Part shown: positions 1-38,999 of the stretch, piece after piece
How positions within the stretch are numbered: the stretch's first letter is position 1
How the letters are laid out: the number at the start of each line of letters is the position of its first letter
Source: a virus
Virus genome (UHGV): UHGV-1350822
Length of the DNA stretch: 38,999 bases
Reading direction: 5' to 3' (one strand)
The notes under the pieces: model-generated
Told to the model about the DNA's origin: nothing
Databases searched by the model: none
Seen by the model: the letters and a program-made list of their open reading frames with translations, nothing else
Made by a program: the position numbers and the translations under genes

Positions 1-115
1 TGGAGCTTCAGGGGCTATGACTGGCGCTGCTCTTGGCTCTATTGTTCCCGGACTTGGCACTGGATTAGGTGCGGCAATTGGCGGCGGACTTGGCCTGCTT
101 GGATCGTTGTTTTAA
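1..115 (+). CDS. C-terminal end of gp7-like ejection (E) protein; continuation of the CDS starting at 38345 (circular wrap)
   Basis: Reading frame is continuous with 38345..38999; Gly/Ala-rich tail ends at TAA 113-115; window start duplicates window end. Confidence 0.7.
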   Translation, partial: GASGAMTGAALGSIVPGLGTGLGAAIGGGLGLLGSLF

Positions 116-124
116 GGGGTAATC

Positions 125-1420
125 ATGGCTACTTGGCAAGGAACAAATGGCGGATTGTTGGCTGGTATCGGTGGTGTCAACTCAAACGCTCCGAGCGTAA
201 ATGACATCGGCAATACGCTTCAGCTTATCAGGCAGAACAATGATATTGAGCGTTCAGGCGCTAACAATGTTGGGCTGACTGCTTTGCAAGGCCTTTCAGG
301 TATTGCGGGGGTGTTTCAGCAGGAAAAGCAGGCTCAGCGGCAGAAAGAATTTCAGCAGGCATACGCTAATGCTTATGCGTCTGGTGATCGCGGTGCTTTG
401 CGTCAGTTGGCTACTCAATATCCAGACCAGATTGAATCCGTTCGTAAAGGCATGGGATTCATTGATGAAGAGCAGCGTAATTCTATCGGCACCTTAGCGG
501 CTGGCGCACGCCTTGCGTCATCGTCTCCAGAAGCAATGCAATCATGGCTGCAAAACAACGCCAATGAGCTGGCGCGCGTCGGTGTTGACCCTAACAGCGT
601 TGCTCAGATGTATCAGCAGAACCCTTCAGGATTTGGTGAGTTTGTTGATCACCTTGGGATGGCTGCGCTTGGTCCGATTGATTACTTCAATGTTCAGGAC
701 AAGATGGCTGGTCGTGAAATTGACCGAGGCAGGCTGGCAGAGACAATCCGCAGCAATCAGGCAGGAGAAGCACTAACAGCTCGAGGTCAGGACATCCAGA
801 TACGTGGACAGAACATCAGCGCACAGAATGCTGCTCTTTCCCGAGAAATACAAAGAGCAGAATTACAAGAAAAGGCTCTGGACAGACAGATAGCCAGAGA
901 AAGCAATCAGTTAAAGCTTGAAGAGCTAAAACAGAAACAGGCAGATGTTCGGCAAAAGGCTGACATAGCCCGCGCTGACAGGCAGGCCGCCGCTCAGGGT
1001 GCAGTTGATACGTTCAGCACTGCGCTTGATTCTCTCAACGAGATAGAGCAAAGCCCCGGCCTTTCAAAAGCAGTAGGAATTCGCTCAGCGTTTCCGACAG
1101 TTCCTGGCTCTGATGCGGCTAACTTTGAAGCAAGGCTCGACACCTTTAAAGCTCAAACATTCCTTCCTATGGTGCAGTCCCTGAAGGGTATGGGCGCTCT
1201 TTCAGATGCTGAGGGTAAAAAATTATCCGATGCGGTTGGTGCCCTAAGCCCCAAAATGAGTGAAAAGGCTTTTCGTGACTCTATCGGAAAGATTAGAAAT
1301 CAGCTTGAAAGCAAGTTGAGCACTGTTAAAAAACAGTTTGATTATCAGGAGCCAGTACAGAATACGCCAGCGCAACAACCTACTACTGGCAGTAACTTTT
1401 CTTCACTATGGGGTGATTAA
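125..1420 (+). CDS. gp20-like DNA ejection/internal virion protein
   Basis: 431-aa ORF, AAGGGG RBS before ATG; position between gp7-like and gp16-like genes as in P22 (7-20-16); coiled-coil/Gln-rich composition. Confidence 0.7.
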
Positions 1421-3723
1421 TGGCTAAAGCATGGAAAGATGTTATCGCCTCTCCACAGTATCAGGCGTTAGCACCAGAACAAAAAGCGCAGGCTCAGGAG
1501 CAATACTTCAATGAAGTCGTGGCACCGCAAGCCGGAGAAAATGCAGAGCAGGCTAAGCAAGCTTTCTATGATGCCTATCCATTGCCTTCAATGCAGACAG
1601 AACAGCAGGAAGTAGGGCAATCTCCTGATACCATTCAGCAAGACAAATCACTTATGCAGCGTGCAGGAGAATGGCTAACAGGTGGGCAAAGCGTAGGTCA
1701 AATTGCCGAGCAGGCGGTAAGAGGATTTGTAAATATTCCTTTTGACGTTCTTCAGGGGGGGGCGAGTCTCATTAATGCCGCATCTCAGAGTTTTGATGGA
1801 CCAAAGATTCTTGATGAAGTATATAGACCAGTTAACCGGCCAACGGATCCGTATGCGCAAGCTGGAGAGTCAATAGGCGGTTATCTTGTTCCTGGAGCAG
1901 GAGTAGCTGGAAACATGGTCATTGGTTCTCTCGCTGACGCGGCGAATCAACGGGGTGATTTTGCCGAAAATGCCGCTATTAATGCCGGACTTAACATTGC
2001 TACGCATGGCCTGATAAATGGCGTTACCCGTGGTGTTCGTGGTGCATCAAATATAATTAGTGGCAATAAAACATCTGCACAGAGAGCGACCACTGCGCCA
2101 ACAGAAACATCACCATTCTCCGGTGATGCCGCTGCAGCAACAAATCCTGCGGTTCATGCCGCAGAGGCAAGAGTAGCACAAGGTGTACCAATGACGCCTG
2201 CGACGAGGAACCCAGAGGAAGTCGTTCGCACAGTAGCAGCACAAAAAAGGCCAAATCTCGCTTCATCGCTTGATGAACTAGATATCAATCCTCAGGCTGA
2301 AGTTCTGGAGTCTGCTGAAAGGCTTAATGTTGATTCATTACTCCCTTCACACTTTTCCGGGAACGAGCAATACAAGGCAGTTGAGCAAGCAATCAAGTCC
2401 CGTGCGGGTTCTGCTCTACAGGTGCAGGAAAATGAAGCAATCAGGCAGCTAGCACAGGGCGCGGGGGAGATAATTGATCGCGTTTCCGGTGCAAAAGATG
2501 CTCTTGGTATGAGCGACAAGTTTATTGATACGGTCAATGGAAGAATGTCTGCGCTGATGAAACGAAGCGACCAGCTTTATCGCAATGTTGAAAAGGCGAT
2601 GCCTGCAGGTGCAAAAATTGATGCACCATCAACAAGGTCAATGCTCAAACAGGTGGCAGAAGATCTTGGCGGGATGAAAAACCTTGACCCTATTGAAAAG
2701 AGAGTCTTTCGGGCAGTTAATCCAGGCAAGAACGGCGCATTAACTTATGCAAATCTCAATAAGCAACGACGACTTGTTGGTGATGCACTTCATAAGAATT
2801 CTGGACCATATAAAGATGCTGATCGCGCTGCTTTATCGAGGCTTTACGGTTCGCTCGCCGATGATCAAAAGGCGGCGCTGTCAGAGACAAATGCATTACG
2901 TGATTTTGAAGTTGCTCAGAGGCTTGTTCAGATGCGAAAAAGCATGGAAGAGCAAATGATTAATCTAACTGGCAGAACGCTGAACGGTGATGTTTCTCGC
3001 AAAGCAACTACAGCACTACAGGCAATGTCGAAAGGCGATGCCAAAGGATTTCGTGAATTGATGCAAAACACGCCGTCCAGGAAGCTAAGAACCGAGCTAC
3101 TGGGAACAGGTCTTCGGGATATGCTTTCGAACGGAAAACGTGGCGCTGATTTTAATCCTGCAGGGTTTGCTGACTGGTATCAAAACATGTTAGCAAACGG
3201 GCAGATGCGCAATCTTGCCCGACATTTACCAAAAGAGACTATGTCAGGTCTGAACGATGTATATAAGGTCGCAAAGGCTATCAAAGATGCAAAATCTTAC
3301 GAGATAACTACAGGAAGACTAAACGAGTTCGTCAAACGGTTTAATCGCGTCACTGCGGCAAATGAATTTGTTGCTAACCATGCCCAACGCATTGGCACTG
3401 CGGTTGGTTCAACTGTGTCAGGACCGTTCAGTGCAGTAGGTGCTGTTGCTGGGTCAGAAATTGGGGCAAAAGTCGCCAGCAAAATCAGGGCGATGGGCGG
3501 CGCTGAATCAATTGAATCTGCAGAAAAGCTAATTAGCTCACCAGAATTCCAGAAAGCAGCAAGGCTGGCAGTAAAACAAGCACCAGAAAGCATCGTTGAT
3601 ACAACTGTAAGACGCTCTTCTGCTTGGCGCTCGTTTTACAACTCACTTCCAGAATCAGATAAGAAAACCATATCAAGGCTAGGCATCATGTACTGGATGA
3701 ACAGTGATGATAACCAGAAGTAA
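1420..3723 (+). CDS. gp16-like DNA ejection protein
   Basis: 767-aa ORF, start overlaps upstream stop (TAATG); synteny with P22 gene 16. Confidence 0.7.
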
Positions 3724-3740
3724 CGGAAAGCAACGGATGG

Positions 3741-4034
3741 TTAGCTGCTGTCTTTTTTATATAGCTCCTTGAGCGTATCAAAGACAATTTTCTTAACCAT
3801 ATCAGATTGTTGTTCTGCCATACGCTCTGCATCGTCAATGTAAACAGATGCAGAGCTTTGTTTAGCCAATGATTCTTCAATCGCTGCAATTATCTCTGAG
3901 TTCAGCGACCTGTTATTCATCTTCGCACGCTGCTTAATTTTCGCGTGGAGTTCATGCGGAAGTCTCAAGTGAAACTGCGCCTCGTCGTATTTGCTGTACA
4001 TCCTTGATGCCTCACCAGTTGGGTGGAATGGCAT
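3741..4034 (-). CDS. mnt: Mnt-like ribbon-helix-helix repressor (Arc/MetJ family)
   Basis: C-terminal region ...NDAERMAEQQSDMVKKIVFDTLKELYKK matches P22 Mnt as recalled; N-terminal RHH segment; alternative start ATG at 4001. Confidence 0.8.
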   Translation of the reverse strand: MPFHPTGEASRMYSKYDEAQFHLRLPHELHAKIKQRAKMNNRSLNSEIIAAIEESLAKQSSASVYIDDAERMAEQQSDMVKKIVFDTLKELYKKDSS

Positions 4035-4122
4035 CGTAACCTACTGGATAAATACTCAATAGTACCATTTCGGTATGCAATCACATCATGGTTGCATCAT
4101 ATCATTCGTCTGGAGCAATGAA

Positions 4123-6321
4123 ATGTCAGATATCACCGCAAATGTTGTGGTAAGCATGCCTTCGCAACTCTTCACTATGGCGCGTTCTTTTAAAGCAGTT
4201 GCCAATGGTAAAATTTATATCGGTAAAATTGACGCTGACCCCGTAAATTCAGAAAACCAGATTCAGGTTTATATAGAGAACGAAGACGGCTCTCACGTTC
4301 CTGTTTCGCAACCAATAATCATTAACGCTGCCGGATATCCGGTATATAACGGACAGATTGCCAAGTTCGTAACTGTGCAAGGCCATTCCATGGCTGTATA
4401 TGATGCGTATGGTTCGCAGCAGTTCTATTTTCCCAATGTGCTGAAGTATGATCCCGATCAGTTTAGCCAGCGAATGGAGAATGTTCCTGACATCCATACC
4501 TTAATGAGCGAGCCTGCTGGGAATCACACATTAAATGTAATTGGATACGTACCAGGAACCAACTTTGGCGGCGGGCAGTTTTACTGGGATGCCAGCATGC
4601 CTAAATCTCAGCACAACGGTATCACCATATTTAGCCCCACAGTTCCGTGGGATGGTTCGTATGCTGAGCTCGCTGCTTTCCTTGCGGGAACTGGTGAGAG
4701 TGATGGTGGTGGCTCTGGTTGCTGGATCCGTTCGAATTGTGTGCTCGATGGCATACATACAGTTTGGGCTGGACATGATATTAACGGAGTGCATGATTCA
4801 ACGGCATCGGTTAACGCTTGTATATCAAAATTTGGTGGTGTTAGAGCAATACGTTTTAGCGCCGGTGAGATAAAGTTTAATTACCAAATCAGCCAGCAAT
4901 ATCATGACTCTGCAGGTGTTATACGTAAAACAGCAATTGTAATTAATGGTAAAAATAATTTATTTGTTTACGCAGATAATGATGTAAATATAAATACAGA
5001 TGGAAATGGTGAGGCTGAGCGTGTTTGCTTTGGTTTATTCAACTGCAAAAACTTTAAATTTAATGGTATAAAGTTAAACCAGTCATGCACAAATTTTTCA
5101 ACTGGACCTTCAGATACCACGTTTACCCCTCAAGAGAATTGGTTTGGTTTCGCACTTGAGGGGAGTAGTGGATCTATTAATGATATTGACGTATTGGCTG
5201 CAAGAATCTTTGTAATGGCAGATGCTGATGGTGACGGTGCTATACCAAATGAGGATATAACTCTTAGCAATGTAAGGACTGATTTGGTAACAAATTATAC
5301 ATTTTTCACTAAAAATCTTAATGGAATTGCTAAGATGATTGACTGCCAAACGTACAGAACAGGCAGAAAATGGCATACTTTTGGTGAAGATTTTGCGTGC
5401 TCAGCAAGAACAAAATATTTAATTGCAGAAAGAAATCACTTTATAAGCCCTATAAGTATTCAGTCTAGGATTACTCCTTGGGGGGTGACTGGTGGTGCAG
5501 TTATATCGAATAACATCAAAACAGGACAAGGAATATTCGTTGAGATAGGAGGTGAATCTAACGGTGTTGCAGCGCAGAATGTTGTTATTGATAGCAATAT
5601 AAGCATTGGGGATCAGAACGAGGATGGCACATTTTCATCTCATATTCTAATTATCTGGAATGGTAGTAATGACTACTCAACATCATTCAATGGAATTAAA
5701 ATAACAAAAAATACATTTAAAGGCGGTGGTTATGCCATAAATGATTATGCTGAAACTCAGATGTCTGCATATTGTTATGGACTTGTGATTGAAAACAACC
5801 AGTTTGATAGAACTGATGCCGTAAAAGTAACAATGCCCACATGGAGAAAATCTATATACCGAGGGAATAAGTCATATTTTGTTCATGGCAATACAGGTTG
5901 TGAAATTGGTGGTTATGCTCCAATTATTTCTGACAACGACTTTGATTCTACATATCTAGTATCAACTTCGGGTGTGCGTATCGATGAACCAGTTATTGAA
6001 AATAATGAGTTTAGTAACACTTTAAACTCACCAGTAAATCAACTTATTGACTGGCCTAGTTTTGCTGGAATGATATATAGAGGAAACAGATACACGTTTT
6101 CAATTAAGAAATTTAGAGATAACGCAGATATGGTTTCCTGTGGTTGGCGTTTTGCCGATGTGTCTGCTGGAATAGACACTGCTCCTACTACAACATACCC
6201 TGGGAAAGTGCTGATAAATATAGGCGATATGATTCACAATGCAGGTACTCCTGCATCAGGAACAAACTGGGCATGGTATGGTCTTGGAAACAATACATAT
6301 GGTAATCTTAATATAGCGTAG
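4123..6321 (+). CDS. Tailspike: P22-type N-terminal head-binding domain fused to a distinct beta-helix receptor-binding/depolymerase domain
   Basis: [11 protein letters not shown]...[11 protein letters not shown]...[13 protein letters not shown]...LKYDPDQ matches the P22 gp9 N-terminus; remainder is Asn/Gly-rich repeats typical of a right-handed beta-helix; GGAG RBS before ATG 4123 (ORF track start 4075 is probably too early). Confidence 0.85.
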
Positions 6322-6331
6322 CGGAAATCAA

Positions 6332-6349
6332 GCGGGGCCATCGCCCCGC
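6332..6349. terminator. Bidirectional stem-loop terminator between convergent tailspike and acyltransferase genes
   Basis: GCGGGGC-CATC-GCCCCGC 7-bp GC stem with 4-nt loop, T-rich flanks on both strands. Confidence 0.6.
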
Positions 6350-6353
6350 AATG

Positions 6354-7508
6354 TTACTTTTTAATGAATCTCCACTCAAAATTCTTAAAACAGATACAGG
6401 AAATAACGCTACACAGAGATGCAATAAAGGCTATCAAAATTGTGTAATTCACAGTAGACATGCTCGATAGGTTATAGAAATTATTTATTGTTCTCATTAC
6501 TATAGCCATGATAGGCAAATGCAGCAAATAAAGACTATAACTTGCCTCACCTAAATAAACTAATGATTTTATTTTAAATATTTTTGGTTTAGTTATAAGT
6601 ACCATTATAAATAGTAATGAAATGCATGCAAATCTGATTCGTCCATAGCTGTCTGCGGAAGAGCAGAAGATAACAAAAATAGCTATGAAAGAAATGAATG
6701 AGAATATCCAATATTTATCATCAATGTTAACATAAGATTTATTGAATATATATGCACCTAAGGCGCCAACTATAAAATATGGCCACAAAACAAATTCTGT
6801 CATAAAGTCTCTTGCCGCAAGTAACATTACTGCGGAAATGGCAAACATACCATATCTCTTGCTTGCGATGGCAATCGATAATAGAGGGAAAATTAAATAA
6901 AACCTCCATTCATACGGTAGAGTCCATATCACCGCATTTAATCCTGATGCGTTAAAAGAGCCAATGAAGATTTCTGTGCCCAAAAATCCAAACCCAAAAA
7001 AATTTAGGAAGCTTGAAAAATCAACAAAGTTAAGCCTTGCTGAACTGCCGGATAATATAATAGCTAAAATTGCCACCAAAAGCGCAGTAAGCATATATAG
7101 AGGAACGAGTCTTTTTATCCGAGCAACATAAAATTTATTCCAGTCAAATGTATTATTTCCTTTTATTAATTTATCAAAGAACAAAAATCCTGTAATGCAA
7201 AAGAAAATCTGTACACCGAAGCTACCCATATTCCCTGTGATGGAGTATTTTGTGAAGTCTATAAATATGGGCTGAACTCCATTGGTAATAATTGTATGAG
7301 CGCCGTGATTAATAAGAACGCTGAACGCAGCTATCCCACGCAATCCGTCTATAAAGAAATACCTGTTACTTGCAAAGTTGATGTGAGAAAAATAGTTATA
7401 TCGTGTCAATAGTGTAATACATAACACAACGGCTAAAAGAGACAAAAAATATAAATAAAGACTTTGCGCCTCAAAGATCATAATGCACACCATGAGATAA
7501 AATTTCAA
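6354..7508 (-). CDS. oac: Acyltransferase-3 family integral membrane protein, likely O-antigen acetyltransferase (lysogenic conversion)
   Basis: About 10 predicted TM helices; N-terminal R...H motif (RGIAAFSVLINH) and FFCITGFLFF motif typical of acyltransferase 3; very AT-rich; sits between tailspike and int as oac does in Sf6. ORF-track start is TTG at 7508; ATG at 7493 is more likely. Confidence 0.8.
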   Translation of the reverse strand: MKFYLMVCIMIFEAQSLYLYFLSLLAVVLCITLLTRYNYFSHINFASNRYFFIDGLRGIAAFSVLINHGAHTIITNGVQPIFIDFTKYSITGNMGSFGVQIFFCITGFLFFDKLIKGNNTFDWNKFYVARIKRLVPLYMLTALLVAILAIILSGSSARLNFVDFSSFLNFFGFGFLGTEIFIGSFNASGLNAVIWTLPYEWRFYLIFPLLSIAIASKRYGMFAISAVMLLAARDFMTEFVLWPYFIVGALGAYIFNKSYVNIDDKYWIFSFISFIAIFVIFCSSADSYGRIRFACISLLFIMVLITKPKIFKIKSLVYLGEASYSLYLLHLPIMAIVMRTINNFYNLSSMSTVNYTILIAFIASLCSVISCICFKNFEWRFIKK

Positions 7509-7726
7509 AGGATTATAGCAGGGCTACCAGCGCAGATCACCAACTCACTGCTCATGATGAGCATTTCTATGATTATAAAATAACTGCAAAAAGTATTACG
7601 TCTAACAGTGAAGCAGATCACAAAGACGATTTATGAACGTTCTGGTGAATTTGATGATTGCCAGGTAATGTGAGGCATGAACGAGGCACACAAAGCTTTG
7701 TACTATCCGATAGTGGTTAAGATCGA

Positions 7727-8884
7727 TCACTCCACCTTTTCATCAATCCAGTCAGCCCACCACTGCATCATTTCTCTGCGCTTATCTAGATACTGAGCAT
7801 GGTTGTAAATCCCGCGCACAGATCCGCCGTTGGCATGTGCAAGTTGCACTTCAATAGCGTCAGCAGGCCATTCGTGCTCGTTCATAATCGTGCTGAATTC
7901 ATGCCTGAATCCGTGACCGCTTTCCAGACCCTCATAGCCGATTTGTTTGATCACAAGCAATACCGCGTTCTCGCAGATTGGCTTTTTCTTATCGTTGCGC
8001 CCGGCAAAAACAAACTCTGATACTGGTTTAGTGATTGAGCTTAGCGTAGTGAGAAGTTCAACCACCTGGTCTGACATCGGGACAACATGAATTTTGCGTC
8101 CCTTCATCACACTGGCGTCGATGGTGATAATCCTGTTTTCAAAATCGACGTTCTTCCATTGCATGGAACGAAGCTCTTTCGTTCTTAGGGCTGTGTAGCG
8201 TAAAACTTTGGTCGCAATGAGCGATACGATACTTCCTGAAAATGTTGCAAGTGCTTTGTTGAATGCCGGGATCTGGTCGGCAGGTAAAAACGGGAAGTTC
8301 TTCTTGCGGTATCCCTTCATGGCGTCAGCAAGGTCAGGTGCCGGGTTATATTTAGCCCTACCAGTGACAATAGCGTAACGAAAAACCTCGCCGCATCTTC
8401 TGCGGGCTTTGTTGGCTCGCTCCATTGCACCGCGATCTTCAAATCTGCGGATTACTTCCAGCAGTTGCATCGGCTCAATATCCTGAATCTCAAGACCGCC
8501 GATGATGGGTAAAATGTCGTCATCAAACATTTTGGCAAGTTCAGTTGCATAGCCTACTGACCAGACTTGCTTCTTGTGCTCGTACCATTCCTTGTAAATC
8601 GCACTAAATGAATTGTTGCTAGACGAAGACTTTTTCGCCTTTACCGGATCGATGCCAACCGAGATGTCTTTCCTCGCAGTCCATGCCTTATCCCTTGCTT
8701 CCTGCAAAGTCATAAGCGGATATTTTCCGACAGTCAGGATTTTCTCCTTACCGTCAATCTTGTAGCGAAGCTGCCATACCTTTTTCCCTGATACAGGGAC
8801 ATAAAGGTACAGGCCATTACCATCGAGTAGGCGGTATGGTTTTTCTTTCGGCTTTGCTGCTTCAATCTGCTTAACGGTGAGCAT
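7727..8884 (-). CDS. int: Tyrosine integrase, P4/IntS-type (DUF4102 arm-binding N-domain plus catalytic domain)
   Basis: MLTVKQIEAAKPKEKPYRLLDGNGLYLYV N-domain; catalytic residues in HGFRHEF...LAH...Y; ORF track extends to GTG 8920 but ATG 8884 matches the usual IntS-type N-terminus. Confidence 0.9.
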   Translation of the reverse strand: MLTVKQIEAAKPKEKPYRLLDGNGLYLYVPVSGKKVWQLRYKIDGKEKILTVGKYPLMTLQEARDKAWTARKDISVGIDPVKAKKSSSSNNSFSAIYKEWYEHKKQVWSVGYATELAKMFDDDILPIIGGLEIQDIEPMQLLEVIRRFEDRGAMERANKARRRCGEVFRYAIVTGRAKYNPAPDLADAMKGYRKKNFPFLPADQIPAFNKALATFSGSIVSLIATKVLRYTALRTKELRSMQWKNVDFENRIITIDASVMKGRKIHVVPMSDQVVELLTTLSSITKPVSEFVFAGRNDKKKPICENAVLLVIKQIGYEGLESGHGFRHEFSTIMNEHEWPADAIEVQLAHANGGSVRGIYNHAQYLDKRREMMQWWADWIDEKVE

Positions 8885-9045
8885 GGGTAAAAATCCGGTG
8901 GGTAAAATTATTTTATCCACTTTTTACCCGTCATGGAGTGCGGCTGTCAACGATCTGACGCGAACCATGACGAACCGTGAATATACGTAAGGCTTGATAT
9001 TCAGGGGATTTTGCGGACTGGTACGGATGGGAGCGAACTGATAAA

Positions 9046-9084
9046 TGGTGTCCCCTGCAGACATCTACTTGACGAGGCAGGGGA
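9046..9084 (-). other. Candidate attP core: 15 nt identical to the 3' end of tRNA-Arg (argW) including CCA, inside an 8-bp inverted repeat
   Basis: 9046-9060 TGGTGTCCCCTGCAG is the reverse complement of CTGCAGGGGACACCA (argW 3' end as I recall it); inverted repeat TCCCCTGC(9051-58)/GCAGGGGA(9077-84); about 161 nt upstream of int ATG. Confidence 0.5.
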
Positions 9085-9133
9085 TTGATTTGAATGGTGT
9101 TTTTTAGATGTGAGAAATATTTTACCCGCTATT

Positions 9134-9334
9134 TTACCCATTGGCGCGGCTTAAGAGCTTATTTTTGAATTCACAATGGTCACGATATAACCATCTTGCT
9201 CGCCCGTGGATAACTTTGGCTTTTGGCAGGTCGCCGGACTTAATCCGGTCGTAGATGAAGGTTTTACCGAAGCCAGTATCAGCCATGATGAATTTCAAAT
9301 CAACCAGTGAATCAGGTTGTAGTTCGTGTTGCAT
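9134..9334 (-). CDS. xis: Excisionase / AlpA-family small DNA-binding protein (TorI-like)
   Basis: 66-aa protein with winged-helix AlpA/Xis character; immediately upstream of int and attP; GGAG RBS. Confidence 0.75.
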   Translation of the reverse strand: MQHELQPDSLVDLKFIMADTGFGKTFIYDRIKSGDLPKAKVIHGRARWLYRDHCEFKNKLLSRANG

Positions 9335-9365
9335 GAGTGCTATCTCCGAATAGGGAATCGAACCT

Positions 9366-9389
9366 GCAAATCAGGCAATAAAAAACCGC
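9366..9389 (-). terminator. Rho-independent terminator (leftward transcript) upstream of xis
   Basis: Stem CCGCC/GGCGG with loop on the minus strand, followed by a TTTTTTATT run. Confidence 0.6.
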
Positions 9390-9442
9390 CATCAGGCGGC
9401 TTGGTGTTCTTTCAGTTCTTCAATTCGAATGTTGGTTACGTC

Positions 9443-9754
9443 TTATTCGATGCGCACTCCTGGTATTTCTCCTTTTGATATTGCTAAGTCATAAATTTGC
9501 GCGGCACTATATCCATCCCGCATCCATGAATCTAAGGCGCGAACAGCCTCGCTACGCTTTTTATCTTCTCTCTCATTTTTGATATCAACGAGGACATCAA
9601 CGCAATTAAGGCAAATGTGGATTTTGTCCTTACATTCGATCATGGCGGCTTTACCATGATTTCCGCCACACAGTGAGCATAAATCTTCAGGGTCTGTCTG
9701 GTATTTCTGTAACGTTAGATGGTTGAATGTTGAACAGGCCATAATCATCTCCAT
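9443..9754 (-). CDS. Hypothetical protein with Cys-x2-C...C-x2-C zinc-ribbon-like motif
   Basis: 103-aa ORF in the leftward operon; CSLCGG...CLNC motif. Confidence 0.5.
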   Translation of the reverse strand: MEMIMACSTFNHLTLQKYQTDPEDLCSLCGGNHGKAAMIECKDKIHICLNCVDVLVDIKNEREDKKRSEAVRALDSWMRDGYSAAQIYDLAISKGEIPGVRIE

Positions 9755-9813
9755 AAAACAAAACTCGCCGTAGCGAGTTCAGATAAAAGAAATCCCCGCG
9801 AGTGCGAGGATTG

Positions 9814-10098
9814 TTATTCATTGCTGATATTCACCTTTATCGCGAACACCTTTACCGGTTTATCACCGAAGTGCGGATGTGTGATTGTTTTGATTTCATA
9901 TCCACCATACGGAACATCAATTCTGCGACTGGAATCGTCGCGCTTCGGATATCCCTTTGTGATAATCAGGCGGTCATACTTCCGGAACATAATTCGCTTT
10001 TTCCAGTAATCATTACACAGGCGATACTCTTCCGTTTTCTCGTATGACTTCATCTGGTCGAAATATTCACCTTTAACGGCAAGTTGCAGGTTAGCCAC
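9814..10098 (-). CDS. Hypothetical early-left (Ea-region) protein
   Basis: AGGAGG RBS then GTG at 10098; the ORF-track ATG at 10227 lies inside the upstream gene, so the shorter form is more likely. Confidence 0.5.
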   Translation of the reverse strand: MANLQLAVKGEYFDQMKSYEKTEEYRLCNDYWKKRIMFRKYDRLIITKGYPKRDDSSRRIDVPYGGYEIKTITHPHFGDKPVKVFAIKVNISNE

Positions 10099-10798
10099 GG
10101 TTAACCTCCTGCTTAGGTGCTGCTGGCATTTCACGCCAGTGCGTAACTGAGTGCGGATCCGGATATTCGGTGCCATCATCCCAGCGATTACCATTCCACA
10201 TTGCAGACCACATCTCACCGTCTTCATACATGACCATTACCGGAATTAACTTATCCGGCATTCGCTCACTACAGCTTATCCAACCATCCGGAGTTACCGG
10301 AGAGTTGCCATTCACAAGGTCAGCTCGAACATATAGCGTGTCATCATGGTGCTGATTGTGGCTGCACCACGTTAATTCGCTTAACTCGCCATCTTCTGGC
10401 CATACTCCAGCCGTTTGCAGCCAGATATGGGCTGGCGCATCTTGGCAAGGTGTATTAACTGGCAACTTGCAAGTTTGGCTTACAGGTTCGGCTTCCAGTT
10501 CTGCTATGCGCTTTTTTGCTGTTTCCAGCTCGCCCAGCAGCGCCAAGACGGTAGCCGGATTGGCTGCGGCGATGAATTCAGCGTTGGCCTGCTGTTCCAT
10601 TTGGAAATCTTCATCGAAACCGCTTTCTGGATGCGCTCCTTCAATTCTGCAAATAGGAATATATCCAGCAACTTCACGATGAATTAGTGCATCATCACCA
10701 TCAAATCGGCCCTTTCCATATTCGAGCGACCACACACCACACGTTGCTTTCTCTGCCTTTTCACGCAGTGCCTGATAGTCAATTTTCATTCTCGCCAT
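10091..10798 (-). CDS. Ead/Ea22-like protein with C-terminal DUF551-like domain
   Basis: 235-aa ORF; N-terminal coiled-coil and Trp-rich C-terminal region typical of Ea22/DUF551 prophage proteins (recalled family, not searched). Confidence 0.55.
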   Translation of the reverse strand: MARMKIDYQALREKAEKATCGVWSLEYGKGRFDGDDALIHREVAGYIPICRIEGAHPESGFDEDFQMEQQANAEFIAAANPATVLALLGELETAKKRIAELEAEPVSQTCKLPVNTPCQDAPAHIWLQTAGVWPEDGELSELTWCSHNQHHDDTLYVRADLVNGNSPVTPDGWISCSERMPDKLIPVMVMYEDGEMWSAMWNGNRWDDGTEYPDPHSVTHWREMPAAPKQEVNRG

Positions 10799-11430
10799 TC
10801 TTCACAGTTGTAATCACTACAGCCTTCAAAATCATATGGGCTGTACTGCCAGGTTATTTTTCCGCAATGCGGACAATTCCAACGCACCTTCCCGCTTCGC
10901 GACTTCTTTCTTCTGTTCTGCTCTTTCAACCAGTCAGGCATGACCAAACCTGCGCCCTGAACCATTGTTCTGCGATTAAAGTTATTGATATTGAACGTCC
11001 GGCGCTTTGCTGCATCAGCAATGGAAAATGGCAACCAAACTATTCCTGGTTCGTTTTTGTTGGCGACGCTAAAGATGGTCGCTTTACTGAAGTCATCTGT
11101 TGGCAATCCACCGTGTTGAAGCCAGTAAACATCGTTGCCGTTCCAGCTACCTTTTTTGTAGGCCACATACGCAGTGCAATCTGACTCAATCAGGCTTTCT
11201 GTAGGGATGTACTGGCAATCAACGTGCCACACAGCCATTGCATCCACGCTATCAGCGCAAACAGGCTGATCGATATCTCGACCACAATTCCAGGCTTTTT
11301 GGGCTTCTTCCTGCGTGTAAACATGTGCTCGATCGATATCAGAACTGTAACCATTACCGTTATGGCAATGGAATGAGGCGTTATTACCCACAGTTTCACG
11401 CAAGCACATCATGTAAAAACGGTTACTCAC
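10786..11430 (-). CDS. Hypothetical protein with C-terminal zinc ribbon
   Basis: 214-aa ORF; CPHCGK...C...C motif; overlapping starts and stops with neighbours. Confidence 0.5.
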   Translation of the reverse strand: MSNRFYMMCLRETVGNNASFHCHNGNGYSSDIDRAHVYTQEEAQKAWNCGRDIDQPVCADSVDAMAVWHVDCQYIPTESLIESDCTAYVAYKKGSWNGNDVYWLQHGGLPTDDFSKATIFSVANKNEPGIVWLPFSIADAAKRRTFNINNFNRRTMVQGAGLVMPDWLKEQNRRKKSRSGKVRWNCPHCGKITWQYSPYDFEGCSDYNCEEWRE

Positions 11431-11816
11431 TGGTTGCCTCCTTTGCGAAGCTCTGCAGCGAAATATACAGCTGCGGAAACAATAGCTGCATGTCGGTATT
11501 CACCATCAGAAAATAAAGAATCTCCCTTAAGTGCATTGACGATACTCTGATGATTTTTTGCCAGCATCTCCACGCCCTGCGCCCGGACTTCATCCAGGAA
11601 AGTGTCGGTGGCTGGAGTCCCTTCAACCTTCAGCCCTATAGGGGCCAGGTAATCCTTCAGCTTTGCATTCTCCGCCGCCAGCGCCGCGCACTTGGCCTCC
11701 GCTTCAGCAAATTTACGCACCAGATATTCAGCGTTTGTTTCGTTAACCTTTAAATCACTTGGGATGCATTTACCTTTAAGAAATCCATCCATCTCAATTA
11801 GTGACATTTGTTTCAT
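11427..11816 (-). CDS. Hypothetical protein
   Basis: 129-aa ORF, ATGA overlap with the downstream gene. Confidence 0.5.
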
Positions 11817-11977
11817 TTCTTCCCACTCCGCAACATCGCATTCAGATATTTGTTTTGATTCACTGATGGAAAAGAATTTCTTTTAAGCAATTCCTCTCTC
11901 GATGGCATTGGATTTACGCGTTGGCGAATAATCATTTCTGCCGGAAGAATGCCGGGATTGTATGCAAGTCCTCTCAT
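11813..11977 (-). CDS. Small hypothetical protein (about 54 aa), translationally coupled on both sides
   Basis: ATG at 11977 overlaps the upstream TGA and its own TGA overlaps the downstream ATG (ATGA at both ends); absent from the ORF track because it is under 60 aa. Confidence 0.35.
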
Positions 11978-12255
11978 GATTTACTCTCCACGAACTGGTC
12001 AATAGCCATGCTGAGTGACACACCTAAAGTCTCGATATGCTGCTTAATATCCTGTAGCGTCTGCGCCTGAGATAACAGGATTTCACGGTTGCATAACTCT
12101 TTAACCAGATGCTCAAACTTGCTGTAATAACCGATACGACTTAGTGTTTCTTTCCCTGCATTCTCGCCTTCTTTGATAATTCCTCTTTCGCTAAGAATCA
12201 GATCGTGTTTGGTTCCGGTGATAACGTATTTGCCGAGGTCGATGTTTAGCTTCAT
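11974..12255 (-). CDS. Hypothetical protein
   Basis: 93-aa ORF in the operon. Confidence 0.5.
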
Positions 12256-12271
12256 TGTTAATTATTCCATG

Positions 12272-12586
12272 TTAATTTATTCGTATGCCTGCTCTTTCTT
12301 CATCGAGTTTTTTTAGCTTGTATCGCATAGCCCTTACTGAATAAATTGAGCGGCAGGTTGCAATTGCTATTTCTTCTGCGGAGAACTTACCGAAAAGTGA
12401 TACTTCGGCTCTTGTCCATCGTCTTCCACGAAGTCGGCTAACAATGTCAGCTCCAATCCTTGTTGCTTTCGCCATTACTGCTTTTTCAGTCCTTTCCAGT
12501 TTTTCAGCGATAACTTCAACTGGCATTGTCGCCGCCACTTCGCGCAAGAAATCGACTTCCCATTTCTCCCATGGAGTCTTTTTCAT
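12272..12586 (-). CDS. Hypothetical protein
   Basis: 104-aa ORF. Confidence 0.5.
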   Translation of the reverse strand: MKKTPWEKWEVDFLREVAATMPVEVIAEKLERTEKAVMAKATRIGADIVSRLRGRRWTRAEVSLFGKFSAEEIAIATCRSIYSVRAMRYKLKKLDEERAGIRIN

Positions 12587-12597
12587 AGGCGATACCG

Positions 12598-13086
12598 TTA
12601 TTTGATAAGAAGTGAAGGTTTCCCAACCTTGAGTTGAGCGCCTGGGATATTTATTCCTGCTTTTAGTTGGTGCTTGATTGCCAACTTGTCGGCTTTAATT
12701 GTCGTTTCAAACTCAACGTATTCAGGAGGAAGGGCGCTTGAGTCGATGATTTCTACAGTTTCTGACGGTTTGCGGATTGTTACCTGGTGAATACCTGCTC
12801 TAATCTTTTTCTTGCCAACCATTTCAAGCGATGAGGCTATATATGCCATAATGCTATCAATCTTATTTTGAATTACTGCTGCTCGTTCATTCAGTGACTT
12901 TGCCTCGTCCTTGAGGCGTTCAGCATAACCAGATTCATTTTTAATAATGGCAAGAAGTTGCTCTATTTTATCGGTAAACTCTCCTTCCATGCCTTCTATT
13001 GTGTCAGCAATCATCTCTGGTTCTAAATCTGAATCCATCAATTTTGCGTATTCATTGGCAATTTCATATAGTTTGCTCACTGGCAA
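12598..13086 (-). CDS. Recombination-module accessory protein (possibly Gp157-family)
   Basis: 162-aa acidic coiled-coil protein immediately downstream of RecT; family name is a recollection, not verified. Confidence 0.4.
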   Translation of the reverse strand: MPVSKLYEIANEYAKLMDSDLEPEMIADTIEGMEGEFTDKIEQLLAIIKNESGYAERLKDEAKSLNERAAVIQNKIDSIMAYIASSLEMVGKKKIRAGIHQVTIRKPSETVEIIDSSALPPEYVEFETTIKADKLAIKHQLKAGINIPGAQLKVGKPSLLIK

Positions 13087-13975
13087 CCTCCAGTTTCGCT
13101 TTGCATTCTGCGTAAATGGCTTGTACGTTCTGCTGCAATTTCATTCCAGATGTCAGGCGATATGCTTCTGCAAAATATCGCTTCAAATCATCCATGTTTT
13201 CTGCCTGAGCCATTTCATCACAAAGAAGTTGTGCTTTTTCCATAATTTCCTGCTGGCGTTTCCGTTCATCTTCGCGGATATCTTCCTCTGATTTGTGCGG
13301 CATAACTGGTTCAGTCCATACACCTTCTTCTTCGTTTAGTACGTGAATAGCACTATCAAGACGTGATGCCTTAGGCCAATACTTGCTTGCACGCTTTACG
13401 ACCGTCTTTCGCGCCATCTCATTCCAGTGATTTACCCATGGTCCTTTATCGCTGAATGCCGCCTTGCTTGTTTTCCTTACAGCCTCAATTTCAGCCAGAC
13501 TCATCTCTTCCGTTAGATAATCACCTGCTGGCGTCTTAACTGTGCAGTAAACGCCAACGATATCACCACGATCACCGAAGGCGTTGTATTTATGGGTTGG
13601 TGCTTTATCAAGCCCGTTTGACTCATAGGTATCGTTAGCATGAACAAGTTTTGCCTGACCCCATGAGATAACACCAGACTCCATTGCAATATGGAGCAAT
13701 CCCATATAGCTGATATCAAGGCAAACCATGCCGTCGCGCGGAACTAGATAAGCCAGTTTGCTGGCCGGGTTTAAGGTGATGCCGATCGCCGCAACGTTGA
13801 TGATAGCGTTCTGTGCGCTGGTCGGATTTGCCAGTGCCGTTTTAGCCAGGTAATCGTTTTTCTGGAAATACTGAATTGCAAACTGGCTTTCCTTAGCCCA
13901 TGTCACCGTCTGTTCAGTCAATGCTCCGCAGAATAACTGCTCCTGCTGTTTAACGAATTCAACGATATTGCTCAT
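13064..13975 (-). CDS. recT: RecT-family single-strand annealing protein
   Basis: Motif KGPWVNHWNEMARKTVVKRASKYWP resembles RecT GPWVTHWEEMAKKTAIRRLFKYLP. Confidence 0.85.
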   Translation of the reverse strand: MSNIVEFVKQQEQLFCGALTEQTVTWAKESQFAIQYFQKNDYLAKTALANPTSAQNAIINVAAIGITLNPASKLAYLVPRDGMVCLDISYMGLLHIAMESGVISWGQAKLVHANDTYESNGLDKAPTHKYNAFGDRGDIVGVYCTVKTPAGDYLTEEMSLAEIEAVRKTSKAAFSDKGPWVNHWNEMARKTVVKRASKYWPKASRLDSAIHVLNEEEGVWTEPVMPHKSEEDIREDERKRQQEIMEKAQLLCDEMAQAENMDDLKRYFAEAYRLTSGMKLQQNVQAIYAECKAKLEVASEQTI

Positions 13976-14283
13976 GCTGCTTCTCCAAAAATGTGTCTGC
14001 GTTTGAATATTGCGAAGGCATATTCAGCCTTAACTCTTTCGGTTATTGCATCCCAGAACCATTCAGCGGCTTTTTCCTGATAGTTACAGTCATCATCTTC
14101 CAGCCAGTCGATAGCGTCCTTAGTGTGTTCATCTGGTTTATATGAGCGAAGCATTTCGCTTATTGGGTCGCAACGTTTGCAGAGGCGATCAACTTCACTG
14201 TTGATTCGTTCGTAATCTTCATCAGTAAAACTTGCGATTATTTGCGATATTTCACGCTTATCATTCAGAGTCAGAATCATCAT
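13972..14283 (-). CDS. Hypothetical protein
   Basis: 103-aa acidic ORF coupled to recT. Confidence 0.5.
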   Translation of the reverse strand: MMILTLNDKREISQIIASFTDEDYERINSEVDRLCKRCDPISEMLRSYKPDEHTKDAIDWLEDDDCNYQEKAAEWFWDAITERVKAEYAFAIFKRRHIFGEAA

Positions 14284-14364
14284 CTTTCTCCTGTTCTTTG
14301 TGCTGATTGAGCATTTTGTTCATCTGACGAATGAATTCTTCGTCTGACCAGTTATCTGTAAAAC

Positions 14365-14535
14365 TCATGGACGGCCTTGTTGTTTCAAAATATCCCAAAG
14401 CTTTTCGAGCAAACTTTTCATTCTTGGTTGTTTAAAGTCTGCTCCGGTTAAAATATTTTTTCGTGAATGCTGTACCGATAAAATCGGGTTGAAAGGGCGA
14501 ACCGATGCCGCCCCTGCAATAGCGAACTGTTGCAT
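14365..14535 (-). CDS. cIII: cIII-like small regulator (putative FtsH inhibitor)
   Basis: 56 aa from ATG 14535 with AAGGAG RBS; MQQFAIAGA... and SLLEKLWDILKQ resemble lambda CIII MQYAIAGW...SLLERITRKL; the ORF-track upstream extension is unlikely. Confidence 0.5.
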   Translation of the reverse strand: MQQFAIAGAASVRPFNPILSVQHSRKNILTGADFKQPRMKSLLEKLWDILKQQGRP

Positions 14536-14600
14536 AGGATGCTCCTTCTGTTTGATTGCATAACGAAAACGCCTCTCGTGAAGCGTTATTGGTATGCATA

Positions 14601-14625
14601 TAAAAAGGCCCTCACATTGGAGGGC
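14601..14625 (-). terminator. Rho-independent terminator in the leftward operon (tL-like)
   Basis: Stem GCCCTC/GAGGGC with 6-nt loop, followed on the minus strand by CTTTTTAT. Confidence 0.6.
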
Positions 14626-14720
14626 AAAGAAGATTTCCAATAATCAGAACAAGTCGGCTCCTGTTTAGTTACGAGCGACATTGCTCCGTGTATTCACTCG
14701 TTGGAATGAATACACAGTGC

Positions 14721-14909
14721 TTATTCGTCATGCATTTCAGGTAATTCTTCGTATTCGACGCCCCATACGAGTTTACACCAACTAACTCGCTCATATCTTT
14801 TACAGAAATCAGACCACATAACTTGTGTTCCATCATGGTTTGTTATTACTTCTGTAATATCACCAACACTAACAAAACTGGTATTAGAAGCAGTTATTTT
14901 TACTTTCAT
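14721..14909 (-). CDS. Hypothetical protein
   Basis: 62-aa ORF. Confidence 0.4.
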   Translation of the reverse strand: MKVKITASNTSFVSVGDITEVITNHDGTQVMWSDFCKRYERVSWCKLVWGVEYEELPEMHDE

Positions 14910-15205
14910 TATTCATCACCTATAGCTTTTTTGATAGCTTCGAGAGCCTTATTAACAGCTCCATACCATTCTGGATATGTTGTCGTTGTTCTATTTTTGG
15001 CTTGCTTAAGTAATAACTGAAGTGCTTCGAGAAGGTCAGGTGCTGCCGCTATTAGATTGGCATCTTCAATGCATTGAACTTCCTCACAGATTGCAATATA
15101 CGAACGCCAGCCTGCGCCATTTTCAAGTGAGTCTGCCTGGATGATTTTAATCTCATCGCCATCCATCATTATTTCCCACTTACCTTTAGTACCTTTGAAT
15201 TCCAT
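14909..15205 (-). CDS. Hypothetical protein
   Basis: GAGGTG RBS before ATG 15205 (98 aa); the ORF track extends to 15271. Confidence 0.5.
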   Translation of the reverse strand: MEFKGTKGKWEIMMDGDEIKIIQADSLENGAGWRSYIAICEEVQCIEDANLIAAAPDLLEALQLLLKQAKNRTTTTYPEWYGAVNKALEAIKKAIGDE

Positions 15206-15260
15206 ATTCACCTCTATGCTTGCTGCCAAAACAATGAACCATCCGGAAATTCCAGATAGT

Positions 15261-15488
15261 TCATAATTCACTCTTCAATACTTCCAACTTACTAATCGCC
15301 GATAGATATCCGCGCTGATAGGGCATCATCATTCCTTCGAGCTTGCCACTTCTTAACTCCTCCCTGAGCAATTGTATTGCTTGATCAATAACCTCTGCCT
15401 TAGCGTCCTTTATGGCTTGCTTGCGGGGCTTTGCTTTCTGCTTTGGCAGATTTCTCAAGCATGATGGAATGTATGTCTGATTCACCAC
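15261..15488 (-). CDS. Hypothetical small basic protein immediately downstream of the N-like gene
   Basis: 75-aa ORF; GTG start directly after the N stop. Confidence 0.4.
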   Translation of the reverse strand: MVNQTYIPSCLRNLPKQKAKPRKQAIKDAKAEVIDQAIQLLREELRSGKLEGMMMPYQRGYLSAISKLEVLKSEL

Positions 15489-15761
15489 TTACCTCGCTGT
15501 CAGTTGTTTTGATTTCCGGTAGCCTGCCGCGTAAATGGCTACGTTTGGCAGGCAAATACTTCCACTGCATTCATCTGCCTTCTTGCAGCGAAGGCTTCCG
15601 AGTGATGCTGCTTTATCTGCTCTGACGCAACCAGAGAGCTTTAGCGCAATTTTTCGTGCCAGTCGCTGCTCTTGCATTGCCTGTTCACGTTGAGCCTGTC
15701 TGCGTGCTCTGCGGCGATTTCTGGCGTTATCGTCAGCCAGATATGTAATGACTACTGTCAT
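15489..15761 (-). CDS. N: N-like transcription antiterminator (P22 gp24 type, arginine-rich motif)
   Basis: N-terminal ARM NARNRRRARRQAQREQ; C-terminus VAIYAAGYRKSKQLTAR resembles P22 gp24 ...ALYAAGHRKSKQITAR; strong GGAGGT RBS. Confidence 0.85.
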   Translation of the reverse strand: MTVVITYLADDNARNRRRARRQAQREQAMQEQRLARKIALKLSGCVRADKAASLGSLRCKKADECSGSICLPNVAIYAAGYRKSKQLTAR

Positions 15762-15868
15762 GTTGACCTCCGATGATTGACTTTGGCGGTGACGCGCCGG
15801 GTGCTTATCTTCCGGTTGCCGTCGTGCAGCTGCACTTCACGCCACCCCAAAGCCAACTACTCTTTGGT

Positions 15869-15909
15869 TCCCGCATTTCGGCGGGACAATCCCATCAATG
15901 TTAAAGAGC
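15869..15909 (-). promoter_or_regulatory. nutL site (boxA GCTCTTTAA and boxB hairpin)
   Basis: boxB hairpin at 15869-15886 is the exact reverse complement of the nutR hairpin at 17565-17582; boxA-like GCTCTTTAA at 15901-15909 on the minus strand. Confidence 0.7.
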
Positions 15910-15948
15910 CTGCCAATCTGTTCCGTTTGGCTTCCAGCGTCCTGCTGA

Positions 15949-16037
15949 TGGCTAAAGAATACTGTAGGTATTTTATTGTGTAAATACCCAAGGTATTTAT
16001 TTTTGATGAAATAATGATAAACAAATGAATACAAAGG
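15949..16037 (-). promoter_or_regulatory. OL/PL region: three dyad operators (AATAC-N5-GTATT) with a candidate PL promoter
   Basis: Operator-like dyads at 15951-15966, 15977-15993 and 16021-16037; minus-strand -35 TTTACA and -10 TATTCT with 17-bp spacing. Confidence 0.6.
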
Positions 16038-16128
16038 ATATTTATTTTTTCGCTGTCTGCTTGTTCAGTGATTTTTATGCGGGATATGTGAAGTGGATCC
16101 CGATAGCTATTGCTGTCGGGATTATGGG

Positions 16129-16497
16129 TTAGTCAGCGAAGGTTAAGACGAGAATTACCTTAATGATGTCTGCTACAACAGACACGGCCATAGATAAACC
16201 AAAGACGATCCAAGCCACAGTGATGTCTTCACTACCATCGTATAGAGTTCCGTAATCACTGGTGTAAGGCGTAAATGTCGCGCCTTGATACAATAGGTAT
16301 AAGCTTGATCCATAGAGGATAAATGCAGATATCCCTTGTATTGCTATGATCACAAGAATCATGAAACGAGCTGATCTATGCGCCCAAGCCTGGCTTATTT
16401 TTTCTGATAGAGATTTCGCAATAAAAGCATGCGCTAAGCCGTAAATTGTCGAGATTGCCAACATCCCAAAAAAGCTTGCTATAGCGGTTCCAACCAT
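16129..16497 (-). CDS. Small integral membrane protein (about 4 TM) co-transcribed downstream of cI; candidate superinfection exclusion or abortive-infection determinant
   Basis: Hydrophobic segments; occupies the rexAB position between cI and PL; AAGGGG RBS before ATG 16497 (ORF track gives TTG at 16518). Confidence 0.55.
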   Translation of the reverse strand: MVGTAIASFFGMLAISTIYGLAHAFIAKSLSEKISQAWAHRSARFMILVIIAIQGISAFILYGSSLYLLYQGATFTPYTSDYGTLYDGSEDITVAWIVFGLSMAVSVVADIIKVILVLTFAD

Positions 16498-16514
16498 AAT
16501 CGCCCCTTGCGTGA

Positions 16515-17231
16515 TCAAACCAGCCTTAGTTTTGTCTCAATTGCAACGCCTATAATCTTGCAGTTTCCATTGATTGGCACGAGAGGCCATGCAGGATTAA
16601 GTCCCTTGAGGTATTTATTTCCGCCGTCGATTATCAGCTTCTTGAATGTTGCTTCGTTAGAGTCAGAAAGTTTTGCTATGACCAAGCTGCCGTTGATCGC
16701 CTCCCTTCCGGTATCGAAAAGAACGAATGTTCCCTCTGGAATGCTTAACCCAACCGGTGCCGTCATTGAATCACCTTCCACTTTAAGCCAAAACGCATTA
16801 CCTTGAATATGCGCGTCAGACTCAAGCCAAACATCTATGTCTTTAATGGTGTATGGTTCGCATGCTTCACACCACGAGCCAGCCTGGATACTGCTTAACA
16901 CCGGATACCTCTTTCCTGCTCTGTATTCCCCTGCATACCTTACGTTGGCATCGCTCTTAAGGCTTTCTGCCTGTTCTGCAACCTTGGCAGCAATTGACTG
17001 GCTAAAATCAGCAATTGAGACTTGCAACAATCGTGCAAAACCAGATGCAACCTCAACGTTTAGCGCGTTTCTGCCATTAAGATAATGCCCTACCGCTCCT
17101 TGGGTGATACCCAGTTCATCAGCGATTGAGTATTGGGTTATTCCCAATTCTTTCTTTTTTGACTCATACAAAGCCTTAAGCCGCTTAGCGTCTTCGAGCT
17201 GTTCTGTCGTCAGTGATTTTTTATTTTCCAT
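16515..17231 (-). CDS. cI: CI-type prophage repressor (HTH_XRE N-domain plus S24 LexA-like autopeptidase C-domain)
   Basis: HTH QYSIADELGITQGAVGHYLNG; Ala-Gly cleavage site (SIQAGSW); Ser/Lys dyad (GDSM...FKKL). Confidence 0.9.
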   Translation of the reverse strand: MENKKSLTTEQLEDAKRLKALYESKKKELGITQYSIADELGITQGAVGHYLNGRNALNVEVASGFARLLQVSIADFSQSIAAKVAEQAESLKSDANVRYAGEYRAGKRYPVLSSIQAGSWCEACEPYTIKDIDVWLESDAHIQGNAFWLKVEGDSMTAPVGLSIPEGTFVLFDTGREAINGSLVIAKLSDSNEATFKKLIIDGGNKYLKGLNPAWPLVPINGNCKIIGVAIETKLRLV

Positions 17232-17266
17232 AGCTTAATTCTAATAGCTAAGGTACTTAAACTAAA

Positions 17267-17309
17267 AATACCCTGAGTATTGATTGCTTTGAATACCTGT
17301 AGTATTCTT
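17267..17309 (+). promoter_or_regulatory. OR/PR region: two dyad operators with a PR promoter
   Basis: AATACCCTGAGTATT (17267-17281) and GAATACCTGTAGTATTC (17291-17307) share the OL consensus; -35 TTGATT (17281-86), 17-bp spacer, -10 TATTCT (17304-09). Confidence 0.6.
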
Positions 17310-17337
17310 TGTTCATGGTTAATAACGGAGAGTGCAT

Positions 17338-17532
17338 ATGATTCGAATGACACTTGCCGATTACGCCAAAATCCATGGACAGGCTAAAGCAGCCAGTGAC
17401 TTTGGTGTAATCCAGTGCGCTATCAGCAAGGCCATTCTGGCAGGCCGTAACATCATGGTTACGGTAAAGCCTGATGGCAGTGTGATTGGAGAGGAAGTTC
17501 GTCCTTTCCCAAGCAACAAGAAAAACAAATAG
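17338..17532 (+). CDS. cro: Cro repressor (lambda Cro fold)
   Basis: [29 protein letters not shown]...V....[15 protein letters not shown] closely resembles lambda Cro; GGAG RBS, ATG at 17338 (ORF track starts at GTG 17332). Confidence 0.9.
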
Positions 17533-17538
17533 TAACAC

Positions 17539-17582
17539 CGCTCTTTAACAGTCATGGTCCTCATTCCCGCCGAAATGCGGGA
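17539..17582 (+). promoter_or_regulatory. nutR site (boxA CGCTCTTTAA and boxB hairpin)
   Basis: boxA 17539-17548; boxB hairpin TCCCGCCGAAATGCGGGA 17565-17582; located between cro and cII. Confidence 0.7.
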
Positions 17583-17640
17583 ATACAACGCGCATAAGTT
17601 GATGCGCATAACTTCTTATTAGTTAAGGAAATACTTACAT

Positions 17641-17919
17641 ATGCAACTTACAAGTACTCGCAAGAAAGCGAATGCAATTACAAGCAACATCCTGAATCGA
17701 ATTGCTGTACGTGGTCAGCGAAAGGTGGCCGACGCATTAGGGATCAATGAATCGCAAATTTCGCGATGGAAAGACAGCTTTATCCCAAAGATGGCCATGC
17801 TTCTGGCTGTACTGGAGTGGGGTGTTGAAGACGAGGAGTTGGCGGAACTGGCTAAGAAAGTAGCCAGAATGCTGACAAAAGAAAAAGCCCCGAAGAACGG
17901 CGAATTCTTCGAGGCCTGA
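17641..17919 (+). CDS. cII: CII transcriptional activator
   Basis: SQISRWK...IPKMAMLLAVLEWGV matches the lambda CII core (SQISRWKRDWIPKFSMLLAVLEWGV). Confidence 0.9.
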   Translation: MQLTSTRKKANAITSNILNRIAVRGQRKVADALGINESQISRWKDSFIPKMAMLLAVLEWGVEDEELAELAKKVARMLTKEKAPKNGEFFEA

Positions 17920-17953
17920 TGTAGAAAGACTGGATCAATCCACAGGAGTAATT

Positions 17954-18115
17954 ATGACAAAACGTCGTAAGAAATACCAGGAAAAAGAAGAGATTCGACA
18001 CCCTGATTCACCTGAGGGATTAGTGGTAGCCGCAGCAAATAACAGGGCGTTCGCAGAGCGCCTTGTTGGTGTTTACAGACTAGCAAAAGCAGGAGTGAAA
18101 CATGGGCGTCGTTAA
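17954..18115 (+). CDS. Small basic hypothetical protein (53 aa)
   Basis: AGGAG RBS 6 nt before ATG 17954; not in the ORF track; lies between cII and the replication gene. Confidence 0.35.
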   Translation: MTKRRKKYQEKEEIRHPDSPEGLVVAAANNRAFAERLVGVYRLAKAGVKHGRR

Positions 18116-18164
18116 GTTAGCTGATTACAGGCATAACCCTGTACAACATCAGGAGGCATCCAGT

Positions 18165-18992
18165 ATGGGGTATGTCTCTATACACCGCCAGTTTATGGAC
18201 AGCAGGCTCTATAAGGACTCTCAGGCAGTACATCTTTGGCTTCACTTAATCCTCAAGGCTAATCACGAATCTACTGTCGTCAATACGGATATCGGTCCGA
18301 TAACTGTTGATCGCGGTCAGATGATAACTGGACGCCCGTCGCTGGTCAGAGAAACATTCATCCCCGACAACAAAGTTCGGAGCTTATTACGGACTTTTGA
18401 GTCGAAAGGGATGCTTAATATTTGCTCGATGGGGAAGAAATTTAGCCTGTTTACAATCGTTAAATATGACGATTTTCAGGCAAAAAATTGTCCAACGGTT
18501 GTCCAACGGTTGTCCAACGCAAACCCCAGTAATGGCGCGGCTCTCAGCGGAGATTGTCCAACGGTTGTCCAACGGTTGTCCATAAACAATAATATAAATA
18601 ATATCTCTAATACTGACGTATTAGAGAGTGCCACAGCAGACAAAAAGTCTGACAAGAAAAAACCTTCCGTTAGCTGTCAGGATGTTGTCGATGCTTACCA
18701 CGAAATCCTTCCTGAAGCGCCAAGAATCCGCGCACTGAATGACAAGCGTAAAAACCAGATCCGAACGTTCTGGCGCAAAGCCGGAGTGATAACCCGCCAG
18801 CTTGACGGGCATGGGTTCACGATGCAGGACTGGAGAAATTATTTGAGCTACGTAGGCGAAAATTGCCGATGGATGTTCGAAGAACGCCCAAACCATCAAC
18901 GCGGAACCGTCTGGCACAAAAAGGGATTTGATTTCCTGCTTAACGACAATACCTACCTGAAAGTTCGTGAGGGTGAACACGATGACCGATAA
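18165..18992 (+). CDS. Replication initiator (lambda O / P22 gp18 functional analogue) containing the origin iterons
   Basis: Position after cII; internal iteron array; AGGAGG RBS before ATG 18165 (ORF track starts at 18102). Confidence 0.7.
   Translation: MGYVSIHRQFMDSRLYKDSQAVHLWLHLILKANHESTVVNTDIGPITVDRGQMITGRPSLVRETFIPDNKVRSLLRTFESKGMLNICSMGKKFSLFTIVKYDDFQAKNCPTVVQRLSNANPSNGAALSGDCPTVVQRLSINNNINNISNTDVLESATADKKSDKKKPSVSCQDVVDAYHEILPEAPRIRALNDKRKNQIRTFWRKAGVITRQLDGHGFTMQDWRNYLSYVGENCRWMFEERPNHQRGTVWHKKGFDFLLNDNTYLKVREGEHDDR
18488..18630 (+). repeat. Origin of replication: six 11-bp iterons (TTGTCCAACGG) in two clusters followed by an AT-rich segment
   Basis: Direct repeats at 18488-18520 and 18554-18583, then an AT-rich stretch to about 18630, all inside the initiator gene as in ori-lambda. 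Confidence 0.75.
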
Positions 18993-20418
18993 TTTTTATG
19001 CGCCGCCCCATAGCATCGAGGCAGAGCAGGCGGTTATTGGTGGATTGCTTCTGGATGATGACAGCAGTGAGCGCGTCCGGAAAGTTCTGGCGATGCTGAA
19101 GCCTGATTCATTTTACAGCCGGCCACACAAAATCCTTTTCGAAGAAATAACCAGAATGCACCGGGAGCAAAAGCCAGTAGATGGGCTGACGCTTTTCGAT
19201 GAACTGGAGCGCAAATCGTTAACGGCGTCTGTTGGCGGTTTTGCTTATATCGCTGAGATCGCAAAGAACACGCCAAGCGCAGCAAACATCGTTGCCTATG
19301 CAATGCAGGTTCGTGAAACCGCAATGGAACGCTACGCCATCAACCGCATGACTGAAGCGACGGAATTGCTCTATTCACGCAACGGAATGACTGCAACGCA
19401 GAAGTACGAAGCTATTCAGGCGATTTTCACGCAACTGACAGACCATGCAAAAACCGGATCGCGTCGCGGCCTTCGCTTATTTGGTGAGGTCATGGAAGAC
19501 TGGGTTAGCGACCTTGAGAAGCGATTTGACCCGTCAGGCGAACAACGAGGAATGAGCACAGGGATCCCATCGCTGGACAGGATGCTGTCACCGAAAGGTC
19601 TGGTGAAAGGCTCTCTGTTTGTCATTGGCGCTCGCCCTAAGATGGGGAAAACGACGCTATACAGCCAGATGGCAATCAATTGCGCAGTGCATGAGAAAAA
19701 GCCAGCTCTGATGTTCAGCCTTGAAATGCCAGGTGACCAGATACTGGAAAAACTGGTAGGGCAGAAGTCTGGTGTTAACCCGAATATTTTTTACCTTCCG
19801 GCGACAAATGACGCTGATGACGGCTATCAGGGTGATTACGATGGTGACTTCAACAGGGCGATCGAAACAGCAAATCGCTTGAGTGAAATCGACCTGCTTT
19901 ACATCGACGACACGCCTGGATTATCTCTGGCTCAAATCGTCAGCGAAAGCCGTCGAATCAAGCGAGAAAAAGGATGTGTTGGGATGATTCTGGTCGATTA
20001 CCTGACACTAATGACCGCTGAGAAAGCCGATCGTAACGACCTTGCTTACGGCATGATCACCAAAGGACTGAAGAACCTTGCCAAAGAGCTTGATTGCGTT
20101 GTTGTGCTTCTGACGCAGCTTAACCGCGCACTGGAAAGCCGAACCAATAAACGCCCATTACCAAGTGACTCGCGCGATACAGGGCAGATTGAACAGGATT
20201 GCGATTATTGGGTGGGGATCCATCGTGAAGGTGCTTTTGATGACAGTGTTCCGCCTGGTGAAACCGAACTAATCCTTCGTCTCAATCGTCATGGCAATAC
20301 CGGCACGGTGTATTGCATTCAGGCAAATGGCGCTATTTATGACACAGACCAACAGTCTGCTGAAATGCGCCGCCGTGAACGCGAGGAACCGCAGTCCAAG
20401 AAGAAAGGAGGATTCTGA
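18982..20418 (+). CDS. DnaB-family replicative helicase (P22 gene 12 type)
   Basis: Walker A GARPKMGKTT; N-terminal DnaB domain; start overlaps the initiator gene end, GAGGGTG RBS. Confidence 0.9.
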   Translation: MTDNFYAPPHSIEAEQAVIGGLLLDDDSSERVRKVLAMLKPDSFYSRPHKILFEEITRMHREQKPVDGLTLFDELERKSLTASVGGFAYIAEIAKNTPSAANIVAYAMQVRETAMERYAINRMTEATELLYSRNGMTATQKYEAIQAIFTQLTDHAKTGSRRGLRLFGEVMEDWVSDLEKRFDPSGEQRGMSTGIPSLDRMLSPKGLVKGSLFVIGARPKMGKTTLYSQMAINCAVHEKKPALMFSLEMPGDQILEKLVGQKSGVNPNIFYLPATNDADDGYQGDYDGDFNRAIETANRLSEIDLLYIDDTPGLSLAQIVSESRRIKREKGCVGMILVDYLTLMTAEKADRNDLAYGMITKGLKNLAKELDCVVVLLTQLNRALESRTNKRPLPSDSRDTGQIEQDCDYWVGIHREGAFDDSVPPGETELILRLNRHGNTGTVYCIQANGAIYDTDQQSAEMRRREREEPQSKKKGGF

Positions 20419-20455
20419 TGACCACCTACATCACTGAGCTAATAACAGGCCTGCT

Positions 20456-20486
20456 GGTAATCGCAGGCCTTTTTATTTGGGGGAGA
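20456..20486 (+). terminator. Rho-independent terminator (tR2-like) after the helicase
   Basis: 8-bp stem AGGCCTGC/GCAGGCCT with 8-nt loop, followed by TTTTTATTT. Confidence 0.75.
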
Positions 20487-20493
20487 GGGAAGT

Positions 20494-20820
20494 GTGGCTG
20501 ACTGGCAAATTCCAATCATCATTCTTGCCGGAGCTTCGCTGGTTGCTGGCTTTATCCTGCTGAAAAAGCATAAAGACCGTGATCAAAAAGTCGAAGTTCT
20601 CTATGGGTATCCAGCGAACAGCACAACATGGCTGACCATTTACCACTACCGAAAATCAGGCCGCTGGGTATTCGAATGGGATGATCTGTTCGCTGAAAAG
20701 CGATCAAAGTCATGGGGAGACATCAGCGAATGCATGATGTTTGAAGAAAGAAAATCCGGCGCAACTCGAGAAGAGTTTAACGAAGCGTGGGCGCGATTAA
20801 GTGAGAGAGGGTATTTGTGA
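20494..20820 (+). CDS. Hypothetical membrane-anchored protein (N-terminal TM helix), ren position
   Basis: 108-aa ORF; N-terminal hydrophobic helix IPIIILAGASLVAGFILL. Confidence 0.5.
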   Translation: MADWQIPIIILAGASLVAGFILLKKHKDRDQKVEVLYGYPANSTTWLTIYHYRKSGRWVFEWDDLFAEKRSKSWGDISECMMFEERKSGATREEFNEAWARLSERGYL

Positions 20821-21017
20821 GCAAGTACGAAAAATTAGATCAAAACATTCTTTCAATGCTGAGTGAAAGACCAACACCTGTTTTTGATATCTGGCTTAAA
20901 TGGCGGAGCAATGGAATGTATATCGAAACCATCGATCGCCGTATGCAATACCTGAGAAAGAAAGGGCTTGTTGCAAATGTGCGTGGGAAGGGTTGGGTGA
21001 AAATTAACCTGTCATAA
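20817..21017 (+). CDS. Hypothetical small protein, possible winged-helix
   Basis: 66-aa ORF; GTGA start/stop overlap with the upstream gene. Confidence 0.45.
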   Translation: MSKYEKLDQNILSMLSERPTPVFDIWLKWRSNGMYIETIDRRMQYLRKKGLVANVRGKGWVKINLS

Positions 21018-21028
21018 CGGGGATTGAT

Positions 21029-21295
21029 ATGGACGAATCAAGAAAGCAGTTTGAAGAATGGTTTGAAAATTACACCGGATGTGATCCTAAAAATAAAATA
21101 TACGCCAATATGGTTGAGATGTATTGGCAAGCGTGGCAGGCATCGCGAGCAGCTATCGAGATTGAGTGTCCTGGAAAAAGAGAGCGTGAGGCATTTTCTA
21201 CCGATTTCGAGGATGGGGTCACATTTGGTTATAACGACGCAATTAGTGAATGCGAAGGACGGATTCGCGCTGCTGGAGTCAAAGTGAAGGAGTGA
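21029..21295 (+). CDS. Hypothetical protein
   Basis: 88-aa ORF with RBS. Confidence 0.5.
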   Translation: MDESRKQFEEWFENYTGCDPKNKIYANMVEMYWQAWQASRAAIEIECPGKREREAFSTDFEDGVTFGYNDAISECEGRIRAAGVKVKE

Positions 21296-21297
21296 GT

Positions 21298-21462
21298 ATG
21301 AGCGCATACGAAGAAATCATGTTAGCCCTGCGATTCTTTTTCGGTGTGGAAGAAGATGAAAACGTAAATGAGATTATCGGGCAAGACCATGACCCGATAG
21401 GGACTATTGCAGCTGCACTTGACGATTACAGGAGCGTAAATGGTGAGGAAACTAACGTTTGA
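21298..21462 (+). CDS. Hypothetical small acidic protein
   Basis: AAGGAG RBS before ATG 21298; ORF track shows a longer version from 21250. Confidence 0.4.
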   Translation: MSAYEEIMLALRFFFGVEEDENVNEIIGQDHDPIGTIAAALDDYRSVNGEETNV

Positions 21463-21883
21463 ACTAAGAAGCCCCATCCATCAGCAGAACGCCATTCAAG
21501 CTATCCAGCAAATTCTTCCAGACCCAACCAAACCAATCGTAGTAACCATTCAGGAACGCAACCGCAGCTTAGACCAAAACAGGAAGCTATGGGCCTGCTT
21601 AGGTGACGTCTCTCGTCAGGTTGAATGGCATGGTCGCTGGCTGGATGCAGAAAGCTGGAAGTGTGTGTTTACCGCAGCATTAAAGCAGCAGGATGTTGTT
21701 CCTAACCTTGCCGGGAATGGCTTTGTGGTAATAGGCCAGTCAACCAGCAGGATGCGTGTAAGCGAATTTGCTGAGCTATTAGAGCTTATACAGGCATTCG
21801 GGACAGAGCGTGGCGTTAAGTGGTCAGACGAAGCGCGACTGGCTCTCGAATGGAAAGCGCGATGGGGAGATCGGGCTGCATGA
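21440..21883 (+). CDS. ninB: NinB (Orf-family recombination mediator)
   Basis: Near-identity to lambda NinB as recalled (…LTFE.RSP.HQQNAI.A.QQILPDPTKPIVVTIQERNRSLDQNRKLWACLGDVSRQVEWHGRWLDAESWK…). Confidence 0.9.
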   Translation: MVRKLTFELRSPIHQQNAIQAIQQILPDPTKPIVVTIQERNRSLDQNRKLWACLGDVSRQVEWHGRWLDAESWKCVFTAALKQQDVVPNLAGNGFVVIGQSTSRMRVSEFAELLELIQAFGTERGVKWSDEARLALEWKARWGDRAA

Positions 21884-22407
21884 CTATCAAATCAAATACG
21901 CCGGCACACGACAAGGACTGCTGGCAAACGCCGCTTTGGCTTTTTGATGCACTGGATATTGAGTTTGGATTCTGGCTGGATTCGGCAGCGAGCGACAAAA
22001 ATGCTCTGTGCGCTCACTGGTTAACTGAGGCCGACGACGCGCTAAATTCTGAGTGGATAAGCCACGGTGCAATCTGGAATAACCCACCGTACAGCAATAT
22101 CAGGCCGTGGGTGGAAAAAGCCGCTGAGCAGTGCATACAACAGCGACAGACGGTAGTTATGCTTGTGCCAGAGGATATGTCAGTCGGATGGTTCAGCAAG
22201 GCTCTGGAGAGTGTCGACGAAGTTCGCATTATCACTGATGGACGGATTAATTTTATCGAACCATCGACAGGGCTGGAGAAGAAGGGAAACAGCAAAGGCT
22301 CCATGCTGCTGATTTGGCGACCGTTCATCAGTCCTCGACGGATGTTTACTACCGTATCCAAAGCGGCATTGATGGCGATCGGGCAGGGCGTCAGGAGGGC
22401 GGCATGA
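21880..22407 (+). CDS. Orphan phage N6-adenine DNA methyltransferase (Dam-like)
   Basis: NPPY catalytic motif ([10 protein letters not shown]); ATGA overlap with the ninB stop at 21880 (ORF-track start at 21820 is unlikely). Confidence 0.75.
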
Positions 22408-22586
22408 GGCGACAGCGACGAAGTTTCACCGACATCATCTGCGAAAACTGCAAATACATTCCAACGAAACGCTCCAGAAATAAACGCAAGCCAATCCCAA
22501 AAGAATCTGACGTAAAAACCTTCAACTACACGGCTCACCTGTGGGATATCCGGTGGCTTAGAGAACGTGCGAGGAAAACAAGGTGA
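22404..22586 (+). CDS. ninE: NinE
   Basis: [23 protein letters not shown]...[16 protein letters not shown] matches lambda NinE; ATGA overlap with the upstream gene. Confidence 0.8.
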
Positions 22587-22753
22587 TTGACCAAAATCGA
22601 AGTTACGAACAAGAAAGCGTCGAGCGAGCTTTAACGTGCGCTAACTGCGGTCAGAAGCTGCATGTGCTGGAAGTTCACATGTGTGAGCACTGCTGCGCAG
22701 AACTGATGAGCGATCCGAACAGCTCAATGTACGAGGAAGAAGACGATGAATGA
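22583..22753 (+). CDS. ninF: NinF
   Basis: GTG start; translation [48 protein letters not shown] matches lambda NinF; not in the ORF track (under 60 aa). Confidence 0.7.
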
Positions 22754-23468
22754 GTTAATAAATGGCAATTCCATCAAAATGACAAGCATTGAAATCGCTG
22801 AGTTGGTGGGAAGTCGTCATGACAAGGTGAAACAATCTATTGAACGACTGGCGGCTCGAGGTGTGATCCGAAATCCCCCAATGGTGGTTTTCGAAAAAAT
22901 CAATAACTTAGGATTACTTCGTGGCGTAGAGGCTTACGTTTTTGAGGGCGAACAAGGTAAGCGAGACAGCATTATTGTCGTCGCTCAGTTGTCGCCGGAA
23001 TTCACCGCTCGTCTTGTTGACCGTTGGCGAGAGCTTGAGGAAACTGCGGTTAATATCCCCAAAACGCTACCAGAAGCGTTGCGCCTTGCTGCTGATCTTG
23101 CTGAGCAGAAAATGCAACTGGAAAACCAGCTCGCAATTGCCGCACCTAAAGTTGAGTTTGCCGATCGCGTTGGCGAGGCCAGCGGAATTTTGATTGGAAA
23201 CTTTGCAAAGGTTGTTGGAATTGGTCCAAACAAACTGTTTGCGTGGATGCGCGATCACAAAATCCTTATTGCTTCAGGTTCCCGGCGAAATGTGCCAATG
23301 CAGGAATATATGGATCGCGGCTATTTCACAGTGAAAGAAACAGCGGTCAACACAAATCACGGAATACAGATATCGTTCACCACAAAAATCACCGGGCGTG
23401 GTCAACAGTGGCTGACCAGAAAGCTGCACGATAACGGAATGCTGAAAGTAACAGGGGAGGCTGCTTAA
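22746..23468 (+). CDS. roi: Roi-like / Rha-KilAC antirepressor-family DNA-binding protein
   Basis: 240-aa protein; N-terminal Rha-like region and C-terminal KilA-C-like domain; nin-region position as for HK022 roi (recalled). Confidence 0.6.
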   Translation: MNELINGNSIKMTSIEIAELVGSRHDKVKQSIERLAARGVIRNPPMVVFEKINNLGLLRGVEAYVFEGEQGKRDSIIVVAQLSPEFTARLVDRWRELEETAVNIPKTLPEALRLAADLAEQKMQLENQLAIAAPKVEFADRVGEASGILIGNFAKVVGIGPNKLFAWMRDHKILIASGSRRNVPMQEYMDRGYFTVKETAVNTNHGIQISFTTKITGRGQQWLTRKLHDNGMLKVTGEAA

Positions 23469-23758
23469 TGGCTAACCTACGCAAAGAAGCGCGCGGAAGA
23501 GAATGTCAGGTACGTATTTACGGCGTATGCAATGGCAACCCTGAAACTACAGTTCTGGCACATTACCGGATGGCTGGAATTTGCGGAACGGGAATGAAGC
23601 CTGACGACCTGATCGGCGCATGGGCTTGTAGCGCGTGTCACGATGAAATCGACCGACGCACCCATAATCTCGACAACAAAGACGCCAGACTTTACCACCT
23701 CGAAGGCGTGATCAGGACGCAGGTGATACTACTGAAGGAGGGAAAGATTAAGCCATGA
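23468..23758 (+). CDS. ybcO: YbcO-like DUF1364 protein (putative nuclease)
   Basis: MANLRKEARGRECQVRIYGVCNGNPETTVLAHYR...CSACHDEIDRR resembles DLP12 YbcO. Confidence 0.7.
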   Translation: MANLRKEARGRECQVRIYGVCNGNPETTVLAHYRMAGICGTGMKPDDLIGAWACSACHDEIDRRTHNLDNKDARLYHLEGVIRTQVILLKEGKIKP

Positions 23759-24117
23759 ACGAATATCAGTTTGTGCTTCCATACCCGCCGTCGGTGAATA
23801 CCTACTGGCGAAGAAGGGGAAGCCAATACTACATCAGCGATAAAGGCCAGAAATACAGAAAAGACGTTCAGAAAATCATCCGCCAACTCAAGTTAGATAT
23901 TTTCACCAAATCACGACTCCGCATCAAAGTCATCGCAGACGTTCCAGACTCCCGCCGCCGCGACCTCGATAACATCCTGAAGGGTTTACTCGACTCCCTT
24001 ATCCACGCCGGATTTGCGGAAGACGACGAGCAATTCGATGACATTCGCGTAATTCGTGGCGTGAAAGTACCAGGCGGAAGGCTTGGAATAAAAATCACCG
24101 AACTGGAGAACGTATGA
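23755..24117 (+). CDS. rusA: RusA Holliday-junction resolvase
   Basis: 120 aa; conserved RRRDLDN motif and overall similarity to E. coli RusA. Confidence 0.85.
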   Translation: MNEYQFVLPYPPSVNTYWRRRGSQYYISDKGQKYRKDVQKIIRQLKLDIFTKSRLRIKVIADVPDSRRRDLDNILKGLLDSLIHAGFAEDDEQFDDIRVIRGVKVPGGRLGIKITELENV

Positions 24118-24302
24118 ACGCCACAATTCAAACGATACCAGAGCTTCTTATCCAGACACGAGGCAATCAGACCGAAGTGGCGAGGATGCTTTCCTGCGCA
24201 AGAGGAACGGTGCTCAAGTACAACCGAGACAGCAAAGGCGAACGTCACGTAATAGTTAACGGCGTCCTGATGGTCAAACAGGGCAAGAGGGGGAGACGAT
24301 GA
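24114..24302 (+). CDS. ninH: NinH
   Basis: TIPELLIQTRGNQTEVARMLSCARGTVLKY...VNGVLMV resembles lambda NinH. Confidence 0.75.
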   Translation: MNATIQTIPELLIQTRGNQTEVARMLSCARGTVLKYNRDSKGERHVIVNGVLMVKQGKRGRR

Positions 24303-24922
24303 GACTCGAAAGCGTAGCTAAATTTCATTCGCCAAAAAGCCCGATGATGAGCGACTCACCACGGGCCACGGCTTCTGACTCTCTTTCCGGTACTGATGTG
24401 ATGGCTGCCATGGGGATGGCGCAATCACAAGCCGGATTCGGAATGGCTGCATTCTGTGGTAAGCACGAACTCAGCCAGAACGACAAACAAAAGGCTATCA
24501 ACTATCTGATGCAATTTGCACACAAGGTATCGGGGAAATACCGTGGTGTGGCAAAGCTCGAAGGAAATACTAAGGCGAAGGTACTGCAAGTGCTCGCAAC
24601 ATTCGCTTATGCGGATTATTGCCGTAGTGCCGCGACACCGGGCGCAAGATGCAGAGATTGCCACGGTACTGGCCGGGCCGTTGATATTGCCAAAACAGAG
24701 CAGTGGGGGAGAGTTGTCGAGAAAGAGTGCGGAAGATGCAAAGGCGTCGGCTATTCTAGGATGCCAGCAAGCGCCGCATATCGCGCTGTAACGATGCTAA
24801 TCCCCAACCTTACCCAACCCACCTGGTCACGAACTGTTAAGCCGCTGTATGACGCTCTGGTGGTGCAATGCCACAAGGAAGAGTCAATCGCAGACAACAT
24901 TTTGAACGCGGTCACACGTTAG
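24299..24922 (+). CDS. Q: Late-gene antiterminator Q (lambda type)
   Basis: 207-aa protein essentially identical to lambda Q as recalled, with the zinc-finger CRDCHGTGR...CGRCKG. Confidence 0.95.
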   Translation: MRLESVAKFHSPKSPMMSDSPRATASDSLSGTDVMAAMGMAQSQAGFGMAAFCGKHELSQNDKQKAINYLMQFAHKVSGKYRGVAKLEGNTKAKVLQVLATFAYADYCRSAATPGARCRDCHGTGRAVDIAKTEQWGRVVEKECGRCKGVGYSRMPASAAYRAVTMLIPNLTQPTWSRTVKPLYDALVVQCHKEESIADNILNAVTR

Positions 24923-24964
24923 CAGCATGATTGCCACGGATGGCAACATATTAACGGCATGATA

Positions 24965-24993
24965 TTGACTTTTTGAATAAAGTTGGGTAAATT
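24965..24993 (+). promoter_or_regulatory. Late promoter pR' (-35 TTGACT, 17-bp spacer, -10 TAAATT) with adjacent Q-utilisation region
   Basis: Sequence nearly identical to the lambda pR' region. Confidence 0.8.
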
Positions 24994-25172
24994 TGACCCA
25001 ACGATGGGTTAATTCGCTCGTTGTGGTAGTGAGATAAAAAGAGGCGGCGCTTACTACCGATTCCGCCTAGTTGGTCACTTCGACGTATCGTCTGGAACTC
25101 CAACCATCGCAGGCTGAGAGGTCTGCAAAATGCAATCCCGAAACAGTTCGCAGGTAATAGTTAGAGCCTGCA

Positions 25173-25272
25173 NNNNNNNNNNNNNNNNNNNNNNNNNNNN
25201 NNNNNNNNNNNNNNNNNNNNNNNNNNNNNNNNNNNNNNNNNNNNNNNNNNNNNNNNNNNNNNNNNNNNNNNN
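25173..25272. other. Assembly gap (100 Ns) flanked by 55-bp duplicated sequence
   Basis: 25118-25172 is identical to 25273-25327; typical scaffold join across a k=55 overlap. Confidence 0.95.
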
Positions 25273-25289
25273 GAGGTCTGCAAAATGCA

Positions 25290-25346
25290 ATCCCGAAACA
25301 GTTCGCAGGTAATAGTTAGAGCCTGCATAACGGTTTCGGGATTTTT
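25290..25346 (+). terminator. tR' Rho-independent terminator
   Basis: Long hairpin CCCGAAAC...GTTTCGGG followed by ATTTTTTAT, as in lambda tR'. Confidence 0.8.
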
Positions 25347-25427
25347 TATATCTGTGCAACAGGTAAGAGCATTGAACCCGCAGACCTCGCGGAATTGGTG
25401 AAAGGTGCCGCGCAGTGCTCTTATCGT

Positions 25428-25557
25428 TGTGGTGAAGCTCAATGGCGAGCTAGCAGATAGGCGACAGTGAAAATACTAGTCATGTAGCTGACCGCCGCGC
25501 GTACTGCAATCGGCAGCGCACCGATGGAAGCCGGTTCGATTCCGGCCGCCACAACCC
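25428..25557 (+). other. tRNA-like element, possible tRNA relic (canonical T-arm and anticodon-like arm, acceptor-complementary 7-mers 126 nt apart)
   Basis: T-arm GCCGG-TTCGATT-CCGGC (25530-46); arm ATCGG-CAGCGCA-CCGAT (25509-25); 3' CGCCACA (25547-53) pairs with TGTGGTG (25428-34) next to a D-arm-like GCTC-AATGGC-GAGC; no clean cloverleaf and no encoded CCA. Confidence 0.3.
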
Positions 25558-25799
25558 AAACTGAGCCGTAGCCACTGGCTATCCTGAATTCATCAGTGAT
25601 AGTTACGCTGCTGCCTTCTACACATGATCTTCGTGAAAGCGGGTGGCAGGAGGTCGCGCTAACAACCTCCTGCCGTTTTGCCCGTGCATATCGGTCACGA
25701 ACAAATCTGATTACTAAACACAGTAGCCTGGATTTGTTCTATCAGTAATCGACCTTATTCCTAATTAAATAGAGCAAATCCCCTTATTGGGGGTAAGAC

Positions 25800-26123
25800 A
25801 TGAAGATGCCAGAAAAACATGACCTGTTAGCCGCCATTCTCGCGGCAAAGGAACAAGGCATCGGGGCAATCCTTGCGTTTGCAATGGCGTACCTTCGCGG
25901 CAGATATAATGGCGGTGCGTTTACAAAAACAGTAATCGACGCAACGATGTGCGCCATTATCGCCTGGTTCATTCGTGACCTTCTCGACTTCGCCGGACTA
26001 AGTAGCAATCTCGCTTATATAACGAGCGTGTTTATCGGCTACATCGGTACTGACTCGATTGGTTCGCTTATCAAACGCTTCGCTGCTAAAAAAGCCGGAG
26101 TAGAAGATGGTGGAAATCAATAA
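25800..26123 (+). CDS. S: Class I holin S (lambda type, dual-start S107/S105)
   Basis: [34 protein letters not shown]... essentially identical to lambda S; dual Met starts at codons 1 and 3. Confidence 0.95.
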
Positions 26124-26583
26124 TCAACGTAAGGCGTTCCTCGATATGCTGGCGTGGTCAGAGGGAACTGATAACGGACGACAGAAAACCAGAAATCATG
26201 GTTATGACGTCATTGTAGGCGGAGAGCTATTCACTGATTACTCAGATCACCCTCGCAAACTTGTCACGCTAAACCCAAAACTCAAATCAACAGCAGCCGG
26301 GCGCTATCAGCTTCTTTCCCGTTGGTGGGATGCCTATCGTAAGCAGCTTGGCCTGAAAGACTTCTCTCCGAAAAGCCAGGACGCTGTGGCACTGCAACAG
26401 ATTAAAGAGCGTGGCGCTTTACCGATGATTGATCGCGGTGATATTCGTCAGGCTATCGACCGTTGCAGTAATATCTGGGCTTCACTGCCGGGCGCTGGTT
26501 ATGGTCAGTTCGAGCATAAGGCTGACAGCCTGATTGCAAAATTCAAAGAAGCAGGCGGAACGGTCAGAGAGATTGAGGTATGA
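26107..26583 (+). CDS. R: Endolysin R (lytic transglycosylase)
   Basis: 158-aa protein essentially identical to lambda R. Confidence 0.95.
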
Positions 26584-27017
26584 GCAGAGTAACCGCGATT
26601 ATCTCCGCTCTGGTTATCTGCATCATCGTCTGCCTGTCATGGGCTGTTAATCATTACCGTGATAACGCCATGACCTACAAAGAGCAGCGCGATAAAGCCA
26701 CATCCATCATCGCTGATATGCAGAAGCGTCAACGTGATGTAGCAGAACTCGACGCCAGATACACAAAGGAGCTTGCTGATGCTAACGCGACTATCGAAAG
26801 TCTCCGTGCTGATGTTTCTGCTGGGCGTAAGCGCCTGCAAGTCGCCGCCACCTGTGCAAAGTCAACGACCGGAGCCAGCGGCATGGGCGATGGAGAAAGC
26901 CCAAGACTTACAGCAGATGCTGAACTCAATTATTACCGTCTCCGAAGTGGAATCGACAAGATAACCGCGCAGGTTAACTACTTGCAGGAATACATCAGGA
27001 CGCAATGCCTTCGATGA
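26580..27017 (+). CDS. Rz: i-spanin Rz
   Basis: N-terminal TM anchor followed by coiled-coil; N-terminus identical to lambda Rz, middle divergent. Confidence 0.9.
26773..26964 (+). CDS. Rz1: o-spanin Rz1 (lipoprotein embedded in the +1 frame of Rz)
   Basis: Signal peptide with lipobox VSAC followed by a Pro-rich segment ([13 protein letters not shown]), nested within Rz. Confidence 0.8.
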
Positions 27018-27191
27018 TAGCGATAATTTTACTCATCATCCTTCACATCTGGCTCTGTAGACAGGGTGGTGATCACTTCTGGAGTGAATCCAGATTAAAC
27101 ATCTCATTGCTGATGCTTGAAGTTGAGCATCTGGCGCGCGGTAAGGGGCTGCGTTGAGATAAGAGCCAGTTCATTACAAATACCAGGATTT

Positions 27192-27216
27192 AGCCTCGCA
27201 TTCGCGGGGCTTTTTA
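27192..27216 (+). terminator. Rho-independent terminator downstream of the lysis cassette
   Basis: Stem AGCCTCGC/GCGGGGCT (one G-U pair) with ATTC loop, followed by TTTTT. Confidence 0.6.
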
Positions 27217-27359
27217 TATCTGAATTTCACAGCGCATCTCACGCGCATATTAACGAGAGCCTTTCAGTAAGCGAGCCTGAGAAATGCCGTTATAGGTGGC
27301 GACCTCTCTCGGGCGGCTTTTCTGTGAGACAGGCTCACTTTCTAAAAGGTAAAGACGCT

Positions 27360-27878
27360 ATGAATCATCAATTGGCTAATCTCGATTTCCGGGACATGGT
27401 GGTTGTTTCTGGTGATCGCGTGATCACAACCTCCCGCAAGGTAGCAGCTTACTTCGACAAGCAGCATCACCACATCATTCAGAAAATCGAAAAGCTAGAC
27501 TGTTCGGATGAATTTCTAACCAGCAACTTTTCGCGGGTTACCTATGAACACAAGGGTAATCAGTATGTTGAATATGAAATTTCCAAAGACGGCGCGATGT
27601 ACATCATCATGTCGTTTACCGGCAAAAAAGCTGCCGCCATCAAAGAGGCGTTTATCAAAGCATTTAATTGGATGCGTGACAGGCTGATGGAGATGGCTCA
27701 CTCATACCAAAGAGAGCACAACGAGTTAATGCTGGAGTTCATGAAGGAAAAGGATGTTGCCAGTATGTCAGGACGCTTGCTGAACCGCTGGGGCAGGATC
27801 AAAAAACCGCAACTCATAGCAAGAATCGAAAGGCTTGAGCAGCAGGCGCAAATATCGATCCCCGGACTGCCAAAGTGA
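27360..27878 (+). CDS. rha: Rha-family phage regulatory protein
   Basis: 172 aa from ATG 27360; N-terminal Rha signature (...VVVSGDRVITTSRKVAAYFDKQHHHIIQKIEKL...); same position as P22 rha between lysis and packaging genes; the ORF-track N-terminal extension is unlikely. Confidence 0.75.
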   Translation: MNHQLANLDFRDMVVVSGDRVITTSRKVAAYFDKQHHHIIQKIEKLDCSDEFLTSNFSRVTYEHKGNQYVEYEISKDGAMYIIMSFTGKKAAAIKEAFIKAFNWMRDRLMEMAHSYQREHNELMLEFMKEKDVASMSGRLLNRWGRIKKPQLIARIERLEQQAQISIPGLPK

Positions 27879-28074
27879 CCATTCCAAATCCCATCTACGG
27901 GTGGGCTTGATAATGAAACTGTGATTTACATCCCCACAATCCGGGTATGTAAAAAATAGTTCAGGCGAGAACAGATTTAACTAAATCTGTGCACCACCAG
28001 TTACGGCAGTACCACGAAGCAACCCAAGCCAGTAAGTGGGGAAATAACACTGGCAGCCACTGAAAGATGAACCT

Positions 28075-28174
28075 NNNNNNNNNNNNNNNNNNNNNNNNNN
28101 NNNNNNNNNNNNNNNNNNNNNNNNNNNNNNNNNNNNNNNNNNNNNNNNNNNNNNNNNNNNNNNNNNNNNNNNNN
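28075..28174. other. Assembly gap (100 Ns) flanked by 55-bp duplicated sequence
   Basis: 28020-28074 is identical to 28175-28229. Confidence 0.95.
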
Positions 28175-28385
28175 CAACCCAAGCCAGTAAGTGGGGAAAT
28201 AACACTGGCAGCCACTGAAAGATGAACCTCCAGCCTTATGGCAAAAAAGATTCTTTGTGGTGGCGGACTGATGGAAAGACATCGGTTATTGCAGAGGCCA
28301 TTCAATGAGTGGTCTCGACAATGGCTTATACCCTACACGGGATAACTTAACTGATATCCCTTTTAACGGATAAACGGAGCCAACA

Positions 28386-28628
28386 ATGGCAGAGATTATT
28401 CCCATGACTGAAGAACAGAAATTCCAGTTAGAGATTTACAAACTGGTCATGAACCAGAACGCAGCCGCAGAGGAAGCATTTCAGTTCATTGGCACTGACG
28501 AACTGAAGCTTGAGTTATTCAAAATTCACTTCCAGTCAGGCGGCGCTAATTCAGATATCACGATCCGCACATTCGAAGCAGTGCGTAAATCGAAGGAAGC
28601 GTTAGACCTGTTCACTACCGGAGCATAA
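28386..28628 (+). CDS. Hypothetical protein upstream of the small terminase (orf80 position in P22)
   Basis: 80-aa ORF with GGAG RBS. Confidence 0.6.
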   Translation: MAEIIPMTEEQKFQLEIYKLVMNQNAAAEEAFQFIGTDELKLELFKIHFQSGGANSDITIRTFEAVRKSKEALDLFTTGA

Positions 28629-28630
28629 AC

Positions 28631-29071
28631 ATGGCGCGCCCAACAAAGTATCAAGAGGCGTATGCCGAACAGGCACGCAAACTGTGCTTGCTGGGCTACA
28701 CCGATGCAGAACTTGCTGATTTCTTTGAAGTCAGTGAGTCAACTATTAACAAGTGGAAGCTTGATTATCCTAAGTTTTCGGAGTCCATAAAAAAGGGTAA
28801 GGCCGTCGCTGATGCAGAAGTTAGTGACCGTCTTTATCAACGCGCTATGGGCTTTGTGGCTCCAGACATCGATATTCGTGTTATTGAAAACAGAATTGTC
28901 GAAACTCCGCTTGAGAAGTATTACCCGCCTGATACAACCGCCGCCATCTTCTGGCTTAAGAACCGACAGAAGGATAAATGGCGCGACAAGGTTGATCACG
29001 AGCTAACAGGCAAAGACGGCGGCGCAATTCAGATTGAAACATCACCGATGAGCACTCTATTCGGAAAATGA
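28631..29071 (+). CDS. Terminase small subunit
   Basis: 146-aa protein with N-terminal HTH-like DNA-binding region; immediately upstream of and overlapping TerL. Confidence 0.8.
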   Translation: MARPTKYQEAYAEQARKLCLLGYTDAELADFFEVSESTINKWKLDYPKFSESIKKGKAVADAEVSDRLYQRAMGFVAPDIDIRVIENRIVETPLEKYYPPDTTAAIFWLKNRQKDKWRDKVDHELTGKDGGAIQIETSPMSTLFGK

Positions 29072-30483
29072 CCTCGATTAATCCTATCTTTGAACCGTTC
29101 ATTGAGGCGCATCGCTACAAAGTTGCCAAAGGCGGTCGAGGTAGCGGTAAATCATGGGCAATTGCGAGGCTGCTTGTTGAGGCGGCACGTCGGCAGCCTG
29201 TGCGTATTCTCTGCGCTCGTGAACTGCAAAACAGTATCAGCGATTCGGTAATCCGGTTGCTTGAAGATACCATCGAGCGTGAAGGGTATTCGGCTGAGTT
29301 TGAAATTCAGCGTTCCATGATTCGTCATCTCGGAACGAATGCTGAGTTCATGTTCTACGGCATCAAAAACAACCCGACGAAGATTAAATCGCTCGAAGGC
29401 ATTGATATCTGCTGGGTGGAAGAAGCGGAAGCGGTAACGAAGGAATCATGGGATATCCTGATACCAACCATCCGTAAGCCGTTCTCTGAAATATGGGTGA
29501 GCTTTAACCCGAAGAACATACTCGACGATACCTATCAGCGATTCGTTGTAAATCCTCCCGATGATATTTGCCTGCTGACGGTGAACTACACCGACAATCC
29601 GCACTTTCCTGAAGTTCTCCGTCTGGAGATGGAAGAGTGCAAACGCAGAAATCCGACACTGTATCGTCACATCTGGCTTGGTGAGCCAGTAAGCGCAAGT
29701 GATATGGCAATCATCAAACGTGAATGGCTTGAAGCCGCAACCGATGCGCACAAGAAACTCGGATGGAAAGCGAAAGGCGCTGTTGTCTCTGCGCATGACC
29801 CATCAGATACAGGGCCAGATGCTAAAGGTTATGCATCGCGTCACGGTTCGGTTGTTAAGCGCATTGCCGAAGGCCTGCTGATGGACATCAACGAGGGTGC
29901 TGACTGGGCTACTTCGCTGGCGATTGAAGACGGCGCTGACCATTACCTGTGGGATGGTGATGGTGTTGGTGCCGGGCTACGCAGACAGACAACGGAAGCG
30001 TTCTCCGGCAAGAAAATCACCGCCACGATGTTCAAGGGCAGCGAATCGCCATTCGATGAAGATGCGCCATATCAGGCCGGAGCATGGGCTGATGAAGTCG
30101 TACAGGGTGACAACGTTCGCACTATTGGTGATGTGTTCCGCAATAAGCGAGCGCAATTCTATTACGCGCTGGCTGACAGGCTTTATCTGACATATCGGTC
30201 GGTTGTCCACGGTGAGTATGCAGACCCCGACGACATGCTGAGTTTCGACAAAGAAGCGATAGGCGAGAAGATGCTGGAGAAGCTGTTTGCAGAACTGACG
30301 CAGATTCAGCGCAAATTCAATAACAACGGGAAGCTGGAGCTAATGACTAAGGTCGAAATGAAGCAGAAGCTCGGCATTCCATCTCCTAACCTGGCTGATG
30401 CGCTGATGATGTGTATGCATTGCCCGGAGTCGGCTGCGCAACCCGACTATTCCAGTTACTCAATTCCTTGTGGTGTAGGTTGA
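29068..30483 (+). CDS. Terminase large subunit (ATPase/nuclease)
   Basis: Walker A KGGRGSGKS; 471 aa; ATGA overlap with TerS. Confidence 0.95.
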   Translation: MTSINPIFEPFIEAHRYKVAKGGRGSGKSWAIARLLVEAARRQPVRILCARELQNSISDSVIRLLEDTIEREGYSAEFEIQRSMIRHLGTNAEFMFYGIKNNPTKIKSLEGIDICWVEEAEAVTKESWDILIPTIRKPFSEIWVSFNPKNILDDTYQRFVVNPPDDICLLTVNYTDNPHFPEVLRLEMEECKRRNPTLYRHIWLGEPVSASDMAIIKREWLEAATDAHKKLGWKAKGAVVSAHDPSDTGPDAKGYASRHGSVVKRIAEGLLMDINEGADWATSLAIEDGADHYLWDGDGVGAGLRRQTTEAFSGKKITATMFKGSESPFDEDAPYQAGAWADEVVQGDNVRTIGDVFRNKRAQFYYALADRLYLTYRSVVHGEYADPDDMLSFDKEAIGEKMLEKLFAELTQIQRKFNNNGKLELMTKVEMKQKLGIPSPNLADALMMCMHCPESAAQPDYSSYSIPCGVG

Positions 30484-30484
30484 T

Positions 30485-32683
30485 ATGGCAGAAAAAAAGA
30501 TGACTGACTGGCATCGCAAGGTGCTGTGCAACTTTGATAATGCCTGGTCAGCAACGAAGGATATGCGTGAGCAGATTATAGAAGCTCAACGCTTCGTCAG
30601 GGTGTCCGGCGCACAGTGGGAAGGCAGCACAAATGCTGGTTACTCATTTGATGAAGGCAGGTTCGAGCATTATCCGCGCTTTGAACTGAATAAGATTGCC
30701 CGTGAATGTGATCGCATCATTGGCGAGTATCGACAGAATCGCATCAGCGTTAAATTCAGGCCGAAGGATGACAAGGCATCGGAAGCGTTAGCCGAAAAAA
30801 TGAACGGCAAATTCCGCGCTGACTATCAGGAAACATCCGGTGGCGAAGCGTGTGATAACGCATTTGATGATGCTGTAACGGGCGGATTCGGTTGTTTCCG
30901 CATGTGTGCTGATTACGAAGATGAAATGGATCCGAGTAACGAGCAGCGACGCATCAGCCTTCTTCCTGTTTACGACCCGGCGACATGCGTCTTCTTTGAT
31001 CAGGACAGCAAGCAATATGACCGCTCTGATGCTATGTGGGCTATGGAAATGTTCTCCATGACGCCTAAAGCGTTCGAGGCTGAATACCCTGATTCCATCG
31101 CGGCAAGCCTTTCTCGTGATGACACTGGTACTCAGTATGACTGGTCAACTCCTGATGCCATCTATGTTGGACGCTACTACGAAGTCCGCATAGAGAAGGT
31201 GAAGCTCACAGCATGGCGTAACCCTGTCAGCGGAGAAACGGCAATCTATGATGAAGAGCAAATCAAAGATATTGTCGACGAGCTGACCGATGGTGCATTC
31301 GAACTGATTGGCGAGCGAACGGTGAAGAAACGCCGCGTTTATTGCGGTCTTCTGTCTGGCGCTGAATGGCTGGAAGAACCGAAGCGTATTCCGGGCGAAC
31401 ATATTCCTCTCATCCCGGTATATGGGCGTCGCTCATTTGTTGATAATCAGGAGCGAATCGAAGGCCACGCTGCAAAAGCGATGGATGCACAGCGTCTTGA
31501 GAACCTGATGGTTTCCATGATTGCAGATAACGCTACTCAGGCTGGCGGTGATGGCATTCCTGTAGTTGATGTTGACATGATTCCTGGTCCTCTCGCCACT
31601 CATTGGGCGGAGCGCAACAAAAAGCGCCCGGCGTTCCTGCCGATGGTCAGTCTGAAAAACAAAAACGGAGATATTACTGCGCAGGCTCAGGTCAGCAGTT
31701 ATACGCCTTCGACACAAATGCCTCCAGCTCTTGCCGGGCTATTGCAGTACACCGGAACGGCTATTCAGCAAATTACAGGTGCGTCTCAGCTTGAGAACAT
31801 GCCGAGCAACGTCGCCACCGATACCGTTGATAGCATCTTTAACCGGATGGATACGCAGTCCTATATCTACATGGACAACATGGCTAAATCCATGCGTCGC
31901 GCTGGCGTTGTGTGGCTTTCTATGGCGCGTGAGGTCTATGGAAGTGATACGCCGATGCGTATCGTTAATGAGGATGGCAGCGATGACGTGGCGCTGATGA
32001 CTGGTGAAGTGGTTGACCGTCAGACAGGGCAGGTTATCGCGCTTAACGACCTTTCGCAGGGTAACTATGAAGTGACTGTCGATGTCGGTCAGTCGTTCGC
32101 TACTCGCCGTGATGCAACGGTTAAGTCGTTACTTTCCATGCTGGCACTTATCCCACCAGGAACGCCGAAGCACGACCTTGTATCGTCGATGATTCTCGAC
32201 AATATGGACGGCGAAGGGATGGACGACCTTAAAGAATACAACCGCAATCAGTTGCTTCTGTCTGGCGTTATCAAGCCGAGAACGCCTGAAGAACAGCAGA
32301 TGGTTGAACAGGCGAAACAACAACAGGCCAGTCAGCCAGATCCGGCTATGGTTGCAGCGCAAGGTCAGCTTCTTGCTGGTCAGGCTGAATTGCAGAAAGC
32401 GCAGAACGAACAGGCAGCCATTCAGGTTAAAGCATTCCAGGCACAGACGGATGCTCAGGTTGCTGCGGCAAATGTTGTGAAAATCCTCGCATCTGCCGAT
32501 AGCCAGCAAAAATCTGATATCCGTGAGGCGCTGAAACTGCTCGGACAGTTCCAGCAACAGCAAGGAGACAATGCCCGTGCTGATGCAGAGCTTGTCCTGA
32601 AAAGTCAGGCACAGGGCCATGCACAACGAATGGACATCAGCAGCATCCTGCAAAAATCAACCCAGCAACAACCACAGCAGTAA
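30485..32683 (+). CDS. Portal protein (P22 gp1 type with long C-terminal Gln-rich barrel helix)
   Basis: 732 aa; position after TerL; C-terminal Q/A-rich coiled segment. Confidence 0.9.
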   Translation: MAEKKMTDWHRKVLCNFDNAWSATKDMREQIIEAQRFVRVSGAQWEGSTNAGYSFDEGRFEHYPRFELNKIARECDRIIGEYRQNRISVKFRPKDDKASEALAEKMNGKFRADYQETSGGEACDNAFDDAVTGGFGCFRMCADYEDEMDPSNEQRRISLLPVYDPATCVFFDQDSKQYDRSDAMWAMEMFSMTPKAFEAEYPDSIAASLSRDDTGTQYDWSTPDAIYVGRYYEVRIEKVKLTAWRNPVSGETAIYDEEQIKDIVDELTDGAFELIGERTVKKRRVYCGLLSGAEWLEEPKRIPGEHIPLIPVYGRRSFVDNQERIEGHAAKAMDAQRLENLMVSMIADNATQAGGDGIPVVDVDMIPGPLATHWAERNKKRPAFLPMVSLKNKNGDITAQAQVSSYTPSTQMPPALAGLLQYTGTAIQQITGASQLENMPSNVATDTVDSIFNRMDTQSYIYMDNMAKSMRRAGVVWLSMAREVYGSDTPMRIVNEDGSDDVALMTGEVVDRQTGQVIALNDLSQGNYEVTVDVGQSFATRRDATVKSLLSMLALIPPGTPKHDLVSSMILDNMDGEGMDDLKEYNRNQLLLSGVIKPRTPEEQQMVEQAKQQQASQPDPAMVAAQGQLLAGQAELQKAQNEQAAIQVKAFQAQTDAQVAAANVVKILASADSQQKSDIREALKLLGQFQQQQGDNARADAELVLKSQAQGHAQRMDISSILQKSTQQQPQQ

Positions 32684-32773
32684 TTAACCCATAACGTGCA
32701 ATGGCTGTCTTTATGAGGCCTTGCACCCTATTGCCTTCCGATGGGCTGAACATCGAGTAAACAGGGGTAACAA

Positions 32774-33667
32774 ATGGACCAGATGGCAGAAAACACACCA
32801 GAAGTTGAAATCGAAACCGACGCGTCAGAGCAGATTCCTGATGATGTCGAACTGGCTGAAGAAGTCGAAACAGAAGATGGCAGTGAGTCCTCCGGCAATG
32901 ATGCAGAGGAAGCTACTGAAACTGATGACGACGAATCAGAACAGGAATTCTACTTTGGTGACGAAAAGCTGGATTCGCCAACCAGCGAAGATGGCGCTGA
33001 GCATGGACTGGTAAAACACCTGCGCAAGACGATTAAAGAGAAAGACCGCGAGCTGAAAGAGCTGATGCGTCAGTCTCAGAAACCCGTCGAGCAGCAGCCG
33101 GTAATCACTCACCCACCGCGAATGCCAAAACTGGATGATGAGGACATCGGTTTCGATGAAGAAATCTACCAGCAACGCATGGCTAAGTGGGCAGAGGATA
33201 ACGGCAAGTACCAGCAACAGGAGATGGCTCGCAAGCAGAAGGAGCAGGAGCTTCAGGCTGCCTATCAAGAGCGATTATCCAAATATCAGCAACGTGTTAA
33301 GGCTCTCAAAGTTCCTGGCTATCAGGAAGCTGAGCAGGCCGTACTCGAGGAAATTCCCATCGAGACACAAAACGCGATCCTGTTTGAGTCAGAGAAGCCG
33401 GAAATCGTTGTTCTGGCGCTCGGTCGCAACGCTGAACTGCGCAAGCAACTGGCAGAAGCTACCAACCCCGTAGCAATTGGTCGTCTGCTGGAACGTATCG
33501 AATCGAAGGCCAGAATCATGCCAAAAGCAAAAACCACGGCAGCCACAACCCCGACAGTTAAGGGGAGCAACGGCGCAGTAATCAATAACCTCGACAAACT
33601 GAAAGCCAAGGCGCTGGAAACTGGTGACTGGACGCCGTATTTCGCCGCTAAAAAGGCAAAAAAATAA
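32774..33667 (+). CDS. Scaffolding protein
   Basis: 297 aa, highly acidic and helical with charged repeats, basic C-terminus; between portal and coat. Confidence 0.85.
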   Translation: MDQMAENTPEVEIETDASEQIPDDVELAEEVETEDGSESSGNDAEEATETDDDESEQEFYFGDEKLDSPTSEDGAEHGLVKHLRKTIKEKDRELKELMRQSQKPVEQQPVITHPPRMPKLDDEDIGFDEEIYQQRMAKWAEDNGKYQQQEMARKQKEQELQAAYQERLSKYQQRVKALKVPGYQEAEQAVLEEIPIETQNAILFESEKPEIVVLALGRNAELRKQLAEATNPVAIGRLLERIESKARIMPKAKTTAATTPTVKGSNGAVINNLDKLKAKALETGDWTPYFAAKKAKK

Positions 33668-33685
33668 CCTATCGGAGCATTAAGC

Positions 33686-34939
33686 ATGGCTAACCAATTA
33701 GCAAAAGACCTTGAAATCATGTTCGAAAACTACGTTGAAGGCTTTGAGGCCGCCTGCGTAGTTTCCCGTAACGCTAAAAAATTCCGTCCCGGTGATACCG
33801 CAATGCAGCGAGCAGGTGATGTTCTGTATCGTCCGCAGCATTACCACATGAACATTGAAGAAGGCCTCGATCTCAGCGGCAAAACGCCTACAGCACTGGT
33901 TCAGCGCCTTGTTCCTTCTGTGTTCAAGGAGCCGAAAAACATTCTGTACACTCTGGATGCGCGTGAAATGCGTGACCCGGAACATAAAACTGAAGCTGGT
34001 CGAGCCGCAGGTATGCGCCTTGCTGCACAGATTGACTCTGACCTGATTTCCATGGTCACGCAGCGTGCTACTAACGTGATCACGATGGGTGACTCAACCA
34101 CAGGTTCACAGGGCCGTGATTTGTGGAACTGTGCGGCAGGTATTGATGCCACCATGACGGCGATTGGTGTACCTCAGGGTATCAACCGTCGCTCTTTCTG
34201 GAACCCCTTCAACTACAAAGACCTTGCTGGCGAGCTTGGTCACCGTGCCTATGCTCAGGGCGCAACCCTGACAGCATACGAAAAAGCGCAGATCCCTCCG
34301 GTTGCGTCCTTCGATAGCTACAAGACCGATATTTCTGGTCGTGTTCCGAAGGGTACAGCAACTTCCATTACGCTGGCAGCAGCACCTGCGCACAAGGTTG
34401 AAGCGAAAGATGCTAACGATATGCCAGTGGATAACCGACAGGGGACCATTACGGTATCTGCTGAAGGTTTGCAGGTTGGCGATGCGTTTACCATTGCAGG
34501 GGTGAATTCTGTACACCAGATCACCAAAGATACCACCGGGCAGCCGCAGGTATTCCGCGTTCTGGCAGTAAGCGGAACGACAGTAACTATCTCCCCGAAA
34601 ATTCTGCCGCCTGACAACGCGGATGTCGCCAGCCGACCATATGCAAACGTTGATGCTAACGCGGCAAATGGTGCAGCAATTACCATTCTCAACAAAAATG
34701 CCGCACCGGCTAACCTGTTCTGGGCTGATGGTTCTGTTGAGCTGATGTACGGCAAACTGGCGTTCCCGACTGGTCAGGGTCCACAGGTAATGACAGCAAC
34801 CACCGAGCAGGGCGCTACGCTGATCATGTCTTACGCCTTCGACCACATCAAAGGCGTAACCACTGCTCGTTTCACCACTCTGTACGGTTGCTCTGTACTT
34901 GTTCCTGAATATACGGGCATCGTTATTGCCGGGCAGTAA
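33686..34939 (+). CDS. Major capsid (coat) protein
   Basis: 417 aa; position; followed by a strong terminator, as expected for a highly expressed coat gene. Confidence 0.9.
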   Translation: MANQLAKDLEIMFENYVEGFEAACVVSRNAKKFRPGDTAMQRAGDVLYRPQHYHMNIEEGLDLSGKTPTALVQRLVPSVFKEPKNILYTLDAREMRDPEHKTEAGRAAGMRLAAQIDSDLISMVTQRATNVITMGDSTTGSQGRDLWNCAAGIDATMTAIGVPQGINRRSFWNPFNYKDLAGELGHRAYAQGATLTAYEKAQIPPVASFDSYKTDISGRVPKGTATSITLAAAPAHKVEAKDANDMPVDNRQGTITVSAEGLQVGDAFTIAGVNSVHQITKDTTGQPQVFRVLAVSGTTVTISPKILPPDNADVASRPYANVDANAANGAAITILNKNAAPANLFWADGSVELMYGKLAFPTGQGPQVMTATTEQGATLIMSYAFDHIKGVTTARFTTLYGCSVLVPEYTGIVIAGQ

Positions 34940-34946
34940 TTTTGGT

Positions 34947-34966
34947 GGGGCTTCGGCCCCATTTTT
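34947..34966 (+). terminator. Rho-independent terminator with UUCG tetraloop after the coat gene
   Basis: GGGGC-TTCG-GCCCC followed by ATTTTTATT. Confidence 0.8.
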
Positions 34967-34980
34967 ATTGGGAGAAGACA

Positions 34981-35169
34981 ATGGCACGAACAATGCTCTA
35001 TAAGCCTGGCAACATGATCACCTGTGGTCAGTTTGCTGTCGATTACGTCATTGTTGATGACGAAGAAGTTAAATCTCACCTGAAAAAAGGTTGGGTAAAA
35101 ACTCCTGAAGAAACCGCAACGAAGCAAAAAGTGGCTAAGGCGGAAGAAGATGGCAAAAACGAAGGGTGA
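34981..35169 (+). CDS. Small hypothetical virion-region protein
   Basis: 62 aa from ATG 34981; the ORF track starts earlier at 34942, inside the terminator. Confidence 0.45.
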   Translation: MARTMLYKPGNMITCGQFAVDYVIVDDEEVKSHLKKGWVKTPEETATKQKVAKAEEDGKNEG

Positions 35170-35611
35170 TCTCGTTCTAAAGGCTTTGCGAAAAGCCGGG
35201 TTGTATTCCAATGCCACGTTGACAGATGCTGACCCTCAGGCAATTGAAGATGCCATTAATGACCTCGAAGACATGATGGCAGCATGGCAGGCGAAAGGTA
35301 TCGAGCTTGGGTATCAGTTTGCTGATACAGAAAACGGCATCATGCCGTTACCTGACGATGATTCAGGTATCCCTACATGGGCAAATGATGGCGTCGCTTT
35401 GAAACTCGCTGTGCAAGTGTGCATGGATAACGTCATTCAGCCGTCAGACGCTCTCCTTACCGCTGCTGACAGTGCATATCAAACAATCTGTATCGCTTTA
35501 ACCAAAATACCACCACTTGAGCGGCGAAATGACATGCCTCGCGGTAGTGGTAACAAAAGCGCGTTTACGTGGAATCGGTTTTACATCGAGAAAGATGATC
35601 CGAGTACGTGA
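35150..35611 (+). CDS. gp4-like head-tail adaptor (tail accessory factor)
   Basis: 153 aa; synteny with P22 gene 4. Confidence 0.8.
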   Translation: MAKTKGDLVLKALRKAGLYSNATLTDADPQAIEDAINDLEDMMAAWQAKGIELGYQFADTENGIMPLPDDDSGIPTWANDGVALKLAVQVCMDNVIQPSDALLTAADSAYQTICIALTKIPPLERRNDMPRGSGNKSAFTWNRFYIEKDDPST

Positions 35612-35620
35612 GGTGAATAA

Positions 35621-37039
35621 ATGCCGATTCAGCAACTTCCGCTCATGAAAGGCGTCGGCAAAGACTTTAGAAACGCCGACTATATCGACTATCTGCCAGT
35701 GAATATGTTGGCTACACCCAAAGAAATCCTTAACAGCAGCGGATATCTTCGCTCATTCCCGGGCATTGCCAAACGTTCTGATGTGAACGGTGTATCTCGC
35801 GGCGTCGAGTACAACATGGCGCAGAGTGCTGTTTATCGCGTGTGTGGTGGCAAACTGTACAAAGGAGAAAGCGAGGTTGGTGATGTTGCCGGAAGTGGTC
35901 GCGTATCAATGGCGCATGGTCGGACATCACAGGCGGTAGGCGTTAATGGTCAACTGGTCGAGTATCGCTATGATGGCACGGTTAAAACAGTCTCAAACTG
36001 GCCTACAGACAGCGGATTCACGCAGTATGAGTTAGGTTCGGTTCGTGACGTTACGCGCTTACGTGGGCGTTATGCGTGGTCAAAAGATGGTACTGATTCA
36101 TGGTTTATCACTGACCTTGAAGACGAATCGCATCCTGACCGCTACAGCGCACAATATCGCGCAGAATCGCAGCCGGACGGTATCCTCGGCATCGGAACAT
36201 GGCGAGACTTCATCGTCTGCTTTGGTTCATCGACGATTGAATATTTTTCCCTGACTGGGGCAACCACCGTTGGTGCCGCTTTGTATGTCGCACAGCCATC
36301 ACTGATGGTGCAGAAAGGCATTGCCGGAACTTACTGCAAAACGCCGTTTGCTGATTCGTATGCGTTCATCAGCAATCCGGCAACAGGTGCTCCGTCTGTA
36401 TACATCATCGGCTCCGGTCAGGTATCACCAATCGCCAGCGCGAGCATTGAGAAAATTCTCCGCTCCTACACTGCTGATGAACTGGCTGATGGTGTGATGG
36501 AGTCTCTGCGATTTGATGCGCATGAGCTGCTGATTATCCATCTTCCGCGCCATGTTCTCGTGTACGACGCATCTTCAAGCGCCAATGGTCCGCAATGGTG
36601 TGTGCTGAAAACGGGCCTGTATGACGATGTGTACCGCGCTATCGACTTCATTTACGAAGGCAATCGGATAACGTGCGGTGATAAGCTGGAGTCCGTGACC
36701 GGGAAATTGCAATTCGACATCAGCAGCCAGTACGACAAGCAACAGGAACACCTGCTGTTTACTCCACTCTTCAAAGCAGATAACGCCAGAGTTTTCGACC
36801 TTGAAGTTGAATCTTCAACTGGCGTTGCGCAGTATGCTGACCGCCTTTTTCTCTCTGCAACCACTGACGGCATCAATTACGGGCGTGAGCAGATGATTGA
36901 GCAGAATGAACCGTTCGTTTACGACAAACGTGTTTTGTGGAAGCGAGTAGGGCGCATCAGGAAAAATGTTGGCTTCAAATTGCGCGTTATCACGAAGTCA
37001 CCTGTCACTCTGTCAGGCTGCCAGATAAGGATTGAGTAA
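35621..37039 (+). CDS. gp10-like tail hub protein
   Basis: 472 aa, the same length as P22 gp10; synteny. Confidence 0.85.
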
Positions 37040-37887
37040 TGGCGGATTCGAATCTCAATGTGCCGGTAATCATCCAGGCTACGCGGCTCGATACATCAGT
37101 CCTTCCACGCAATATCTTCTCGCAGTCGTATCTGCTTTACGTTATCGCACAGGGCACTGATGTTGGTAATGTGGCTAACAAGGCCAACGAGGCCGGACAG
37201 GGCGCTTATGATGCACAAGTCAGGAACGATGAGCAGGATGTGATTCTCGCTGACCATGAGCAGCGAATTTCTGCTGCGGAAGCAACGCTTGTTAATCATG
37301 AGGAGCGAATCAGCCAGGCAGAATCAACTCTTCAGGAACATGAAACGCGAATCGCTCAGAATGAAAGCGATATTGCGTCGCTTGATACCAGAGTTCAGTC
37401 GCTGGAGTCGCAGGTTTCAGACCATGAAACGCGCATTGATGCTCTGGAGTATGCAACCACGCGCAAGAAGTCAGAGGTTGTTTACTCTGGCGTATCTGTA
37501 ACCATCCCGACAGCGCCGACCAACCTTGTTAGCCTGCTGAAAACGCTCACGCCGTCATCCGGCACGTTGGCACCATTCTTCGACACCGTTAACAACAAGA
37601 TGGTTGTGTTCAACGAGAACAAAACATTGTTCTTCAAGCTGTCGATCGTCGGGACGTGGCCCAGCGGAACCGCTAACAGATCAATGCAGCTAACCTTTTC
37701 CGGCTCTGTTCCTGACACACTGGTTAGCAGTCGTAATGCGGCGACAACAACCGACAACATCCTGTTAGCTACGTTCTTCAGCGTGGATAAAGACGGATTT
37801 CTTGCCACAAATGGCAGCACGTTAACCATTCAGTCAAATGGTGCGGCGTTTACTGCCACAACCATCAAGATAATCGCGGAGCAGTGA
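37039..37887 (+). CDS. gp26-like tail needle with extended C-terminal knob domain
   Basis: N-terminus [43 protein letters not shown]...[12 protein letters not shown] matches the P22 gp26 N-terminus; heptad-like coiled coil; extra C-terminal domain (282 aa versus about 233 in P22). Confidence 0.9.
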
Positions 37888-38342
37888 TGATTCAGTTCAA
37901 ACCAACGCGAAACATCGACCTGATCGAAGCAGTCGGAAATCACCCTGACATTATCGCCGGAAGCAATAACGGTGATGGATACGACTACAAGCCTGAATGC
38001 CGTTACTTCGAGGTGAACGTGCACGGGCAGTTCGGCGGCATTGTTTACTATCAGGAGATTCAGCCGCTGACATTCGATTGCCACGCCATGTATCTGCCAG
38101 AGATTCGCGGCTTCAGCAAGGAAATCGGGCTGGAGTTCTGGCGATACATTCTGACTAACACCACCGTTCAGTGCATCACATCGTTCGCTGCACGCAAATT
38201 CCGCCACGGGCAGATGTACTGCGCAATGATTGGCCTTAAGCGTGTAGGAACCATCAAGAAATACTTCAAAGGCGTGGATGACGTGACGTTTTACAGCGCC
38301 ACACGCGAAGAACTAATCGACTTCCTGAATCACGGGAGATAG
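37884..38342 (+). CDS. gp14-like virion assembly/ejection-associated protein
   Basis: 152 aa; position between the tail needle and gp7-like gene; GTG 37884 or ATG 37887 start. Confidence 0.6.
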
Positions 38343-38344
38343 CC

Positions 38345-38999
38345 ATGTTATATGCATTTAAGCTGGGCAGAAAACTGCGCGGCGAGGAACCTTATTGCCC
38401 TGAAAAAGGCGGGAAAGGTGGCAGCTCTGATAAAAGCGCAAAGTATGCAGCAGAAGCTCAGAAGTATGCCGCAGACCTGCAAAATCAGCAGTGGCAGACG
38501 ATCATGAAAAACCTTGCTCCGTTCACGCCGCTTGCGGAGCAGTATGTTAACCAGTTGCAGAATCTTTCCAGTTTAGAAGGTCAGGGGCAGGCACTTAATC
38601 AGTATTACAACTCTCAGCAGTATAAAGACCTTGCAGGTCAGGCGCGTTACCAGAGTCTTGCTGCTGCGGAGGCGACTGGCGGACTTGGTTCGACAGCCAC
38701 AAGCAATCAACTGGCTACGATTGCTCCGACTCTCGGTCAGTCGTGGTTATCAAACCAGATGAGCAATTACAACAATCTGGCAAACGTTGGGCTTGGTGCT
38801 CTGCAAGGTCAGGCAAACGCCGGGCAGACGTACGCCAACAACATGAGCAGCATTGCACAGCAAAGCGCAGCTCTTGCCGCTGCTAATGCCAACAAACCAT
38901 CAGGTCTTCAGACAGCAATTAGCGGTGGAGCTTCAGGGGCTATGACTGGCGCTGCTCTTGGCTCTATTGTTCCCGGACTGGGGCCTGGATTATGTGGGG
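38345..38999 (+). CDS. gp7-like ejection protein, N-terminal part (continues at 1..115 across the circular junction)
   Basis: ORF runs to the window end in frame with 1..115; the last ~74 nt duplicate the window start. Confidence 0.7.
   Translation, partial: MLYAFKLGRKLRGEEPYCPEKGGKGGSSDKSAKYAAEAQKYAADLQNQQWQTIMKNLAPFTPLAEQYVNQLQNLSSLEGQGQALNQYYNSQQYKDLAGQARYQSLAAAEATGGLGSTATSNQLATIAPTLGQSWLSNQMSNYNNLANVGLGALQGQANAGQTYANNMSSIAQQSAALAAANANKPSGLQTAISGGASGAMTGAALGSIVPGLGPGLCG

Follow-up and report, generated by a model that had tools for sequence, protein, structure and literature searches.

The nearest known counterparts of the phage analysed here include CUS-3 (CP000711), a K1-specific P22-like prophage of E. 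coli RS218; Sf6 (NC_005344, Lederbergvirus Sf6), a Shigella phage; HK620 (NC_002730); lambda; and KplE1 (CPS-53), a 10.2-kb defective remnant in E. coli K-12. KplE1, HK620 and Sf6 share an argW integration module, which is defined by an IntS-type integrase, TorI and a 16-nt core, CTGCAGGGGACACCAT, between both genes (PMC2951348). The window, by which we mean the whole stretch of 38,999 nucleotides, is very probably the entire genome of a temperate P22-like short-tailed E. coli phage of Lederbergvirus type, sequenced as free or excised DNA. A preliminary description had proposed a complete, circularly closing, mosaic P22-like temperate phage and not a piece of chromosome. This proposal held up: a full P22-type virion set, a lambdoid early region, lysis genes and int/xis are present, and attP is intact. 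All genes checked were phage-type, as it had also stated, and no host gene, tRNA or Rfam family was found in the window. The phage is an ordinary member of a known group; its gene combination is new, the kind of element is not.

The window is a scaffold, and the following features bear on its assembly.

25173–25272: first run of exactly 100 N, with an exact 55-nt flanking overlap (25118–25172 equals 25273–25327)
28075–28174: second run of exactly 100 N, with an exact 55-nt flanking overlap (28020–28074 equals 28175–28229)
1–74: start copy of the end overlap, a faithful copy inside the gp7 gene
38926–38999: end copy of the overlap, with 5 mismatches in its last 20 nt
38345–38925, plus strand: N-terminal part of the gp7-type DNA ejection protein, 96% identical to Sf6 gp11; the ORF carries on at 1–115
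1–115, plus strand: C-terminal part and stop codon of the gp7-type ejection protein, within the joint ORF

The two runs of N had been missed in the preliminary description. Because the 55 nt before each run recur exactly after it, as a suffix/prefix overlap, both gaps are, judged from the sequence, spurious, and the window is a three-contig scaffold that closes into a circle. The earlier term "circularly closed" is thus right as regards the end overlap and the ORF across it but not as regards continuity, since the circle closes only after the two gaps are collapsed. With both gaps and the end repeat collapsed, the genome measures 38,615 bp instead of 38,925 bp. The record is best treated at that length, and before annotation or comparison the 74-nt end repeat should be stripped along with both 100-N gaps, each with its 155-nt duplication. 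Collapsed joint 1 has a one-piece match over 100% of its length in E. coli 873.10 (99.5% identity) and collapsed joint 2 in E. coli UTAK-1 (98.4%); 398 and 44 complete E. coli genomes, respectively, cover at least 80% of these joints. As the letters suggest, a graph assembler using words of about 55 nt would have split the circle into three contigs, and a scaffolder would have bridged two of the breaks with 100-N spacers, the third remaining as the overlapping window ends. All three breaks, in the 6S/tR' region, ahead of hkbM and in gene 7, lie in stretches that recur in many relatives, and no other repeats of at least 40 nt were found in the window. Since the breaks occur without internal repeats, related phage DNA also appears to have been in the sample, with some risk of mis-joining. 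ORFs called across the N runs (25130–25312 and 28001–28282) are artefacts.

The end repeat is real: 38926–38999 and 1–74 are identical at 69 of 74 positions, the first 54 exactly, and all five mismatches lie in the last 20 nt. An exact match of 54 nt cannot be due to chance. The single ORF reported through the junction was also found, running from 38345 to 115 and encoding 231 aa once the duplicate is removed, and it aligns over its full length with phrog_598, the gp7-type "DNA ejection" family. Moreover, one megablast alignment to Sf6 (6826–11723) crosses the end joint collinearly. Compared with an independent contig, the start copy has 2 mismatches over 130 nt and the end copy 5 over 123 nt, the latter alignment ending 7 nt before the contig end. 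Because the start copy agrees better, the mismatched bases at the extreme end of the window are probably contig-end errors. We infer that the window ends are assembly break points within gene 7 and not physical DNA ends. By the terminal-repeat criterion, a complete circular genome has uninterrupted sequence and, at both contig ends, a direct repeat of 20 nt or more. The repeat here amounts to 54 exact nt, but the two 100-N runs, judged spurious, interrupt the sequence.

The remaining features of the genome, from the gp7 gene onwards, are as follows.

125–1420, plus strand: gp20-type ejection protein, 431 aa, 98% identical to Sf6
1420–3723, plus strand: gp16-type ejection protein, 767-aa allele, the exact protein occurring in 59 blocks of public assemblies
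3741–4034, minus strand: Arc/Mnt-type repressor, an immI remnant, 49% identical to P22 Mnt, with no ant gene after it
4123–6321, plus strand: tailspike, 732 aa, with a P22 head-binding domain and a receptor-binding domain unrelated to those of the reference phages
6354–7508, minus strand: O-antigen acetyltransferase of the acyltransferase-3 family, 375 aa from the likely start; a gene for lysogenic conversion
7727–8920, minus strand: IntS-type tyrosine integrase, 98.7% identical to K-12 IntS
9045–9060: attP core, ATGGTGTCCCCTGCAG, the reverse complement of the argW 3' end, between int and xis
9134–9334, minus strand: Xis/TorI recombination directionality factor, 100% identical to TorI
9341–9379, minus strand: pI promoter/cII site, per the HK620 annotation, including a 16-mer identical to the argW T-arm (9354–9369)
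9443–15488, minus strand: early-left operon with ea-type genes, Mu-Gam-like (12598–13086), RecT (13064–13975) and cIII (within 14365–14640)
15489–17584: HK620-type immunity with N, nutL, OL1-3, hkaS (16129–16518), cI (16515–17231), OR1-3, cro (17332–17532) and nutR
17641–20418, plus strand: cII, O and DnaB-type helicase P; O and P 99% identical to Sf6
20494–24302, plus strand: nin region with NinB, DNA adenine methyltransferase, NinE/F, Roi, HNH, RusA and NinH
24299–25375, plus strand: lambda-type late control with Q (24299–24922), pR' (24965–25000) and the 6S leader with tR', the leader interrupted by an N gap
25800–27017, plus strand: lysis cassette with S (dual start MKM), R, Rz and embedded Rz1 (26779–26964)
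27360–27878, plus strand: Rha-family regulator, with its true ATG at 27360
28386–38342, plus strand: virion assembly genes hkbM, TerS, TerL, portal, scaffold, coat, gp4, gp10, needle with knob and gp14

As marks of Lederbergvirus we used P22-type virion gene order, a P22 head-binding domain on the tailspike and a lambdoid early/regulatory layout. All 13 virion genes are full length and in canonical order (terS, terL, portal, scaffold, coat, gp4, gp10, gp26, gp14, gp7, gp20, gp16, tailspike). The tailspike N-terminus covers the whole of Pfam PF09008 (E = 7e-66), and the lambdoid layout runs through int-xis, early left, N, cI, cro, cII, O, P, nin, Q and lysis. The structural block had been labelled P22/Sf6-type, which suits TerL, needle, gp7 and gp20, all of Sf6 type; the head genes, however, are of CUS-3 type and P22 is distant. 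TerS, portal, scaffold and gp4 are 99% identical to the CUS-3 proteins and the coat 94%, whereas these five show 29–41% identity or no match to P22 and 33–56% or no match to Sf6. For P22, the coat stands at 29% and the portal at 35%, and TerL has no match. On these protein identities, the phage is assigned to the CUS-3-type head (procapsid) gene subgroup of P22-like phages. Its exact coat allele was absent from a very large gene index. TerL, 100% identical to Sf6 TerL, together with the circular assembly, points to headful packaging; Casjens et al. are said to have described, in 2004, packaging by headful for Sf6. A CUS-3/Sf6-type terminase of this kind would produce circularly permuted, terminally redundant chromosomes, which would assemble as a circle, and gp7, gp20 and gp16 would be ejected with the DNA.

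In the PDB, the tailspike has sequence matches to the Sf6 and P22 tailspikes, in their N-terminal domains. For its receptor-binding part, no phage in the searched GenBank collection exceeds 42% identity, and no solved relative of this part was found. The tailspike would bind, and probably cleave, a particular O-antigen, which the acyltransferase would modify in the lysogen; the tailspike/acetyltransferase pair could thus indicate the O-antigen type of the host.

The switch region follows HK620, with cI 100% identical, N, cro and hkaS 98% identical, and every operator and nut site exact, and the O gene carries arrays of 11-nt iterons (ori) at 18487–18593. By analogy with the established biology of P22, Sf6, HK620, lambda and KplE1, from which the life-cycle steps given here are drawn, the HK620-type cI/cro/N switch with cII and cIII would choose between lysis and lysogeny. 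Late control had been described as lambda-type from Q through Rz. This is so for Q (100% identical to lambda), S and R (99%), and pR'-6S-tR', but not for Rz, which is 59% identical to lambda versus 97% to Sf6 and is, by identity, Sf6/P22-type. With the gap collapsed, pR'-qut-6S-tR' aligns without gaps to lambda 44510–44807 at 291 of 298 nt. The components that define lambda-type Q antitermination, namely a Q protein with its own pR'/qut, 6S leader and tR', are all present; Q would act at pR'/qut, so that transcription passes tR' and continues into S-R-Rz/Rz1 and the virion genes.

The assignment of int/xis to the KplE1/argW type was borne out by the integrase, Xis and the exact 16-nt core. The arms match K-12 as well, the int side corresponding to attL (40 nt exact) and the xis side to attR, so that all components of the KplE1/HK620/Sf6 argW module are found. 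The placing of int-attP in mid-map holds only loosely, the core lying at 9045–9060. Because an intact attP core lies between int and xis inside one contig, we take the sequenced form to be excised and not an integrated prophage. In integrated relatives, tailspike-acyltransferase-intS-argW-yfdC lie at one end and torI at the other; prophages with an IntS-type integrase at argW include those of E. coli W, JNE132847 and many other contigs. By analogy, the phage would integrate into and excise from argW, with TorI (Xis) directing excision.

Every base of the window is matched at 90% identity or more by some known lambdoid/P22-like sequence. Among the genomes compared locally, no single known one covers more than about 61% of the window; none of the GenBank phage records covers 80% of either searched part of it, and none of the complete E. 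coli genomes covers 80% of bases 1–25000. Since no known genome compared covers the window broadly, the exact gene combination stands without independent confirmation. By identity times coverage (megablast only), the best phages were Kapi1 (0.47), Sf101 (0.45), CUS-3 (0.43) and Sf6 (0.41), and a prophage reached 0.59; the ICTV-style genus threshold is about 70% whole-genome nucleotide similarity. P22, of the same genus, aligns to only 19% of the window, and therefore Lederbergvirus members may share little DNA. The chances are about evenly balanced that this is a genuine, viable, species-level new P22-like mosaic and the first free-phage (excised) genome with the E. coli W-type tailspike/acetyltransferase pair, joined to CUS-3 head genes, HK620 immunity and lambda Q.

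One alternative is a chimeric scaffold, with contigs from at least two related lambdoid/P22-like phages or prophages in one sample joined via 55-nt words that they share. In that case the mosaic would in part be an assembly artefact, above all in the S-R-Rz-Rha contig (25273–28074). The siting of all three breaks in widely shared stretches, the lack of internal repeats to account for them and a whole-genome combination not seen elsewhere speak for such mis-joining. We nevertheless consider it improbable. The collapsed N joints occur as single unbroken matches, with about 870–1500 nt on each side, in independent complete genomes; some genomes, such as N767, have Q through TerL contiguous, and Sf6 is collinear across the end joint. 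Furthermore, each essential function is present in exactly one copy, none duplicated or missing, and the size fits the group (38.3 to 41.7 kb in the reference genomes compared).

That the DNA came from a chromosome, as a tandem double lysogen with an attP-like joint between copies or as an integrated prophage extracted as a circle from a cycle in the assembly graph, is very improbable. The complete E. coli chromosome ET151 has intS adjoining torI, so attP-type joints can occur in chromosomal assemblies, but the window holds no host sequence anywhere, and contig 1 runs unbroken through attP, where attL/attR branching would be expected to break it. The sequence would in either case remain one complete phage genome unit. 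Other short-tailed phages, the T7 group for example, do have direct terminal repeats, and the same 74 nt do stand at both ends of the window; a linear genome whose physical ends truly carry a 74-bp direct terminal repeat is nonetheless scarcely conceivable. The repeat lies within the essential gene 7, in mid-gene; homologues lack its mismatches, which are concentrated at the very end of the contig; both internal joints show the same overlap signature of about 55 nt; and TerL is 100% identical to that of Sf6, a headful-packaging phage. A circular, excised P22-like genome remains the preferred reading. It adds one more natural shuffle of well-known modules within a very well-studied phage group and matters little beyond bookkeeping; it again illustrates the free recombination of head, tail-tip, immunity, late-control and integration modules.

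With CUS-3 the window has in common TerS, TerL, portal, scaffold, gp4 and gp10, which are 99–100% identical in protein, and the coat (94%); one DNA alignment covers 28175–37262 at 96%. CUS-3 also has the same integrase (99%) and the same S and R. CUS-3 differs in its endosialidase tailspike, ant/mnt region, gp20 and gp16 (34–37%), P22-type short needle, immunity, O/P and Q (phage-21 type), its record lacks xis, and it aligns to only about 45% of the window. Sf6 shares TerL (100%), gp10, the needle with knob, gp14, gp7 and gp20 (96–98%), int/xis (98–100%) with an identical attP core between them, cII, O and P (98–99%), and S, R and Rz (97–100%). Like the window, it has an oac gene adjoining int, although Sf6 oac itself is different (22%). 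It differs in its portal (56%), its coat (no match at E <= 1e-5), another tailspike enzyme domain, 434-like immunity, Erf/Abc recombination genes, a phage-21-type Q with two tRNA genes, and IS911.

HK620 shares the immunity region (N, hkaS, cI, cro) at 99.2% over 15489–17963, as well as Roi, HNH, RusA, NinH, lambda-type Q, exact pR', IntS, TorI and attP. However, it has Sf6-type head genes, other gp20, gp16 and tailspike, an O-antigen polymerase and no acetyltransferase, and another Rz and recombination module. Lambda shares Q, pR'-qut-6S-tR', S with its dual start and R, but aligns to only 8.7% of the window and differs in its long tail, cos-site packaging, own Int/attP, O with lambda-type P, and Rz (59%). 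In the argW prophage of E. coli W (NC_017664), as in many prophages identical to it, the block of Arc gene, tailspike, acyltransferase and intS matches the window at 99.3–99.7% DNA identity, with tailspike and acetyltransferase at 99.7%, and the 732-aa tailspike of these E. coli W-type argW prophages is identical to that of the window. The E. coli W prophage differs in its head genes, which are P22-type (a coat of 431 aa, a TerL of 499 aa), in its gp16 of 665 aa and in being integrated at argW. KplE1 shares IntS (98.7%), TorI (100%), the 16-nt core CTGCAGGGGACACCAT and both arm flanks. Whereas KplE1 is a defective remnant with the module split into attL and attR, the window joins the halves as attP in a complete phage.

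The window holds two runs of exactly 100 N each (25173-25272 and 28075-28174), which the preliminary description had overlooked. An exact 55-nt suffix/prefix overlap borders each run, and no further repeats of at least 40 nt occur anywhere in the window. The window thus consists of three scaffolded contigs (1-25172, 25273-28074 and 28175-38999). The contig ends overlap by about 55 nt all round the circle, presumably the mark of a word-size-55 graph assembly followed by a scaffolder. Collapsing the three overlaps yields a 38,615-bp circle with 47.1% G+C. Two ORFs that span N runs, 25130-25312 and 28001-28282, are artefacts, and the 155-nt spaced repeat near tR' was rejected as a biological duplication, being an N gap with its overlap.

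At the window ends, the reported repeat of the first 74 nt by the last ~74, with a few mismatches in the final ~20 nt, was recovered: positions 38926-38999 match bases 1-74 at 69 of 74 positions, the first 54 exactly, with all five mismatches within the final 20 nt. Compared with an independent contig, the start copy has 2 mismatches in 130 nt and the end copy 5 in 123 nt, the latter alignment ending 7 nt short. The odd bases of the end copy resemble errors at the end of a contig, and G replaces another base in three of the five mismatches, a pattern probably tied to Illumina read tails. A single ORF does run over the junction, as had been stated. Once the duplicate is removed, this ORF of 231 aa (38345 to 115) crosses the joint and matches phrog_598, a gp7-type 'DNA ejection' family, over its full length. 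A single Sf6 megablast alignment (6826-11723, 95.3%) is collinear across the end joint, which thus neither lacks nor gains sequence.

PHROG scans of about 60 ORFs returned phage functions only, in line with the earlier view that every gene is phage-like. The annotated features are as follows.

Virion genes: TerS, TerL, portal, scaffold, coat, gp4, gp10, needle with knob, gp14, gp7, gp20, gp16 and tailspike
3741-4034, minus strand: Arc/Mnt-type repressor, between gp16 and tailspike
6354-7508: acyltransferase-3 O-acetyltransferase, from the PHROG scan
7727-8920: integrase, int
9134-9334: excisionase, xis
Early-left genes: including a Mu-Gam-like protein and RecT; also cIII and N
Immunity genes: cI, a small gene just downstream, then cro and cII
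Replication genes: O with 11-nt iteron arrays, and a DnaB-type helicase
Late control and lysis: nin-region genes, Q, and S/R/Rz/Rz1
Rha regulator: true start at ATG 27360

The collapsed Q-to-R stretch (1747 nt) has a one-piece match over 100% of its length at 99.5% in E. coli 873.10 and is covered to at least 80% by 398 genomes, while the collapsed Rz-to-TerL stretch (2466 nt) has a one-piece match at 98.4% in E. coli UTAK-1. Both are contiguous in prophages, for example in strain N767, and the collapsed joints are real sequence. The main caveat is a chimeric scaffold, since each of the three breaks falls in sequence that is widely shared. Against this, each joint is spanned in independent genomes and the essential functions are each present in exactly one copy, so that we consider a chimera unlikely. 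A physical 74-bp terminal repeat at the genome ends is rejected as extremely improbable: it would fall inside gene 7, and it has the overlap signature of the two internal joints.

An integrated or tandem prophage is the remaining alternative to an excised circle. One chromosome record, that of E. coli ET151, does contain an intS-torI joint, but the window holds no host DNA and contig 1 runs unbroken through attP. An integrated prophage with host flanks is therefore rejected, and the alternative as a whole is highly unlikely. Contig 1 carries the 16-nt core ATGGTGTCCCCTGCAG between int and xis (9045-9060), and the 3' end of argW is the reverse complement of this core. The arm next to int agrees with the K-12 KplE1 attL flank for 40 nt, and the arm next to xis agrees with the attR flank. 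Protein identity is 98.7% for Int against IntS and 100% for Xis against TorI. The assignment of int/xis to the KplE1/argW type is thereby borne out; the publication that defines this module gives an identical 16-nt core, which HK620, Sf6 and CUS-3 conserve (PMC2951348). In integrated relatives (E. coli W, JNE132847 and many contigs) the arrangement is split: one end reads tailspike-acyltransferase-intS-argW-yfdC, and torI lies at the opposite end. From its sequence organisation, the window most probably represents the excised rather than the integrated form.

A second 16-mer, TTGCAGGTTCGATTCC, at 9354-9369 (minus strand) is identical to the argW T-arm and lies within the pI/cII site (9341-9379), immediately upstream of xis. 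This 16-mer and the attP core at 9045-9060 represent the two halves of argW's final 31 nt, which the phage carries 293 nt apart with xis between them. Sf6 and HK620 show the same two-half arrangement around xis. In the GenBank record of CUS-3 the 'att core' is the T-arm 16-mer and the record stops before xis; its end may be a mis-set prophage boundary. In the complete ET151 chromosome (NZ_CP100996; fetched locus L013, 8778-10384), intS adjoins torI in an attP-type joint within a P22-like prophage with many frameshifted genes, which points to either a tandem prophage or a problem with the assembly of that record.

Mosaic identities were derived from protein comparison with five reference phages and from separate DNA alignments. 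The structural block had been called P22/Sf6-type, of which the Sf6 part holds for TerL (100%), the needle with knob, gp14, gp7 and gp20. The head genes are instead CUS-3-type (TerS, portal, scaffold and gp4 99%; coat 94%), and a P22 type is rejected for them, with coat at 29%, portal at 35% and no TerL match. The coat matches its counterparts in Kapi1, Sf101 and one prophage at 99% identity. Its exact 417-aa allele (33686-34939) is absent from a 153-billion-position gene index; four residues differ from the nearest relatives, and positions 135, 328 and 329 are unlike all seven homologues compared. These may be real variants or sequencing errors.

The tailspike carries a P22 head-binding domain (Pfam PF09008), and the Arc-tailspike-acetyltransferase-int block shows 99.3-99.7% DNA identity to the E. 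coli W argW prophage. The exact 732-aa tailspike is common in bacterial assemblies: it is found in 269 index blocks, in an argW prophage in all four distinct places shown, and beside the same 375-aa acyltransferase in the three with downstream sequence. Its receptor-binding part (residues ~118-718 of the protein encoded at 4123-6321) shares no more than 42% identity with any phage of the GenBank collection searched, and the closest matches are to the tail fibres of long-tailed phages, for example ACG-M12 and K1M; a PDB sequence search returned no solved structural relative. The neighbouring Arc/Mnt-type repressor is solitary, with no antirepressor gene, and is a remnant of the P22 immI region.

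The gp16 gene (1420-3723) encodes a 767-aa allele that does not exceed 40% identity to the five reference phages in any alignment of substantial length, although the index of public assemblies has the exact protein in 59 blocks. Residues 94-198 match a PHROG family labelled 'transglycosylase', and homologues in RefSeq are named 'lytic transglycosylase domain-containing'. Such a domain was detected neither with Pfam and NCBIfam nor by a PDB sequence search, no obvious SLT motif was seen when the protein was read by eye, and a review describes gp16 of P22-like phages as lacking it (PMC8954989). We do not endorse the label, whose sole sources are one PHROG family and RefSeq product names; it could reflect either an error of annotation or a highly divergent domain.

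The immunity region is that of HK620 (99.2% over 15489-17963, with operators and nut sites all exact), whereas O and P are Sf6-type (99%). Of the Q-pR'-6S-S-R-Rz segment, described as lambda-type, all but Rz conforms: Q is 100% and S and R 99% identical to lambda, and pR'-6S-tR' matches at 291 of 298 positions after gap collapse. A lambda-type Rz is rejected (59% to lambda, against 97% to Sf6 and 90% to P22).

A small gene at 16129-16518 (minus strand), 98% identical to HK620 hkaS, overlaps the end of cI in the same orientation and occupies the position of lambda rexAB. It has no match in Pfam or PADLOC, the latter giving zero matches for ten small or unknown early genes including this one, and is a candidate prophage-expressed exclusion/defence gene. 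The recombination module (12598-13975, minus strand) comprises RecT and a Mu-Gam-like protein (Gp157 family), like HK140 and Kapi1 and unlike Erf/Abc of P22, Sf6 and CUS-3 or lambda Red. No tRNA gene was detected in the window by tRNA scan and no Rfam family at gathering thresholds. The last ~26 nt of a tRNA-Thr gene persist between tR' and S (~25532-25557), where ARAGORN finds no tRNA and where Sf6 and Kapi1 carry intact tRNA-Asn and tRNA-Thr genes; this remnant is a scar of module exchange.

Taken together, a closed, mosaic, P22-like temperate phage rather than a chromosomal region is supported, with three corrections: the window is a gapped scaffold and not continuous, the head genes are CUS-3-type, and Rz is not lambda-type. 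Extrapolating from established knowledge of P22, Sf6, HK620, lambda and KplE1, the tailspike would recognise O-antigen, and DNA would be ejected together with gp7, gp20 and gp16. The cI/cro/N/cII/cIII switch would set lysis versus lysogeny. IntS would integrate the phage at argW and TorI direct its excision, while the acetyltransferase would convert the O-antigen of the lysogen. Q-dependent read-through of tR' would express lysis and virion genes, and headful packaging would produce permuted, terminally redundant DNA, which would account for the circular assembly.

Coverage of 80% or more was reached by no GenBank phage record for either searched part of the window, and by no complete E. coli genome for bases 1-25000. 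Of 90 fetched loci, the best single relative is a prophage with 61% coverage. Each base is nevertheless matched at 90% identity or more by some known sequence, and a 43-mer from an initially unmatched stretch occurs in 62 IMG/VR contigs, so that this stretch is common. By these sequence matches, all parts are known already and the combination alone is new. The phage is an ordinary addition to a thoroughly known group.

Follow-up and report, generated by a model that had tools for sequence, protein, structure and literature searches.

The immI region of phage P22 is a regulatory circuit found in textbooks, and Mnt and Arc are classic models for how proteins recognize DNA. In P22 lysogens, immunity toward superinfecting P22 is an established role of Mnt. 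The region was named 'ant moron' by Villafane et al., according to whom it comprises only mnt and one unknown gene in ST64T, ST104 and Para1 and may influence tailspike expression (Villafane et al., 2008; PMC2629481). Both the immI region and the mnt-only arrangement, the latter for ST64T, ST104 and phage L, have been described (PMC2629481, PMC8022706). What purpose Mnt has where ant is missing is a question that was raised earlier for phage L.

Here, we analyse a window of 38,999 nt, the virus genome UHGV-1350822. It is the complete, circularly permuted genome of a P22-like phage (Lederbergvirus). Since the genome is complete and its two ends share an overlap of ~75 nt, the absence of arc, ant and sieA reported below applies genome-wide. 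The closest sequenced phages are Shigella phage Sf101, with 96% identity across gene 16, mnt and the 5' end of the tailspike gene, and coliphage IME10. The closest match in E. coli, strain E89, is a degraded prophage.

The mnt locus, its relatives and the missing immI partners

The genes for a gene 20-type ejection protein (125-1420) and a gene 16-type ejection/injection protein (1420-3723) are located on the plus strand, the latter assigned from the list of open reading frames and its 96% identity to the transglycosylase/gp13 region of Sf101. Gene 16 is the final late-operon gene ahead of the mnt module. It is convergent with the mnt homologue (3741-4001, minus strand, 86 aa), and the two stop codons are 17 bp apart. 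On the other side, 121 bp separate the mnt start from the tailspike ATG at 4123. The tailspike gene, assigned from the annotation of relatives, covers 4112-6321 on the plus strand including its ribosome-binding site GGAG (4112-4115). The minus-strand genes for an acyltransferase (6354-7508) and an integrase (7727-8920) follow. The tailspike has a P22-type head-binding N-terminal domain, and its relatives are annotated as tailspike or head-binding domain proteins. A start at 4075 was rejected for it, as the conserved N-terminus MSDITANVV begins at 4123. An earlier note on this DNA had described mnt as an orphan repressor without arc, ant and sieA partners and as divergent from the tailspike gene. 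Both statements hold, the first by the list of open reading frames, in which nothing but mnt separates gene 16 from the tailspike gene, and by the searches described below, the second by the opposite strands of the two genes.

The 86 aa protein belongs to the Mnt repressor family. Pfam detected in the 97 aa open reading frame the Arc ribbon-helix-helix (RHH) domain (PF03869, 1e-14, residues 18-60) and Repressor_Mnt, the C-terminal coiled-coil tetramerisation domain (PF11423, 3.3e-14, profile positions 3-28 of 28). The best matches among solved structures are P22 Mnt (1MNT, 3e-19) and the Mnt tetramerisation domain (1QEY, 1.7e-8), and 48.8% of the residues are identical to P22 Mnt. The N-terminal RHH domain carries the recognition strand DEAQFHLRLP, and the C-terminus forms the Mnt tetramerisation helix. 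The 97 aa reading frame itself (3741-4034, start at 4034) is too long. The start of mnt was placed at 4001, because PGAP takes this second ATG in most relatives and because the upstream ATG of phage Gally, read directly from the sequence, is out of frame with mnt. An antitoxin-like role, suggested by weak Pfam matches to HicB and FitA, was dropped, since the C-terminal domain is specific for Mnt and no toxin gene adjoins.

Strong purifying selection acts on the DNA-binding domain. Comparison of this allele with those of JEP4, Buttiauxella, Serratia and Citrobacter over the 45 codons of the domain yielded dN values of 0.08-0.17, while dS exceeded 1.4 or was not computable due to saturated synonymous sites; dN/dS of the RHH domain is ~0.05. 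Among 31 close mnt alleles, pN/pS amounts to 0.19. The reading frame is truncated in 2 of 83 loci and intact in all others. Hardly any variation was seen in the recognition strand. The C-terminal helix, in contrast, is a mosaic of which at least five variants exist. This means, mnt is not a decaying remnant, and since it is under selection, it is fair to say that it was retained for a reason.

The mnt-only layout is a known and widespread variant of the P22 ant moron, and the present genome is a further member with a minimal version. Of 5426 complete E. coli genomes, 277 (~5%) contain the segment from mnt to the tailspike start. In addition, the module is present in Sf101, in IME10 and, as a variant, in JEP4 and VSe13. 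In the Salmonella phages L, ST64T, ST104, SE1 and ST160 and in the E. coli phage Gally, mnt is likewise located beside the tailspike gene and has a different allele. The layout can, therefore, not be regarded as a peculiarity of this genome. In databases, the Sf101 homologue gp14 bears the label 'chromosome segregation ATPase' or 'partition protein ATPase'; it is not discussed in the Sf101 paper. The IME10 copy is unannotated.

Searches for the immI partners were negative. No match was obtained anywhere in the genome, even at E<=5, when P22 Arc, Ant and SieA, the Ant proteins of CUS-3 and Kapi1, Kapi1 Arc as well as KilA and Rha of JEP4 were used as tblastn queries. An RHH HMM built from 179 Arc/Mnt domains and applied to 742 six-frame open reading frames recognized mnt as sole match (6e-25; runner-up 0.11). 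Both an arc gene divergent from mnt and an antirepressor gene downstream of Pant are absent. Two other genes deserve mention. Roi (240 aa, 22746-23468), encoded in the nin region, has an ANT/KilAC domain (Pfam, 7.7e-33) and shares 92% identity with its counterparts in HK629 and in Stx phages; such Roi proteins are common among lambdoid and Stx phages. A Rha-family gene (27117-27878; Phage_pRha, 2e-23) is located after the lysis genes. Neither was judged to be an immI-type Ant, and both were judged to be unrelated to Mnt. Hence, the claim that mnt has no partners anywhere is correct for arc, an immI-type ant and sieA, but too broad in view of the ANT-domain protein Roi and the Rha-family gene. 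Correspondingly, the search for a cryptic arc or ant revealed neither arc nor an immI ant; it did reveal the ANT domain of Roi, which is an ordinary gene of the lambdoid nin region.

To look at related genomes, the 80 best IMG/VR loci, 80 loci from species-representative genomes and GenBank phages were sampled. In the loci with the same recognition strand, mnt lies 121-136 bp from the tailspike ATG, or a homing-endonuclease insertion alone stands between them. In 82 of 82 sampled loci with the strand DEAQFHLRL and in all loci of the L/Gally class, mnt was found beside the tailspike gene and never beside arc or ant. Mnt proteins linked to ant carry other recognition strands. In JEP4-like phages, an arc-like gene, Rha, KilA and a divergent regulator make up a complete extra antirepressor module. 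These phages also keep mnt beside the tailspike gene and have the operator motif described below only there. Thus, the module seems to be tied to the tailspike junction.

Predicted operator, promoters and hairpin A

Mnt probably binds the dyad GTACC-ATTTC-GGTAT (predicted operator GTACCATTTCGGTAT, 4062-4076), as judged from its position, its uniqueness and its co-variation with the protein. The dyad is 2 nt apart from the -35 box of the predicted mnt promoter Pmnt, with its centre at about -43, and covers approximately +2 to +16 of the former Pant. In an alignment with the P22 annotation, this position equals that of the annotated Omnt. The motif TACC-N5-GGTA occurs a single time in the 39-kb genome, compared to 0.07 occurrences expected by chance, and just two weak matches with two to three mismatches, both inside genes, were found elsewhere in it. 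Exactly one occurrence was observed in 76 of the 96 related loci searched, among them the whole Sf101 genome, and the listed sites are at the expected position. Of 81 loci that share the recognition strand, 79 have an intact left arm GTACC and 72 an intact right arm GGTA; in the remaining nine, the GG of the right arm is substituted. Mnt bound at this place would sit on the path into the tailspike gene.

When the mnt upstream regions were aligned in mnt orientation, three classes became apparent, and in each of them a dyad is located 1-2 nt upstream of the -35 box of the mnt promoter, at the annotated place of Omnt. P22, epsilon34 and UPF_BP1 combine the recognition strand DDPHFNFRMP with the dyad GGTCCAC-C-GTGGACC. 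Phages L and Gally have the strand DDPQFNLRLP and the dyad AGACCAC-N-GTGGTCT. The present genome, Sf101, JEP4, VSe13 and their relatives carry DEAQFHLRL(P/T) together with GTACC-N5-GGTA(T/C). This means, dyad and recognition strand change together. The CC/GG core would pair with the invariant arginine, and the two outer positions appear to vary with residues 6 and 8.

Pmnt is predicted on the minus strand (4033-4059) with the -35 box TTGAGT (4059-4054), a 15-nt spacer and the -10 box TACGAT (4038-4033). Positionally, it is homologous to Pmnt of P22 (TTGAGA-17-TATCAT), and the -10 box reads TAnGAT in every class. We infer its placement from this homology; the 15-nt spacer is suboptimal, and a consensus scan did not call Pmnt. 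In the opposite direction, ATGGCA and TAAATA separated by 15 nt (4028-4054, plus strand) correspond to the annotated Pant of P22 (TTGACA-17-TATATT). With four of six and three of six matches to the consensus, a spacer of 15 nt and no T at -7, this remnant is poor, and the Pant hexamers are degenerate in all mnt-only classes. The consensus scan called no plus-strand promoter at the former Pant. Its only result in the region was a 9/12 match on the minus strand over the tailspike ATG which is not conserved in the class with a 135-bp intergenic region. A terminator scan of the region found none. The comparison with Omnt/Pant of P22 that the earlier note had recommended, therefore, had a divided outcome: An operator-like dyad is present at the place of Omnt, and Pant has decayed.

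An inverted-repeat scan discovered a further element, hairpin A (4006-4035), with the outer arms GATGCC-N18-GGCATC and an inner stem. Folding is predicted for the plus strand. With one arm, the element reaches into the predicted -10 box of Pmnt; its other arm lies immediately next to the ribosome-binding site of mnt. All tailspike-proximal mnt modules, those of the L and Gally types among them, have retained the outer arms, and the inner sequence varies. Changes of the inner stem in the L/Gally type keep the pairing; single substitutions favour neither strand consistently. P22 lacks hairpin A. This conserved element falls outside the working model for Mnt presented below.

Proposed function and alternative explanations

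The locus may well be a working, tailspike-proximal, mnt-only ant moron whose repressor acts on the dyad 4062-4076, a reading which we put forward tentatively. That Mnt binds the dyad, regulates itself and affects the tailspike gene at all is inferred from sequence comparison. According to this model, the 86 aa protein would act as a tetrameric RHH repressor of the Mnt family and bind one dyad of 15-17 bp (4062-4076) just upstream of the -35 box of its own leftward promoter. As this genome has neither arc nor ant, only a decayed Pant and no second copy of the dyad, cis effects would be limited to Pmnt and to RNA polymerase moving rightward into the tailspike gene, 47 bp away. This rightward traffic could originate from weak residual initiation or from read-through of the late operon. 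Our best guess is that Mnt keeps the mnt-tailspike junction quiet in the lysogen and that, during lytic growth, antisense late transcription across mnt silences mnt.

A meaningful effect of Mnt on tailspike expression is possible, but we regard it as doubtful. Antiterminated late transcription complexes may ignore a bound repressor. Because the Pant remnant is poor, a model in which Mnt represses a tailspike promoter is weakly supported by the sequence. Data on phage Gally are relevant here. A lysogen with an mnt deletion is viable, and mnt RNA is at background level in LB (PMC9928086). In macrophages, mnt RNA increases 40-fold and tailspike RNA ~21-fold, while RNA of the gene 16 homologue remains flat and late genes fall (PMC9928086). 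The rise of mnt and tailspike RNAs alongside a flat gene 16 homologue indicates that transcription of the junction can be independent of the late operon. However, the tailspike RNA of Gally could be due to read-through from an upstream moron gene that is absent from this genome, and the joint increase of both RNAs is contrary to simple repression.

A more far-reaching version of the model holds that tailspike-proximal Mnt proteins (DEAQFHLRL, DDPQFNLRL) form a separate lineage that gates the tailspike gene, the last late gene. We consider this version unlikely. If it were true, Mnt on its co-evolving operator, with a conserved hairpin on either side, would stop or weaken the passage of polymerase into the tailspike gene in the lysogen. 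Incoming phages of the same specificity might be blocked, too, resulting in tailless particles. Such gating would explain why specificities diversify without ant, why the module persists in JEP4-like phages next to their complete antirepressor module and why it survives in degraded prophages.

Alternatively, Mnt might act in trans and provide immunity by repressing the ant promoter of superinfecting phages that share its operator, which corresponds to the role as a decoy against ant-carrying phages envisaged in the earlier note. This is in line with the role of Mnt in P22 lysogens, with the selection acting on the protein and its specificity, and with the diversification of Mnt specificities as known from immunity systems. 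The superinfecting phages required for it were, however, not encountered: No ant-carrying phage with a matching operator is among the loci sampled, where neither the 82 DEAQFHLRL loci nor any locus of the L/Gally class has mnt beside arc or ant. Furthermore, the antirepressor module of JEP4-like phages lacks an operator of the DEAQFHLRL class, and lysogens of phage L are reportedly inducible by P22 Ant in spite of their L-type Mnt. Within the loci sampled, these findings speak against the decoy proposal, and we regard trans-acting immunity as quite improbable.

Still more improbable is that mnt is an evolutionary leftover, an autoregulated repressor-operator pair which survived the deletion of arc and ant and regulates only itself. 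The authors of the phage L genome raised this possibility, and the decayed Pant is compatible with it. So are the observations that the mnt deletion of Gally had no detected phenotype and that mnt RNA, at background in LB in Gally, was undetected in Kapi1. A functionless gene, though, would not have remained intact for such a time. With a dN/dS of ~0.05 and saturated synonymous sites across Escherichia, Citrobacter, Buttiauxella and Serratia relatives, with retained operator arms, with its presence in 277 of 5426 E. coli genomes and with its maintenance even beside a separate complete antirepressor module, mnt does not behave like a leftover.

The next alternative concerns the binding site. 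The earlier note had pointed to the inverted repeat ATGCAA-N11-TTGCAT as a candidate site for Mnt, and this repeat stands at 4075-4097 exactly as claimed. It is a good palindrome near mnt and is conserved within the class with 121-bp intergenic regions. Nevertheless, it is very improbable that it is the Mnt operator. Relatives with an intergenic region of 135 bp have the same Mnt recognition strand but an unrelated sequence at the place of the repeat, where a different hairpin replaces it. The half-sites of the repeat are spaced by 17 bp, those of Omnt in P22 by ~10 bp. Substitutions in a single arm are tolerated only as G-U wobbles of the plus strand, and phages with their Mnt operator at another place have a positionally equivalent hairpin ahead of the tailspike gene.

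The repeat is instead a probable stem-loop of the tailspike mRNA leader (plus strand), as suggested by substitutions that keep plus-strand pairing and by equivalent hairpins in other phages. The stem would comprise 9 bp including one U-G pair (T/G in the DNA), with a loop of 5 nt, and end 14 nt before the ribosome-binding site. Inverted repeats of 6 bp are not significant alone: Four are found in these 160 bp, and 0.47 occurrences of the pattern ATGCAA-N11-TTGCAT are expected per genome-length window if one mismatch is allowed. The reality of the one at 4075-4097 rests on comparative data only. In the 121-bp class, all substitutions in the arms preserve plus-strand pairing (U-G to U-A, U-G to C-G, C-G to U-G), and the wobble pairs would become A-C mismatches on the minus strand. 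Across 18 distinct variants, pairing is kept in 98.1% of cells; one change is double and compensatory (G-C to U-A in one Escherichia sp. relative), and six one-sided changes retain pairing by a wobble. These figures have low power, as 5 of 500 shuffles reached the observed pairing and 62 of 500 the covariation count. The remaining leader classes have another hairpin (CCGUAGC-CAU-GCUGCGG and variants) at an equal distance from the ribosome-binding site; two of its six pairs covary. Analogous leader hairpins are present in P22, epsilon34, UPF_BP1, CUS-3, L and Gally, and in the first four they follow the ant terminator. An Rfam search of 3500-4400 returned chance matches alone, all far below the gathering scores, and whole-region RNA folding was no more stable than that of shuffled sequences on either strand (z = -0.75 and -0.48). 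For the role of the leader hairpin, 5' protection of the mRNA, processing or translation control are guesses.

Finally, that Mnt controls a distant antirepressor-like gene, Roi or the Rha-family gene, is scarcely credible despite the ANT/KilAC and Phage_pRha domains of their products, as neither gene has an operator-like site nearby, the Roi start codon, read from the sequence, abuts the end of the preceding nin open reading frame and leaves no space for an own promoter, Roi is a common gene in lambdoid and Stx phages, and Sf101 has the same mnt module without Roi.

Regardless of its role, a conserved Mnt with a matched operator and without an antirepressor is present in ~5% of the complete E. 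coli genomes and in many Salmonella phages. The three pairs of recognition strand and operator would constitute a small natural recognition code for the Mnt beta strand, and the mapped layout of promoters, operator and hairpins provides exact sites for experiments. If Mnt should regulate itself only, this would be an ordinary finding. The label 'partition protein ATPase' on many database entries needs to be corrected.

Comparison with known systems

With immI of P22, the locus shares the protein family and its two-domain architecture, the location of mnt, flanked by gene 16 and the tailspike gene, and its leftward orientation. Both have a core dyad nnCC-N5-GGnn 1-2 nt upstream of the -35 box of Pmnt and a probable hairpin in the tailspike leader downstream. 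In contrast to P22, this genome lacks arc, ant, sar and sieA, and its Pant hexamers have decayed. The recognition residues are Q/H/R instead of H/N/R, and the predicted operator reads GTACC...GGTAT instead of GGTCCAC...GTGGACC. Hairpin A is an extra element that is missing in P22.

P22 Arc has the same RHH fold and also recognizes DNA via an N-terminal beta strand. However, it is a 53 aa dimer without the C-terminal tetramerisation helix of Mnt, which the protein described here possesses (PF11423, 1QEY).

ST64T, ST104, L, SE1, ST160 and Gally resemble the present genome: A lone mnt is divergent from the tailspike gene, there at a distance of ~135 bp, the dyad is intact, and a promoter resembling Pmnt is present along with hairpin A and the probable leader hairpin. 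They differ by the recognition strand DDPQFNLRLP and the operator AGACCAC-N-GTGGTCT. In addition, gene 16 and mnt are separated by one or two small extra genes in the ST64T/L/Gally type, whereas only mnt is found here. The most similar loci are those of Sf101 (gp14) and IME10: Their Mnt proteins are 98-99% identical and their intergenic regions are the same, and the differences lie in the receptor-binding domains of the tailspikes and in other mosaic regions.

The tailspike-proximal mnt module

The conserved inverted repeat GATGCC-N18-GGCATC is located at window positions 4006-4035, and its inner stem is variable. It is confined to tailspike-proximal mnt modules, whereas P22 lacks it. In the JEP4-like phages (JEP4 itself, L005, and loci L158-L175), the ant moron contains a second repressor module besides the tailspike-proximal mnt; this distal module is composed of a regulator, an arc-like gene, Rha and KilA. 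Within mnt, the N-terminal domain is retained, whereas the C-terminal helix has been exchanged and exists in at least five variants.

The mnt-tailspike pair is also found in a degraded prophage of E. coli E89 (L012; NZ_CP121157, 3700510-3705835), which adjoins tRNA-Thr. The late operon is wholly gone from this remnant. Both mnt and the tailspike gene are preserved, the former intact and the latter at full length; otherwise, only an integrase, some small genes and gtrABC-type genes are left.

Mnt homologues are labelled "partition protein ATPase" or "chromosome segregation ATPase" in Sf101 (gp14; L001/L013) and in many RefSeq phage records, and PHROG 795 bears the same ATPase-type label. For an 86-aa ribbon-helix-helix repressor, this label appears to be a misannotation spread by propagation.

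The tailspike leader and insertions behind it

In P22 (L004), the tailspike-leader element AAAATTCACCGTAGCCA(C/T)GCT is present in two copies (about 1210-1196 and 1106-1090, reading the minus strand of this locus). One copy lies directly 3' of the ant terminator and the other just 5' of gene 9. This twofold element looks like a duplicated "boundary sequence".

In several loci, an HNH-type homing endonuclease gene is inserted in the tailspike gene, at 2330-2869 in L102 and at 2327-2869 in L110, and likewise in L019, L138, L117, L123, L125, L129 and Kapi1 (L015). The insertion point is directly 3' of the first five tailspike codons: The old leader and the MSDIT codons are kept, and a new tailspike start is found downstream of the insertion. 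Two distinct kinds of insertion, of 654 bp and 728 bp, can be distinguished.

Window ends, Roi-type gene and Rha-family gene

The sequence at positions 1-75 of the window recurs at 38925-38999, an overlap of about 75 nt in which mismatches are confined to the last ~20 nt. This is consistent with a circular assembly whose end is of low quality.

In the nin region, the plus strand (22746-23468) encodes a Roi-type protein in which Pfam identifies an ANT/KilAC domain; there is also a weak Rha N-terminal match. It shares 92% identity with Roi of HK629 and Stx phages. Roi-type proteins are frequently labelled "anti-repressor" in databases. Sf101 has no Roi-type gene.

A Rha-family gene with Phage_pRha and ORF11CD3 domains (27117-27878, plus strand) is located downstream of the lysis genes. 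Since its domains start only at residue 104, the listed TTG start probably lies too far upstream. The gene occupies the place of P22 rha.

What the first reader, a model, noticed from the sequence alone, without database searches (positions are those of the whole stretch)
4123..6321. Chimeric tailspike: conserved P22-type head-binding domain fused to a divergent, AT-rich beta-helix receptor-binding domain
The first ~125 aa align with the P22 gp9 N-terminus. The remainder is unrelated to P22 or Sf6 as far as I can tell, Asn/Gly/Ile-rich with repetitive beta-helix character, and the DNA becomes AT-rich from about 4860 onward. This suggests a recently swapped receptor-binding module of unknown glycan specificity.
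Basis: partly seen in the sequence, partly recalled or inferred. Interest (0 to 1): 0.6.

Follow-up and report, generated by a model that had tools for sequence, protein, structure and literature searches.

The report
Mosaic P22-type tailspike, probably O6-specific
This is the tailspike gene of a P22-like temperate coliphage, an ordinary modular tailspike that already sits in E. coli W and hundreds of other assemblies; its swapped-in sugar-binding part has not been studied experimentally, but it most likely recognises the E. coli O6 O-antigen.

Summary
ORF 4123-6321 (732 aa) has a P22/Sf6-type head-binding domain (aa 1-113, Pfam PF09008, 90% identical to Sf6 gp14). It is followed by a predicted right-handed beta-helix with no sequence-level match to P22, Sf6 or HK620 spikes. 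GC3 falls from 0.46 to 0.26 at about codon 210 (nt ~4750). The gene has three segments, not two: the head-binding domain, a conserved cap (aa ~116-185) and an AT-rich specificity body. The cap is 98-100% identical in DNA to other E. coli prophage spikes. The gene is not new. It is 99.8% identical to the argW prophage tailspike of E. coli W (WP_001280400.1), the exact protein occurs in 269 collection blocks, and the C-terminal part is Pfam PF27114 and PHROG 24092. Specificity can now be predicted. E. coli W is O6. The only other complete genome with this body (E423) carries the same rare O6 wzy allele (22 of 20,395 records). phiEB49, which encodes a 37% homologue, needs O6 antigen to infect. 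The body also travels with O-antigen-modifying genes: an acyltransferase here, gtrABC in E423, Citrobacter and Salmonella. Verdict: new member of a known kind, low-to-moderate interest.

The parts
4123..6321 (+). Tailspike gene (gp9/gp14 equivalent), 732 aa plus stop codon
   Evidence: ORF. It is 99.8% identical in DNA to E. coli W WP_001280400.1. A GGAG lies at 4111-4114, 8 nt before the ATG.
4123..4461 (+). Head-binding (particle-attachment) domain, aa 1-113
   Evidence: PF09008, E 6.7e-66. 90% identical to Sf6 gp14 N-terminus and 70% to P22 gp9 N-terminus. 88-93% DNA identity to HK620, Sf6, CUS-3, Sf101 and others, ending at gene nt 341-352.
4468..4680 (+). Linker plus conserved N-terminal cap of the receptor-binding domain (aa ~116-186; motif [39 protein letters not shown])
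   Evidence: Gene nt 301-540 are 98-100% identical to the spikes of strains AST198 and 2017-02-2CC, which then diverge. The aa 161-180 block is 93% conserved across 44 family members. G149-151, W155, H164, E192, C200, W201 and R203 are invariant. The region also aligns to CBA120 TSP4 and WceF.
4723..6318 (+). AT-rich specificity body, aa 201-732: right-handed parallel beta-helix plus a C-terminal beta-rich region (aa ~640-732)
6332..6349 (.). GC-rich perfect hairpin (GCGGGGC-CATC-GCCCCGC) between the convergent stop codons of the tailspike and the acyltransferase. Likely a bidirectional terminator and the 3' edge of the tailspike module.
   Evidence: Terminator-like scan, both strands. Identity to E423 ends at the tailspike stop codon.
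6354..7508 (-). Acyltransferase_3 membrane protein, a candidate O-antigen O-acetyltransferase for lysogenic conversion. AT-rich, GC 0.33.
   Evidence: PF01757, E 6e-33. PHROG 3333 'O-acetyltransferase', E 1e-43. 27% identical over 97% of its length to Sf101 O-acyltransferase B, at the same position and orientation. GC.
3732..9060 (.). 5.3-kb block (mnt/arc-like repressor, tailspike, acyltransferase, integrase, to the attP core) shared at 99.3% with the E. coli W argW prophage. The flanking ejection-protein gene differs.
   Evidence: blastn of the window against L001. Annotation of E. coli W. The match ends inside tRNA-Arg in E. coli W.

Best explanation
This is the functional tailspike of a P22-like (Lederbergvirus-type, HK620/Kapi1/CUS-3-related) temperate phage that integrates at argW.

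How it works:
- The N-terminal domain (aa 1-113) docks the spike, presumably as a trimer, onto the tail hub, as in P22 and Sf6.
- The remainder is a right-handed parallel beta-helix. It binds the host O-antigen and most likely cleaves it as an endoglycosidase, which brings the virion down to the outer membrane.
- The predicted substrate is the E. coli O6 O-polysaccharide, in the variant made by strains carrying the E. coli W-type wzy allele.

The gene is a three-part mosaic:
1. A universal head-binding module.
2. A strongly conserved cap (aa ~116-185) that offers homology for recombination.
3. A low-GC specificity body (aa ~190-732), which moves between phage types together with the adjacent O-antigen-modifying gene or genes. 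Here that gene is an acyltransferase, which probably alters the O-antigen of lysogens and so blocks re-adsorption.

Shown: domain identities, mosaic boundaries, composition shift, fold class and host co-occurrence. Inferred: trimer formation, hydrolytic activity, O6 as substrate, and the role of the acyltransferase.
For: Identity and context:
- PF09008 head-binding domain.
- P22-type neighbours: gp4, gp10, needle, gp7/20/16-like ejection proteins, mnt/arc, then tailspike, acyltransferase and integrase.
- The backbone is 96-97% identical over about half its length to Kapi1, HK620 and CUS-3.

Fold:
- AF2 mean pLDDT 82, body above 90.

Mosaic structure:
- Junctions at gene nt ~345 and ~545-600.
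- GC3 change point at codon 210, with 0 of 1000 permutations reaching it.
- The same body is 94% identical behind a PF18668 anchor in a C. freundii siphovirus-type prophage and 70% identical in Salmonella P22-like prophages.

O6 link:
- E. coli W carries O6 wzx/wzy and is described as O6 in PMC3032704.
- O6 wzy is in 154 of 5,426 genomes. The W-like allele (>=99%) is in only 22 records.
- E423, the only non-W complete genome with this body, is one of those 22 (H169).
- phiEB49 (gp24 is 37% identical in the body) cannot infect CFT073 delta-wzy or delta-waaL (PMC12488582). Other homologue-bearing phages were isolated on the O6 strains ATCC 25922 and 536.

Linkage to O-antigen modification:
- The downstream gene is an acyltransferase here and in W, and gtrABC in E423, C. 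freundii and Salmonella.
- GtrC identity (85% and 56%) tracks body identity (94% and 70%).

Signs of enzymatic activity:
- D262, E299, R300, D331, E338, W340, D367, N391, Y392, R415, H418, E422, E474 and H507 are conserved in 41-45 of 45 sequences, although these are only ~30-40% identical overall.
- The E. coli W O6 cluster contains manB/manC, an epimerase annotated GalE and four glycosyltransferases, but no uronic-acid genes. That fits a neutral polymer, which needs a hydrolase rather than a lyase.
Against: - No member of this beta-helix family has a demonstrated substrate or activity, and no solved structure matches by sequence beyond residue ~170.
- The O6 co-occurrence rests on few independent lineages: the E. 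coli W family plus E423. The 22 records with the W-like wzy allele may be clonally related.
- Two other body types, ~30% identical to this one, occur in the same O6 lineage. One serotype therefore does not map to one body type.
- Close homologues live in Citrobacter and Salmonella, whose O-antigens I did not identify.
- PHROG 8280, labelled 'colanic acid degradation', matches aa 1-562.
Confidence: 0.75

Rival explanations
1. The body recognises a glycan other than the O-antigen, such as colanic acid or a capsule. Its presence in O6 strains would then only reflect shared ancestry of those strains.
For: PHROG 8280, annotated 'tail spike protein with colonic acid degradation activity', matches aa 1-562 (E 4e-102). 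The cap region resembles WceF, an exopolysaccharide-modifying enzyme (6tgf, E 1e-9). The strains with the W-like wzy allele could be one clone.
Against: - There is no detectable similarity to WcaM of E. coli W (BLASTP E > 2; hhalign probability 0.3%).
- Colanic acid is, from general knowledge, made by nearly all E. coli. Yet this body and its two sister types occur only in the 22-record O6 sublineage among 5,426 genomes.
- phiEB49 needs O6 antigen, and its infection is hindered rather than helped by the K2 capsule.
- The body is always adjacent to O-antigen-modifying genes.
- The high divergence between family members is what serotype-specific receptors would show.
Confidence: 0.07
2. The beta-helix binds the O-antigen but does not cut the backbone. 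It would be either a non-enzymatic adhesin or an enzyme that only modifies side groups.
Against: A set of acidic and other polar residues spread along the helix (E299, E338, D367, E422, E474, H418, R415) is kept in 43-45 of 45 sequences that are otherwise 30-40% identical. That pattern is more typical of an active site than of a binding surface that must track variable glycans. Characterised P22-like spikes (P22, Sf6, HK620) are endoglycosidases, from established knowledge. No esterase (SGNH) domain is present.
Confidence: 0.13
3. The AT-rich stretch is not a horizontally acquired module. It would simply reflect the Asn/Ile-rich amino-acid composition of a beta-helix.
For: N and I codons are AT-rich, and the body is 10% N and 10% I.
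Against: The shift is strongest at third codon positions: GC3 0.46 to 0.26, with 0 of 1000 permutations reaching it. It lies about 30-90 nt downstream of a sharp homology breakpoint against sister spikes. The same body occurs behind unrelated N-terminal anchors in other phage types. The adjacent acyltransferase is also low-GC (0.33).
Confidence: 0.03

Closest known systems
Tailspikes of P22 (gp9), Sf6 (gp14) and HK620 (gp9): Lederbergvirus endoglycosidase tailspikes
   Different: There is no sequence similarity after residue ~117. The body belongs to another family (PF27114/PHROG 24092). The predicted substrate is O6, rather than Salmonella O:4,12, S. flexneri Y or E. coli O18A1, which are the substrates from established knowledge.
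E. coli W argW prophage tailspike WP_001280400.1 ('phage head-binding domain-containing protein')
   Same: 99.8% DNA identity over the whole gene, with all 4 differences in the first 87 nt. The acyltransferase and integrase are also shared, giving 99.3% identity over window 3732-9060..
   Different: The upstream ejection-protein gene differs (767 aa here against 665 aa), as does much of the rest of the phage backbone. The window is therefore a relative carrying the same module, not the same prophage.
Tail spikes or 'tail fibers' of lytic O6-strain phages: phiEB49 gp24, ACG-M12 gp47, vB_EcoS_UALMA_PCEc3, Kagunavirus 536P11
   Same: Homologous from the cap to the C-terminus: 35-39% identity over 98% of the receptor-binding part (E 1e-77 to 1e-107). 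The conserved polar residues are the same. The hosts are O6 strains, and phiEB49 needs the O6 antigen..
   Different: These are siphoviruses (Drexlerviridae and Kagunavirus), with long unrelated N-terminal anchors (936-997 aa proteins). Identity is low, so the linkage cut or the O6 variant recognised may differ..
Pfam PF27114 (Phage_tail_beta) / PHROG 24092
   Same: The identical protein carries a precomputed PF27114 hit. PHROG 24092 matches aa 117-732.
   Different: These are families defined by sequence only, and I found no experimentally defined activity for any member. The local Pfam copy does not contain the model, so I could not score it myself.
Pantoea stewartii WceF (PDB 6tgf) and CBA120 TSP4 (5w6h)
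   Different: The beta-helix bodies are not similar in sequence. WceF is a bacterial enzyme, not a virion protein.

Membership tests
P22-like (Lederbergvirus) tailspike | N-terminal head-binding domain PF09008 | tested here: met
   E 6.7e-66, covering 1-113 of 113 profile positions. Aligns to Sf6 and P22 chains.
P22-like (Lederbergvirus) tailspike | Encoded in a P22-type late region, downstream of the ejection proteins and next to the conversion and integrase genes | tested here: met
   Neighbouring genes. Backbone similarity to HK620, Kapi1 and CUS-3.
P22-like (Lederbergvirus) tailspike | Right-handed parallel beta-helix receptor-binding domain | tested here: met
P22-like (Lederbergvirus) tailspike | Homotrimer with O-antigen endoglycosidase activity | not testable with these tools
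   Needs protein biochemistry. Only indirect support is available, from the conserved acidic residues.
P22 gp9 / Sf6 gp14 / HK620 gp9 receptor-binding domain orthologues | Sequence homology of the beta-helix domain to one of these characterised spikes | tested here: not met
   phmmer and profile searches of the PDB match these chains only over residues 1-117. DNA similarity ends at gene nt 341-352.
Pfam PF27114 Phage_tail_beta | Significant match to the family model | tested here: met
   A precomputed hit is listed for the identical protein (P0001; L002-L005). I did not recompute it, because the local Pfam copy lacks the model.
O6-specific receptor-binding proteins (a working class, not a curated family) | Occurs only in phages or prophages of O6 hosts | tested here: met
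   All 6 complete-genome records with this body carry the W-like O6 wzy allele, which is found in 22 records of 5,426 genomes. The test is weak, with about two independent lineages. Hosts of the Citrobacter and Salmonella homologues were not typed.
O6-specific receptor-binding proteins (a working class, not a curated family) | Binds or cleaves the O6 polysaccharide | not testable with these tools
   Requires LPS degradation or adsorption assays.
Glycoside hydrolase family 110 (alpha-1,3-galactosidases) | Sequence membership and conserved catalytic residues | tested here: inconclusive
Colanic-acid-degrading spikes / WcaM-like | Homology to WcaM or to a proven colanic acid depolymerase | tested here: not met
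   BLASTP E > 2 and hhalign probability 0.3% against E. coli W WcaM. The only support is a PHROG label.

The most novel reading that the evidence does not exclude
One O6 sublineage of E. coli (W-like wzy allele) hosts three beta-helix bodies of the same small family. The window type is ~30% identical to the other two, and those two are ~50% identical to each other.

The three share a cap segment that is 98-100% identical in DNA, and each sits next to a different O-antigen-modifying gene: a short acyltransferase, another acyltransferase, a long acyltransferase, or gtrABC.

This could be a within-serotype arms race. Each conversion gene would create a modified O6, and each body type would be tuned to a different modification state or linkage. 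The conserved cap would serve as the recombination site for swapping bodies.
Probability: 0.25. Interest if true: 0.5.

Novelty: new member of a known kind. Interest (0 to 1): 0.27.

Why it matters
The practical value is modest. O6 is a common serogroup of uropathogenic and commensal E. coli such as CFT073, 536, Nissle 1917 and ATCC 25922. I found no characterised O6-specific tailspike in the papers searched. A soluble protein predicted to cleave O6 would be useful for typing, for phage host-range engineering and for studying O6 LPS. E. coli W, a standard industrial strain, already carries the gene.

Conceptually it adds one more clear example of tailspike modularity. It is cleaner than most, with two defined junctions and a body that travels together with the conversion genes across phage morphotypes and genera. 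It does not change what is known about how tailspikes work.

Tried and rejected
- **Solved structures by sequence.** Single-sequence and profile searches found nothing beyond the N-terminal ~170 residues.
- **WcaM / colanic acid lead.** Prompted by a PHROG label; no similarity was found.
- **NCBIfam.** No hit.
- **Recent DNA exchange with lytic siphophages.** Only 66% nt identity over 272 nt of the cap with ACG-M12, and none detectable with phiEB49. The conservation there is at protein level.
- **Locating the E423 O-antigen cluster by synteny.** This failed, apparently because the E423 chromosome is arranged differently from E. coli W. I got the answer from the wzy search instead.
- **Kapi1 paper.** The apparent mention of 'E. 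coli W' was strain W3110.
- **O6 repeat-unit structure.** I could not retrieve it from the held text of the O-antigen review. The statement that O6 is a neutral Man/GalNAc/GlcNAc/Glc polymer rests on my own knowledge (Jann et al. 1994, cited there) and on the gene content of the E. coli W cluster.
- **Conserved residues in 3D.** I could not place them, because model coordinates are not exposed.

Full report
**What is there.** The window is a complete-looking P22-like temperate phage genome. Around the finding lie, in order: a gp16-like ejection-protein gene (1420-3723), an Mnt/Arc-type repressor gene (3741-4034, minus strand), the ORF in question, an Acyl_transf_3 gene (6354-7508, minus strand) and a tyrosine integrase gene (7727-8920, minus strand). 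The mechanical ORF begins at ATG 4075.

**Checking the observation.**
- Residues 1-113 match Pfam Head_binding over the whole model (E 6.7e-66).
- Residues 1-117 align to Sf6 gp14 (90% identity) and P22 gp9 (70%).
- DNA similarity to 28 sequenced P22-like phages (HK620, Sf6, Sf101, CUS-3, epsilon34 and others) ends at gene nt 341-352.
- No solved tailspike matches by sequence after residue ~117, either with the single sequence or with a 45-sequence profile.
- Residues 241-732 are 10.4% Asn, 10.0% Gly and 9.8% Ile.
- AlphaFold2, using a 45-sequence alignment, gives mean pLDDT 82, mostly above 90 from residue ~220 on. The model is a long run of short beta-strands.
- The composition shift is real. 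The other phage genes have GC3 of 0.37-0.57, while the body has 0.26 and the neighbouring acyltransferase 0.33.
- The best GC3 change point is codon 210 (nt 4753), and 0 of 1000 permutations reach the observed gain.

**Three modules, not two.** Two other E. coli prophage tailspikes (strains AST198 and 2017-02-2CC) are 98-100% identical in DNA to this gene over nt 301-540. They then fall to ~45% nt and ~30% aa identity within about 60 nt. A second junction therefore lies at window ~4667-4722, which is 30-90 nt upstream of the GC3 change point. The segment between the two junctions (aa ~116-185, [39 protein letters not shown]...) is the most conserved part of the whole family. The block aa 161-180 is 93% conserved across 44 relatives that are otherwise 30-40% identical. 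It also aligns to CBA120 TSP4 and to the bacterial enzyme WceF. Against lytic siphophages this region is conserved only at protein level (66% nt). Among E. coli prophages it is near-identical DNA, which makes it a plausible site for homologous exchange.

**Not new as a sequence.**
- The gene is 99.8% identical to the tailspike of the argW prophage of E. coli W. The four differences all lie in the first 87 nt.
- The whole block 3732-9060 is 99.3% identical to E. coli W and ends inside tRNA-Arg, that is, at the att core. The ejection-protein gene next door differs.
- The identical protein is on record in 269 blocks of the assembly collection.
- The C-terminal part carries Pfam PF27114 (Phage_tail_beta) in the precomputed annotation and matches PHROG 24092. 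My local Pfam copy lacks the PF27114 model.
- The body is nevertheless a narrow lineage. Residues 201-732 find only 23 clusters at 50% identity among 1.84 billion representatives.

**Relatives and exchange.**
- The same body is 94% identical in Citrobacter freundii prophages. There it follows a different anchor domain (PF18668), in a siphovirus-type tail region with a tape-measure gene.
- It is 70% and 55% identical in Salmonella P22-like prophages.
- It is 35-39% identical in lytic siphoviruses ACG-M12, phiEB49, CEB_EC3a, UALMA_PCEc3 and Kagunavirus 536P11.
- In E423, C. freundii and Salmonella the body is followed by gtrABC. E423 and C. freundii share 86% nt identity over 4.5 kb spanning the body plus gtrABC. 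GtrC identity (85% and 56%) tracks body identity (94% and 70%).
- In the window and in E. coli W the partner is instead an acyltransferase, 27% identical to the Sf101 O-acyltransferase at the same position.
- The receptor-binding body and the receptor-modifying gene thus behave as a linked cassette.

**Which glycan.**
- E. coli W has O6 wzx and wzy and is reported as O6 (PMC3032704).
- O6 wzy is present in 154 of 5,426 complete genomes. The W-like allele (>=99% identity) occurs in only 22 records.
- Every complete-genome record with this body is among those 22. These are five records that carry the W prophage at 99.8% identity and a wzy identical to W's (apparently all strain W), plus E423 (H149-H170).
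- The two sister body types are likewise found in 6 genomes each, all within the same 22 records.
- phiEB49, whose gp24 is a homologue, cannot infect CFT073 delta-wzy or delta-waaL (PMC12488582).
- ATCC 25922 and 536, the hosts of two other homologue-bearing phages, carry O6 wzy.
- I therefore predict O6 specificity, at roughly 70% confidence. The independent host lineages are few and may be clonally related.
- The E. coli W O6 cluster encodes mannose-pathway genes, an epimerase and four glycosyltransferases, but no uronic-acid functions. Together with my recollection of the O6 structure as a neutral polymer, this argues for a hydrolase rather than a lyase.
- Residues D262, E299, R300, D331, E338, W340, D367, N391, Y392, R415, H418, E422, E474 and H507 are kept in 41-45 of 45 sequences. 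They are the obvious active-site candidates, but I could not place them in three dimensions.

**Rivals.**
- The PHROG label 'colanic acid degradation' is not supported. There is no similarity to WcaM, and the restriction to one O-type sublineage does not fit a near-universal exopolysaccharide.
- A non-cleaving binder cannot be excluded without biochemistry.
- A purely compositional explanation of the AT-richness is contradicted by the GC3 signal, the homology breakpoints and the presence of the same body behind other anchors.

**Verdict.** This is the normal way P22-like tailspikes evolve. The gene is already present and annotated in a standard laboratory strain, and it belongs to existing families. 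It is a new, uncharacterised member of a known kind. What this analysis adds is a testable O6 prediction, a second junction at a conserved cap, and the co-transfer of the body with the conversion genes. The most interesting open reading is that three divergent bodies within one O6 sublineage, each with a different conversion gene, reflect a within-serotype arms race.

Noticed in passing
window 6354-7508 (minus strand): A very AT-rich (GC 0.33) Acyl_transf_3 gene lies convergent with the tailspike. It is 27% identical to Sf101 O-acyltransferase B, at the same position and orientation, and is probably an O-antigen O-acetylase used for lysogenic conversion. In E423, C. freundii and Salmonella, the equivalent place after the same tailspike body holds gtrABC instead.
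   Followed up: partly
window 9046-9060 (end of the match to E. coli W): Identity to the E. coli W prophage stops at window 9060, which corresponds to a position inside tRNA-Arg (argW) in W. The attP core therefore lies just upstream of the integrase start. The window is in phage (attP) form, not an integrated prophage.
   Followed up: partly
window 1420-3723: The gp16-like ejection protein is 767 aa here, against 665 aa in E. coli W and 708 aa in another carrier. Only short pieces match W, so the tailspike-acyltransferase-integrase block sits on different P22-like backbones. The protein had no hit in the local Pfam copy.
   Followed up: no
L006, L008 and other E. coli chromosomes: Strains AST198, JKHS016, LR-64-2, VE-F10 and OZ121069 each carry a full AST198-type tailspike. 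Each also carries, elsewhere on the chromosome, a 93%-length copy of the 2017-02-2CC-type body annotated as 'hypothetical protein | ead/Ea22-like'. The prophages around the full-length spikes in AST198 and 2017-02-2CC look deleted, with late genes missing. All these strains have the W-like O6 wzy allele.
   Followed up: partly
L007 2831-6101 (E. coli E423): The E423 copy of this tailspike is split by an ISApl1 insertion after about 33 codons. The annotated 'phage tailspike protein' CDS reads in from IS sequence. E423 contains several ISApl1 copies, and its chromosome is arranged differently from that of E. coli W.
   Followed up: no
E. coli genomes records NZ_CP026085.1 and NZ_CM135829.1: Two records labelled 'DH5alpha' carry the E. 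coli W prophage tailspike at 99.8% identity and an O6 wzy identical to that of W. They look like E. coli W rather than a K-12 strain. Conversely, KO11FL and LY180 carry a wzy identical to W's (my own knowledge: both are W-derived) but are not among the records with the full tailspike, so they may have lost the prophage.
   Followed up: no
window 4141-4623 (aa 7-167) against PDB 6tgf: The Pantoea stewartii exopolysaccharide enzyme WceF aligns by sequence (E 1.2e-9) to the head-binding domain plus cap of this phage protein. A bacterial enzyme thus retains a phage-particle-attachment-like N-terminus.
   Followed up: no
window 6332-6349: A perfect 7-bp GC-only hairpin lies between the two convergent stop codons. 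Neither strand has a proper T-run after it: the scan's tails hold 6 T (minus strand) and 5 T (plus strand) in 10 bases, interrupted. It may act as a bidirectional terminator or as the 3' recombination boundary of the tailspike module.
   Followed up: no

Follow-up and report, generated by a model that had tools for sequence, protein, structure and literature searches.

A probable lysogenic-conversion O-acyltransferase gene beside the tailspike gene of an Sf6/HK620-like Escherichia coli phage

Acetylation of the O-antigen by phage-encoded enzymes alters serotype, phage susceptibility and antibody recognition. Reports on Sf6, phiV10 and BTP1 state that the modification blocks the tailspike of the very phage that encodes it, or infection by that phage (PMC9558356; phiV10 record), and according to the phiV10 record its Oac acetylates the O-antigen and confers superinfection immunity. 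The concept is already textbook knowledge from these three phages, so that a further example represents an incremental advance. In Sf6, a plus-strand tailspike gene is followed by a hairpin terminator, a minus-strand acyltransferase gene (oac) with its promoter, a minus-strand IntS-type integrase gene, attP and a TorI-like xis. The oacB gene of Sf101 (Lederbergvirus) is also convergent with the tailspike gene, and phiV10 (Uetakevirus, infecting E. coli O157) carries its oac in the same slot, in the order holin, oac, convergent tailspike. A functional analogue, gtrABC, occupies this slot in P22-like prophages, although its proteins and chemistry (glucosylation via Und-P-Glc) differ.

We analyzed a window of 38,999 nucleotides (the whole stretch of DNA, virus genome UHGV-1350822) from an Sf6/HK620-like E. 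coli phage. Its backbone is ~97% identical to that of Sf6 over large parts, and it shares the Sf6 layout, with an acyltransferase gene between the tailspike and the integrase. This gene is probably a lysogenic-conversion moron encoding an 11-helix inner-membrane O-acyltransferase that consists of the acyltransferase-3 (AT3) domain only and masks the O-antigen, probably O6, from the phage's own tailspike. The acyl group would most likely be acetyl. We infer expression, the acetyl donor, the O-antigen (O6) acceptor and the exclusion of phage from the comparisons described below.

The open reading frame listing places the gene on the minus strand at 6354–7508, with 384 aa counted from a TTG at 7508, and the initial annotation had extended it to 7545. 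Its end at 6354 held, but its start did not: the protein has 375 aa in the RefSeq entry for E. coli W (WFL_RS13015), as have six close homologues, which speaks against both a start at TTG 7508 and a gene reaching 7545. Because these proteins agree in length, the true start is most likely the ATG at 7481 (coding sequence 6354–7481, consistent with the open reading frame, PF01757, phrog_3333 and homologue lengths); an in-frame ATG at 7493 (379 aa) is a possible alternative. The longer interval to 7545 corresponds to the coding sequence, ending at 7481 or 7493, plus the promoter. Comparison with an 89%-identical homologue gave a dN/dS of 0.11; the gene is under purifying selection.

As the initial annotation had stated, the gene is convergent with the tailspike gene. 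The two stop codons, at 6321 (tailspike) and 6354 (acyltransferase), are separated by a GC-rich hairpin (GCGGGGC-GAUG-GCCCCGC, 6332–6349), which was identified by a terminator scan of both strands and begins 4 nt past the acyltransferase stop codon. It contains seven GC pairs, with a minimum free energy of -17.1 kcal/mol on the minus strand and -18.8 kcal/mol (z -3.1) on the plus strand, and is followed by poor T-tracts on both strands. In all homologues examined, and in Sf6 oac, a GC hairpin unrelated in sequence comes after the stop codon. The hairpin is likely a bidirectional terminator for both genes. Thus, the terminator of its own that is expected of a moron is found here as a hairpin with a weak T-tract.

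The initial annotation had pointed to acyltransferase-3 motifs and had suggested a profile search, a comparison with Sf6 Oac and OafA, and a calculation of GC and codon-usage deviation. The profile search bore out the assignment: the protein matched PF01757 with an E value of 6.4e-33 (114.6 bits against a cut-off of 31; profile positions 3–320 of 326) and phrog_3333, “O-acetyltransferase,” with 1.1e-43, and the catalytic motifs are intact. Invariant stretches comprise R48-x10-H59, FFCITG at 93–98, R121xxR124, WTLxxE at 186–191, SYSxYLxH at 314–321, and E369. Residues R48, H59, F93, F101, R121 and R124 are invariant across 47 homologues, as is the whole of R121-I-K-R124; R48/H59 align with R47/H58 of OacB, and F93-F94-C-I-T97-G98 aligns with FFSISG of Oac. 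The R/K-x10-H motif (as defined in PMC7448272), RxxR and the phenylalanine of FFxISG are essential in OafA, Oac and OacB (PMC7448272, PMC8952252).

An AF2 model of the protein (pLDDT 90.1, pTM 0.90) has 11 long transmembrane helices, in which an N-terminal helix (5–27) precedes a core of ten, the number that defines AT3 proteins. The 375 residues form a single, all-helical Pfam domain, and no SGNH or other periplasmic domain is fused to it. A Foldseek search of the PDB with the model returned nothing at E < 0.001, and a sequence search of the PDB gave no match; to our knowledge, no AT3 structure has been solved. The only folds retrieved by Foldseek at high probability were HGSNAT and GWT1, and these matches were weak. 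A 2025 paper (PMC12423673) unites HGSNAT with AT3 proteins in a TmAT superfamily.

Sf6 Oac is likewise AT3-only, and its R-x10-H, FFxI(S/T)G and RxxR motifs align with those of the window protein. However, identity between the two is only 22% (pairwise E 4e-9). With 333 aa, Oac is without the extra N-terminal helix, and it acts on a different tailspike receptor, the S. flexneri rhamnose backbone. The best characterized relative is OacB of Sf101, with 30% identity (E 9e-29). Like the window protein in its model, OacB is predicted to span the membrane with 11 helices, the extra one at the N terminus. Its critical residues R47, H58, F98, R116 and R119 are kept, whereas conservation does not extend to W71 and S146, also critical, which lie in periplasmic loops. 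Sf101 differs further in the O-antigen of its host and in its integrase gene, which lies on the strand opposite oacB with a small ORF between. With phiV10 Oac there was no detectable pairwise similarity (E 1.8), which makes it a non-orthologous occupant of the same slot. Salmonella OafA and OafB share the AT3 core and the essential residues (PMC7448272), but these enzymes also have an 11th helix and a periplasmic SGNH domain, by which the final transfer is carried out, while the window protein is without SGNH and carries its extra helix at the N terminus. Orthology to a characterized member was therefore not found; the window protein is a family-level homologue, a sequence-distant representative with no more than 30% identity to any studied enzyme. 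Work on OafB has led to a model in which acetyl-CoA reaches through the AT3 pore (PMC9833829). In the window protein, acetyl-CoA would enter a cytoplasm-facing cavity lined by R48/H59, FFCITG and R121xxR124.

Many glycans are acylated by AT3 proteins, and the sequence does not tell which of them is the acceptor here. It is conceivable that this enzyme acts on a glycan other than the O-antigen, such as enterobacterial common antigen, colanic acid or capsule, osmoregulated periplasmic glucans, or peptidoglycan; the family includes such members (PMC9558356), the identities to characterized acetylases are low, and a profile search of NCBIfam gave no match, hence none to an O-antigen-acetylase-specific model. 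We consider this highly unlikely. Distant homologues lie beside tailspikes and beside a tail-fibre assembly gene, one stands at the end of an O-antigen cluster in Pseudomonas, and the recurrent neighbors are receptor-binding proteins of O-antigen-specific phage types. The slot is common to three proven O-antigen acetylases and to gtrABC, and E. coli W, which carries the gene, reportedly makes no K antigen. Together, the oac slot of Sf6 and phiV10, the recurrent adjacency to tailspikes and tail fibres, and the homologue in an O-antigen cluster support a link between the acyltransferase and the phage receptor.

The TATAAT reported upstream of the gene on the minus strand is present at 7517–7512, and a preceding TGC gives an extended -10 element, TGCTATAAT (7520–7512). 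With a -35-like GTGATC (7540–7535) and a 17-nt spacer, it forms a putative sigma-70 promoter (7512–7540, minus strand) with a predicted transcript start near 7505. TGCTATAAT is the sole occurrence of TGNTATAAT on either strand of the window, where chance would give a mean of 1.22 in 39 kb; what raises it above chance is its distance from the ATG at 7481, with TATAAT 31 nt upstream, and its conservation in homologues. GTGAyC-17-TGnTAnAAT occurs at -39 to -41 from the ATG in homologue loci L002, L006, L009 and L013 (TGCTAACAT), and TGATAAAAT occurs at -50 in L016 and L018. The background chance of such an element is 0.02–0.055 per 25-nt zone. Apart from the element, the regions upstream of homologues beyond L006 could not be aligned. 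These data point to a putative sigma-70 promoter of the acyltransferase gene's own, conserved in position among diverged homologues.

Three other elements near the start were discarded. A second TATAAT (7577–7572) and a perfect palindrome (TGCTCATcATGAGCA, 7549–7563, 29 nt upstream of the -10 element) are identical in L002 and lost in L006, which excludes both as core elements; as an RNA hairpin, the palindrome is weak (-6.5 to -7.4 kcal/mol, z -1.15). The best nearby site in a generic promoter scan, TTGAAA-17-CATTAT (7508–7480), would start transcripts inside the coding sequence.

Alternatively, the acyltransferase might have no independent promoter and be the tail of an intS transcript or silent cargo. 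The integrase gene is its immediate upstream neighbor on that strand, no convincing terminator separates the two, the proposed -35 matches the consensus at only three of six positions, and the generic scan showed no enrichment (8 sites versus 7.8 in shuffles). Yet the homologue in phiV10-like prophages lies between a holin gene that diverges from it and the convergent tailspike gene; it has no co-oriented upstream gene, so a promoter of its own is necessary there, and it keeps TGCTATAAT at the same distance. Recurrence of the element in upstream regions that cannot be aligned, joint movement of the upstream 150 bp with the gene, and a dN/dS that speaks against a silent gene all count against this alternative, which we judge to be quite improbable. 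Under the preferred reading, transcription in the lysogen would start near 7505 from GTGATC-17-TGCTATAAT, to which read-through from intS could add, and would end at the hairpin shared with the tailspike gene.

The statement that the gene is AT-rich relative to the backbone was confirmed. Its coding sequence has 33.2% GC, whereas the whole window has 46.9% and equally sized backbone windows have 47.6% (sd 3.0; z = -4.8), and it is the lowest in GC among 758 sliding windows of 1128 bp. The median GC3 of 26 long ORFs is 0.511, while the acyltransferase gene has 0.335. The receptor-binding part of the tailspike (4474–6321) is also low (38.8% GC, GC3 0.316), and the AT-rich island therefore spans ~5000–7500, wider than the acyltransferase itself. 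O-antigen-related genes are usually low in GC. A composition that differs from the flanks and a slot that is polymorphic among related phages are as expected of a moron. The low GC at 25.0–25.5 kb and 28.0–28.5 kb suggested additional morons, but each of these stretches includes 100-N scaffold gaps, which deflate the GC fraction there.

The tailspike gene (4123–6321, plus strand) encodes a P22-type head-binding domain to ~4473 (PF09008, E 6.9e-66) followed by a receptor-binding domain (4474–6321) that is 96% identical in amino acids to that of an 811-aa tailspike of phiV10-like prophages. A single blastn segment from 4543 to 7632 (94.3% identity over 3090 bp, 36.9% GC) matched L002 and L004, whose phiV10-like backbone is otherwise unrelated to that of the window and carries the 89%-identical acyltransferase in the phiV10 oac slot. 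This segment contains the receptor-binding domain, the terminator, the acyltransferase and ~150 bp upstream of it, and is 83% identical to L006–L008; the pairing of tailspike and acyltransferase persists at 90%/75% and 63%/70% amino acid identity. Of the initial proposal of horizontal acquisition from a low-GC donor, horizontal movement is demonstrated by a 94% segment in an unrelated backbone, but no low-GC donor was identified: all acyltransferase relatives found were from Enterobacterales or Pseudomonas. A search of 50,697 phage records at the DNA level did not recover the gene, and OacB was the sole protein-level match in the phage collection.

The pair is not strictly co-inherited. Relative to the L002 module, dS is 0.53 for the acyltransferase and 0.06 for the tailspike, and strain E423 carries the same tailspike domain (98.3% nucleotide identity) with gtrABC in the acyltransferase slot. 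The enzyme might leave the phage's own tailspike unblocked and serve mainly against other phages, in immune recognition or in colonization, the adjacency reflecting a permissive slot at the prophage end. Consistent with this, the cargo found in the slot differs between phages and is unrelated (Oac in Sf6, OacB in Sf101, gtrABC in E423, and Kapi1 hyp24), and the tailspike and acyltransferase alleles recombine independently. However, self-blocking of tailspike or infection has been reported for Sf6, phiV10 and BTP1 (PMC9558356; phiV10 record), and tailspike domain and gene crossed genera on one 3.1-kb segment; we regard this alternative as unlikely. We favor masking from the phage's own tailspike. 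Like oac and oacB, the gene is encoded in a temperate phage beside a receptor-binding protein and an int-att region. Tentatively, and with slightly less than even confidence, we speculate that the unit of transfer is a 3.1-kb “recognize-and-mask” cassette moved between the unrelated podovirus genera Lederbergvirus and Uetakevirus, with the corollary that E. coli W, a strain used in laboratories and in industry, displays prophage-acetylated O6. If so, one recombination event would bring a new host specificity together with the matching self-exclusion. We found no description of a prophage-acetylated O6 variant in E. coli W.

Among complete E. coli genomes, the acyltransferase gene was found only in strain W. 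Strain W is of O6 genotype, with O6 wzx/wzy in its O-antigen cluster, and that cluster contains no acetyltransferase gene. Siphoviruses, with one record named Kagunavirus, have receptor-binding proteins that share 35–42% identity with the tailspike receptor-binding domain, and CFT073 and ATCC 25922 are among the hosts recorded for them. We take both of these hosts to be O6 strains. The O6 antigen is thus a probable target, an assignment that rests on one host lineage and on tailspikes that are 35–42% identical. We propose that the modified O-antigen would no longer be bound or cut by the phage's own tailspike, and that lysogens would therefore become serologically different and be protected from superinfection, both by this phage and by others of the same receptor specificity. 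O6 is a common antigen, also found on uropathogenic strains such as CFT073. If confirmed, the modification would set apart a new subtype of O6, account for lysogens being resistant to O6-specific phages and to reagents based on tailspikes, and provide a clean example of a receptor-binding domain and a masking enzyme travelling together across phage genera.

The integrase gene directly upstream of the acyltransferase (7727–8920, minus strand) encodes an IntS-type tyrosine integrase (PF00589, PF22022, PF13356) and is annotated as intS beside tRNA-Arg (argW) in E. coli W. The window is not the W prophage itself; identity of 99.3% is limited to 3732–9060, and the remainder is 91–98% identical or unmatched. 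Identity to the W chromosome ends at 9060, inside tRNA-Arg, and the order tailspike, acyltransferase, intS, tRNA-Arg is contiguous in W. This excludes an attP between the acyltransferase and int, as is the habit in lambda and P22, and instead places it upstream of int, with an approximate core at 9045–9060 that is identical to the 3' terminus of argW. In the Sf6 record, an attP core is annotated in the corresponding position.

The window is the genome of a P22-type phage (Lederbergvirus), with large blocks 96–97% identical to Sf6/HK620/IME10-like phages and a sequence order that is circular or that of the virion. Two runs of exactly 100 N (25173–25272 and 28075–28174), in which ORF translations are full of X, indicate a gapped scaffold and account for the apparent low-GC dips at 25.0–25.5 kb and 28.0–28.5 kb. 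The acyltransferase ORF occupies 6354–7508 on the minus strand, with a TTG start at 7508 (384 aa). E. coli W has an identical gene, 375 aa long in RefSeq, and all six closest homologues have this length, which makes ATG 7481 the most likely start; an in-frame alternative is ATG 7493. Thus, the gene placed at 6354–7545 by the initial annotation is present, but its upper coordinate was loose. The tailspike gene (4123–6321, plus strand), which carries a PF09008 head-binding domain, is convergent with it as described, and the two stop codons lie 32 nt apart around a GC hairpin with 7 GC pairs (6332–6349). An IntS-type integrase gene (7727–8920, minus strand) lies directly upstream of the acyltransferase gene. 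Just upstream of the tailspike gene and divergent from it is a 97-aa ORF (3741–4034, minus strand) in the position of the E. coli W “Arc family DNA-binding protein” gene; by position, it is a possible immI-region remnant.

Computed GC and GC3 bore out the proposed AT-richness relative to the backbone. The acyltransferase coding sequence has 33.2% GC versus 46.9% for the window (z = −4.8 versus the backbone), the lowest value among 758 sliding windows of equal size. The two lowest GC3 values among 26 long ORFs belong to the tailspike (0.316) and the acyltransferase (0.335); therefore, the AT-rich island, at ∼5000–7500, includes the tailspike receptor-binding domain.

The acyltransferase protein is a member of the acyltransferase-3 (AT3) family, as first proposed, and displays every defining feature we tested. 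It matched PF01757 over the entire profile (E = 6.4e-33) and PHROG 3333, “O-acetyltransferase” (1e-43). In two alignments, with 13 and with 46 relatives, R48-x10-H59, F93/F94-x-I-T97-G98 with F101, R121-x-x-R124, W186-T-L-x-x-E191, S314-Y-S-x-Y-L-x-H321, and E369 were invariant or nearly so. The R/K-x10-H and RxxR residues are essential by mutagenesis in OafA, Oac and OacB, and FFxISG is one of the family’s conserved motifs (PMC7448272, PMC8952252). Five of the seven residues critical in OacB are conserved; W71 and S146, which are not, are both in variable periplasmic loops. An AlphaFold2 model built from a 47-sequence alignment (pLDDT 90.1, pTM 0.90) has 11 long helices, an N-terminal helix (5–27) followed by a ten-helix core, in agreement with the predicted 11-TM topology of OacB. 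A sequence search of the PDB matched no AT3 protein, and Foldseek against the PDB gave only weak matches, the high-probability ones being human HGSNAT and GWT1; a 2025 paper unites HGSNAT with AT3 proteins in a TmAT superfamily (PMC12423673). A dN/dS of 0.11 versus the 89%-identical homologue indicates that the gene is under purifying selection. It is not orthologous to any characterised enzyme.

In each of the closest homologue loci (89%, 75% and 70% identity), the acyltransferase gene is convergent with a tailspike gene. By blastn, window positions 4543–7632 align with loci L002 and L004 in one segment (3,090 bp, 94.3% identity), which covers the receptor-binding domain of the tailspike, the hairpin and the acyltransferase gene with ∼150 bp upstream of it. 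The backbone of these two loci is phiV10-like (Uetakevirus), and their 811-aa tailspike has another N-terminal anchor and lacks the P22 head-binding domain. The tailspike/acyltransferase pairing is kept at 90%/75% amino acid identity in L006–8 and at 63%/70% in L009. The paired genes nevertheless differ in divergence; the tailspike domain has a dS of 0.06 relative to L002, versus 0.53 for the acyltransferase. In another phiV10-like prophage (L003/L005), identity to the window is 98.9% in the tailspike part but only 88% in the acyltransferase part, which puts a recombination breakpoint at the terminator between the two genes. There, an IS with a DDE_Tnp_1 transposase lies between the convergent acyltransferase (6001–7128) and tailspike (8510–10945) genes. 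In E. coli E423 (NZ_CM173464.1, locus positions 5593–10852), a gtrA/gtrB/gtrC glucosylation cassette takes the place of the acyltransferase behind the same receptor-binding domain (98.3% nucleotide identity). These dS values, the L003/L005 mismatch and the E423 replacement show that the tailspike domain and the acyltransferase do not have one common history; the conserved feature is thus a slot for conversion genes, located behind the gene for the receptor-binding protein. Earlier work had already noted that Lederbergvirus and Uetakevirus exchange receptor-binding domains, and also that a modification gene is present “behind the RBP” (PMC10408124). The E423 prophage is degraded, with ISApl1 just upstream of the tailspike gene, beside a tailspike fragment annotated as a pseudogene.

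Other occupants of the same slot are oac of Sf6, oacB of Sf101 and oac of phiV10, whose record notes that Oac acetylates O-antigen and confers superinfection immunity. Among homologues of 36–43% identity, one in a further E. coli lies beside a P22-type tailspike, and those in phiV10/epsilon15-like prophages of E. coli and Morganella adjoin the prophage tailspike. In a Citrobacter myovirus prophage, the neighbours are the genes for tail-fibre assembly and the tail fibre; in one case, the neighbour is an IS. A 37%-identical homologue in Pseudomonas synxantha (L024, 5001–6179) stands at the end of a chromosomal gene cluster of O-antigen type with GT4, epimerase, and WbpL- and WbpM-like genes (domains Glycos_transf_4 and Polysacc_synt_2); thus, the clade has chromosomal as well as prophage-borne members. 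Because of these contexts and the slot’s other occupants, O-antigen is by far the most likely acceptor of the predicted enzyme. Archer et al. 2011 (PMC3032704) describe E. coli W as an O6 strain whose core is of type R1 and whose antigen clusters are intact. Its RefSeq O-antigen cluster has O6-family wzx and wzy annotated and no annotated acetyltransferase. The tailspike domain is 35–42% identical to siphovirus receptor-binding proteins; CFT073 and ATCC 25922, both O6 strains, are among the recorded hosts of these siphoviruses. Since W and these hosts agree, O6 is our best guess for the specific antigen, with a roughly even chance of being correct.

In the AT3 family model, the R-x10-H and RxxR residues line a cavity on the cytoplasmic side; acetyl-CoA enters it and extends across the membrane, so that the acetyl group is presented at the periplasmic face, and AT3-only enzymes hand this group directly to the acceptor sugar (PMC7448272, PMC9833829). 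The protein described here would likewise take acetyl-CoA into such a cavity and across the membrane and, as an AT3-only enzyme, would transfer the acetyl group directly to the sugar on the periplasmic side. The acetylated O-unit would then sterically block the tailspike, as is reported for Sf6 and BTP1 (PMC9558356) and, in the phiV10 record note and PMC11854483, for phiV10. By analogy, we predict that it functions in the same way as Oac, OacB and phiV10 Oac, whose location it occupies; phiV10 Oac has no detectable similarity to it.

At the DNA level, the gene was found in no record of a 50,697-genome phage collection, where the sole protein-level match was Sf101 OacB (27% by tblastn, 30% by BLASTP). 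Five of 5,426 complete E. coli genomes carry it, each at 100% identity: two strain W assemblies, B-766 (an alternative designation of W), and two W-sized assemblies labelled DH5alpha. These last two (NZ_CP026085.1 and NZ_CM135829.1, 4.83 Mb) have a 100% identical prophage region, like strain W. K-12 derivatives are expected to have the CPS-53/KplE1 remnant at argW, and so both are probably mislabelled. It is conceivable, at slightly less than an even chance, both that a single 3.1-kb cassette carries receptor recognition and receptor masking from one phage genus to another and that the O6 antigen of E. coli W is acetylated by its prophage. The window is not itself the W prophage, since only 3732–9060 matches at 99.3% and the remainder is 91–98% identical or unmatched.

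Identity to the W chromosome stops within tRNA-Arg (argW). Gene order in W is late genes, tailspike, acyltransferase, intS, tRNA-Arg; this contiguity places attP upstream of int, with its core at ∼9045–9060, and rules out a site between int and the acyltransferase gene. In Sf6, attP is annotated at the equivalent place. The site falls within 8921–9133, flanked on one side by int and on the other by a 66-aa excisionase-like gene (9134–9334) in the position of the Sf6 “response regulator inhibitor TorI” gene. ARAGORN detected no tRNA gene in the window, consistent with an unintegrated phage form.

The TATAAT previously reported upstream of the start is present at 7517–7512 and is preceded by TGC, giving the extended −10 TGCTATAAT. 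This element begins its approach to ATG 7481 at a distance of 31 nt, and GTGATC is located another 17 nt upstream. Across the two strands of the window together, TGNTATAAT occurs only once; one site is expected by chance, so the argument rests on location and conservation. The arrangement is identical in L002 (89% amino acid identity); L006 (75%) has GTGACC-17-TGCTATAAT despite diverged surrounding upstream DNA, and L009 (70%) has GTGATC-17-TGATACAAT in an upstream region that cannot be aligned. L013 (40%) has TGCTAACAT at an equal distance from the start, while in L016/L018 (36%) TGATAAAAT sits 10 nt farther upstream. With a background for TG.TA...T of only 0.02–0.055 per 25-nt zone, the presence of this putative promoter element in four of five independent lineages is far beyond chance (by our estimate, <1e-4). 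In phiV10-like prophages, the homologue has a divergent holin gene on one side and the tailspike gene, convergent with it, on the other; this layout excludes co-transcription with a neighbour and argues for expression from the putative promoter region. The putative −35 matches at 3/6 positions, and a generic promoter scan showed no enrichment for sites. Every homologue, and Sf6 oac, has a GC-rich hairpin within a few nt of the stop codon; the hairpin sequences are unrelated. The T-tracts that follow the window’s own hairpin (6332–6349) are poor. Nothing between int and the acyltransferase gene resembled a convincing terminator, so read-through from intS may contribute to transcription of the latter. 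A perfect 7-1-7 palindrome, TGCTCATcATGAGCA, lies at 7549–7563, between TATAAT hexamers at 7577–7572 and 7517–7512; it is identical in L002, is not kept in L006, and could be an operator or nothing.

Follow-up and report, generated by a model that had tools for sequence, protein, structure and literature searches.

An argW-type attP core between int and xis in a P22-like podovirus genome

Nucleotides 9045–9060 of the DNA analyzed here, a 38,999-nt stretch of UHGV virus genome UHGV-1350822 that is referred to throughout as the window, most probably represent the attP crossover core of an Sf6/HK620-like, P22-type podovirus, at which an IntS-type integrase would recombine the phage DNA with the 3′ end of the host tRNA gene argW; judging by the comparisons presented below, we put the probability of this reading at about 0.97. 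All those traits of the argW-specific IntS/TorI module of KplE1, HK620, Sf6, CUS-3 and Kapi1 that can be assessed from sequence are found in the window, and no observation speaks against this reading. The feature as such is already known, being the same well-studied site as in Sf6, HK620, Kapi1 and KplE1, and the phage is at most a new carrier of it, with cargo resembling that of an Escherichia coli W prophage.

Genomic context of the attachment site

The window belongs to the Sf6/HK620 group of P22-like podoviruses (Lederbergvirus-type), and a megablast search with positions 6300–10100 retrieved HF4s, Sf6, IME10, N7 and HK620 at 96–97% identity across int–xis. The pertinent genes encode a tailspike (748 aa; 4075–6321, + strand), an Acyl_transf_3 O-antigen acetylase-like acyltransferase (oac, 384 aa; 6354–7508, − strand), the integrase (int, 385 aa; 7727–8884, − strand, with the ATG at 8884) and Xis (9134–9334, − strand), and the 249-nt gap between int and xis holds the attP core. 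No tRNA gene was detected in the window by ARAGORN, which identifies the argW-like 15-mer discussed below as an att core rather than a piece of a phage tRNA. Two runs of N, of exactly 100 nt each (25173–25272 and 28075–28174), show that the window is a scaffolded assembly and an unfinished genome; given these gaps, it is not certain that the window as it stands corresponds to a viable phage.

The crossover core is spanned by a 46-aa open reading frame (9001–9141, − strand) homologous to hkaB of HK620 and gene 17 of Sf6, which integration would cut in two. Conservation of this frame among the relatives tracks the binding-site blocks and not the codons; the product has no Pfam match, and the frame is probably not a gene.

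Identity of the core with the 3′ end of argW

The 15-mer TGGTGTCCCCTGCAG occurs once in the window, at 9046–9060 on the + strand, where 0.05 matches would be expected by chance even with two mismatches allowed. A preliminary description of this DNA took it for the reverse complement of the end of argW, and database comparison with annotated tRNA-Arg genes bears this out: read on the opposite strand, the 15-mer reproduces without mismatch the terminal 15 nt of E. coli tRNA-Arg argW, CCA included. The annotated tRNA-Arg of phage VT2phi_272 and of E. coli K-12 NCM3722 ends in ...CCTGCAGGGGACACCA (over a longer 3′ stretch, ...GCAGGTTCGATTCCTGCAGGGGACACCA), and this end aligns base for base with 9046–9060, the annotated tRNA terminus falling on 9046. 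With one additional nucleotide, the common core ATGGTGTCCCCTGCAG extends over 9045–9060 and reads CTGCAGGGGACACCAT on the − strand, which corresponds to the 3′ end of argW with 1 nt added.

The same bases have been delimited in several characterized elements. KplE1 is flanked by the duplicated 16-nt core CTGCAGGGGACACCAT (PMC2951348), of which window 9045–9060 is the exact reverse complement, and the core CTGCAGGGGACACCA(T) that is common to attP and attB of argW-specific IntS/TorI modules is present without change at 9045–9060. Deposited "attP core" features in HK620 (1368–1383) and Sf6 (18099–18114), both with the sequence ATGGTGTCCCCTGCAG, align to window 9045–9060, and in CUS-3 an "attL core" has been deposited at the equivalent place.

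With regard to the flanking genes, 161 nt lie between the int ATG (8884, − strand) and the 15-mer, just as the preliminary description had it, and xis is located on the opposite side of the core; the tRNA and intS lie on one strand, so that the proposed correspondence with the orientation of argW–intS in K-12 holds as well. The placement of the attP core between int and xis is backed by junction mapping, deposited annotations and the literature; the same evidence bears out that integration, as in KplE1/CPS-53, leaves int at one end of the prophage and xis at the other (PMC2951348, PMC3509656, PMC8787464).

Prophage junctions and the empty attachment site in Escherichia coli

When positions 8650–9450 of the window were compared as a query with 5426 complete E. 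coli genomes, 3024 of these showed matches, which fall into two complementary types. The attL-type matches cover positions 1–411 of the query and stop at 9060, beneath the annotated tRNA-Arg beside intS, whereas the attR-type matches start at query position 396, which is 9045, beside torI; the overlap between the two types is exactly the 16-mer 9045–9060. Thus, examination of lysogen attL/attR junctions, which had been suggested as a check on the site, places the breaks at 9045–9060 in complete E. coli genomes. A chance match is excluded, since the 15-mer is unique in the window and independent prophages in their thousands have their junctions precisely at these bases. A synthetic empty attB of 606 nt, composed of the bacterial flank of attR (dsdC side), one copy of the core and the bacterial flank of attL (argW–yfdC), was found at 100% identity and is essentially intact in 911 genomes. 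Depending on the host flank, the duplicated core appears as 15, 16 or 17 nt, and it comprises 16 nt (9045–9060) in K-12-type strains.

In seventeen of the complete E. coli genomes, attP is uninterrupted. We considered these as possible cases of insertion at an alternative site and rejected this interpretation, since the example that was examined (NZ_CM142764.1, 4485550–4526350) is a head-to-tail tandem or concatemer copy, with the same packaging/terminase genes at both ends of a 40-kb stretch. This P22-like prophage reflects either genuine tandem lysogeny or replicating phage DNA caught in the assembly.

The closest counterpart of the integrase-proximal part of the window is a prophage of E. 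coli W. A 99.3%-identical copy of window 3732–9060 is present in E. coli W and in four other genomes, in all of which the tailspike, acyltransferase and intS genes run contiguously into tRNA-Arg without a break. The gene order in the E. coli W prophage is yfdC, tRNA-Arg, intS, acyltransferase and tailspike, with torI at the other end. At the attR of E. coli W (40950–40990 of its locus) the base ahead of TGGTG is C and not A, which reduces the duplicated core there to the 15-mer 9046–9060 instead of 16 nt. The outer flank of this attR is occupied by an oligosaccharide MFS transporter in place of dsdC. The relationship between this prophage and the window is that of a mosaic, with 99.3% identity in the tailspike–acyltransferase–int segment and patchy 80–98% identity with gaps elsewhere, and this mosaicism is modular exchange of the kind typical of P22-like phages.

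These comparisons also bear on the alternative that the resemblance to argW is fortuitous or vestigial, with the true attP located elsewhere, for example at 7509–7726 between oac and int, in keeping with the attP–int–xis order of lambda and P22. This alternative, which we consider exceedingly improbable, was raised only because attP adjoins int in P22 and lambda, and we found nothing to support it. The 7509–7726 interval, where a prophage junction had been named in advance as a finding that would speak against the argW site, contains none and is unbroken in the five genomes that share the 99.3%-identical segment; every junction maps to 9045–9060, and the one examined among the few genomes with an unbroken attP holds a head-to-tail tandem copy, not an alternative insertion site.

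Integrase, Xis and the predicted accessory sites of attP

The integrase contains the Pfam domains Arm-DNA-bind_3, Phage_int_M and Phage_integrase, the architecture of an IntS-type heterobivalent tyrosine integrase. The arm-binding domain begins at residue 2, and the 385-aa product is colinear with HK620 Int, to which it is 98% identical; in comparison with IntS of E. coli W, 384 of the 385 residues are the same. Xis corresponds to TorI, HkaC and Sf6 gp18. Although it has no Pfam match, a PDB sequence search showed that it is identical in 66 of 66 residues to the Tor inhibition protein (PDB 1Z4H), and its counterpart in E. coli prophages is annotated as torI. A search of viral contigs with Xis yielded 80 loci, all with identical TorI and hence no added diversity; the divergent relatives discussed below were taken from a tblastn search of a phage collection. 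The six divergent modules extend to 39% identity in Xis (phiEt88), and some of them have arm repeats of a different type.

The extent of the functional attP can be delimited by the primers attL-SpeI and attR-IHF2 (PMC3509656, PMC2951348), which served for in vitro recombination of KplE1 and for attP quantification. Both match the window exactly, at 8861–8884 and 9138–9157, respectively, so that the functional attP, consisting of the P′ arm, the core and the P arm, should occupy approximately 8861–9157. In this 297-nt interval, there are 9–11 differences from Sf6 and HK620, none of them inside a recognized motif; the att sites of KplE1, HK620 and Sf6 agree fully with the window in the core, in the TorI pentamers, in the arm repeats and in both arms of the inverted repeat.

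Repeat families and motif scanning delineate the predicted arm-type Int sites. In the P′ arm, GGGTAAAA is found at 8885–8892 and 8900–8907 and its inverted form TTTTACCC at 8922–8929, and these repeats are invariant in relatives at approximately 75% identity; the TAAA core of the P′ sites has been described previously (PMC2951348). In the P arm, TTTTACCC occurs at 9120–9127 and 9132–9139 and is likewise conserved in relatives. The putative sites of TorI, the RDF, lie on the − strand within 8951–9038, in a block of three with a 10-bp period (CGATC 8951, CGAAC 8961 and CGAAC 8971) and a block of two (CGGAC 9014 and CGAAC 9034). The GTTCG/GATCG/GTCCG pentamers, their arrangement in 3 + 2 blocks and their spacing agree with those reported for KplE1 (PMC2951348), and they are kept in the relatives. 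The sole sigma-70-like match within 8700–9500 runs from 8934 to 8907 on the − strand and, by its position only, is a candidate for P_intS, an autoregulated promoter that overlaps the P′1 arm site and attL and adjoins the TorI sites I4 and I5 (PMC2951348).

The inverted repeat and the predicted region of strand exchange

The core overlaps a perfect 8-bp inverted repeat, TCCCCTGC at 9051–9058 and GCAGGGGA at 9077–9084, with the arms 18 nt apart. A count of perfect 8-bp inverted repeats with loops of 3–30 nt, from which the two 100-N runs were excluded because they inflate naive counts, gave 34 seed hits in the window versus 15.5 ± 4.2 in shuffled sequences, with four distinct repeats inside attP; when the repeat region was folded as single-stranded DNA, the z-score was −2.4, and 3 of the 200 shuffles folded equally well. 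The distal arm is embedded in the block GCAGGGG-TTGA (9077–9088), which is invariant in Erwinia phage Midgardsormr38 and Klebsiella phage Chronis at approximately 75% DNA identity, while the 11 nt that separate it from the core (9066–9076) are free to vary in these two phages. In five of the six divergent modules the arrangement CCCCTGC-N18-GCAGGGG is kept, and in Emek it takes the form of CCCTGC with N24.

The preliminary description had interpreted this repeat as suited to core-type binding by Int. The repeat itself is real and conserved, but with 18 nt between the arms and a centre outside the segment of identity between attP and attB it does not have the layout of a canonical C-O-C′ pair. 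In lambda-type cores, tyrosine recombinases cleave 6–8 bp apart, between adjacent half-sites. A C-O-C′ arrangement of this kind, with half-sites flanking an overlap of 6–8 bp that is identical in attP and attB, is lacking in the 8-bp repeat and is present in a different, 7-bp-spaced dyad, in which the candidate half-sites TGGTGTC (9046–9052) and GACATCT (9060–9066) flank the putative overlap CCCTGCA (9053–9059). This is the sole dyad around the core with at least 5/7 matches and a 6–9 bp spacer (its own score is 5/7). The half-site pattern rGrTGTm/GACAyy is kept in the six divergent modules, and ACATC (9061–9065), which is not part of the identity with attB, is nonetheless invariant. From the dyad symmetry and conservation, we infer that strand exchange would occur within the 7-bp overlap 9053–9059. 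Core-type and IHF sites have reportedly been mapped by Panis and colleagues (JBC, 2007; Virology, 2010).

What, then, is the function of the repeat? That its two arms are a pair of core-type Int sites that bound the region of strand exchange is quite unlikely in our view. The perfection of the repeat, its better-than-shuffled folding (z = −2.4), the conservation of the distal arm in all six divergent modules and the constant 18-nt spacing in five of these are compatible with such a role, but an 18-nt separation of the arms is at odds with cleavage 6–8 bp apart, and the centre of the repeat (approximately 9064–9071) is outside 9045–9060, in a region where argW departs from the window at 8 of the 12 positions 9061–9072, so that exchange at this centre would yield a mismatched heteroduplex; besides, a conserved 7-bp-spaced dyad is available inside the identity segment. 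We regard with more favour, while still rating it somewhat below an even chance, the possibility that the distal arm, at 9077–9090, is an accessory site, namely the functional IHF site of KplE1 attR or an additional Int core-type-like site, in which case its complementarity to the core would be either a by-product or of service to the geometry of the intasome. On the − strand, AATCAATCCCCTG at 9078–9090 differs from the IHF consensus WATCAANNNNTTR by one mismatch, most of the relatives have a WATCAA-like hexamer ahead of CCCCTGC, and an A6 tract is present at 9100–9105; an A tract also accompanies strong IHF sites, such as lambda H′. The name of the primer attR-IHF2 implies that IHF sites were predicted in the P arm, and the abstract of the 2010 Virology article by Panis and colleagues is said to mention a single functional IHF site in KplE1, on attR. 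Against the assignment to IHF, a consensus scan with one mismatch allowed gave 43 matches in the window versus 45.9 expected by chance, and the CCCC of the distal arm is invariant, yet IHF leaves the NNNN positions unspecified.

A direct repeat, CAGGGGATT, has its only two occurrences in the window at 9002–9010 and 9078–9086. The copies flank the core, 43 nt to its left and 18 nt to its right, respectively; the right copy is invariant in the relatives and the left copy is partly conserved.

A model of integration and comparison with known modules

The model that follows is drawn from sequence as far as the identity to characterized systems and the positions of attL, attR and attB are concerned, whereas the protein–DNA interactions and the activity are taken from the literature. 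The IntS-type integrase is predicted to recombine the phage core with the identical 15–16 nt at the 3′ end of argW; the phage core would take the place of the tRNA 3′ end, leaving argW intact. With attP located between int and xis, integration would split the two genes, such that int and the P′ arm become part of attL beside argW, with int expressed from its own promoter overlapping attL, and xis (torI) and the P arm become part of attR at the far end of the prophage. By analogy with published work, the N-terminal domain of Int would bind the GGGTAAA arm repeats and its C-terminal domains the core, whereas TorI, acting on five CGAAC-type sites of the P′ arm, would direct excision; IHF would assist.

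KplE1 (CPS-53) of E. coli K-12, which belongs to the few fully characterized heterobivalent integrase systems, shares with the window the 16-nt core, the five TorI motifs, the arm repeats and a 100% identical TorI, and in both cases int adjoins argW and torI is at the far end. On the attL side, 6 of 200 nt are different in KplE1, and none of these lies within a motif. The main distinction is that KplE1 is a 10-kb defective remnant known as attL and attR only, in contrast to the intact attP in a full-length P22-like genome seen here. Recombination activity has been documented for KplE1 and HK620 substrates and for Kapi1.

HK620 (AF335538) and Sf6 (AF547987) have the same core, the same int–attP–xis order and the same small frame (hkaB/gp17) across the core, with 11 of 297 and 9 of 297 nt different in attP, respectively. 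Between the core and the distal arm of the repeat, a few substitutions (9073, 9075, 9076, 9091) set them apart from the window, and the 384-aa acyltransferase and 748-aa tailspike of the window match the E. coli W prophage instead. For Kapi1, the core has been reported as the 17-bp AATGGTGTCCCCTGCAG, and the window likewise has AA before TGG (9044–9060). In that phage, too, attP is located between int and xis, as in Sf6, HK620 and KplE1, and deletion of attB reduced integration at the site to 0 of 24 colonies compared with 19 of 20 (PMC8787464).

Lambda and P22 resemble the argW modules in the common core of approximately 15 bp, the arm-type and core-type binding by Int, the use of an RDF, the IHF sites and an attP of about 250–300 bp (PMC2951348), and differ from them in the number, spacing and orientation of the sites. 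The order in lambda and P22 is attP–int–xis, which keeps both genes at one prophage end and co-transcribed, whereas here attP splits int from xis. In the argW modules int has its own autoregulated promoter at attL, and transcription of int and xis is uncoupled in the prophage (PMC2951348).

In the more distant relatives Chronis and phiEt88, the gaps between xis and int retain TGCAGGGGACA but are missing the bases of the CCA end (…GACACttg and …GACAatt, respectively). In these phages, one of two things must hold: the segment shared with the host tRNA does not reach its 3′ end, or the hosts have argW 3′ ends unlike that of E. coli.

With the integration site and the prophage ends fixed in this manner, any lysogen of the phage would be expected to carry it at argW, where yfdC and the dsdC-side flank enclose the prophage and intS and torI mark its left and right ends, respectively. 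The phage is thus placed in a biochemically dissected recombination module, and no new biology is implied. The practical use lies in annotation and in the prediction of competition, or of tandem lysogeny, with prophages already at argW, which are numerous (matches in 3024 of 5426 genomes). In addition, the case provides a positive control, in that tRNA-derived att cores can be called by a reader from sequence alone.

A T-arm-like motif upstream of xis

In the leader of xis, 20–35 nt upstream of the ATG and in the orientation of the core, the window contains a second stretch of resemblance to argW. The 16-mer GGAATCGAACCTGCAA (9354–9369), unique in the window, consists of the 16 nt of the argW T arm that abut the core in the tRNA, its last base being the first base of the core, and includes the attB-side half-site TTCGATTCC. 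HK620, Sf6 and prophages of E. coli also carry the 16-mer, and in HK620 this region is annotated with a CII site and the CII-dependent pI promoter. Shortened to 13 nt (AGGTTCGATTCCC), the motif recurs at −30 of xis in the Erwinia phage phiEt88 and, as a tandem duplicate, in Midgardsormr38; it is absent in Chronis, EhrS_49 and Emek. An Rfam search of 8700–9600 returned sub-threshold sRNA hits only (E ≥ 0.36), and the xis leaders of three lineages folded to a consensus of −3.2 kcal/mol, which lends no support to a conserved RNA structure. We also considered the motif as an operator for TorI; this idea is weakened by phiEt88, which keeps the motif though its P′ arm repeats differ in type.

Neither the CCCCTGC distal arm nor the T-arm-like motif was found discussed in the accessible literature. 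It is conceivable, although we think it rather unlikely, that both are undescribed functional sites and that AGGTTCGATTCCC is an extra Int core-type (B-like) site which couples occupancy by Int to xis expression or to synapsis. A strong intrinsic-terminator-like hairpin of 8 pairs followed by a T run (9383–9402, − strand) closely precedes the xis leader and stands between xis and the upstream early-left genes.

Follow-up and report, generated by a model that had tools for sequence, protein, structure and literature searches.

An argW-derived fragment upstream of xis in a KplE1/HK620/Sf6-type phage module: a candidate cis element and a site of secondary insertion

The KplE1 argW recombination module of Escherichia coli K-12 is also found in HK620, Sf6 and CUS-3 (PMC2951348, PMC3509656). 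The recombination directionality factor TorI, HkaC of HK620 and gp18 of Sf6 are identical proteins (PMC3509656). The sites of TorI are 8 nt long and based on GTTCG, GATCG or GTCCG, and all those mapped are located in the P′ arm; the arm-type sites of the KplE1 integrase carry a TAAA motif; the promoter PtorI was termed "non-characterized" (PMC2951348).

The stretch of DNA analysed here, a virus genome of 38,999 nucleotides (UHGV-1350822; "the window"), contains a region that, judged by its sequence, is an argW recombination module of the Sf6/HK620/KplE1 type. It has the same 16-nt core, five TorI sites, GGGTAAAA arm sites and int-attP-xis order as the modules of KplE1, HK620, Sf6 and CUS-3. 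A third copy of GGGTAAAA is found at 8929-8922, in addition to the two in the P arm, and the P-arm pair is kept in all lineages that we compared. Upstream of xis lies a 16-nt sequence resembling part of argW (the "16-mer"), which is also carried by K-12 KplE1, HK620 and Sf6. The Shigella phage Sf6 is approximately 97% identical to the window around the 16-mer, and the same is true of HK620 from the terminator onward. The features of the region are as follows, in the direction of transcription of xis except where they overlap.

9754..9443, minus strand: gene-19-like open reading frame, ended by an intrinsic terminator
9402..9380, minus strand: intrinsic terminator, hairpin AAGCCGCCTGATGGCGG followed by a T-run (terminator scan)
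9366..9378, minus strand: TTGC-N5-TTGC, reading TTGCCTGATTTGC, annotated in HK620 as the cII-binding site of the integration promoter
9369..9354, minus strand: argW-like 16-mer TTGCAGGTTCGATTCC, an exact match to argW nt 46-61
9353..9366, minus strand: conserved 14-mer CAGGTTCGATTCCC (alignment and divergence statistics)
9364..9356, minus strand: invariant 9-mer GGTTCGATT (alignment of 10 lineages)
9365..9358, minus strand: TorI-site-like AGGTTCGA, within the conserved block
9342..9352, minus strand: variable 5-nt spacer, then the xis Shine-Dalgarno sequence GGAGAT (9347..9342)
9334..9134, minus strand: xis/torI, encoding a recombination directionality factor of 66 aa that shares 98-100% identity with TorI/excisionase entries in databases
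9139-9132 and 9127-9120, minus strand: two Int arm-type repeats GGGTAAAA of the P arm, overlapping the 3′ end of xis (HK620 attP repeat annotation)
9084..9077: inverted core copy TCCCCTGC
9060..9045, minus strand: attP core CTGCAGGGGACACCAT, argW nt 61-75 plus T (core sequence according to PMC2951348)
9040..8950, minus strand: P′ arm with five TorI sites, CAGTTCGC, CAGTCCGC, CGGTTCGT, TGGTTCGC and CAGATCGT (mapped from the spacing and motifs in PMC2951348)
8950..8945, minus strand: −35 element TTGACA of PintS
8884..7727, minus strand: integrase of the IntS/P4-like type with an Arm-DNA-binding domain
7508..6354, minus strand: oac-like acyltransferase gene (O-antigen acetylase-like), after the integrase

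The module itself is already known, the window matches it at nearly every base and adds no biology beyond it, and our finding is a modest refinement rather than a new system. On balance, we lean towards reading the 16-mer as a fossil of the bacterial arm (B arm) at the argW attachment site, which has probably been kept as a working cis element in front of xis.

The argW match and its relation to the attP core

The first-pass annotation had noticed a fragment matching the T-arm of argW between a terminator and the start of xis, and both the match and its location are confirmed. TTGCAGGTTCGATTCC occurs exactly and only once in the window, at 9369..9354 on the minus strand, between the terminator at 9402-9380 and the xis ATG at 9334, and aligns to nt 46-61 of argW at 16 of 16 positions (the reference was the argW gene of one E. 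coli genome). The chance expectation for an exact 16-mer is about 2e-5 in 78 kb, and in shuffled sequences the mean number of matches was 0.05 with up to two mismatches allowed. The 16-mer is made up of two nucleotides of the variable loop, the 5′ T stem, the T loop and two nucleotides of the 3′ T stem. Its generic T-loop portion comprises 11 nt (GGTTCGATTCC), of which a second exact copy exists at 25533-25543, and its argW-specific portion comprises the 5 nt TTGCA on the 5′ side. Alignment to argW had been proposed as a means of telling a genuine match from the generic T-loop motif; in the window, the match exceeds that motif by TTGCA and, because this extension is argW-specific, is not limited to it.

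The attP core at 9060..9046 corresponds to argW nt 61-75 (15/15), and together with the next T it forms the published 16-nt core. Exact identity to argW ends at the limits of both the 16-mer and the core. The two are co-oriented, with the core 294 nt downstream, and the 16-mer stops at the very nucleotide where the core begins (nt 61). The earlier description of argW as being covered by two pieces is therefore right as to the pieces but not as to their extent, since they cover 30 nt and share one C (nt 61), rather than covering 32. We conclude that the 16-mer is very probably tRNA-derived. It was also considered as part of the crossover core itself, a possibility that we rejected: the duplicated core is CTGCAGGGGACACCAT, and the 16-mer abuts it only in tRNA coordinates.

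The two pieces had further been interpreted as a single argW 3′ end split by xis. This interpretation is not borne out by diverged TorI homologues from other genera (62-86% identity), in most of whose modules the copy at the core keeps a T-loop remnant of its own. Every one of these has a core of TGCAGGG(G/A)AC or a one-base variant of it (TGCAGGGGGC in P. stewartii), mostly followed by (A/G)CCA, and all of the modules therefore target tRNA-Arg(CCU). In front of the core, the relatives show the pattern TTCGATGT-N-TGCAGG, and in Serratia, Citrobacter, Atlantibacter, Pantoea, Cedecea and Edwardsiella the core-proximal remnant takes the form (A/T)TTCGATGT(A/T)TGCAGGGGAC. In most relatives this corresponds to the tRNA sequence TTCGATTCC with two or three changes and with correct spacing. 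A T-loop remnant is thus already present in the copy next to the core, and the fragment upstream is a further partial copy that overlaps it. In the relatives the two pieces overlap in tRNA coordinates at nt 53-61, and the upstream copy extends in the 5′ direction as far as nt 46. The remnant has decayed to GTAGATGTC in the module of the E. coli type, so the clean split is only apparent. We found no unsplit form, in which the terminator flank would be followed by contiguous argW nt 46-75, in IMG/VR or in 5,426 E. coli genomes.

A recombination origin had also been suggested for the fragment, a suggestion of the right general kind, and the fragment does lie at a mosaic (recombination) boundary. 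Stx phages of the 933W type have gene 19 and the upstream terminator in common with the window, and their homology stops at approximately 9377. For K-12 KplE1, homology starts at approximately 9384, and the upstream gene (yfdT) and terminator are different. Breakpoints of homology in several phage groups fall at about 9377-9389, and what comes after the terminator of the window varies in IMG/VR between a TorI-type leader, a lambda-type xis and unrelated genes. Given the 933W and KplE1 breakpoints and the varied neighbours of the terminator, the 16-mer opens the integration module, at a mosaic joint. The boundary sequence bsq2 in the Sf6 record begins at this spot.

We collected 122 loci with a TorI-type xis leader, comprising IMG/VR contigs together with Sf6, HK620 and K-12 KplE1. 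The exact 16-mer is present in 116 of them, and the other six have singleton changes; variants of the spacer are common among E. coli-type modules. The underlying pattern search gave 124 matches, namely the 122 leader loci, one insertion junction (see below) and one chance match. No other right-hand partner of the 16-mer was found in IMG/VR, and a pattern search of the same database for further leaders from outside E. coli returned only genuine tRNA genes of large phages. The chance match, an 18-mer at a locus that had seemed to have a different xis upstream, lies outside xis.

As to how the fragment arose, it would have been captured by illegitimate or secondary-site recombination in a lysogen and fixed at the outer, xis-proximal edge of the KplE1/HK620/Sf6-type module, and the capture would predate the spread of the module among Enterobacterales. 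The most likely source is the chromosomal B arm (attB/attL), because the bases of the 5′ T stem and variable loop are in no attP copy. We infer a left junction at the TTGC that is shared with the backbone and a right junction at nt 61/62. Searches of IMG/VR and E. coli genomes for capture intermediates found none. Recombination between the two 16-mers of a lysogen would be expected to leave a deletion remnant, in which the 5′ part of argW is contiguous with the 16-mer and torI, and none was found either.

Conservation of the block and its use as a landing site

Ten lineages have an alignable leader: the window, Enterobacter, Atlantibacter, Serratia, Citrobacter, Pantoea, Edwardsiella, P. stewartii, Hafnia and Cedecea. 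Their TorI proteins are 62-100% identical, and all target tRNA-Arg CCU. Among these lineages, which were recognised partly via the alignable leader (hence some ascertainment bias) and are phylogenetically non-independent, the 9-mer GGTTCGATT is invariant in 10/10, with a mean pairwise difference of 0.000, and the value for the 14-mer CAGGTTCGATTCCC is 0.087. The corresponding values are 0.44 for third codon positions of xis, 0.36 for the P arm, 0.62 for the adjacent 4-nt spacer and 0.65 for the 25 nt upstream of the block. Nine invariant columns in succession would arise by chance with a probability of about 1e-8 to 1e-5, depending on whether the invariant fraction is taken from third positions or from the P arm. 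The low divergence of the 14-mer relative to the third positions of xis indicates selection, and from these alignments we consider it likely that the block is under selection.

Outside the block, the TTGC is not kept, and the stem reads CCAGG, ACAGG, ATAGG or GCCGG. In Serratia and Pantoea, two further tRNA bases are present on the 3′ side (CCTG). Klebsiella, Cronobacter, Mixta, Rahnella, Dryocola and Tatumella have neither the block nor the GGAGAT(A/G)AAACC leader, as their xis adjoins a different gene or terminator. Since these six genera do without it, the block would be useful but not essential. CAGGTTCGATTCCC is located 20-33 nt upstream of the xis ATG, and the purifying selection acting jointly on it, the xis leader and the Shine-Dalgarno sequence suggests a working cis element of the 5′ control region of xis.

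The best-surviving alternative is that the block is a neutral scar, whose conservation would result from recent horizontal spread, from sampling or from use as a short "linker" in module exchange. Fragments of tRNA genes at prophage ends are commonplace, the block is exactly at the mosaic boundary, and several lineages lack it, all of which would suit a scar. However, the nine invariant columns stand beside a spacer with a difference of 0.62 and synonymous sites with 0.44 in the same sequences, such invariance is improbable by chance (about 1e-8 to 1e-5), and 14 nt are too short for efficient homologous exchange, so we regard a neutral scar as unlikely, if not negligibly so.

The fragment has also served as an insertion site. 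In E. coli 2015C-4498 and 2013C-3342, an element of approximately 10.5 kb, here called E2, is inserted into a lambdoid prophage precisely in front of torI; it encodes a tyrosine integrase (30% identical to the integrase of the window), a replication protein and a serine recombinase. Its left junction joins TTGCAGGTTCGATTCCATATTCGGA to CACCACCACGCC, and its right junction joins AATTTATTTTTCGATTCCTGCAGGGGA to GATAGCACTCATG on the torI side, as expected from an attP carrying TTCGATTCCTGCAGGGGACACCA; such junctions are characteristic of site-specific recombination. The crossover is GGA/GAT, between 9345 and 9344 of the window, and the GGA (9347-9345) overlaps the xis Shine-Dalgarno sequence. The empty-site allele, containing CCATATTCGGAGATAGC, is present in IMG/VR. 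The same element is found at genuine argW in about 75 other genomes; in NCTC9064, for example, 24 nt from the 3′ end of argW, TTCGATTCCTGCAGGGGACACCAT, are repeated on its two sides. The junctions and the occurrence of E2 at genuine argW therefore indicate that the attP of E2 recombined with the relic through identity in TCGATTCC.

With an inserted element, reconstructed junctions and an empty allele, the 16-mer is a pseudo-attB, and the insertion proves that the relic is still argW-like enough for an integrase. The two related genomes probably reflect a single insertion event. A search for a KplE1-type attL at the pseudo-site with the E2 crossover gave none, and its top matches were ordinary two-piece attP arrangements. 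The unchanged core across genera and the use of the block as a landing site together suggest that it is probably a control or binding site rather than debris.

Candidate roles of the block

We consider a putative binding site for TorI and/or Int, which would modulate expression of xis, to be the most likely role, although we propose it only tentatively. The five TorI sites of the window reconstruct as YRGWYCGY, with I3 being CGGTTCGT and I4 being TGGTTCGC. AGGTTCGA contains GGTTCG, which is the central part of I3 and I4, but both of its end positions are off consensus (6/8). The GTTCG of the block is also in I1, and Cedecea and Mixta retain arrays of GTTCG in their P′ arms. A second TorI-like motif 12 bp downstream of AGGTTCGA is variable and out of the 10-bp phase of I3-I5. 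In addition, TCGATTCC of the block is the left half-site used by an argW-specific P4-like integrase. The GGTTCG motif and the use of this half-site are the reasons for preferring a TorI and/or Int site as the role, and binding at the block would feed back on xis expression. The more specific suggestion of an Int arm-type site did not hold up, since the arm repeats of the module are GGGTAAAA, with the TAAA motif, and none lies within 9353-9369. A DNA site fits better than either a role in RNA or the CII/pI label.

A more elaborate version of this role, which we think improbable as a whole, is that the copy of the attB B arm might act as a tRNA-derived autoregulatory operator before xis and double as a landing pad. 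TorI and/or Int would have become adapted to T-loop-like DNA (GTTCG) where the phage attaches and would sense their own abundance at xis as well. If this were true, satellite-like argW elements would be exploiting the block as a landing pad, and an insertion there would sever xis from the early-left transcript and lock the prophage in place. In K-12, torI is reportedly held off by Rho-dependent termination of upstream transcripts, as Menouni is said to have described in 2013. Such control of torI is compatible with a control element at the position of the 16-mer, without identifying one.

The annotations of HK620 and Sf6 offer a different account, in which the 16-mer would be the −35 and spacer region of a CII-activated pI promoter and its likeness to a tRNA would be incidental to function. 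CII would bind TTGCCTGATTTGC, whose second TTGC is the first four nucleotides of the 16-mer, and a start near the xis ATG would omit the Shine-Dalgarno sequence and thereby yield Int without Xis. The HK620 record places a phage-integration promoter and cII-binding site at 9378..9366, and the Sf6 record a possible pI promoter at 9377..9350. Downstream of the same terminator, a lambda-type module in BL21 carries a true pI box, TTGCGTGTAATTGC, in the corresponding position. The geometry of the site, with 13 nt from the second TTGC to TATTCG, resembles that of lambda pRE, which would favour this account. A scan for promoters and terminators found no sigma-70 promoter upstream of xis, and the absence of a consensus promoter is as expected if the promoter depends on an activator.

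However, the spacing is N5, and the phage's own pRE-like site inside cII (17674-17687) has N6, and TTGC-N5-TTGC occurs at the rate expected by chance (4 found, 3.6 expected). The first half-site is TTAC in 28 of the 124 loci, including K-12 KplE1, which has no CII. In other genera, neither TTGC half-site nor any −10 element is conserved, whereas GGTTCGATT, which CII does not read, is invariant. Moreover, Int is served by its own mapped promoter, PintS (PMC2951348). The CII/pI label is thus weak for this site, and we consider this account improbable.

The block could instead act in the leader of the xis mRNA, by pairing with the Shine-Dalgarno sequence or by forming a T-arm-like hairpin or tRNA mimic, and so throttle translation of Xis. 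In such pairing, AUUCCC would pair with GGAGAU, and GGUU with AACC. In several lineages, the Shine-Dalgarno sequence and the block share a hairpin in the predictions of RNAalifold and in single-sequence folds, a C-to-U variant in Citrobacter and Enterobacter strengthens the pairing, and in Edwardsiella pairing of ACAGG with CCUGU is possible. Against this, the consensus energy from RNAalifold is just −0.92 kcal/mol, and the predicted structures vary among lineages. One pair is scored by RNAalifold as changed on both sides; given how little the 5′ partner block varies, it lends no real support. Folds of single sequences do not outperform those of shuffled sequences (z-scores of −0.15 to −1.76).

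The idea of a regulatory mimic, in the sense of a tRNA mimic, fares no better. ARAGORN predicted 0 tRNA genes in the window, and Rfam scans of 8900-9800 and 9200-9500 at E<=10 gave no tRNA match, nor was any other Rfam match above threshold. The 3′ half of the T stem has been lost in the window (GCAGG TTCGATT CCCTA, with CCCTA instead of CCTGC, so that only 2 nt remain), and, as noted, the sequence folds no better than shuffles. We therefore judge a role in the mRNA leader to be rather unlikely, and occlusion of the Shine-Dalgarno sequence by the block, as modelled, is about equally doubtful. The Rfam scans also gave weak matches to STnc130, STnc420 and isrK over 9284-9439, which we rejected as driven by the terminator and far below gathering scores.

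Finally, it is very hard to credit that the 16-mer is not tRNA-derived at all and that a TorI/Int operator converged on a T-loop-like sequence, with the 16/16 match a coincidence: although GTTCG is a TorI motif and only the generic T-arm motif (C)AGGTTCGATTCC(C) is common outside E. coli-type modules, an identity of 11-14 nt is implausible as the outgrowth of a 5-6-nt motif, the identity in the window includes five argW-specific nucleotides, the 16-mer is co-oriented with the core and ends at its first nucleotide, identity to argW reaches CCTG in two lineages (Serratia and Pantoea), and an argW-specific integrase recognised the block.

Significance and comparison with known systems

The sites reported in PMC2951348 and PMC3509656 do not include a tRNA-derived block upstream of torI, although other primary papers may mention one, and the records of HK620, Sf6 and Kapi1 do not annotate the block as tRNA-derived. 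Three points thus appear to be undescribed: the presence of an argW piece at the start of the pI/bsq2 stretch, the conservation of the T-loop core of this piece across genera, and its use for secondary attachment. Control of the excisionase decides whether prophages of the KplE1/HK620/Sf6 type stay or leave, and the 14-nt block before torI offers a well-defined and inexpensive target for footprinting and reporter mutagenesis. The genome that a phage packages in its virion can, moreover, include the bacterial half of the phage's attachment site. Because this B-arm half is recognisable to other argW-specific integrases, it offers a route for nesting in prophages and for reshuffling of integration modules.

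The block is related to several known kinds of site but differs from each. In comparison to the TorI sites I1-I5, it is a single candidate site rather than a phased array, and it lies on the opposite side of the core, 300 bp away. Like the boundary sequences (bsq) of lambdoid phages, the 16-mer lies at a joint between varied upstream genes and one module, but bsq is a descriptive label for the sequence at a joint and is silent on a tRNA origin or on selection on the 14-mer. The lambda pI site (TTGC-N6-TTGC) occupies the same place in the genome, after the last terminator of the early-left operon and at the 5′ edge of xis; here, however, the spacing is N5, the half-sites are not conserved and there is no conserved −10 element, and it is the T-loop block that is conserved instead. 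Finally, secondary attachment sites and displaced tRNA 3′ fragments are likewise partial tRNA copies that an integrase can use. In contrast to these, the 16-mer is inside a phage genome and therefore virion-borne, persists across genera, and corresponds to the B-arm (5′) side of the attachment site instead of the usual 3′ identity segment.

Sequence motifs around the attP core and within xis

Two sequence features lie close to the attP core and near the start of xis, respectively:

9077-9084 and 9052-9059, minus strand: inverted repeat TCCCCTGC ... GCAGGGGA, flanking the left part of attP
9319-9326, plus strand: TAGTTCGT, inverted within xis codons 3-5 and in strict agreement with the TorI 8-mer consensus

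The inverted repeat is kept as CAATCCCCTGC ... TGCAGGGGAC in all TorI-type modules that we examined, and may represent Int core-type sites or a cruciform. Directly 5′ of the attP core, modules from outside E. coli (retrieved sequences L208-L243; for example L210:~2770-2790) carry (A/T)TTCGATGT(A/T), which is a T-loop remnant whose changes cluster at tRNA nucleotides 59-61. Its counterpart in the window is decayed (GTAGATGTC, 9069-9061).

The match within xis is separated by 39 bp from AGGTTCGA of the argW-derived block, and is limited to E. coli-type modules. As the whole window contains 29 strict matches to this consensus, the match in xis may be due to chance.

Enterobacterial TorI-type modules were also encountered in metagenome-assembled genomes assigned to unrelated phyla (L209, labelled Actinomycetes, and L225, labelled Parachlamydiaceae), which most likely reflects binning contamination.

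Terminator and element E2

Window 9380-9402 and L005:842-880 (a retrieved sequence): shared terminator hairpin, AAGCCGCCTGATGGCGG
L127:11448-21990 (E. coli 2015C-4498) and L245:16031-23709 (NCTC9064): copies of E2

In many phages this hairpin is found upstream of TorI-type xis, lambda-type xis and other genes alike. It constitutes a mosaic joint that recurs in the early-left operon.

E2 is an argW-specific integrative element of 7.7-10.5 kb that encodes a P4-like integrase, an HTH protein, a replication protein and a serine recombinase, with ParA in some copies. It occupies argW in approximately 75 E. coli genomes, where it is frequently in tandem with KplE1-type prophages.

A T-arm hairpin in the late-operon leader

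25530-25546, plus strand: perfect T-arm hairpin GCCGG TTCGATT CCGGC (context 25380-25700)

The surrounding stretch (25380-25700) lacks any ORF of at least 80 amino acids, and its homologous stretch in related phages is adjoined by a tRNA-Thr. ARAGORN predicted no tRNA at the hairpin, and the only Rfam match there is a weak one (E=0.02, 11 bits), to the 3′ part of tmRNA. The hairpin is probably a decayed tRNA- or tmRNA-like remnant in the late-operon leader.

TTGC-N6-TTGC sites and cII

17674-17687, minus strand: canonical TTGC-N6-TTGC (TTGCTTGTAATTGC), inside cII (17641-17919, plus strand)

TTGC-N6-TTGC is enriched across the window, with 10 occurrences observed versus 3.5 expected, and the site inside cII occupies the position that corresponds to pRE of lambda.

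Follow-up and report, generated by a model that had tools for sequence, protein, structure and literature searches.

The closest described counterparts of the locus analyzed here are the 'ea' region of phage P22, the exo-xis region of phage lambda, and the Rec module of phage HK140. According to the abstracts of the studies concerned, the exo-xis genes of lambda are expressed early, can be dispensed with, and influence the choice between lysis and lysogeny. The HK140-type Rec module has been classified as a SAP-4 RecT accompanied by a MuGam-type protein (PMC12315714). The same source treats P22 Abc1 and Arf as aids to recombination, lists the Gp157 protein class as a 'MuGam-type' anti-RecBCD candidate, and does not discuss the small ORF of this module, which is considered below.

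We examined a window of 38,999 nucleotides (UHGV virus genome UHGV-1350822), whose closest matches over its whole length are phages IME10, Sf6, and HK620. On one strand, the gene order is int, xis, accessory genes, RecT, cIII, and N. Eight minus-strand ORFs fill the interval 9443-12586 between xis and the RecT module (Table 1), in agreement with the seven to eight small genes counted in the initial annotation. Because all eight match existing PHROG families (E 3e-118 to 2.8e-20), the interval is, judged from its sequence, what an Sf6/HK620-like phage typically carries as its mosaic "ea / exo-xis" region. Among 50,697 phage records and 5,426 E. coli genomes, none covers at least 80% of positions 9300-14500, and the best cover reaches 72-77%, in three to seven pieces. 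A gene-by-gene matrix found the Rec module to be 95-100% identical in four relatives, while ea genes come and go, with very high turnover among close relatives. The description of the locus as the part of the early-left region where lambdoid phages vary in their accessory genes holds, the phage here being P22/Sf6-like.

Table 1. Features of the early-left region, listed by position in the window.
Feature	Coordinates	Strand	Supporting match or remark
Terminator-like hairpin, gap between zinc-protein gene and xis	9383..9402	-	consensus scan
Xis-proximal Cys4 zinc protein	9443..9754, likelier 9443-9742	-	phrog_3680 E 3e-68
Two tandem intrinsic-terminator-like hairpins, each with T-run	9761..9812	-	consensus scan matches 9812-9791, 9780-9761; pattern match only
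94-aa ASCH-like protein, GTG start after AGGAGG	9814..10098	-	phrog_625 E 2.5e-48, residues 1-93
235-aa protein, Ead/Ea22-like N-terminal and DUF551 C-terminal domain	10091..10798	-	PF13935 E 3.9e-21, PF04448 E 1.2e-17
214-aa conserved protein, GTG start, C-terminal Cys4 zinc ribbon	10786..11430	-	phrog_2457 E 3e-118
129-aa EaE-like protein, related to HK97 gp37	11427..11816	-	phrog_614 E 1.4e-42
54-aa DUF2737 protein (P22 orf56, HK97 gp38 family)	11813..11977	-	PF10930 E 3.3e-31, 107 bits, 53/53 profile positions
93-aa DUF5405 protein (Sf6 gene 24)	11974..12255	-	PF17399 25.4 bits vs gathering score 21.6
104-aa putative helix-turn-helix protein	12272..12586	-	phrog_323 E 2.8e-20
Siphovirus Gp157 family protein, Rec module	12598..13086	-	PF05565 E 1.5e-36, phrog_253
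RecT-family single-strand annealing protein	13064..13975	-	phrog_148 E 2.3e-92; RefSeq name 'recombinase RecT'
102/103-aa protein, ATGA-coupled to recT	13972..14283	-	phrog_3486 E 3.7e-59
35-aa ORF	14261..14368 (108 nt with stop)	-	phrog_17766 E 5e-16, phrog_2123 E 3.5e-10
56-aa CIII-like protein	14365..14535	-	phrog_550 E 1e-22

In general terms, positions 9443-14535 of the minus strand would correspond to the promoter-distal two thirds of an early-left (pL) operon under N antitermination, in an Sf6/HK620-like, P22-type temperate coliphage, and would be carried on a single long transcript. This part of the operon can be rationalized into a Rec module (CIII, the 35-aa ORF, the 103-aa protein, RecT, the Gp157/MuGam-like protein, and an Abc1-like HTH protein) and an accessory string (DUF5405, DUF2737, EaE-like, 214-aa zinc-ribbon, Ead/Ea22-DUF551, ASCH-like, and ClpX-type zinc-finger proteins) that ends at xis and int. 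The region resembles the P22 'ea' and lambda exo-xis regions in its position, strand, and operon, its mosaic turnover, and its packed small genes, and it has in common with them the Ead/Ea22, DUF551 (the C-terminus of P22 EaA), EaE-like, and orf56/DUF2737 families. Unlike lambda, it has no homologues of orf60a, orf61, orf63, orf73, or ea8.5, and unlike both P22 and lambda, it carries a ClpX-type zinc-finger protein (Sf6 gene 19) and the 214-aa zinc-ribbon protein.

Most neighboring genes in the cluster overlap at their start and stop codons by 4-23 nt. Within 9443-12586, there are ATGA overlaps at 11974-11977 and 11813-11816, a GTGA overlap at 11427-11430, overlaps of 13 nt (10786-10798) and 8 nt (10091-10098), one 16-nt gap, and one gap of 59-71 nt, between the ASCH-like and zinc-protein genes, that holds the two tandem hairpins. 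Given these overlaps, ribosomes ending one gene probably re-initiate on the following one; the compact junctions fit the earlier description of tightly coupled small genes and are consistent with translational coupling, and we infer both coupling and expression from the sequence. The tandem hairpins would cut off the last gene of the string if N antitermination did not carry transcription past them, as it is assumed here to do. At the place equivalent to the third hairpin, between the zinc-protein gene and xis, HK140 has an annotated rho-independent terminator.

The accessory proteins vary in how closely they match known families. The 94-aa protein has a RefSeq homologue of the same length and 89% identity named 'ASCH domain-containing protein' and itself gives no Pfam match even at E<=10; the longer, 137-aa ATG-started ORF that reaches 10227 is probably not the real product of this gene. 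The Ea22/DUF551-like protein proposed in the initial annotation is readily recognized in the 235-aa product, which matches both domains and shares 39% identity with P22 EaA at its C-terminus. In the 214-aa protein, which has 133 homologues across Gammaproteobacteria, the C-terminal CPxC...C...C motif includes three invariant cysteines (C186, C189, and C204) and a fourth, C209, that at least 90% of the sequences retain. This end of the protein has a weak similarity to the zinc ribbon of eL43, and the confident AF2 model (pLDDT 92.4) predicts an orphan fold with no known counterpart. The EaE-like protein is 28% identical to P22 EaE (E 2e-7). The DUF5405 protein, identified with Sf6 gene 24 in an HK140 annotation note, also matches phrog_154 (E 2.8e-31), labeled 'replication initiation protein'.

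The Rec module is of the HK140 type, SAP-4 plus MuGam. HK140 has the 35-aa ORF, the 103-aa gene, RecT, Gp157, and the 104-aa gene in the same order and at 95-100% identity, its cIII is identical, and there is no difference of substance between the two modules. The 103-aa protein and RecT are conserved together at 98-99% in four relatives. The Gp157 protein scores 16.4 bits with the Mu Gam Pfam model, below the gathering score of 28.3.

The 35-aa ORF, whose predicted product includes the peptide MSFTDNWSDEEFIR, lies promoter-proximal to RecT, from which another gene separates it. The initial annotation had placed it between xis and the RecT module, at about 14262-14368; it lies beyond RecT, outside 9443-12586, and spans 14261-14368. 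Of the ATGA overlaps said to flank it, the one at the 5' end exists, where the TGA stop of the CIII-like gene overlaps its ATG; at the 3' end, the ORF instead shares 20-23 nt, read in a different frame, with the gene 13972-14283. This is the slot where P22 has Arf. Like HK97 gp42.1, Sf6 gp30, and P22 Arf, the ORF directly follows kil or cIII and opens the recombination module, its start lying on the stop codon of the preceding gene. Its first 16 residues, comprising the N-terminal cassette MSFTDNWSDEEFIRQM, are identical to those of gp42.1 and gp30 (phrog_2123, phrog_17766), whereas beyond residue 16 the tail bears no relation to theirs. It is shorter than the members of the gp42.1/gp30/Arf group (35 aa vs 47-83 aa) and is followed by the 103-aa gene and RecT, not by Erf as in the compared system. 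It has the (F/W)SDEEFI motif of P22 Arf but, unlike Arf, is not matched by the Arf HMMs (phrog_2445, PF17585); a protein sharing its N-terminus is named 'accessory recombination function protein' in one source. The Ser codon of SDEEFI is AGT in P22 arf and TCA in the 35-aa ORF, a difference which, should the two be related, suggests that the peptide itself has been conserved.

The ORF is found in 92 phage records. Of 80 relatives retrieved via its neighbor, 79 keep it open, and the remaining one is not scorable; the frame of its cassette is open in 186/186 loci carrying it, and the ORF is always ATGA-coupled to its upstream gene, of three different kinds. This constancy weakly supports the earlier suggestion that it is translated and argues against the alternative that it gives no functional protein, having arisen incidentally where mosaic segments join or serving as a 'bridging' frame whose translation does no more than bring ribosomes from the kil/cIII stop to the start region of the next gene. 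Such bridging should be needless, as a strong AGGAG precedes the next gene itself. Similarly, a synonymous excess in codons 2-16 (6 synonymous and 8 non-synonymous sites vs an expected fraction of 0.16, p=0.014), the SDEEFI core held in common with Arf through differing codons, and an RNA with no unusual structure (z 0.34) and no Rfam match all count against a frame lacking a protein product. Other observations point the opposite way. Variable sites are near-neutral overall (7 synonymous, 16 non-synonymous), and codons 17-28 have only 1 synonymous against 8 non-synonymous (expected synonymous fraction 0.13). In other phages, the tail after codon 16 is replaced wholesale, yielding cassette-bearing versions of 35, 52, 56, 60, and 83 aa, with sporadic fusions and frameshifts tolerated. 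The first 48 nt are identical in HK97, Sf6, and SEN22 and diverge thereafter, as a recombination joint between phages with unrelated flanks predicts, and this near-identity of nucleotides could reflect recent exchange rather than selection. Annotation is divided as well: the ORF is annotated in vB_EcoP-611R6 and Louie and not called in HK140 or A41 (RefSeq/PGAP). Protein-level constraint is weak, and the absence of a functional product is a serious possibility, though not the favored one. The 35-aa ORF most likely gives an Arf-like acidic micro-protein that would assist the recombination module, as its position and SDEEFI motif suggest. It represents, in this phage, a family of short ORFs that start on the kil/cIII stop and end inside the first recombination-module gene, with its first 16 codons forming a near-invariant cassette at a mosaic joint, the sole part with a sign of protein constraint.

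The initial annotation also regarded the cluster as a place for host-takeover and anti-defense genes. This role was drawn from position only and is not supported as stated: PADLOC, Pfam, and NCBIfam gave no anti-defense or takeover assignment for the cluster proteins, and no protein encoded in 9443-12586 falls in a family for which such a function has been demonstrated. The proposition that 9443-12586 is a host-takeover or anti-defense island, several of whose eight proteins inhibit host immunity or other host processes, seems to us unlikely. In its favor, the position matches the P22/lambda site of Abc1/Abc2, Ral, Kil, and the exo-xis genes, the adjacent Gp157 protein belongs to the anti-RecBCD candidates mentioned above, and the genes turn over at a very high rate between close relatives. 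The 104-aa protein and P22 Abc1, which triggers a P4-borne abortive-infection locus (preprint 10.1101/2023.04.06.535777), also fall in one PHROG, Abc1 matching phrog_323 (E 1.3e-23) over profile positions that overlap those of the 104-aa protein; a direct pairwise alignment of the two is not significant (p 0.13). Along the opposite lines, six peptides sought in supplementary files of a preprint on a screen of 200 accessory genes were not found in those files, the lambda neighbors Ea22, Orf63, and Orf61 affect, according to abstracts, the lysis-lysogeny decision and not defense, and DUF2737 occurs among the Nin-like genes of virulent siphophages, where there is no defense context.

Two zinc-ribbon proteins had been noted in the cluster. 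Two Cys4 proteins are indeed present, but the xis-proximal one seems to have a ClpX-type (treble-clef-like) zinc-finger motif, at sub-threshold scores, and not a classical ribbon. It comprises 103 aa from the first ATG; residues 5-103 align to positions 1-99 of the phrog_3680 profile, and the likely start, an ATG at 9742, gives 99 aa. The protein corresponds to Sf6 gene 19 and to a hypothetical protein of 933W-type Stx phages, occurs in 52 phage records, and belongs to a family of 38 clusters, for which every source naming an organism gives Enterobacteriaceae; homologues occupy the same slot beside xis/int in Enterobacter and Klebsiella prophages. Its CX2CX18CX2C motif is invariant in the family and identical in spacing to that of the N-terminal domain of E. 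coli ClpX (PF06689; PDB 1OVX, 2DS5-8), with similar residues around both CxxC pairs and a helix starting at the second. ClpX is the top NCBIfam match and accounts for all of the top five PDB profile matches, zf-C4_ClpX is the top Pfam match for 20/22 family members, always below the gathering score, and hhalign gives a probability of 93%. Since the phage also has lambda-type O and P genes, the protein might act as a free-standing ClpX N-terminal domain, a decoy for ClpX adaptors or substrates that stabilizes, for instance, an O-type replication protein. We find this improbable. Unlike ClpX, the protein has no AAA+ module, all HMM scores fall below the curated threshold (15.7 bits vs 27; best family E-value 1.3e-3), and the fold is predicted by an AF2 model that is not reliable where the zinc region lies (pLDDT 33-44). 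Moreover, short Cys4 knuckles converge easily, a literature search found nothing on such a decoy, and the conserved place beside xis/int fits other roles equally well.

The 54-aa ORF, whose coordinates and ATGA overlaps at both ends were given exactly in the initial annotation, is a genuine protein-coding gene for a small basic DUF2737 protein, as its pattern of substitution indicates. It is 75% identical to P22 orf56, and the family is present in 706 phage records, including virulent phages. No locus of the 85 examined has a broken frame (85/85 intact), the three codon positions account for 8/4/28 of the variable sites, and pN/pS is 0.16-0.26 vs about 1.3 in control frames, a clear signature of purifying selection; homologues are recognizable down to about 40% identity, with R33, S35, and F36 invariant. 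As in P22 and HK97, the full-length DUF2737 member sits just upstream of an EaE-like gene, its constant 3' partner, found in 79/80 loci (the 80th has a P22 EaE-like gene there). The two travel as a unit, coupled through ATGA to whichever gene lies upstream, here the DUF5405 gene, unlike the arrangement with abc2 as the neighbor. A chance open frame, for which small size and the failure to find functional literature are the sole support, is next to impossible and already refuted by this evolutionary evidence together with the Pfam match.

Both small ORFs had been described as missing from the ORF track, and both are below the usual 60-aa listing threshold. The 54-aa ORF is annotated as a CDS in vB_EcoP-611R6 and Louie and labeled 'DUF2737 family protein' in HK140 and E. 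coli A41 (RefSeq). Since both ORFs are annotated in GenBank relatives, their absence appears to be a length-cut-off artifact. They belong to catalogued families annotated elsewhere and are neither novel nor overlooked. In summary, 9443-14535 contains no new kind of element, and the whole is very probably best explained as the ordinary mosaic accessory genes and Rec module of a pL operon, both small ORFs included. The accessory string consists of mosaic 'ea / exo-xis'-type genes that would be non-essential, like their counterparts in the exo-xis region of lambda and the ea region of P22.

The sequence is an essentially complete genome of a P22-like (Lederbergvirus-type) coliphage, with IME10, Sf6, and HK620 as its closest overall relatives, and the cluster at 9443-12586 belongs to its leftward early operon on the (-) strand. 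Read from left to right, opposite to transcription, the order is int, xis, eight small genes, the RecT module, a CIII-like gene, and N. The eight ORFs fill 9443-12586, each matches a PHROG family (E-values between 3e-68 and 2.8e-20), and they are genuine genes, not chance frames. The initial annotation had described seven to eight coupled small genes here, two of them encoding zinc-ribbon proteins and one an Ea22/DUF551-like protein; this observation largely holds, apart from some coordinates and junctions that need correcting, and its interpretation is supported in part. Both zinc proteins are of the Cys4 type: the xis-proximal product carries an invariant CX2CX18CX2C motif and the 214-aa protein a conserved C-terminal Cys4 ribbon. 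The Ead/Ea22-DUF551 product scores above the Pfam thresholds for both Ead/Ea22 (PF13935; 76.5 bits, threshold 27) and DUF551 (PF04448; 64.9 bits, threshold 22).

Coordinates of the genes, junctions, and other features of the early-left operon and its surroundings
Feature	Position	Strand	Remark
748-aa ORF	4075-6321		distal part in low-G+C segment
Low-G+C segment	5001-7000
384-aa ORF	6354-7508	-	beside int
int	7727-8920	-	early-left operon
xis	9134-9334	-	early-left operon
Terminator-like hairpin before xis	9402-9383	-	downstream of zinc-protein gene
Zinc protein, 99 aa	9443-9742	-	last gene of cluster
Gap upstream of zinc-protein gene			59-71 nt; two terminator-like hairpins, 9812-9791 and 9780-9761
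ASCH-like protein	9814-10098	-
Alternative 137-aa ORF	9814-10227	-	rejected
Junction	10091-10098		8-nt overlap; sequence read directly
Ead/Ea22-DUF551 protein	10091-10798	-
Junction	10786-10798		13-nt overlap; sequence read directly
214-aa protein	10786-11430	-
Junction	11427-11430		GTGA; sequence read directly
EaE-like protein, 129 aa	11427-11816	-
Junction	11813-11816		ATGA; sequence read directly
54-aa ORF	11813-11977	-	DUF2737
Junction	11974-11977		ATGA; sequence read directly
DUF5405 protein, 93 aa	11974-12255	-
Junction	12256-12271		16-nt gap; sequence read directly
104-aa protein	12272-12586	-
Gp157 protein	12598-13086
RecT	13064-13975	-	centre of recombination module
103-aa protein	13972-14283
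35-aa ORF	14261-14368	-
Cassette	14321-14368	-	first 16 codons of 35-aa ORF
CIII-like gene, 56 aa	14365-14535	-	early-left operon
N	15489-15761	-	early-left operon

The arrangement of the cluster is that of the ea region of P22 and the exo-xis region of lambda, both of them early, non-essential, and highly mosaic, with characterized members modulating the lysis-lysogeny decision. The adjoining Rec module, made up of the 35-aa ORF, the 103-aa gene, RecT, Gp157, and the 104-aa gene, is 95-100% identical to its counterparts in phages HK140, vB_EcoP-611R6 (611R6), and Louie and in a prophage of E. coli A41, and fits the 'SAP-4 plus MuGam' type (PMC12315714). The Gp157 product exceeds the gathering threshold of Siphovirus Gp157 (PF05565; 126.3 bits, threshold 28.6) and stays below that of Mu Gam (PF07352; 16.4 bits, threshold 28.3). 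The ea genes, in turn, are mosaic: no phage record (50,697 searched) or E. coli genome (5,426 searched) covers at least 80% of 9300-14500. Elsewhere in the genome, G+C drops to 35-37%, against about 45-50% in the rest of the window, across a segment spanning the distal part of the 748-aa ORF and most of the 384-aa ORF; a host-range or surface-modification module gained by horizontal transfer is the probable identity of this segment.

Several other cluster products were characterized. The ASCH-like protein owes its name solely to an 89%-identical homologue that RefSeq annotates in this way, and no HMM match to ASCH (PF04266) was returned by Pfam, even at E <= 10, or by NCBIfam. A 137-aa, ATG-started ORF over the same gene was rejected, as the PHROG alignment, the length of the RefSeq homologue, and an AGGAGG sequence favor a 94-aa protein with a GTG start at 10098; the longer frame overlaps the upstream gene by 137 nt, and automatic longest-ORF calling would mis-annotate this gene. 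For the 214-aa protein, 133 homologues were found, in hosts ranging from E. coli to Yersinia and Acinetobacter, and its model (pLDDT 92.4) matched no solved fold. The 104-aa protein and P22 Abc1 both match phrog_323 (E 2.8e-20 and 1.3e-23, respectively) at overlapping profile positions 145-190; aligned directly, the two show no significant similarity (p 0.13), and the link between them is a profile match only. Abc1 is reported to trigger a P4-satellite abortive-infection locus (preprint 10.1101/2023.04.06.535777). PDB sequence searches with the ASCH-like, 104-aa, and 93-aa proteins returned nothing, as did a literature search for DUF5405.

The 54-aa ORF lies exactly where the initial annotation placed it, with an ATGA overlap at both ends. 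It matches Pfam DUF2737 (PF10930) at 107.4 bits (E 3.3e-31; gathering threshold 25 bits), with residues 1-53 aligned to positions 1-53 of a 53-position model, and it also matches phrog_1117 (E 1.3e-36). P22 orf56 is 75% identical, the annotation of HK140 equates the homologue with HK97 gp38, and a CDS is annotated in 611R6, Louie, HK140, and the RefSeq record of E. coli A41. Members of DUF2737 are small proteins of about 50-60 aa from enterobacterial phages, a description that fits the 54-aa product. HMMER, run exhaustively against 1.84 billion representatives, found 62 clusters of the family, and an alignment of 22 members (40-74% identity) has R33, S35, and F36 invariant in its conserved core. 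In a literature search, DUF2737 came up in a single paper, incidentally, and no functional work on it was found.

Conservation in related phages, named in the initial annotation as a check on whether the small ORFs are translated, is extensive for this one. By tblastn, 706 phage records carry the 54-aa ORF, including virulent Jersey-like and Kagunavirus siphophages, and its frame is intact in all 85 fetched loci, which comprise 49 DNA versions and 11 protein versions. Variable sites number 8, 4, and 28 at the first, second, and third codon positions, and pN/pS, which is about 1.3 in the two control frames, is 0.16 when close relatives are compared and 0.26 in the comparison with P22. Together, these data give strong evolutionary support for a protein-coding gene. 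Among the IMG/VR loci, the 80 closest have abc2 as the gene upstream instead of the DUF5405 gene of this phage; despite the changed neighbor, both ATGA overlaps persist and an EaE-like gene still follows, which argues that the 54-aa ORF, as judged from sequence, is a real small basic protein travelling with the EaE-like gene. The DUF2737 genes of virulent Salmonella and E. coli siphophages are found among NinZ- and NinH-like mini-genes, in the stretch from the lysis genes to the terminase genes, and again have 4-nt overlaps; thus, the family is not confined to temperate early-left operons.

The second small ORF, of 35 aa, is also present, although it ends at 14261 and not at 14262, and its position, ahead of RecT within the Rec module, falls outside 9443-12586. 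The ATGA coupling reported at both of its flanks holds for the start only, as its 3' end runs 20-23 nt into the next gene. Its product, which contains the peptide MSFTDNWSDEEFIR, matches phrog_17766 (E 5.1e-16) and, over residues 1-20, phrog_2123 (E 3.5e-10), and an HMM match and a common cassette place it in the N-terminal family of HK97 gp42.1 and Sf6 gp30. The ORF is carried by 92 phage records (tblastn), being annotated in 611R6 and Louie and unannotated in HK140 and A41. The cassette, 48 nt encoding 16 residues, is identical to the start of HK97 gp42.1 (83 aa) and Sf6 gp30 (52 aa), and an ORF of SEN22 likewise begins with the identical 48 nt. Beyond them, the 35-aa ORF is unrelated to HK97, Sf6, and SEN22, and the upstream genes also differ (kil or cIII); therefore, the ORF starts with a short cassette placed exactly on a mosaic joint. 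This identity island sits precisely where the kil/cIII genes meet the recombination module, with unrelated flanking genes on both sides.

Relatives of the 35-aa ORF were gathered in three ways: by fetching 80 loci through the neighboring 103-aa gene, by scanning DNA for a pattern, and from an alignment of the family; because the 80 loci were fetched through the neighboring gene, this sample is free of cassette bias. Of these loci, 79 have an open frame, and the remaining one had no alignment anchor and was left unscored. Three kinds of upstream sequence precede the ORF (44, 30, and 5 loci), two of which match the kil and cIII contexts of annotated phages, and the ATGA overlap was seen in the flanks examined for all three. 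In this phage, no kil gene separates the CIII-like gene from the 35-aa ORF, and the two are directly coupled; by contrast, kil-type sequence occupies that junction in 44 of the 80 relatives with the same downstream module.

P22 Arf, which aids recombination (PMC12315714), occupies the same slot, between kil/cIII and the annealing-protein gene, and the ATGA coupling of the 35-aa ORF fits this placement. Both proteins contain (F/W)SDEEFI, with the serine encoded by AGT in Arf versus TCA in the 35-aa ORF, and BLASTP between the two gives E 0.004 over 21 residues. Unlike the P22 slot, the 103-aa gene intervenes between the 35-aa ORF and recT. PF17585 (Arf) was absent from the Pfam matches of the ORF even at E <= 10, and phrog_2445 (Arf) was not among its PHROG matches, which were phrog_17766 and phrog_2123 only. 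Codons 2-16 have 6 synonymous and 8 non-synonymous sites, with an expected synonymous fraction of 0.16 (p=0.014), and we consider the 35-aa ORF probably an Arf-like micro-protein whose functional part would be the N-terminal 16 residues. Codons 17-28, with 1 synonymous and 8 non-synonymous sites, look neutral, and a profile search found the cassette N-terminus joined to many tails of 30-126 aa, accidental fusions among them. A serious rival is that the ORF is a non-functional bridging frame, which we regard as quite possible, if doubtful. A structured RNA element was dropped as an account of the cassette, as folding around the 48 nt gave z 0.34, and no RNA-level explanation was found, with zero Rfam matches in 8900-17000 at E <= 1. 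A further reading, which we hold to be improbable, is that the near-invariant 16-codon cassette at the start of the ORF is a portable peptide connecting any upstream regulatory gene with any downstream recombination module.

The xis-proximal zinc protein is a free-standing protein of 99 aa, equivalent to Sf6 gene 19 and also found in 933W-type Stx (Shiga-toxin) phages. Homologues 48-56% identical occupy the same slot in Enterobacter and Klebsiella prophages, one to two genes upstream of xis and int. All 22 family members compared retain the cysteines C22, C25, C44, and C47, which align to those of ClpX and have a spacing identical to that of the ClpX N-terminal zinc-binding domain. ClpX tops the match lists of three libraries, below threshold every time: PF06689 scores 15.7-15.8 bits (E 0.014; gathering threshold 27 bits), none of the 22 members does better than E 1.3e-3, and NCBIfam gave a weak ClpX match only. 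In the AF2 model, pLDDT is 33-44 for residues 1-42, so the model is unreliable across the zinc region, where a treble-clef dimer fold would be expected of a ClpX-type domain, and a literature search on free-standing ClpX-type zinc fingers found nothing relevant. The protein might mimic the ClpX N-terminal zinc-binding domain as a decoy titrating ClpX adaptors or substrates, a reading we hold to be improbable; if true, the decoy would shield a phage protein, e.g., the O replication initiator, from ClpXP. The gene is flanked by three terminator-like T-run hairpins, a tandem pair upstream (9761-9812) and one downstream (9383-9402). Because no promoter-like site was found ahead of the gene, its expression would need N-mediated read-through.

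The host-takeover or anti-defense role suggested for this region would follow from position alone. Pfam, PHROG, NCBIfam, and PADLOC named no characterized inhibitor family, such as Ral, Ocr, ArdA, Abc2, or Gam, for any gene in 9443-12586, and a PADLOC scan of ten proteins gave zero matches. Six peptide strings from the cluster were absent from the 39 supplementary files searched of an accessory-gene screen preprint.

The absence of the two small ORFs from the ORF track is an artefact of its length threshold, and both are annotated in public records of relatives. They belong to already catalogued families, and the cluster is the kind of accessory region that textbooks describe for lambdoid phages; thus, flagging them mainly exposes the length cut-off of the first-stage track, and the cluster as posed is of little importance. 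Its residual value lies in conserved phage proteins: the 54-aa DUF2737 protein, which is subject to purifying selection and occurs in over 700 genomes of temperate and virulent phages; the 214-aa protein, with a confident but orphan predicted fold, found across Gammaproteobacteria; the ClpX-like zinc-finger protein that adjoins xis/int, Shiga-toxin phages included; and the Arf-position micro-ORF in the RecT module.
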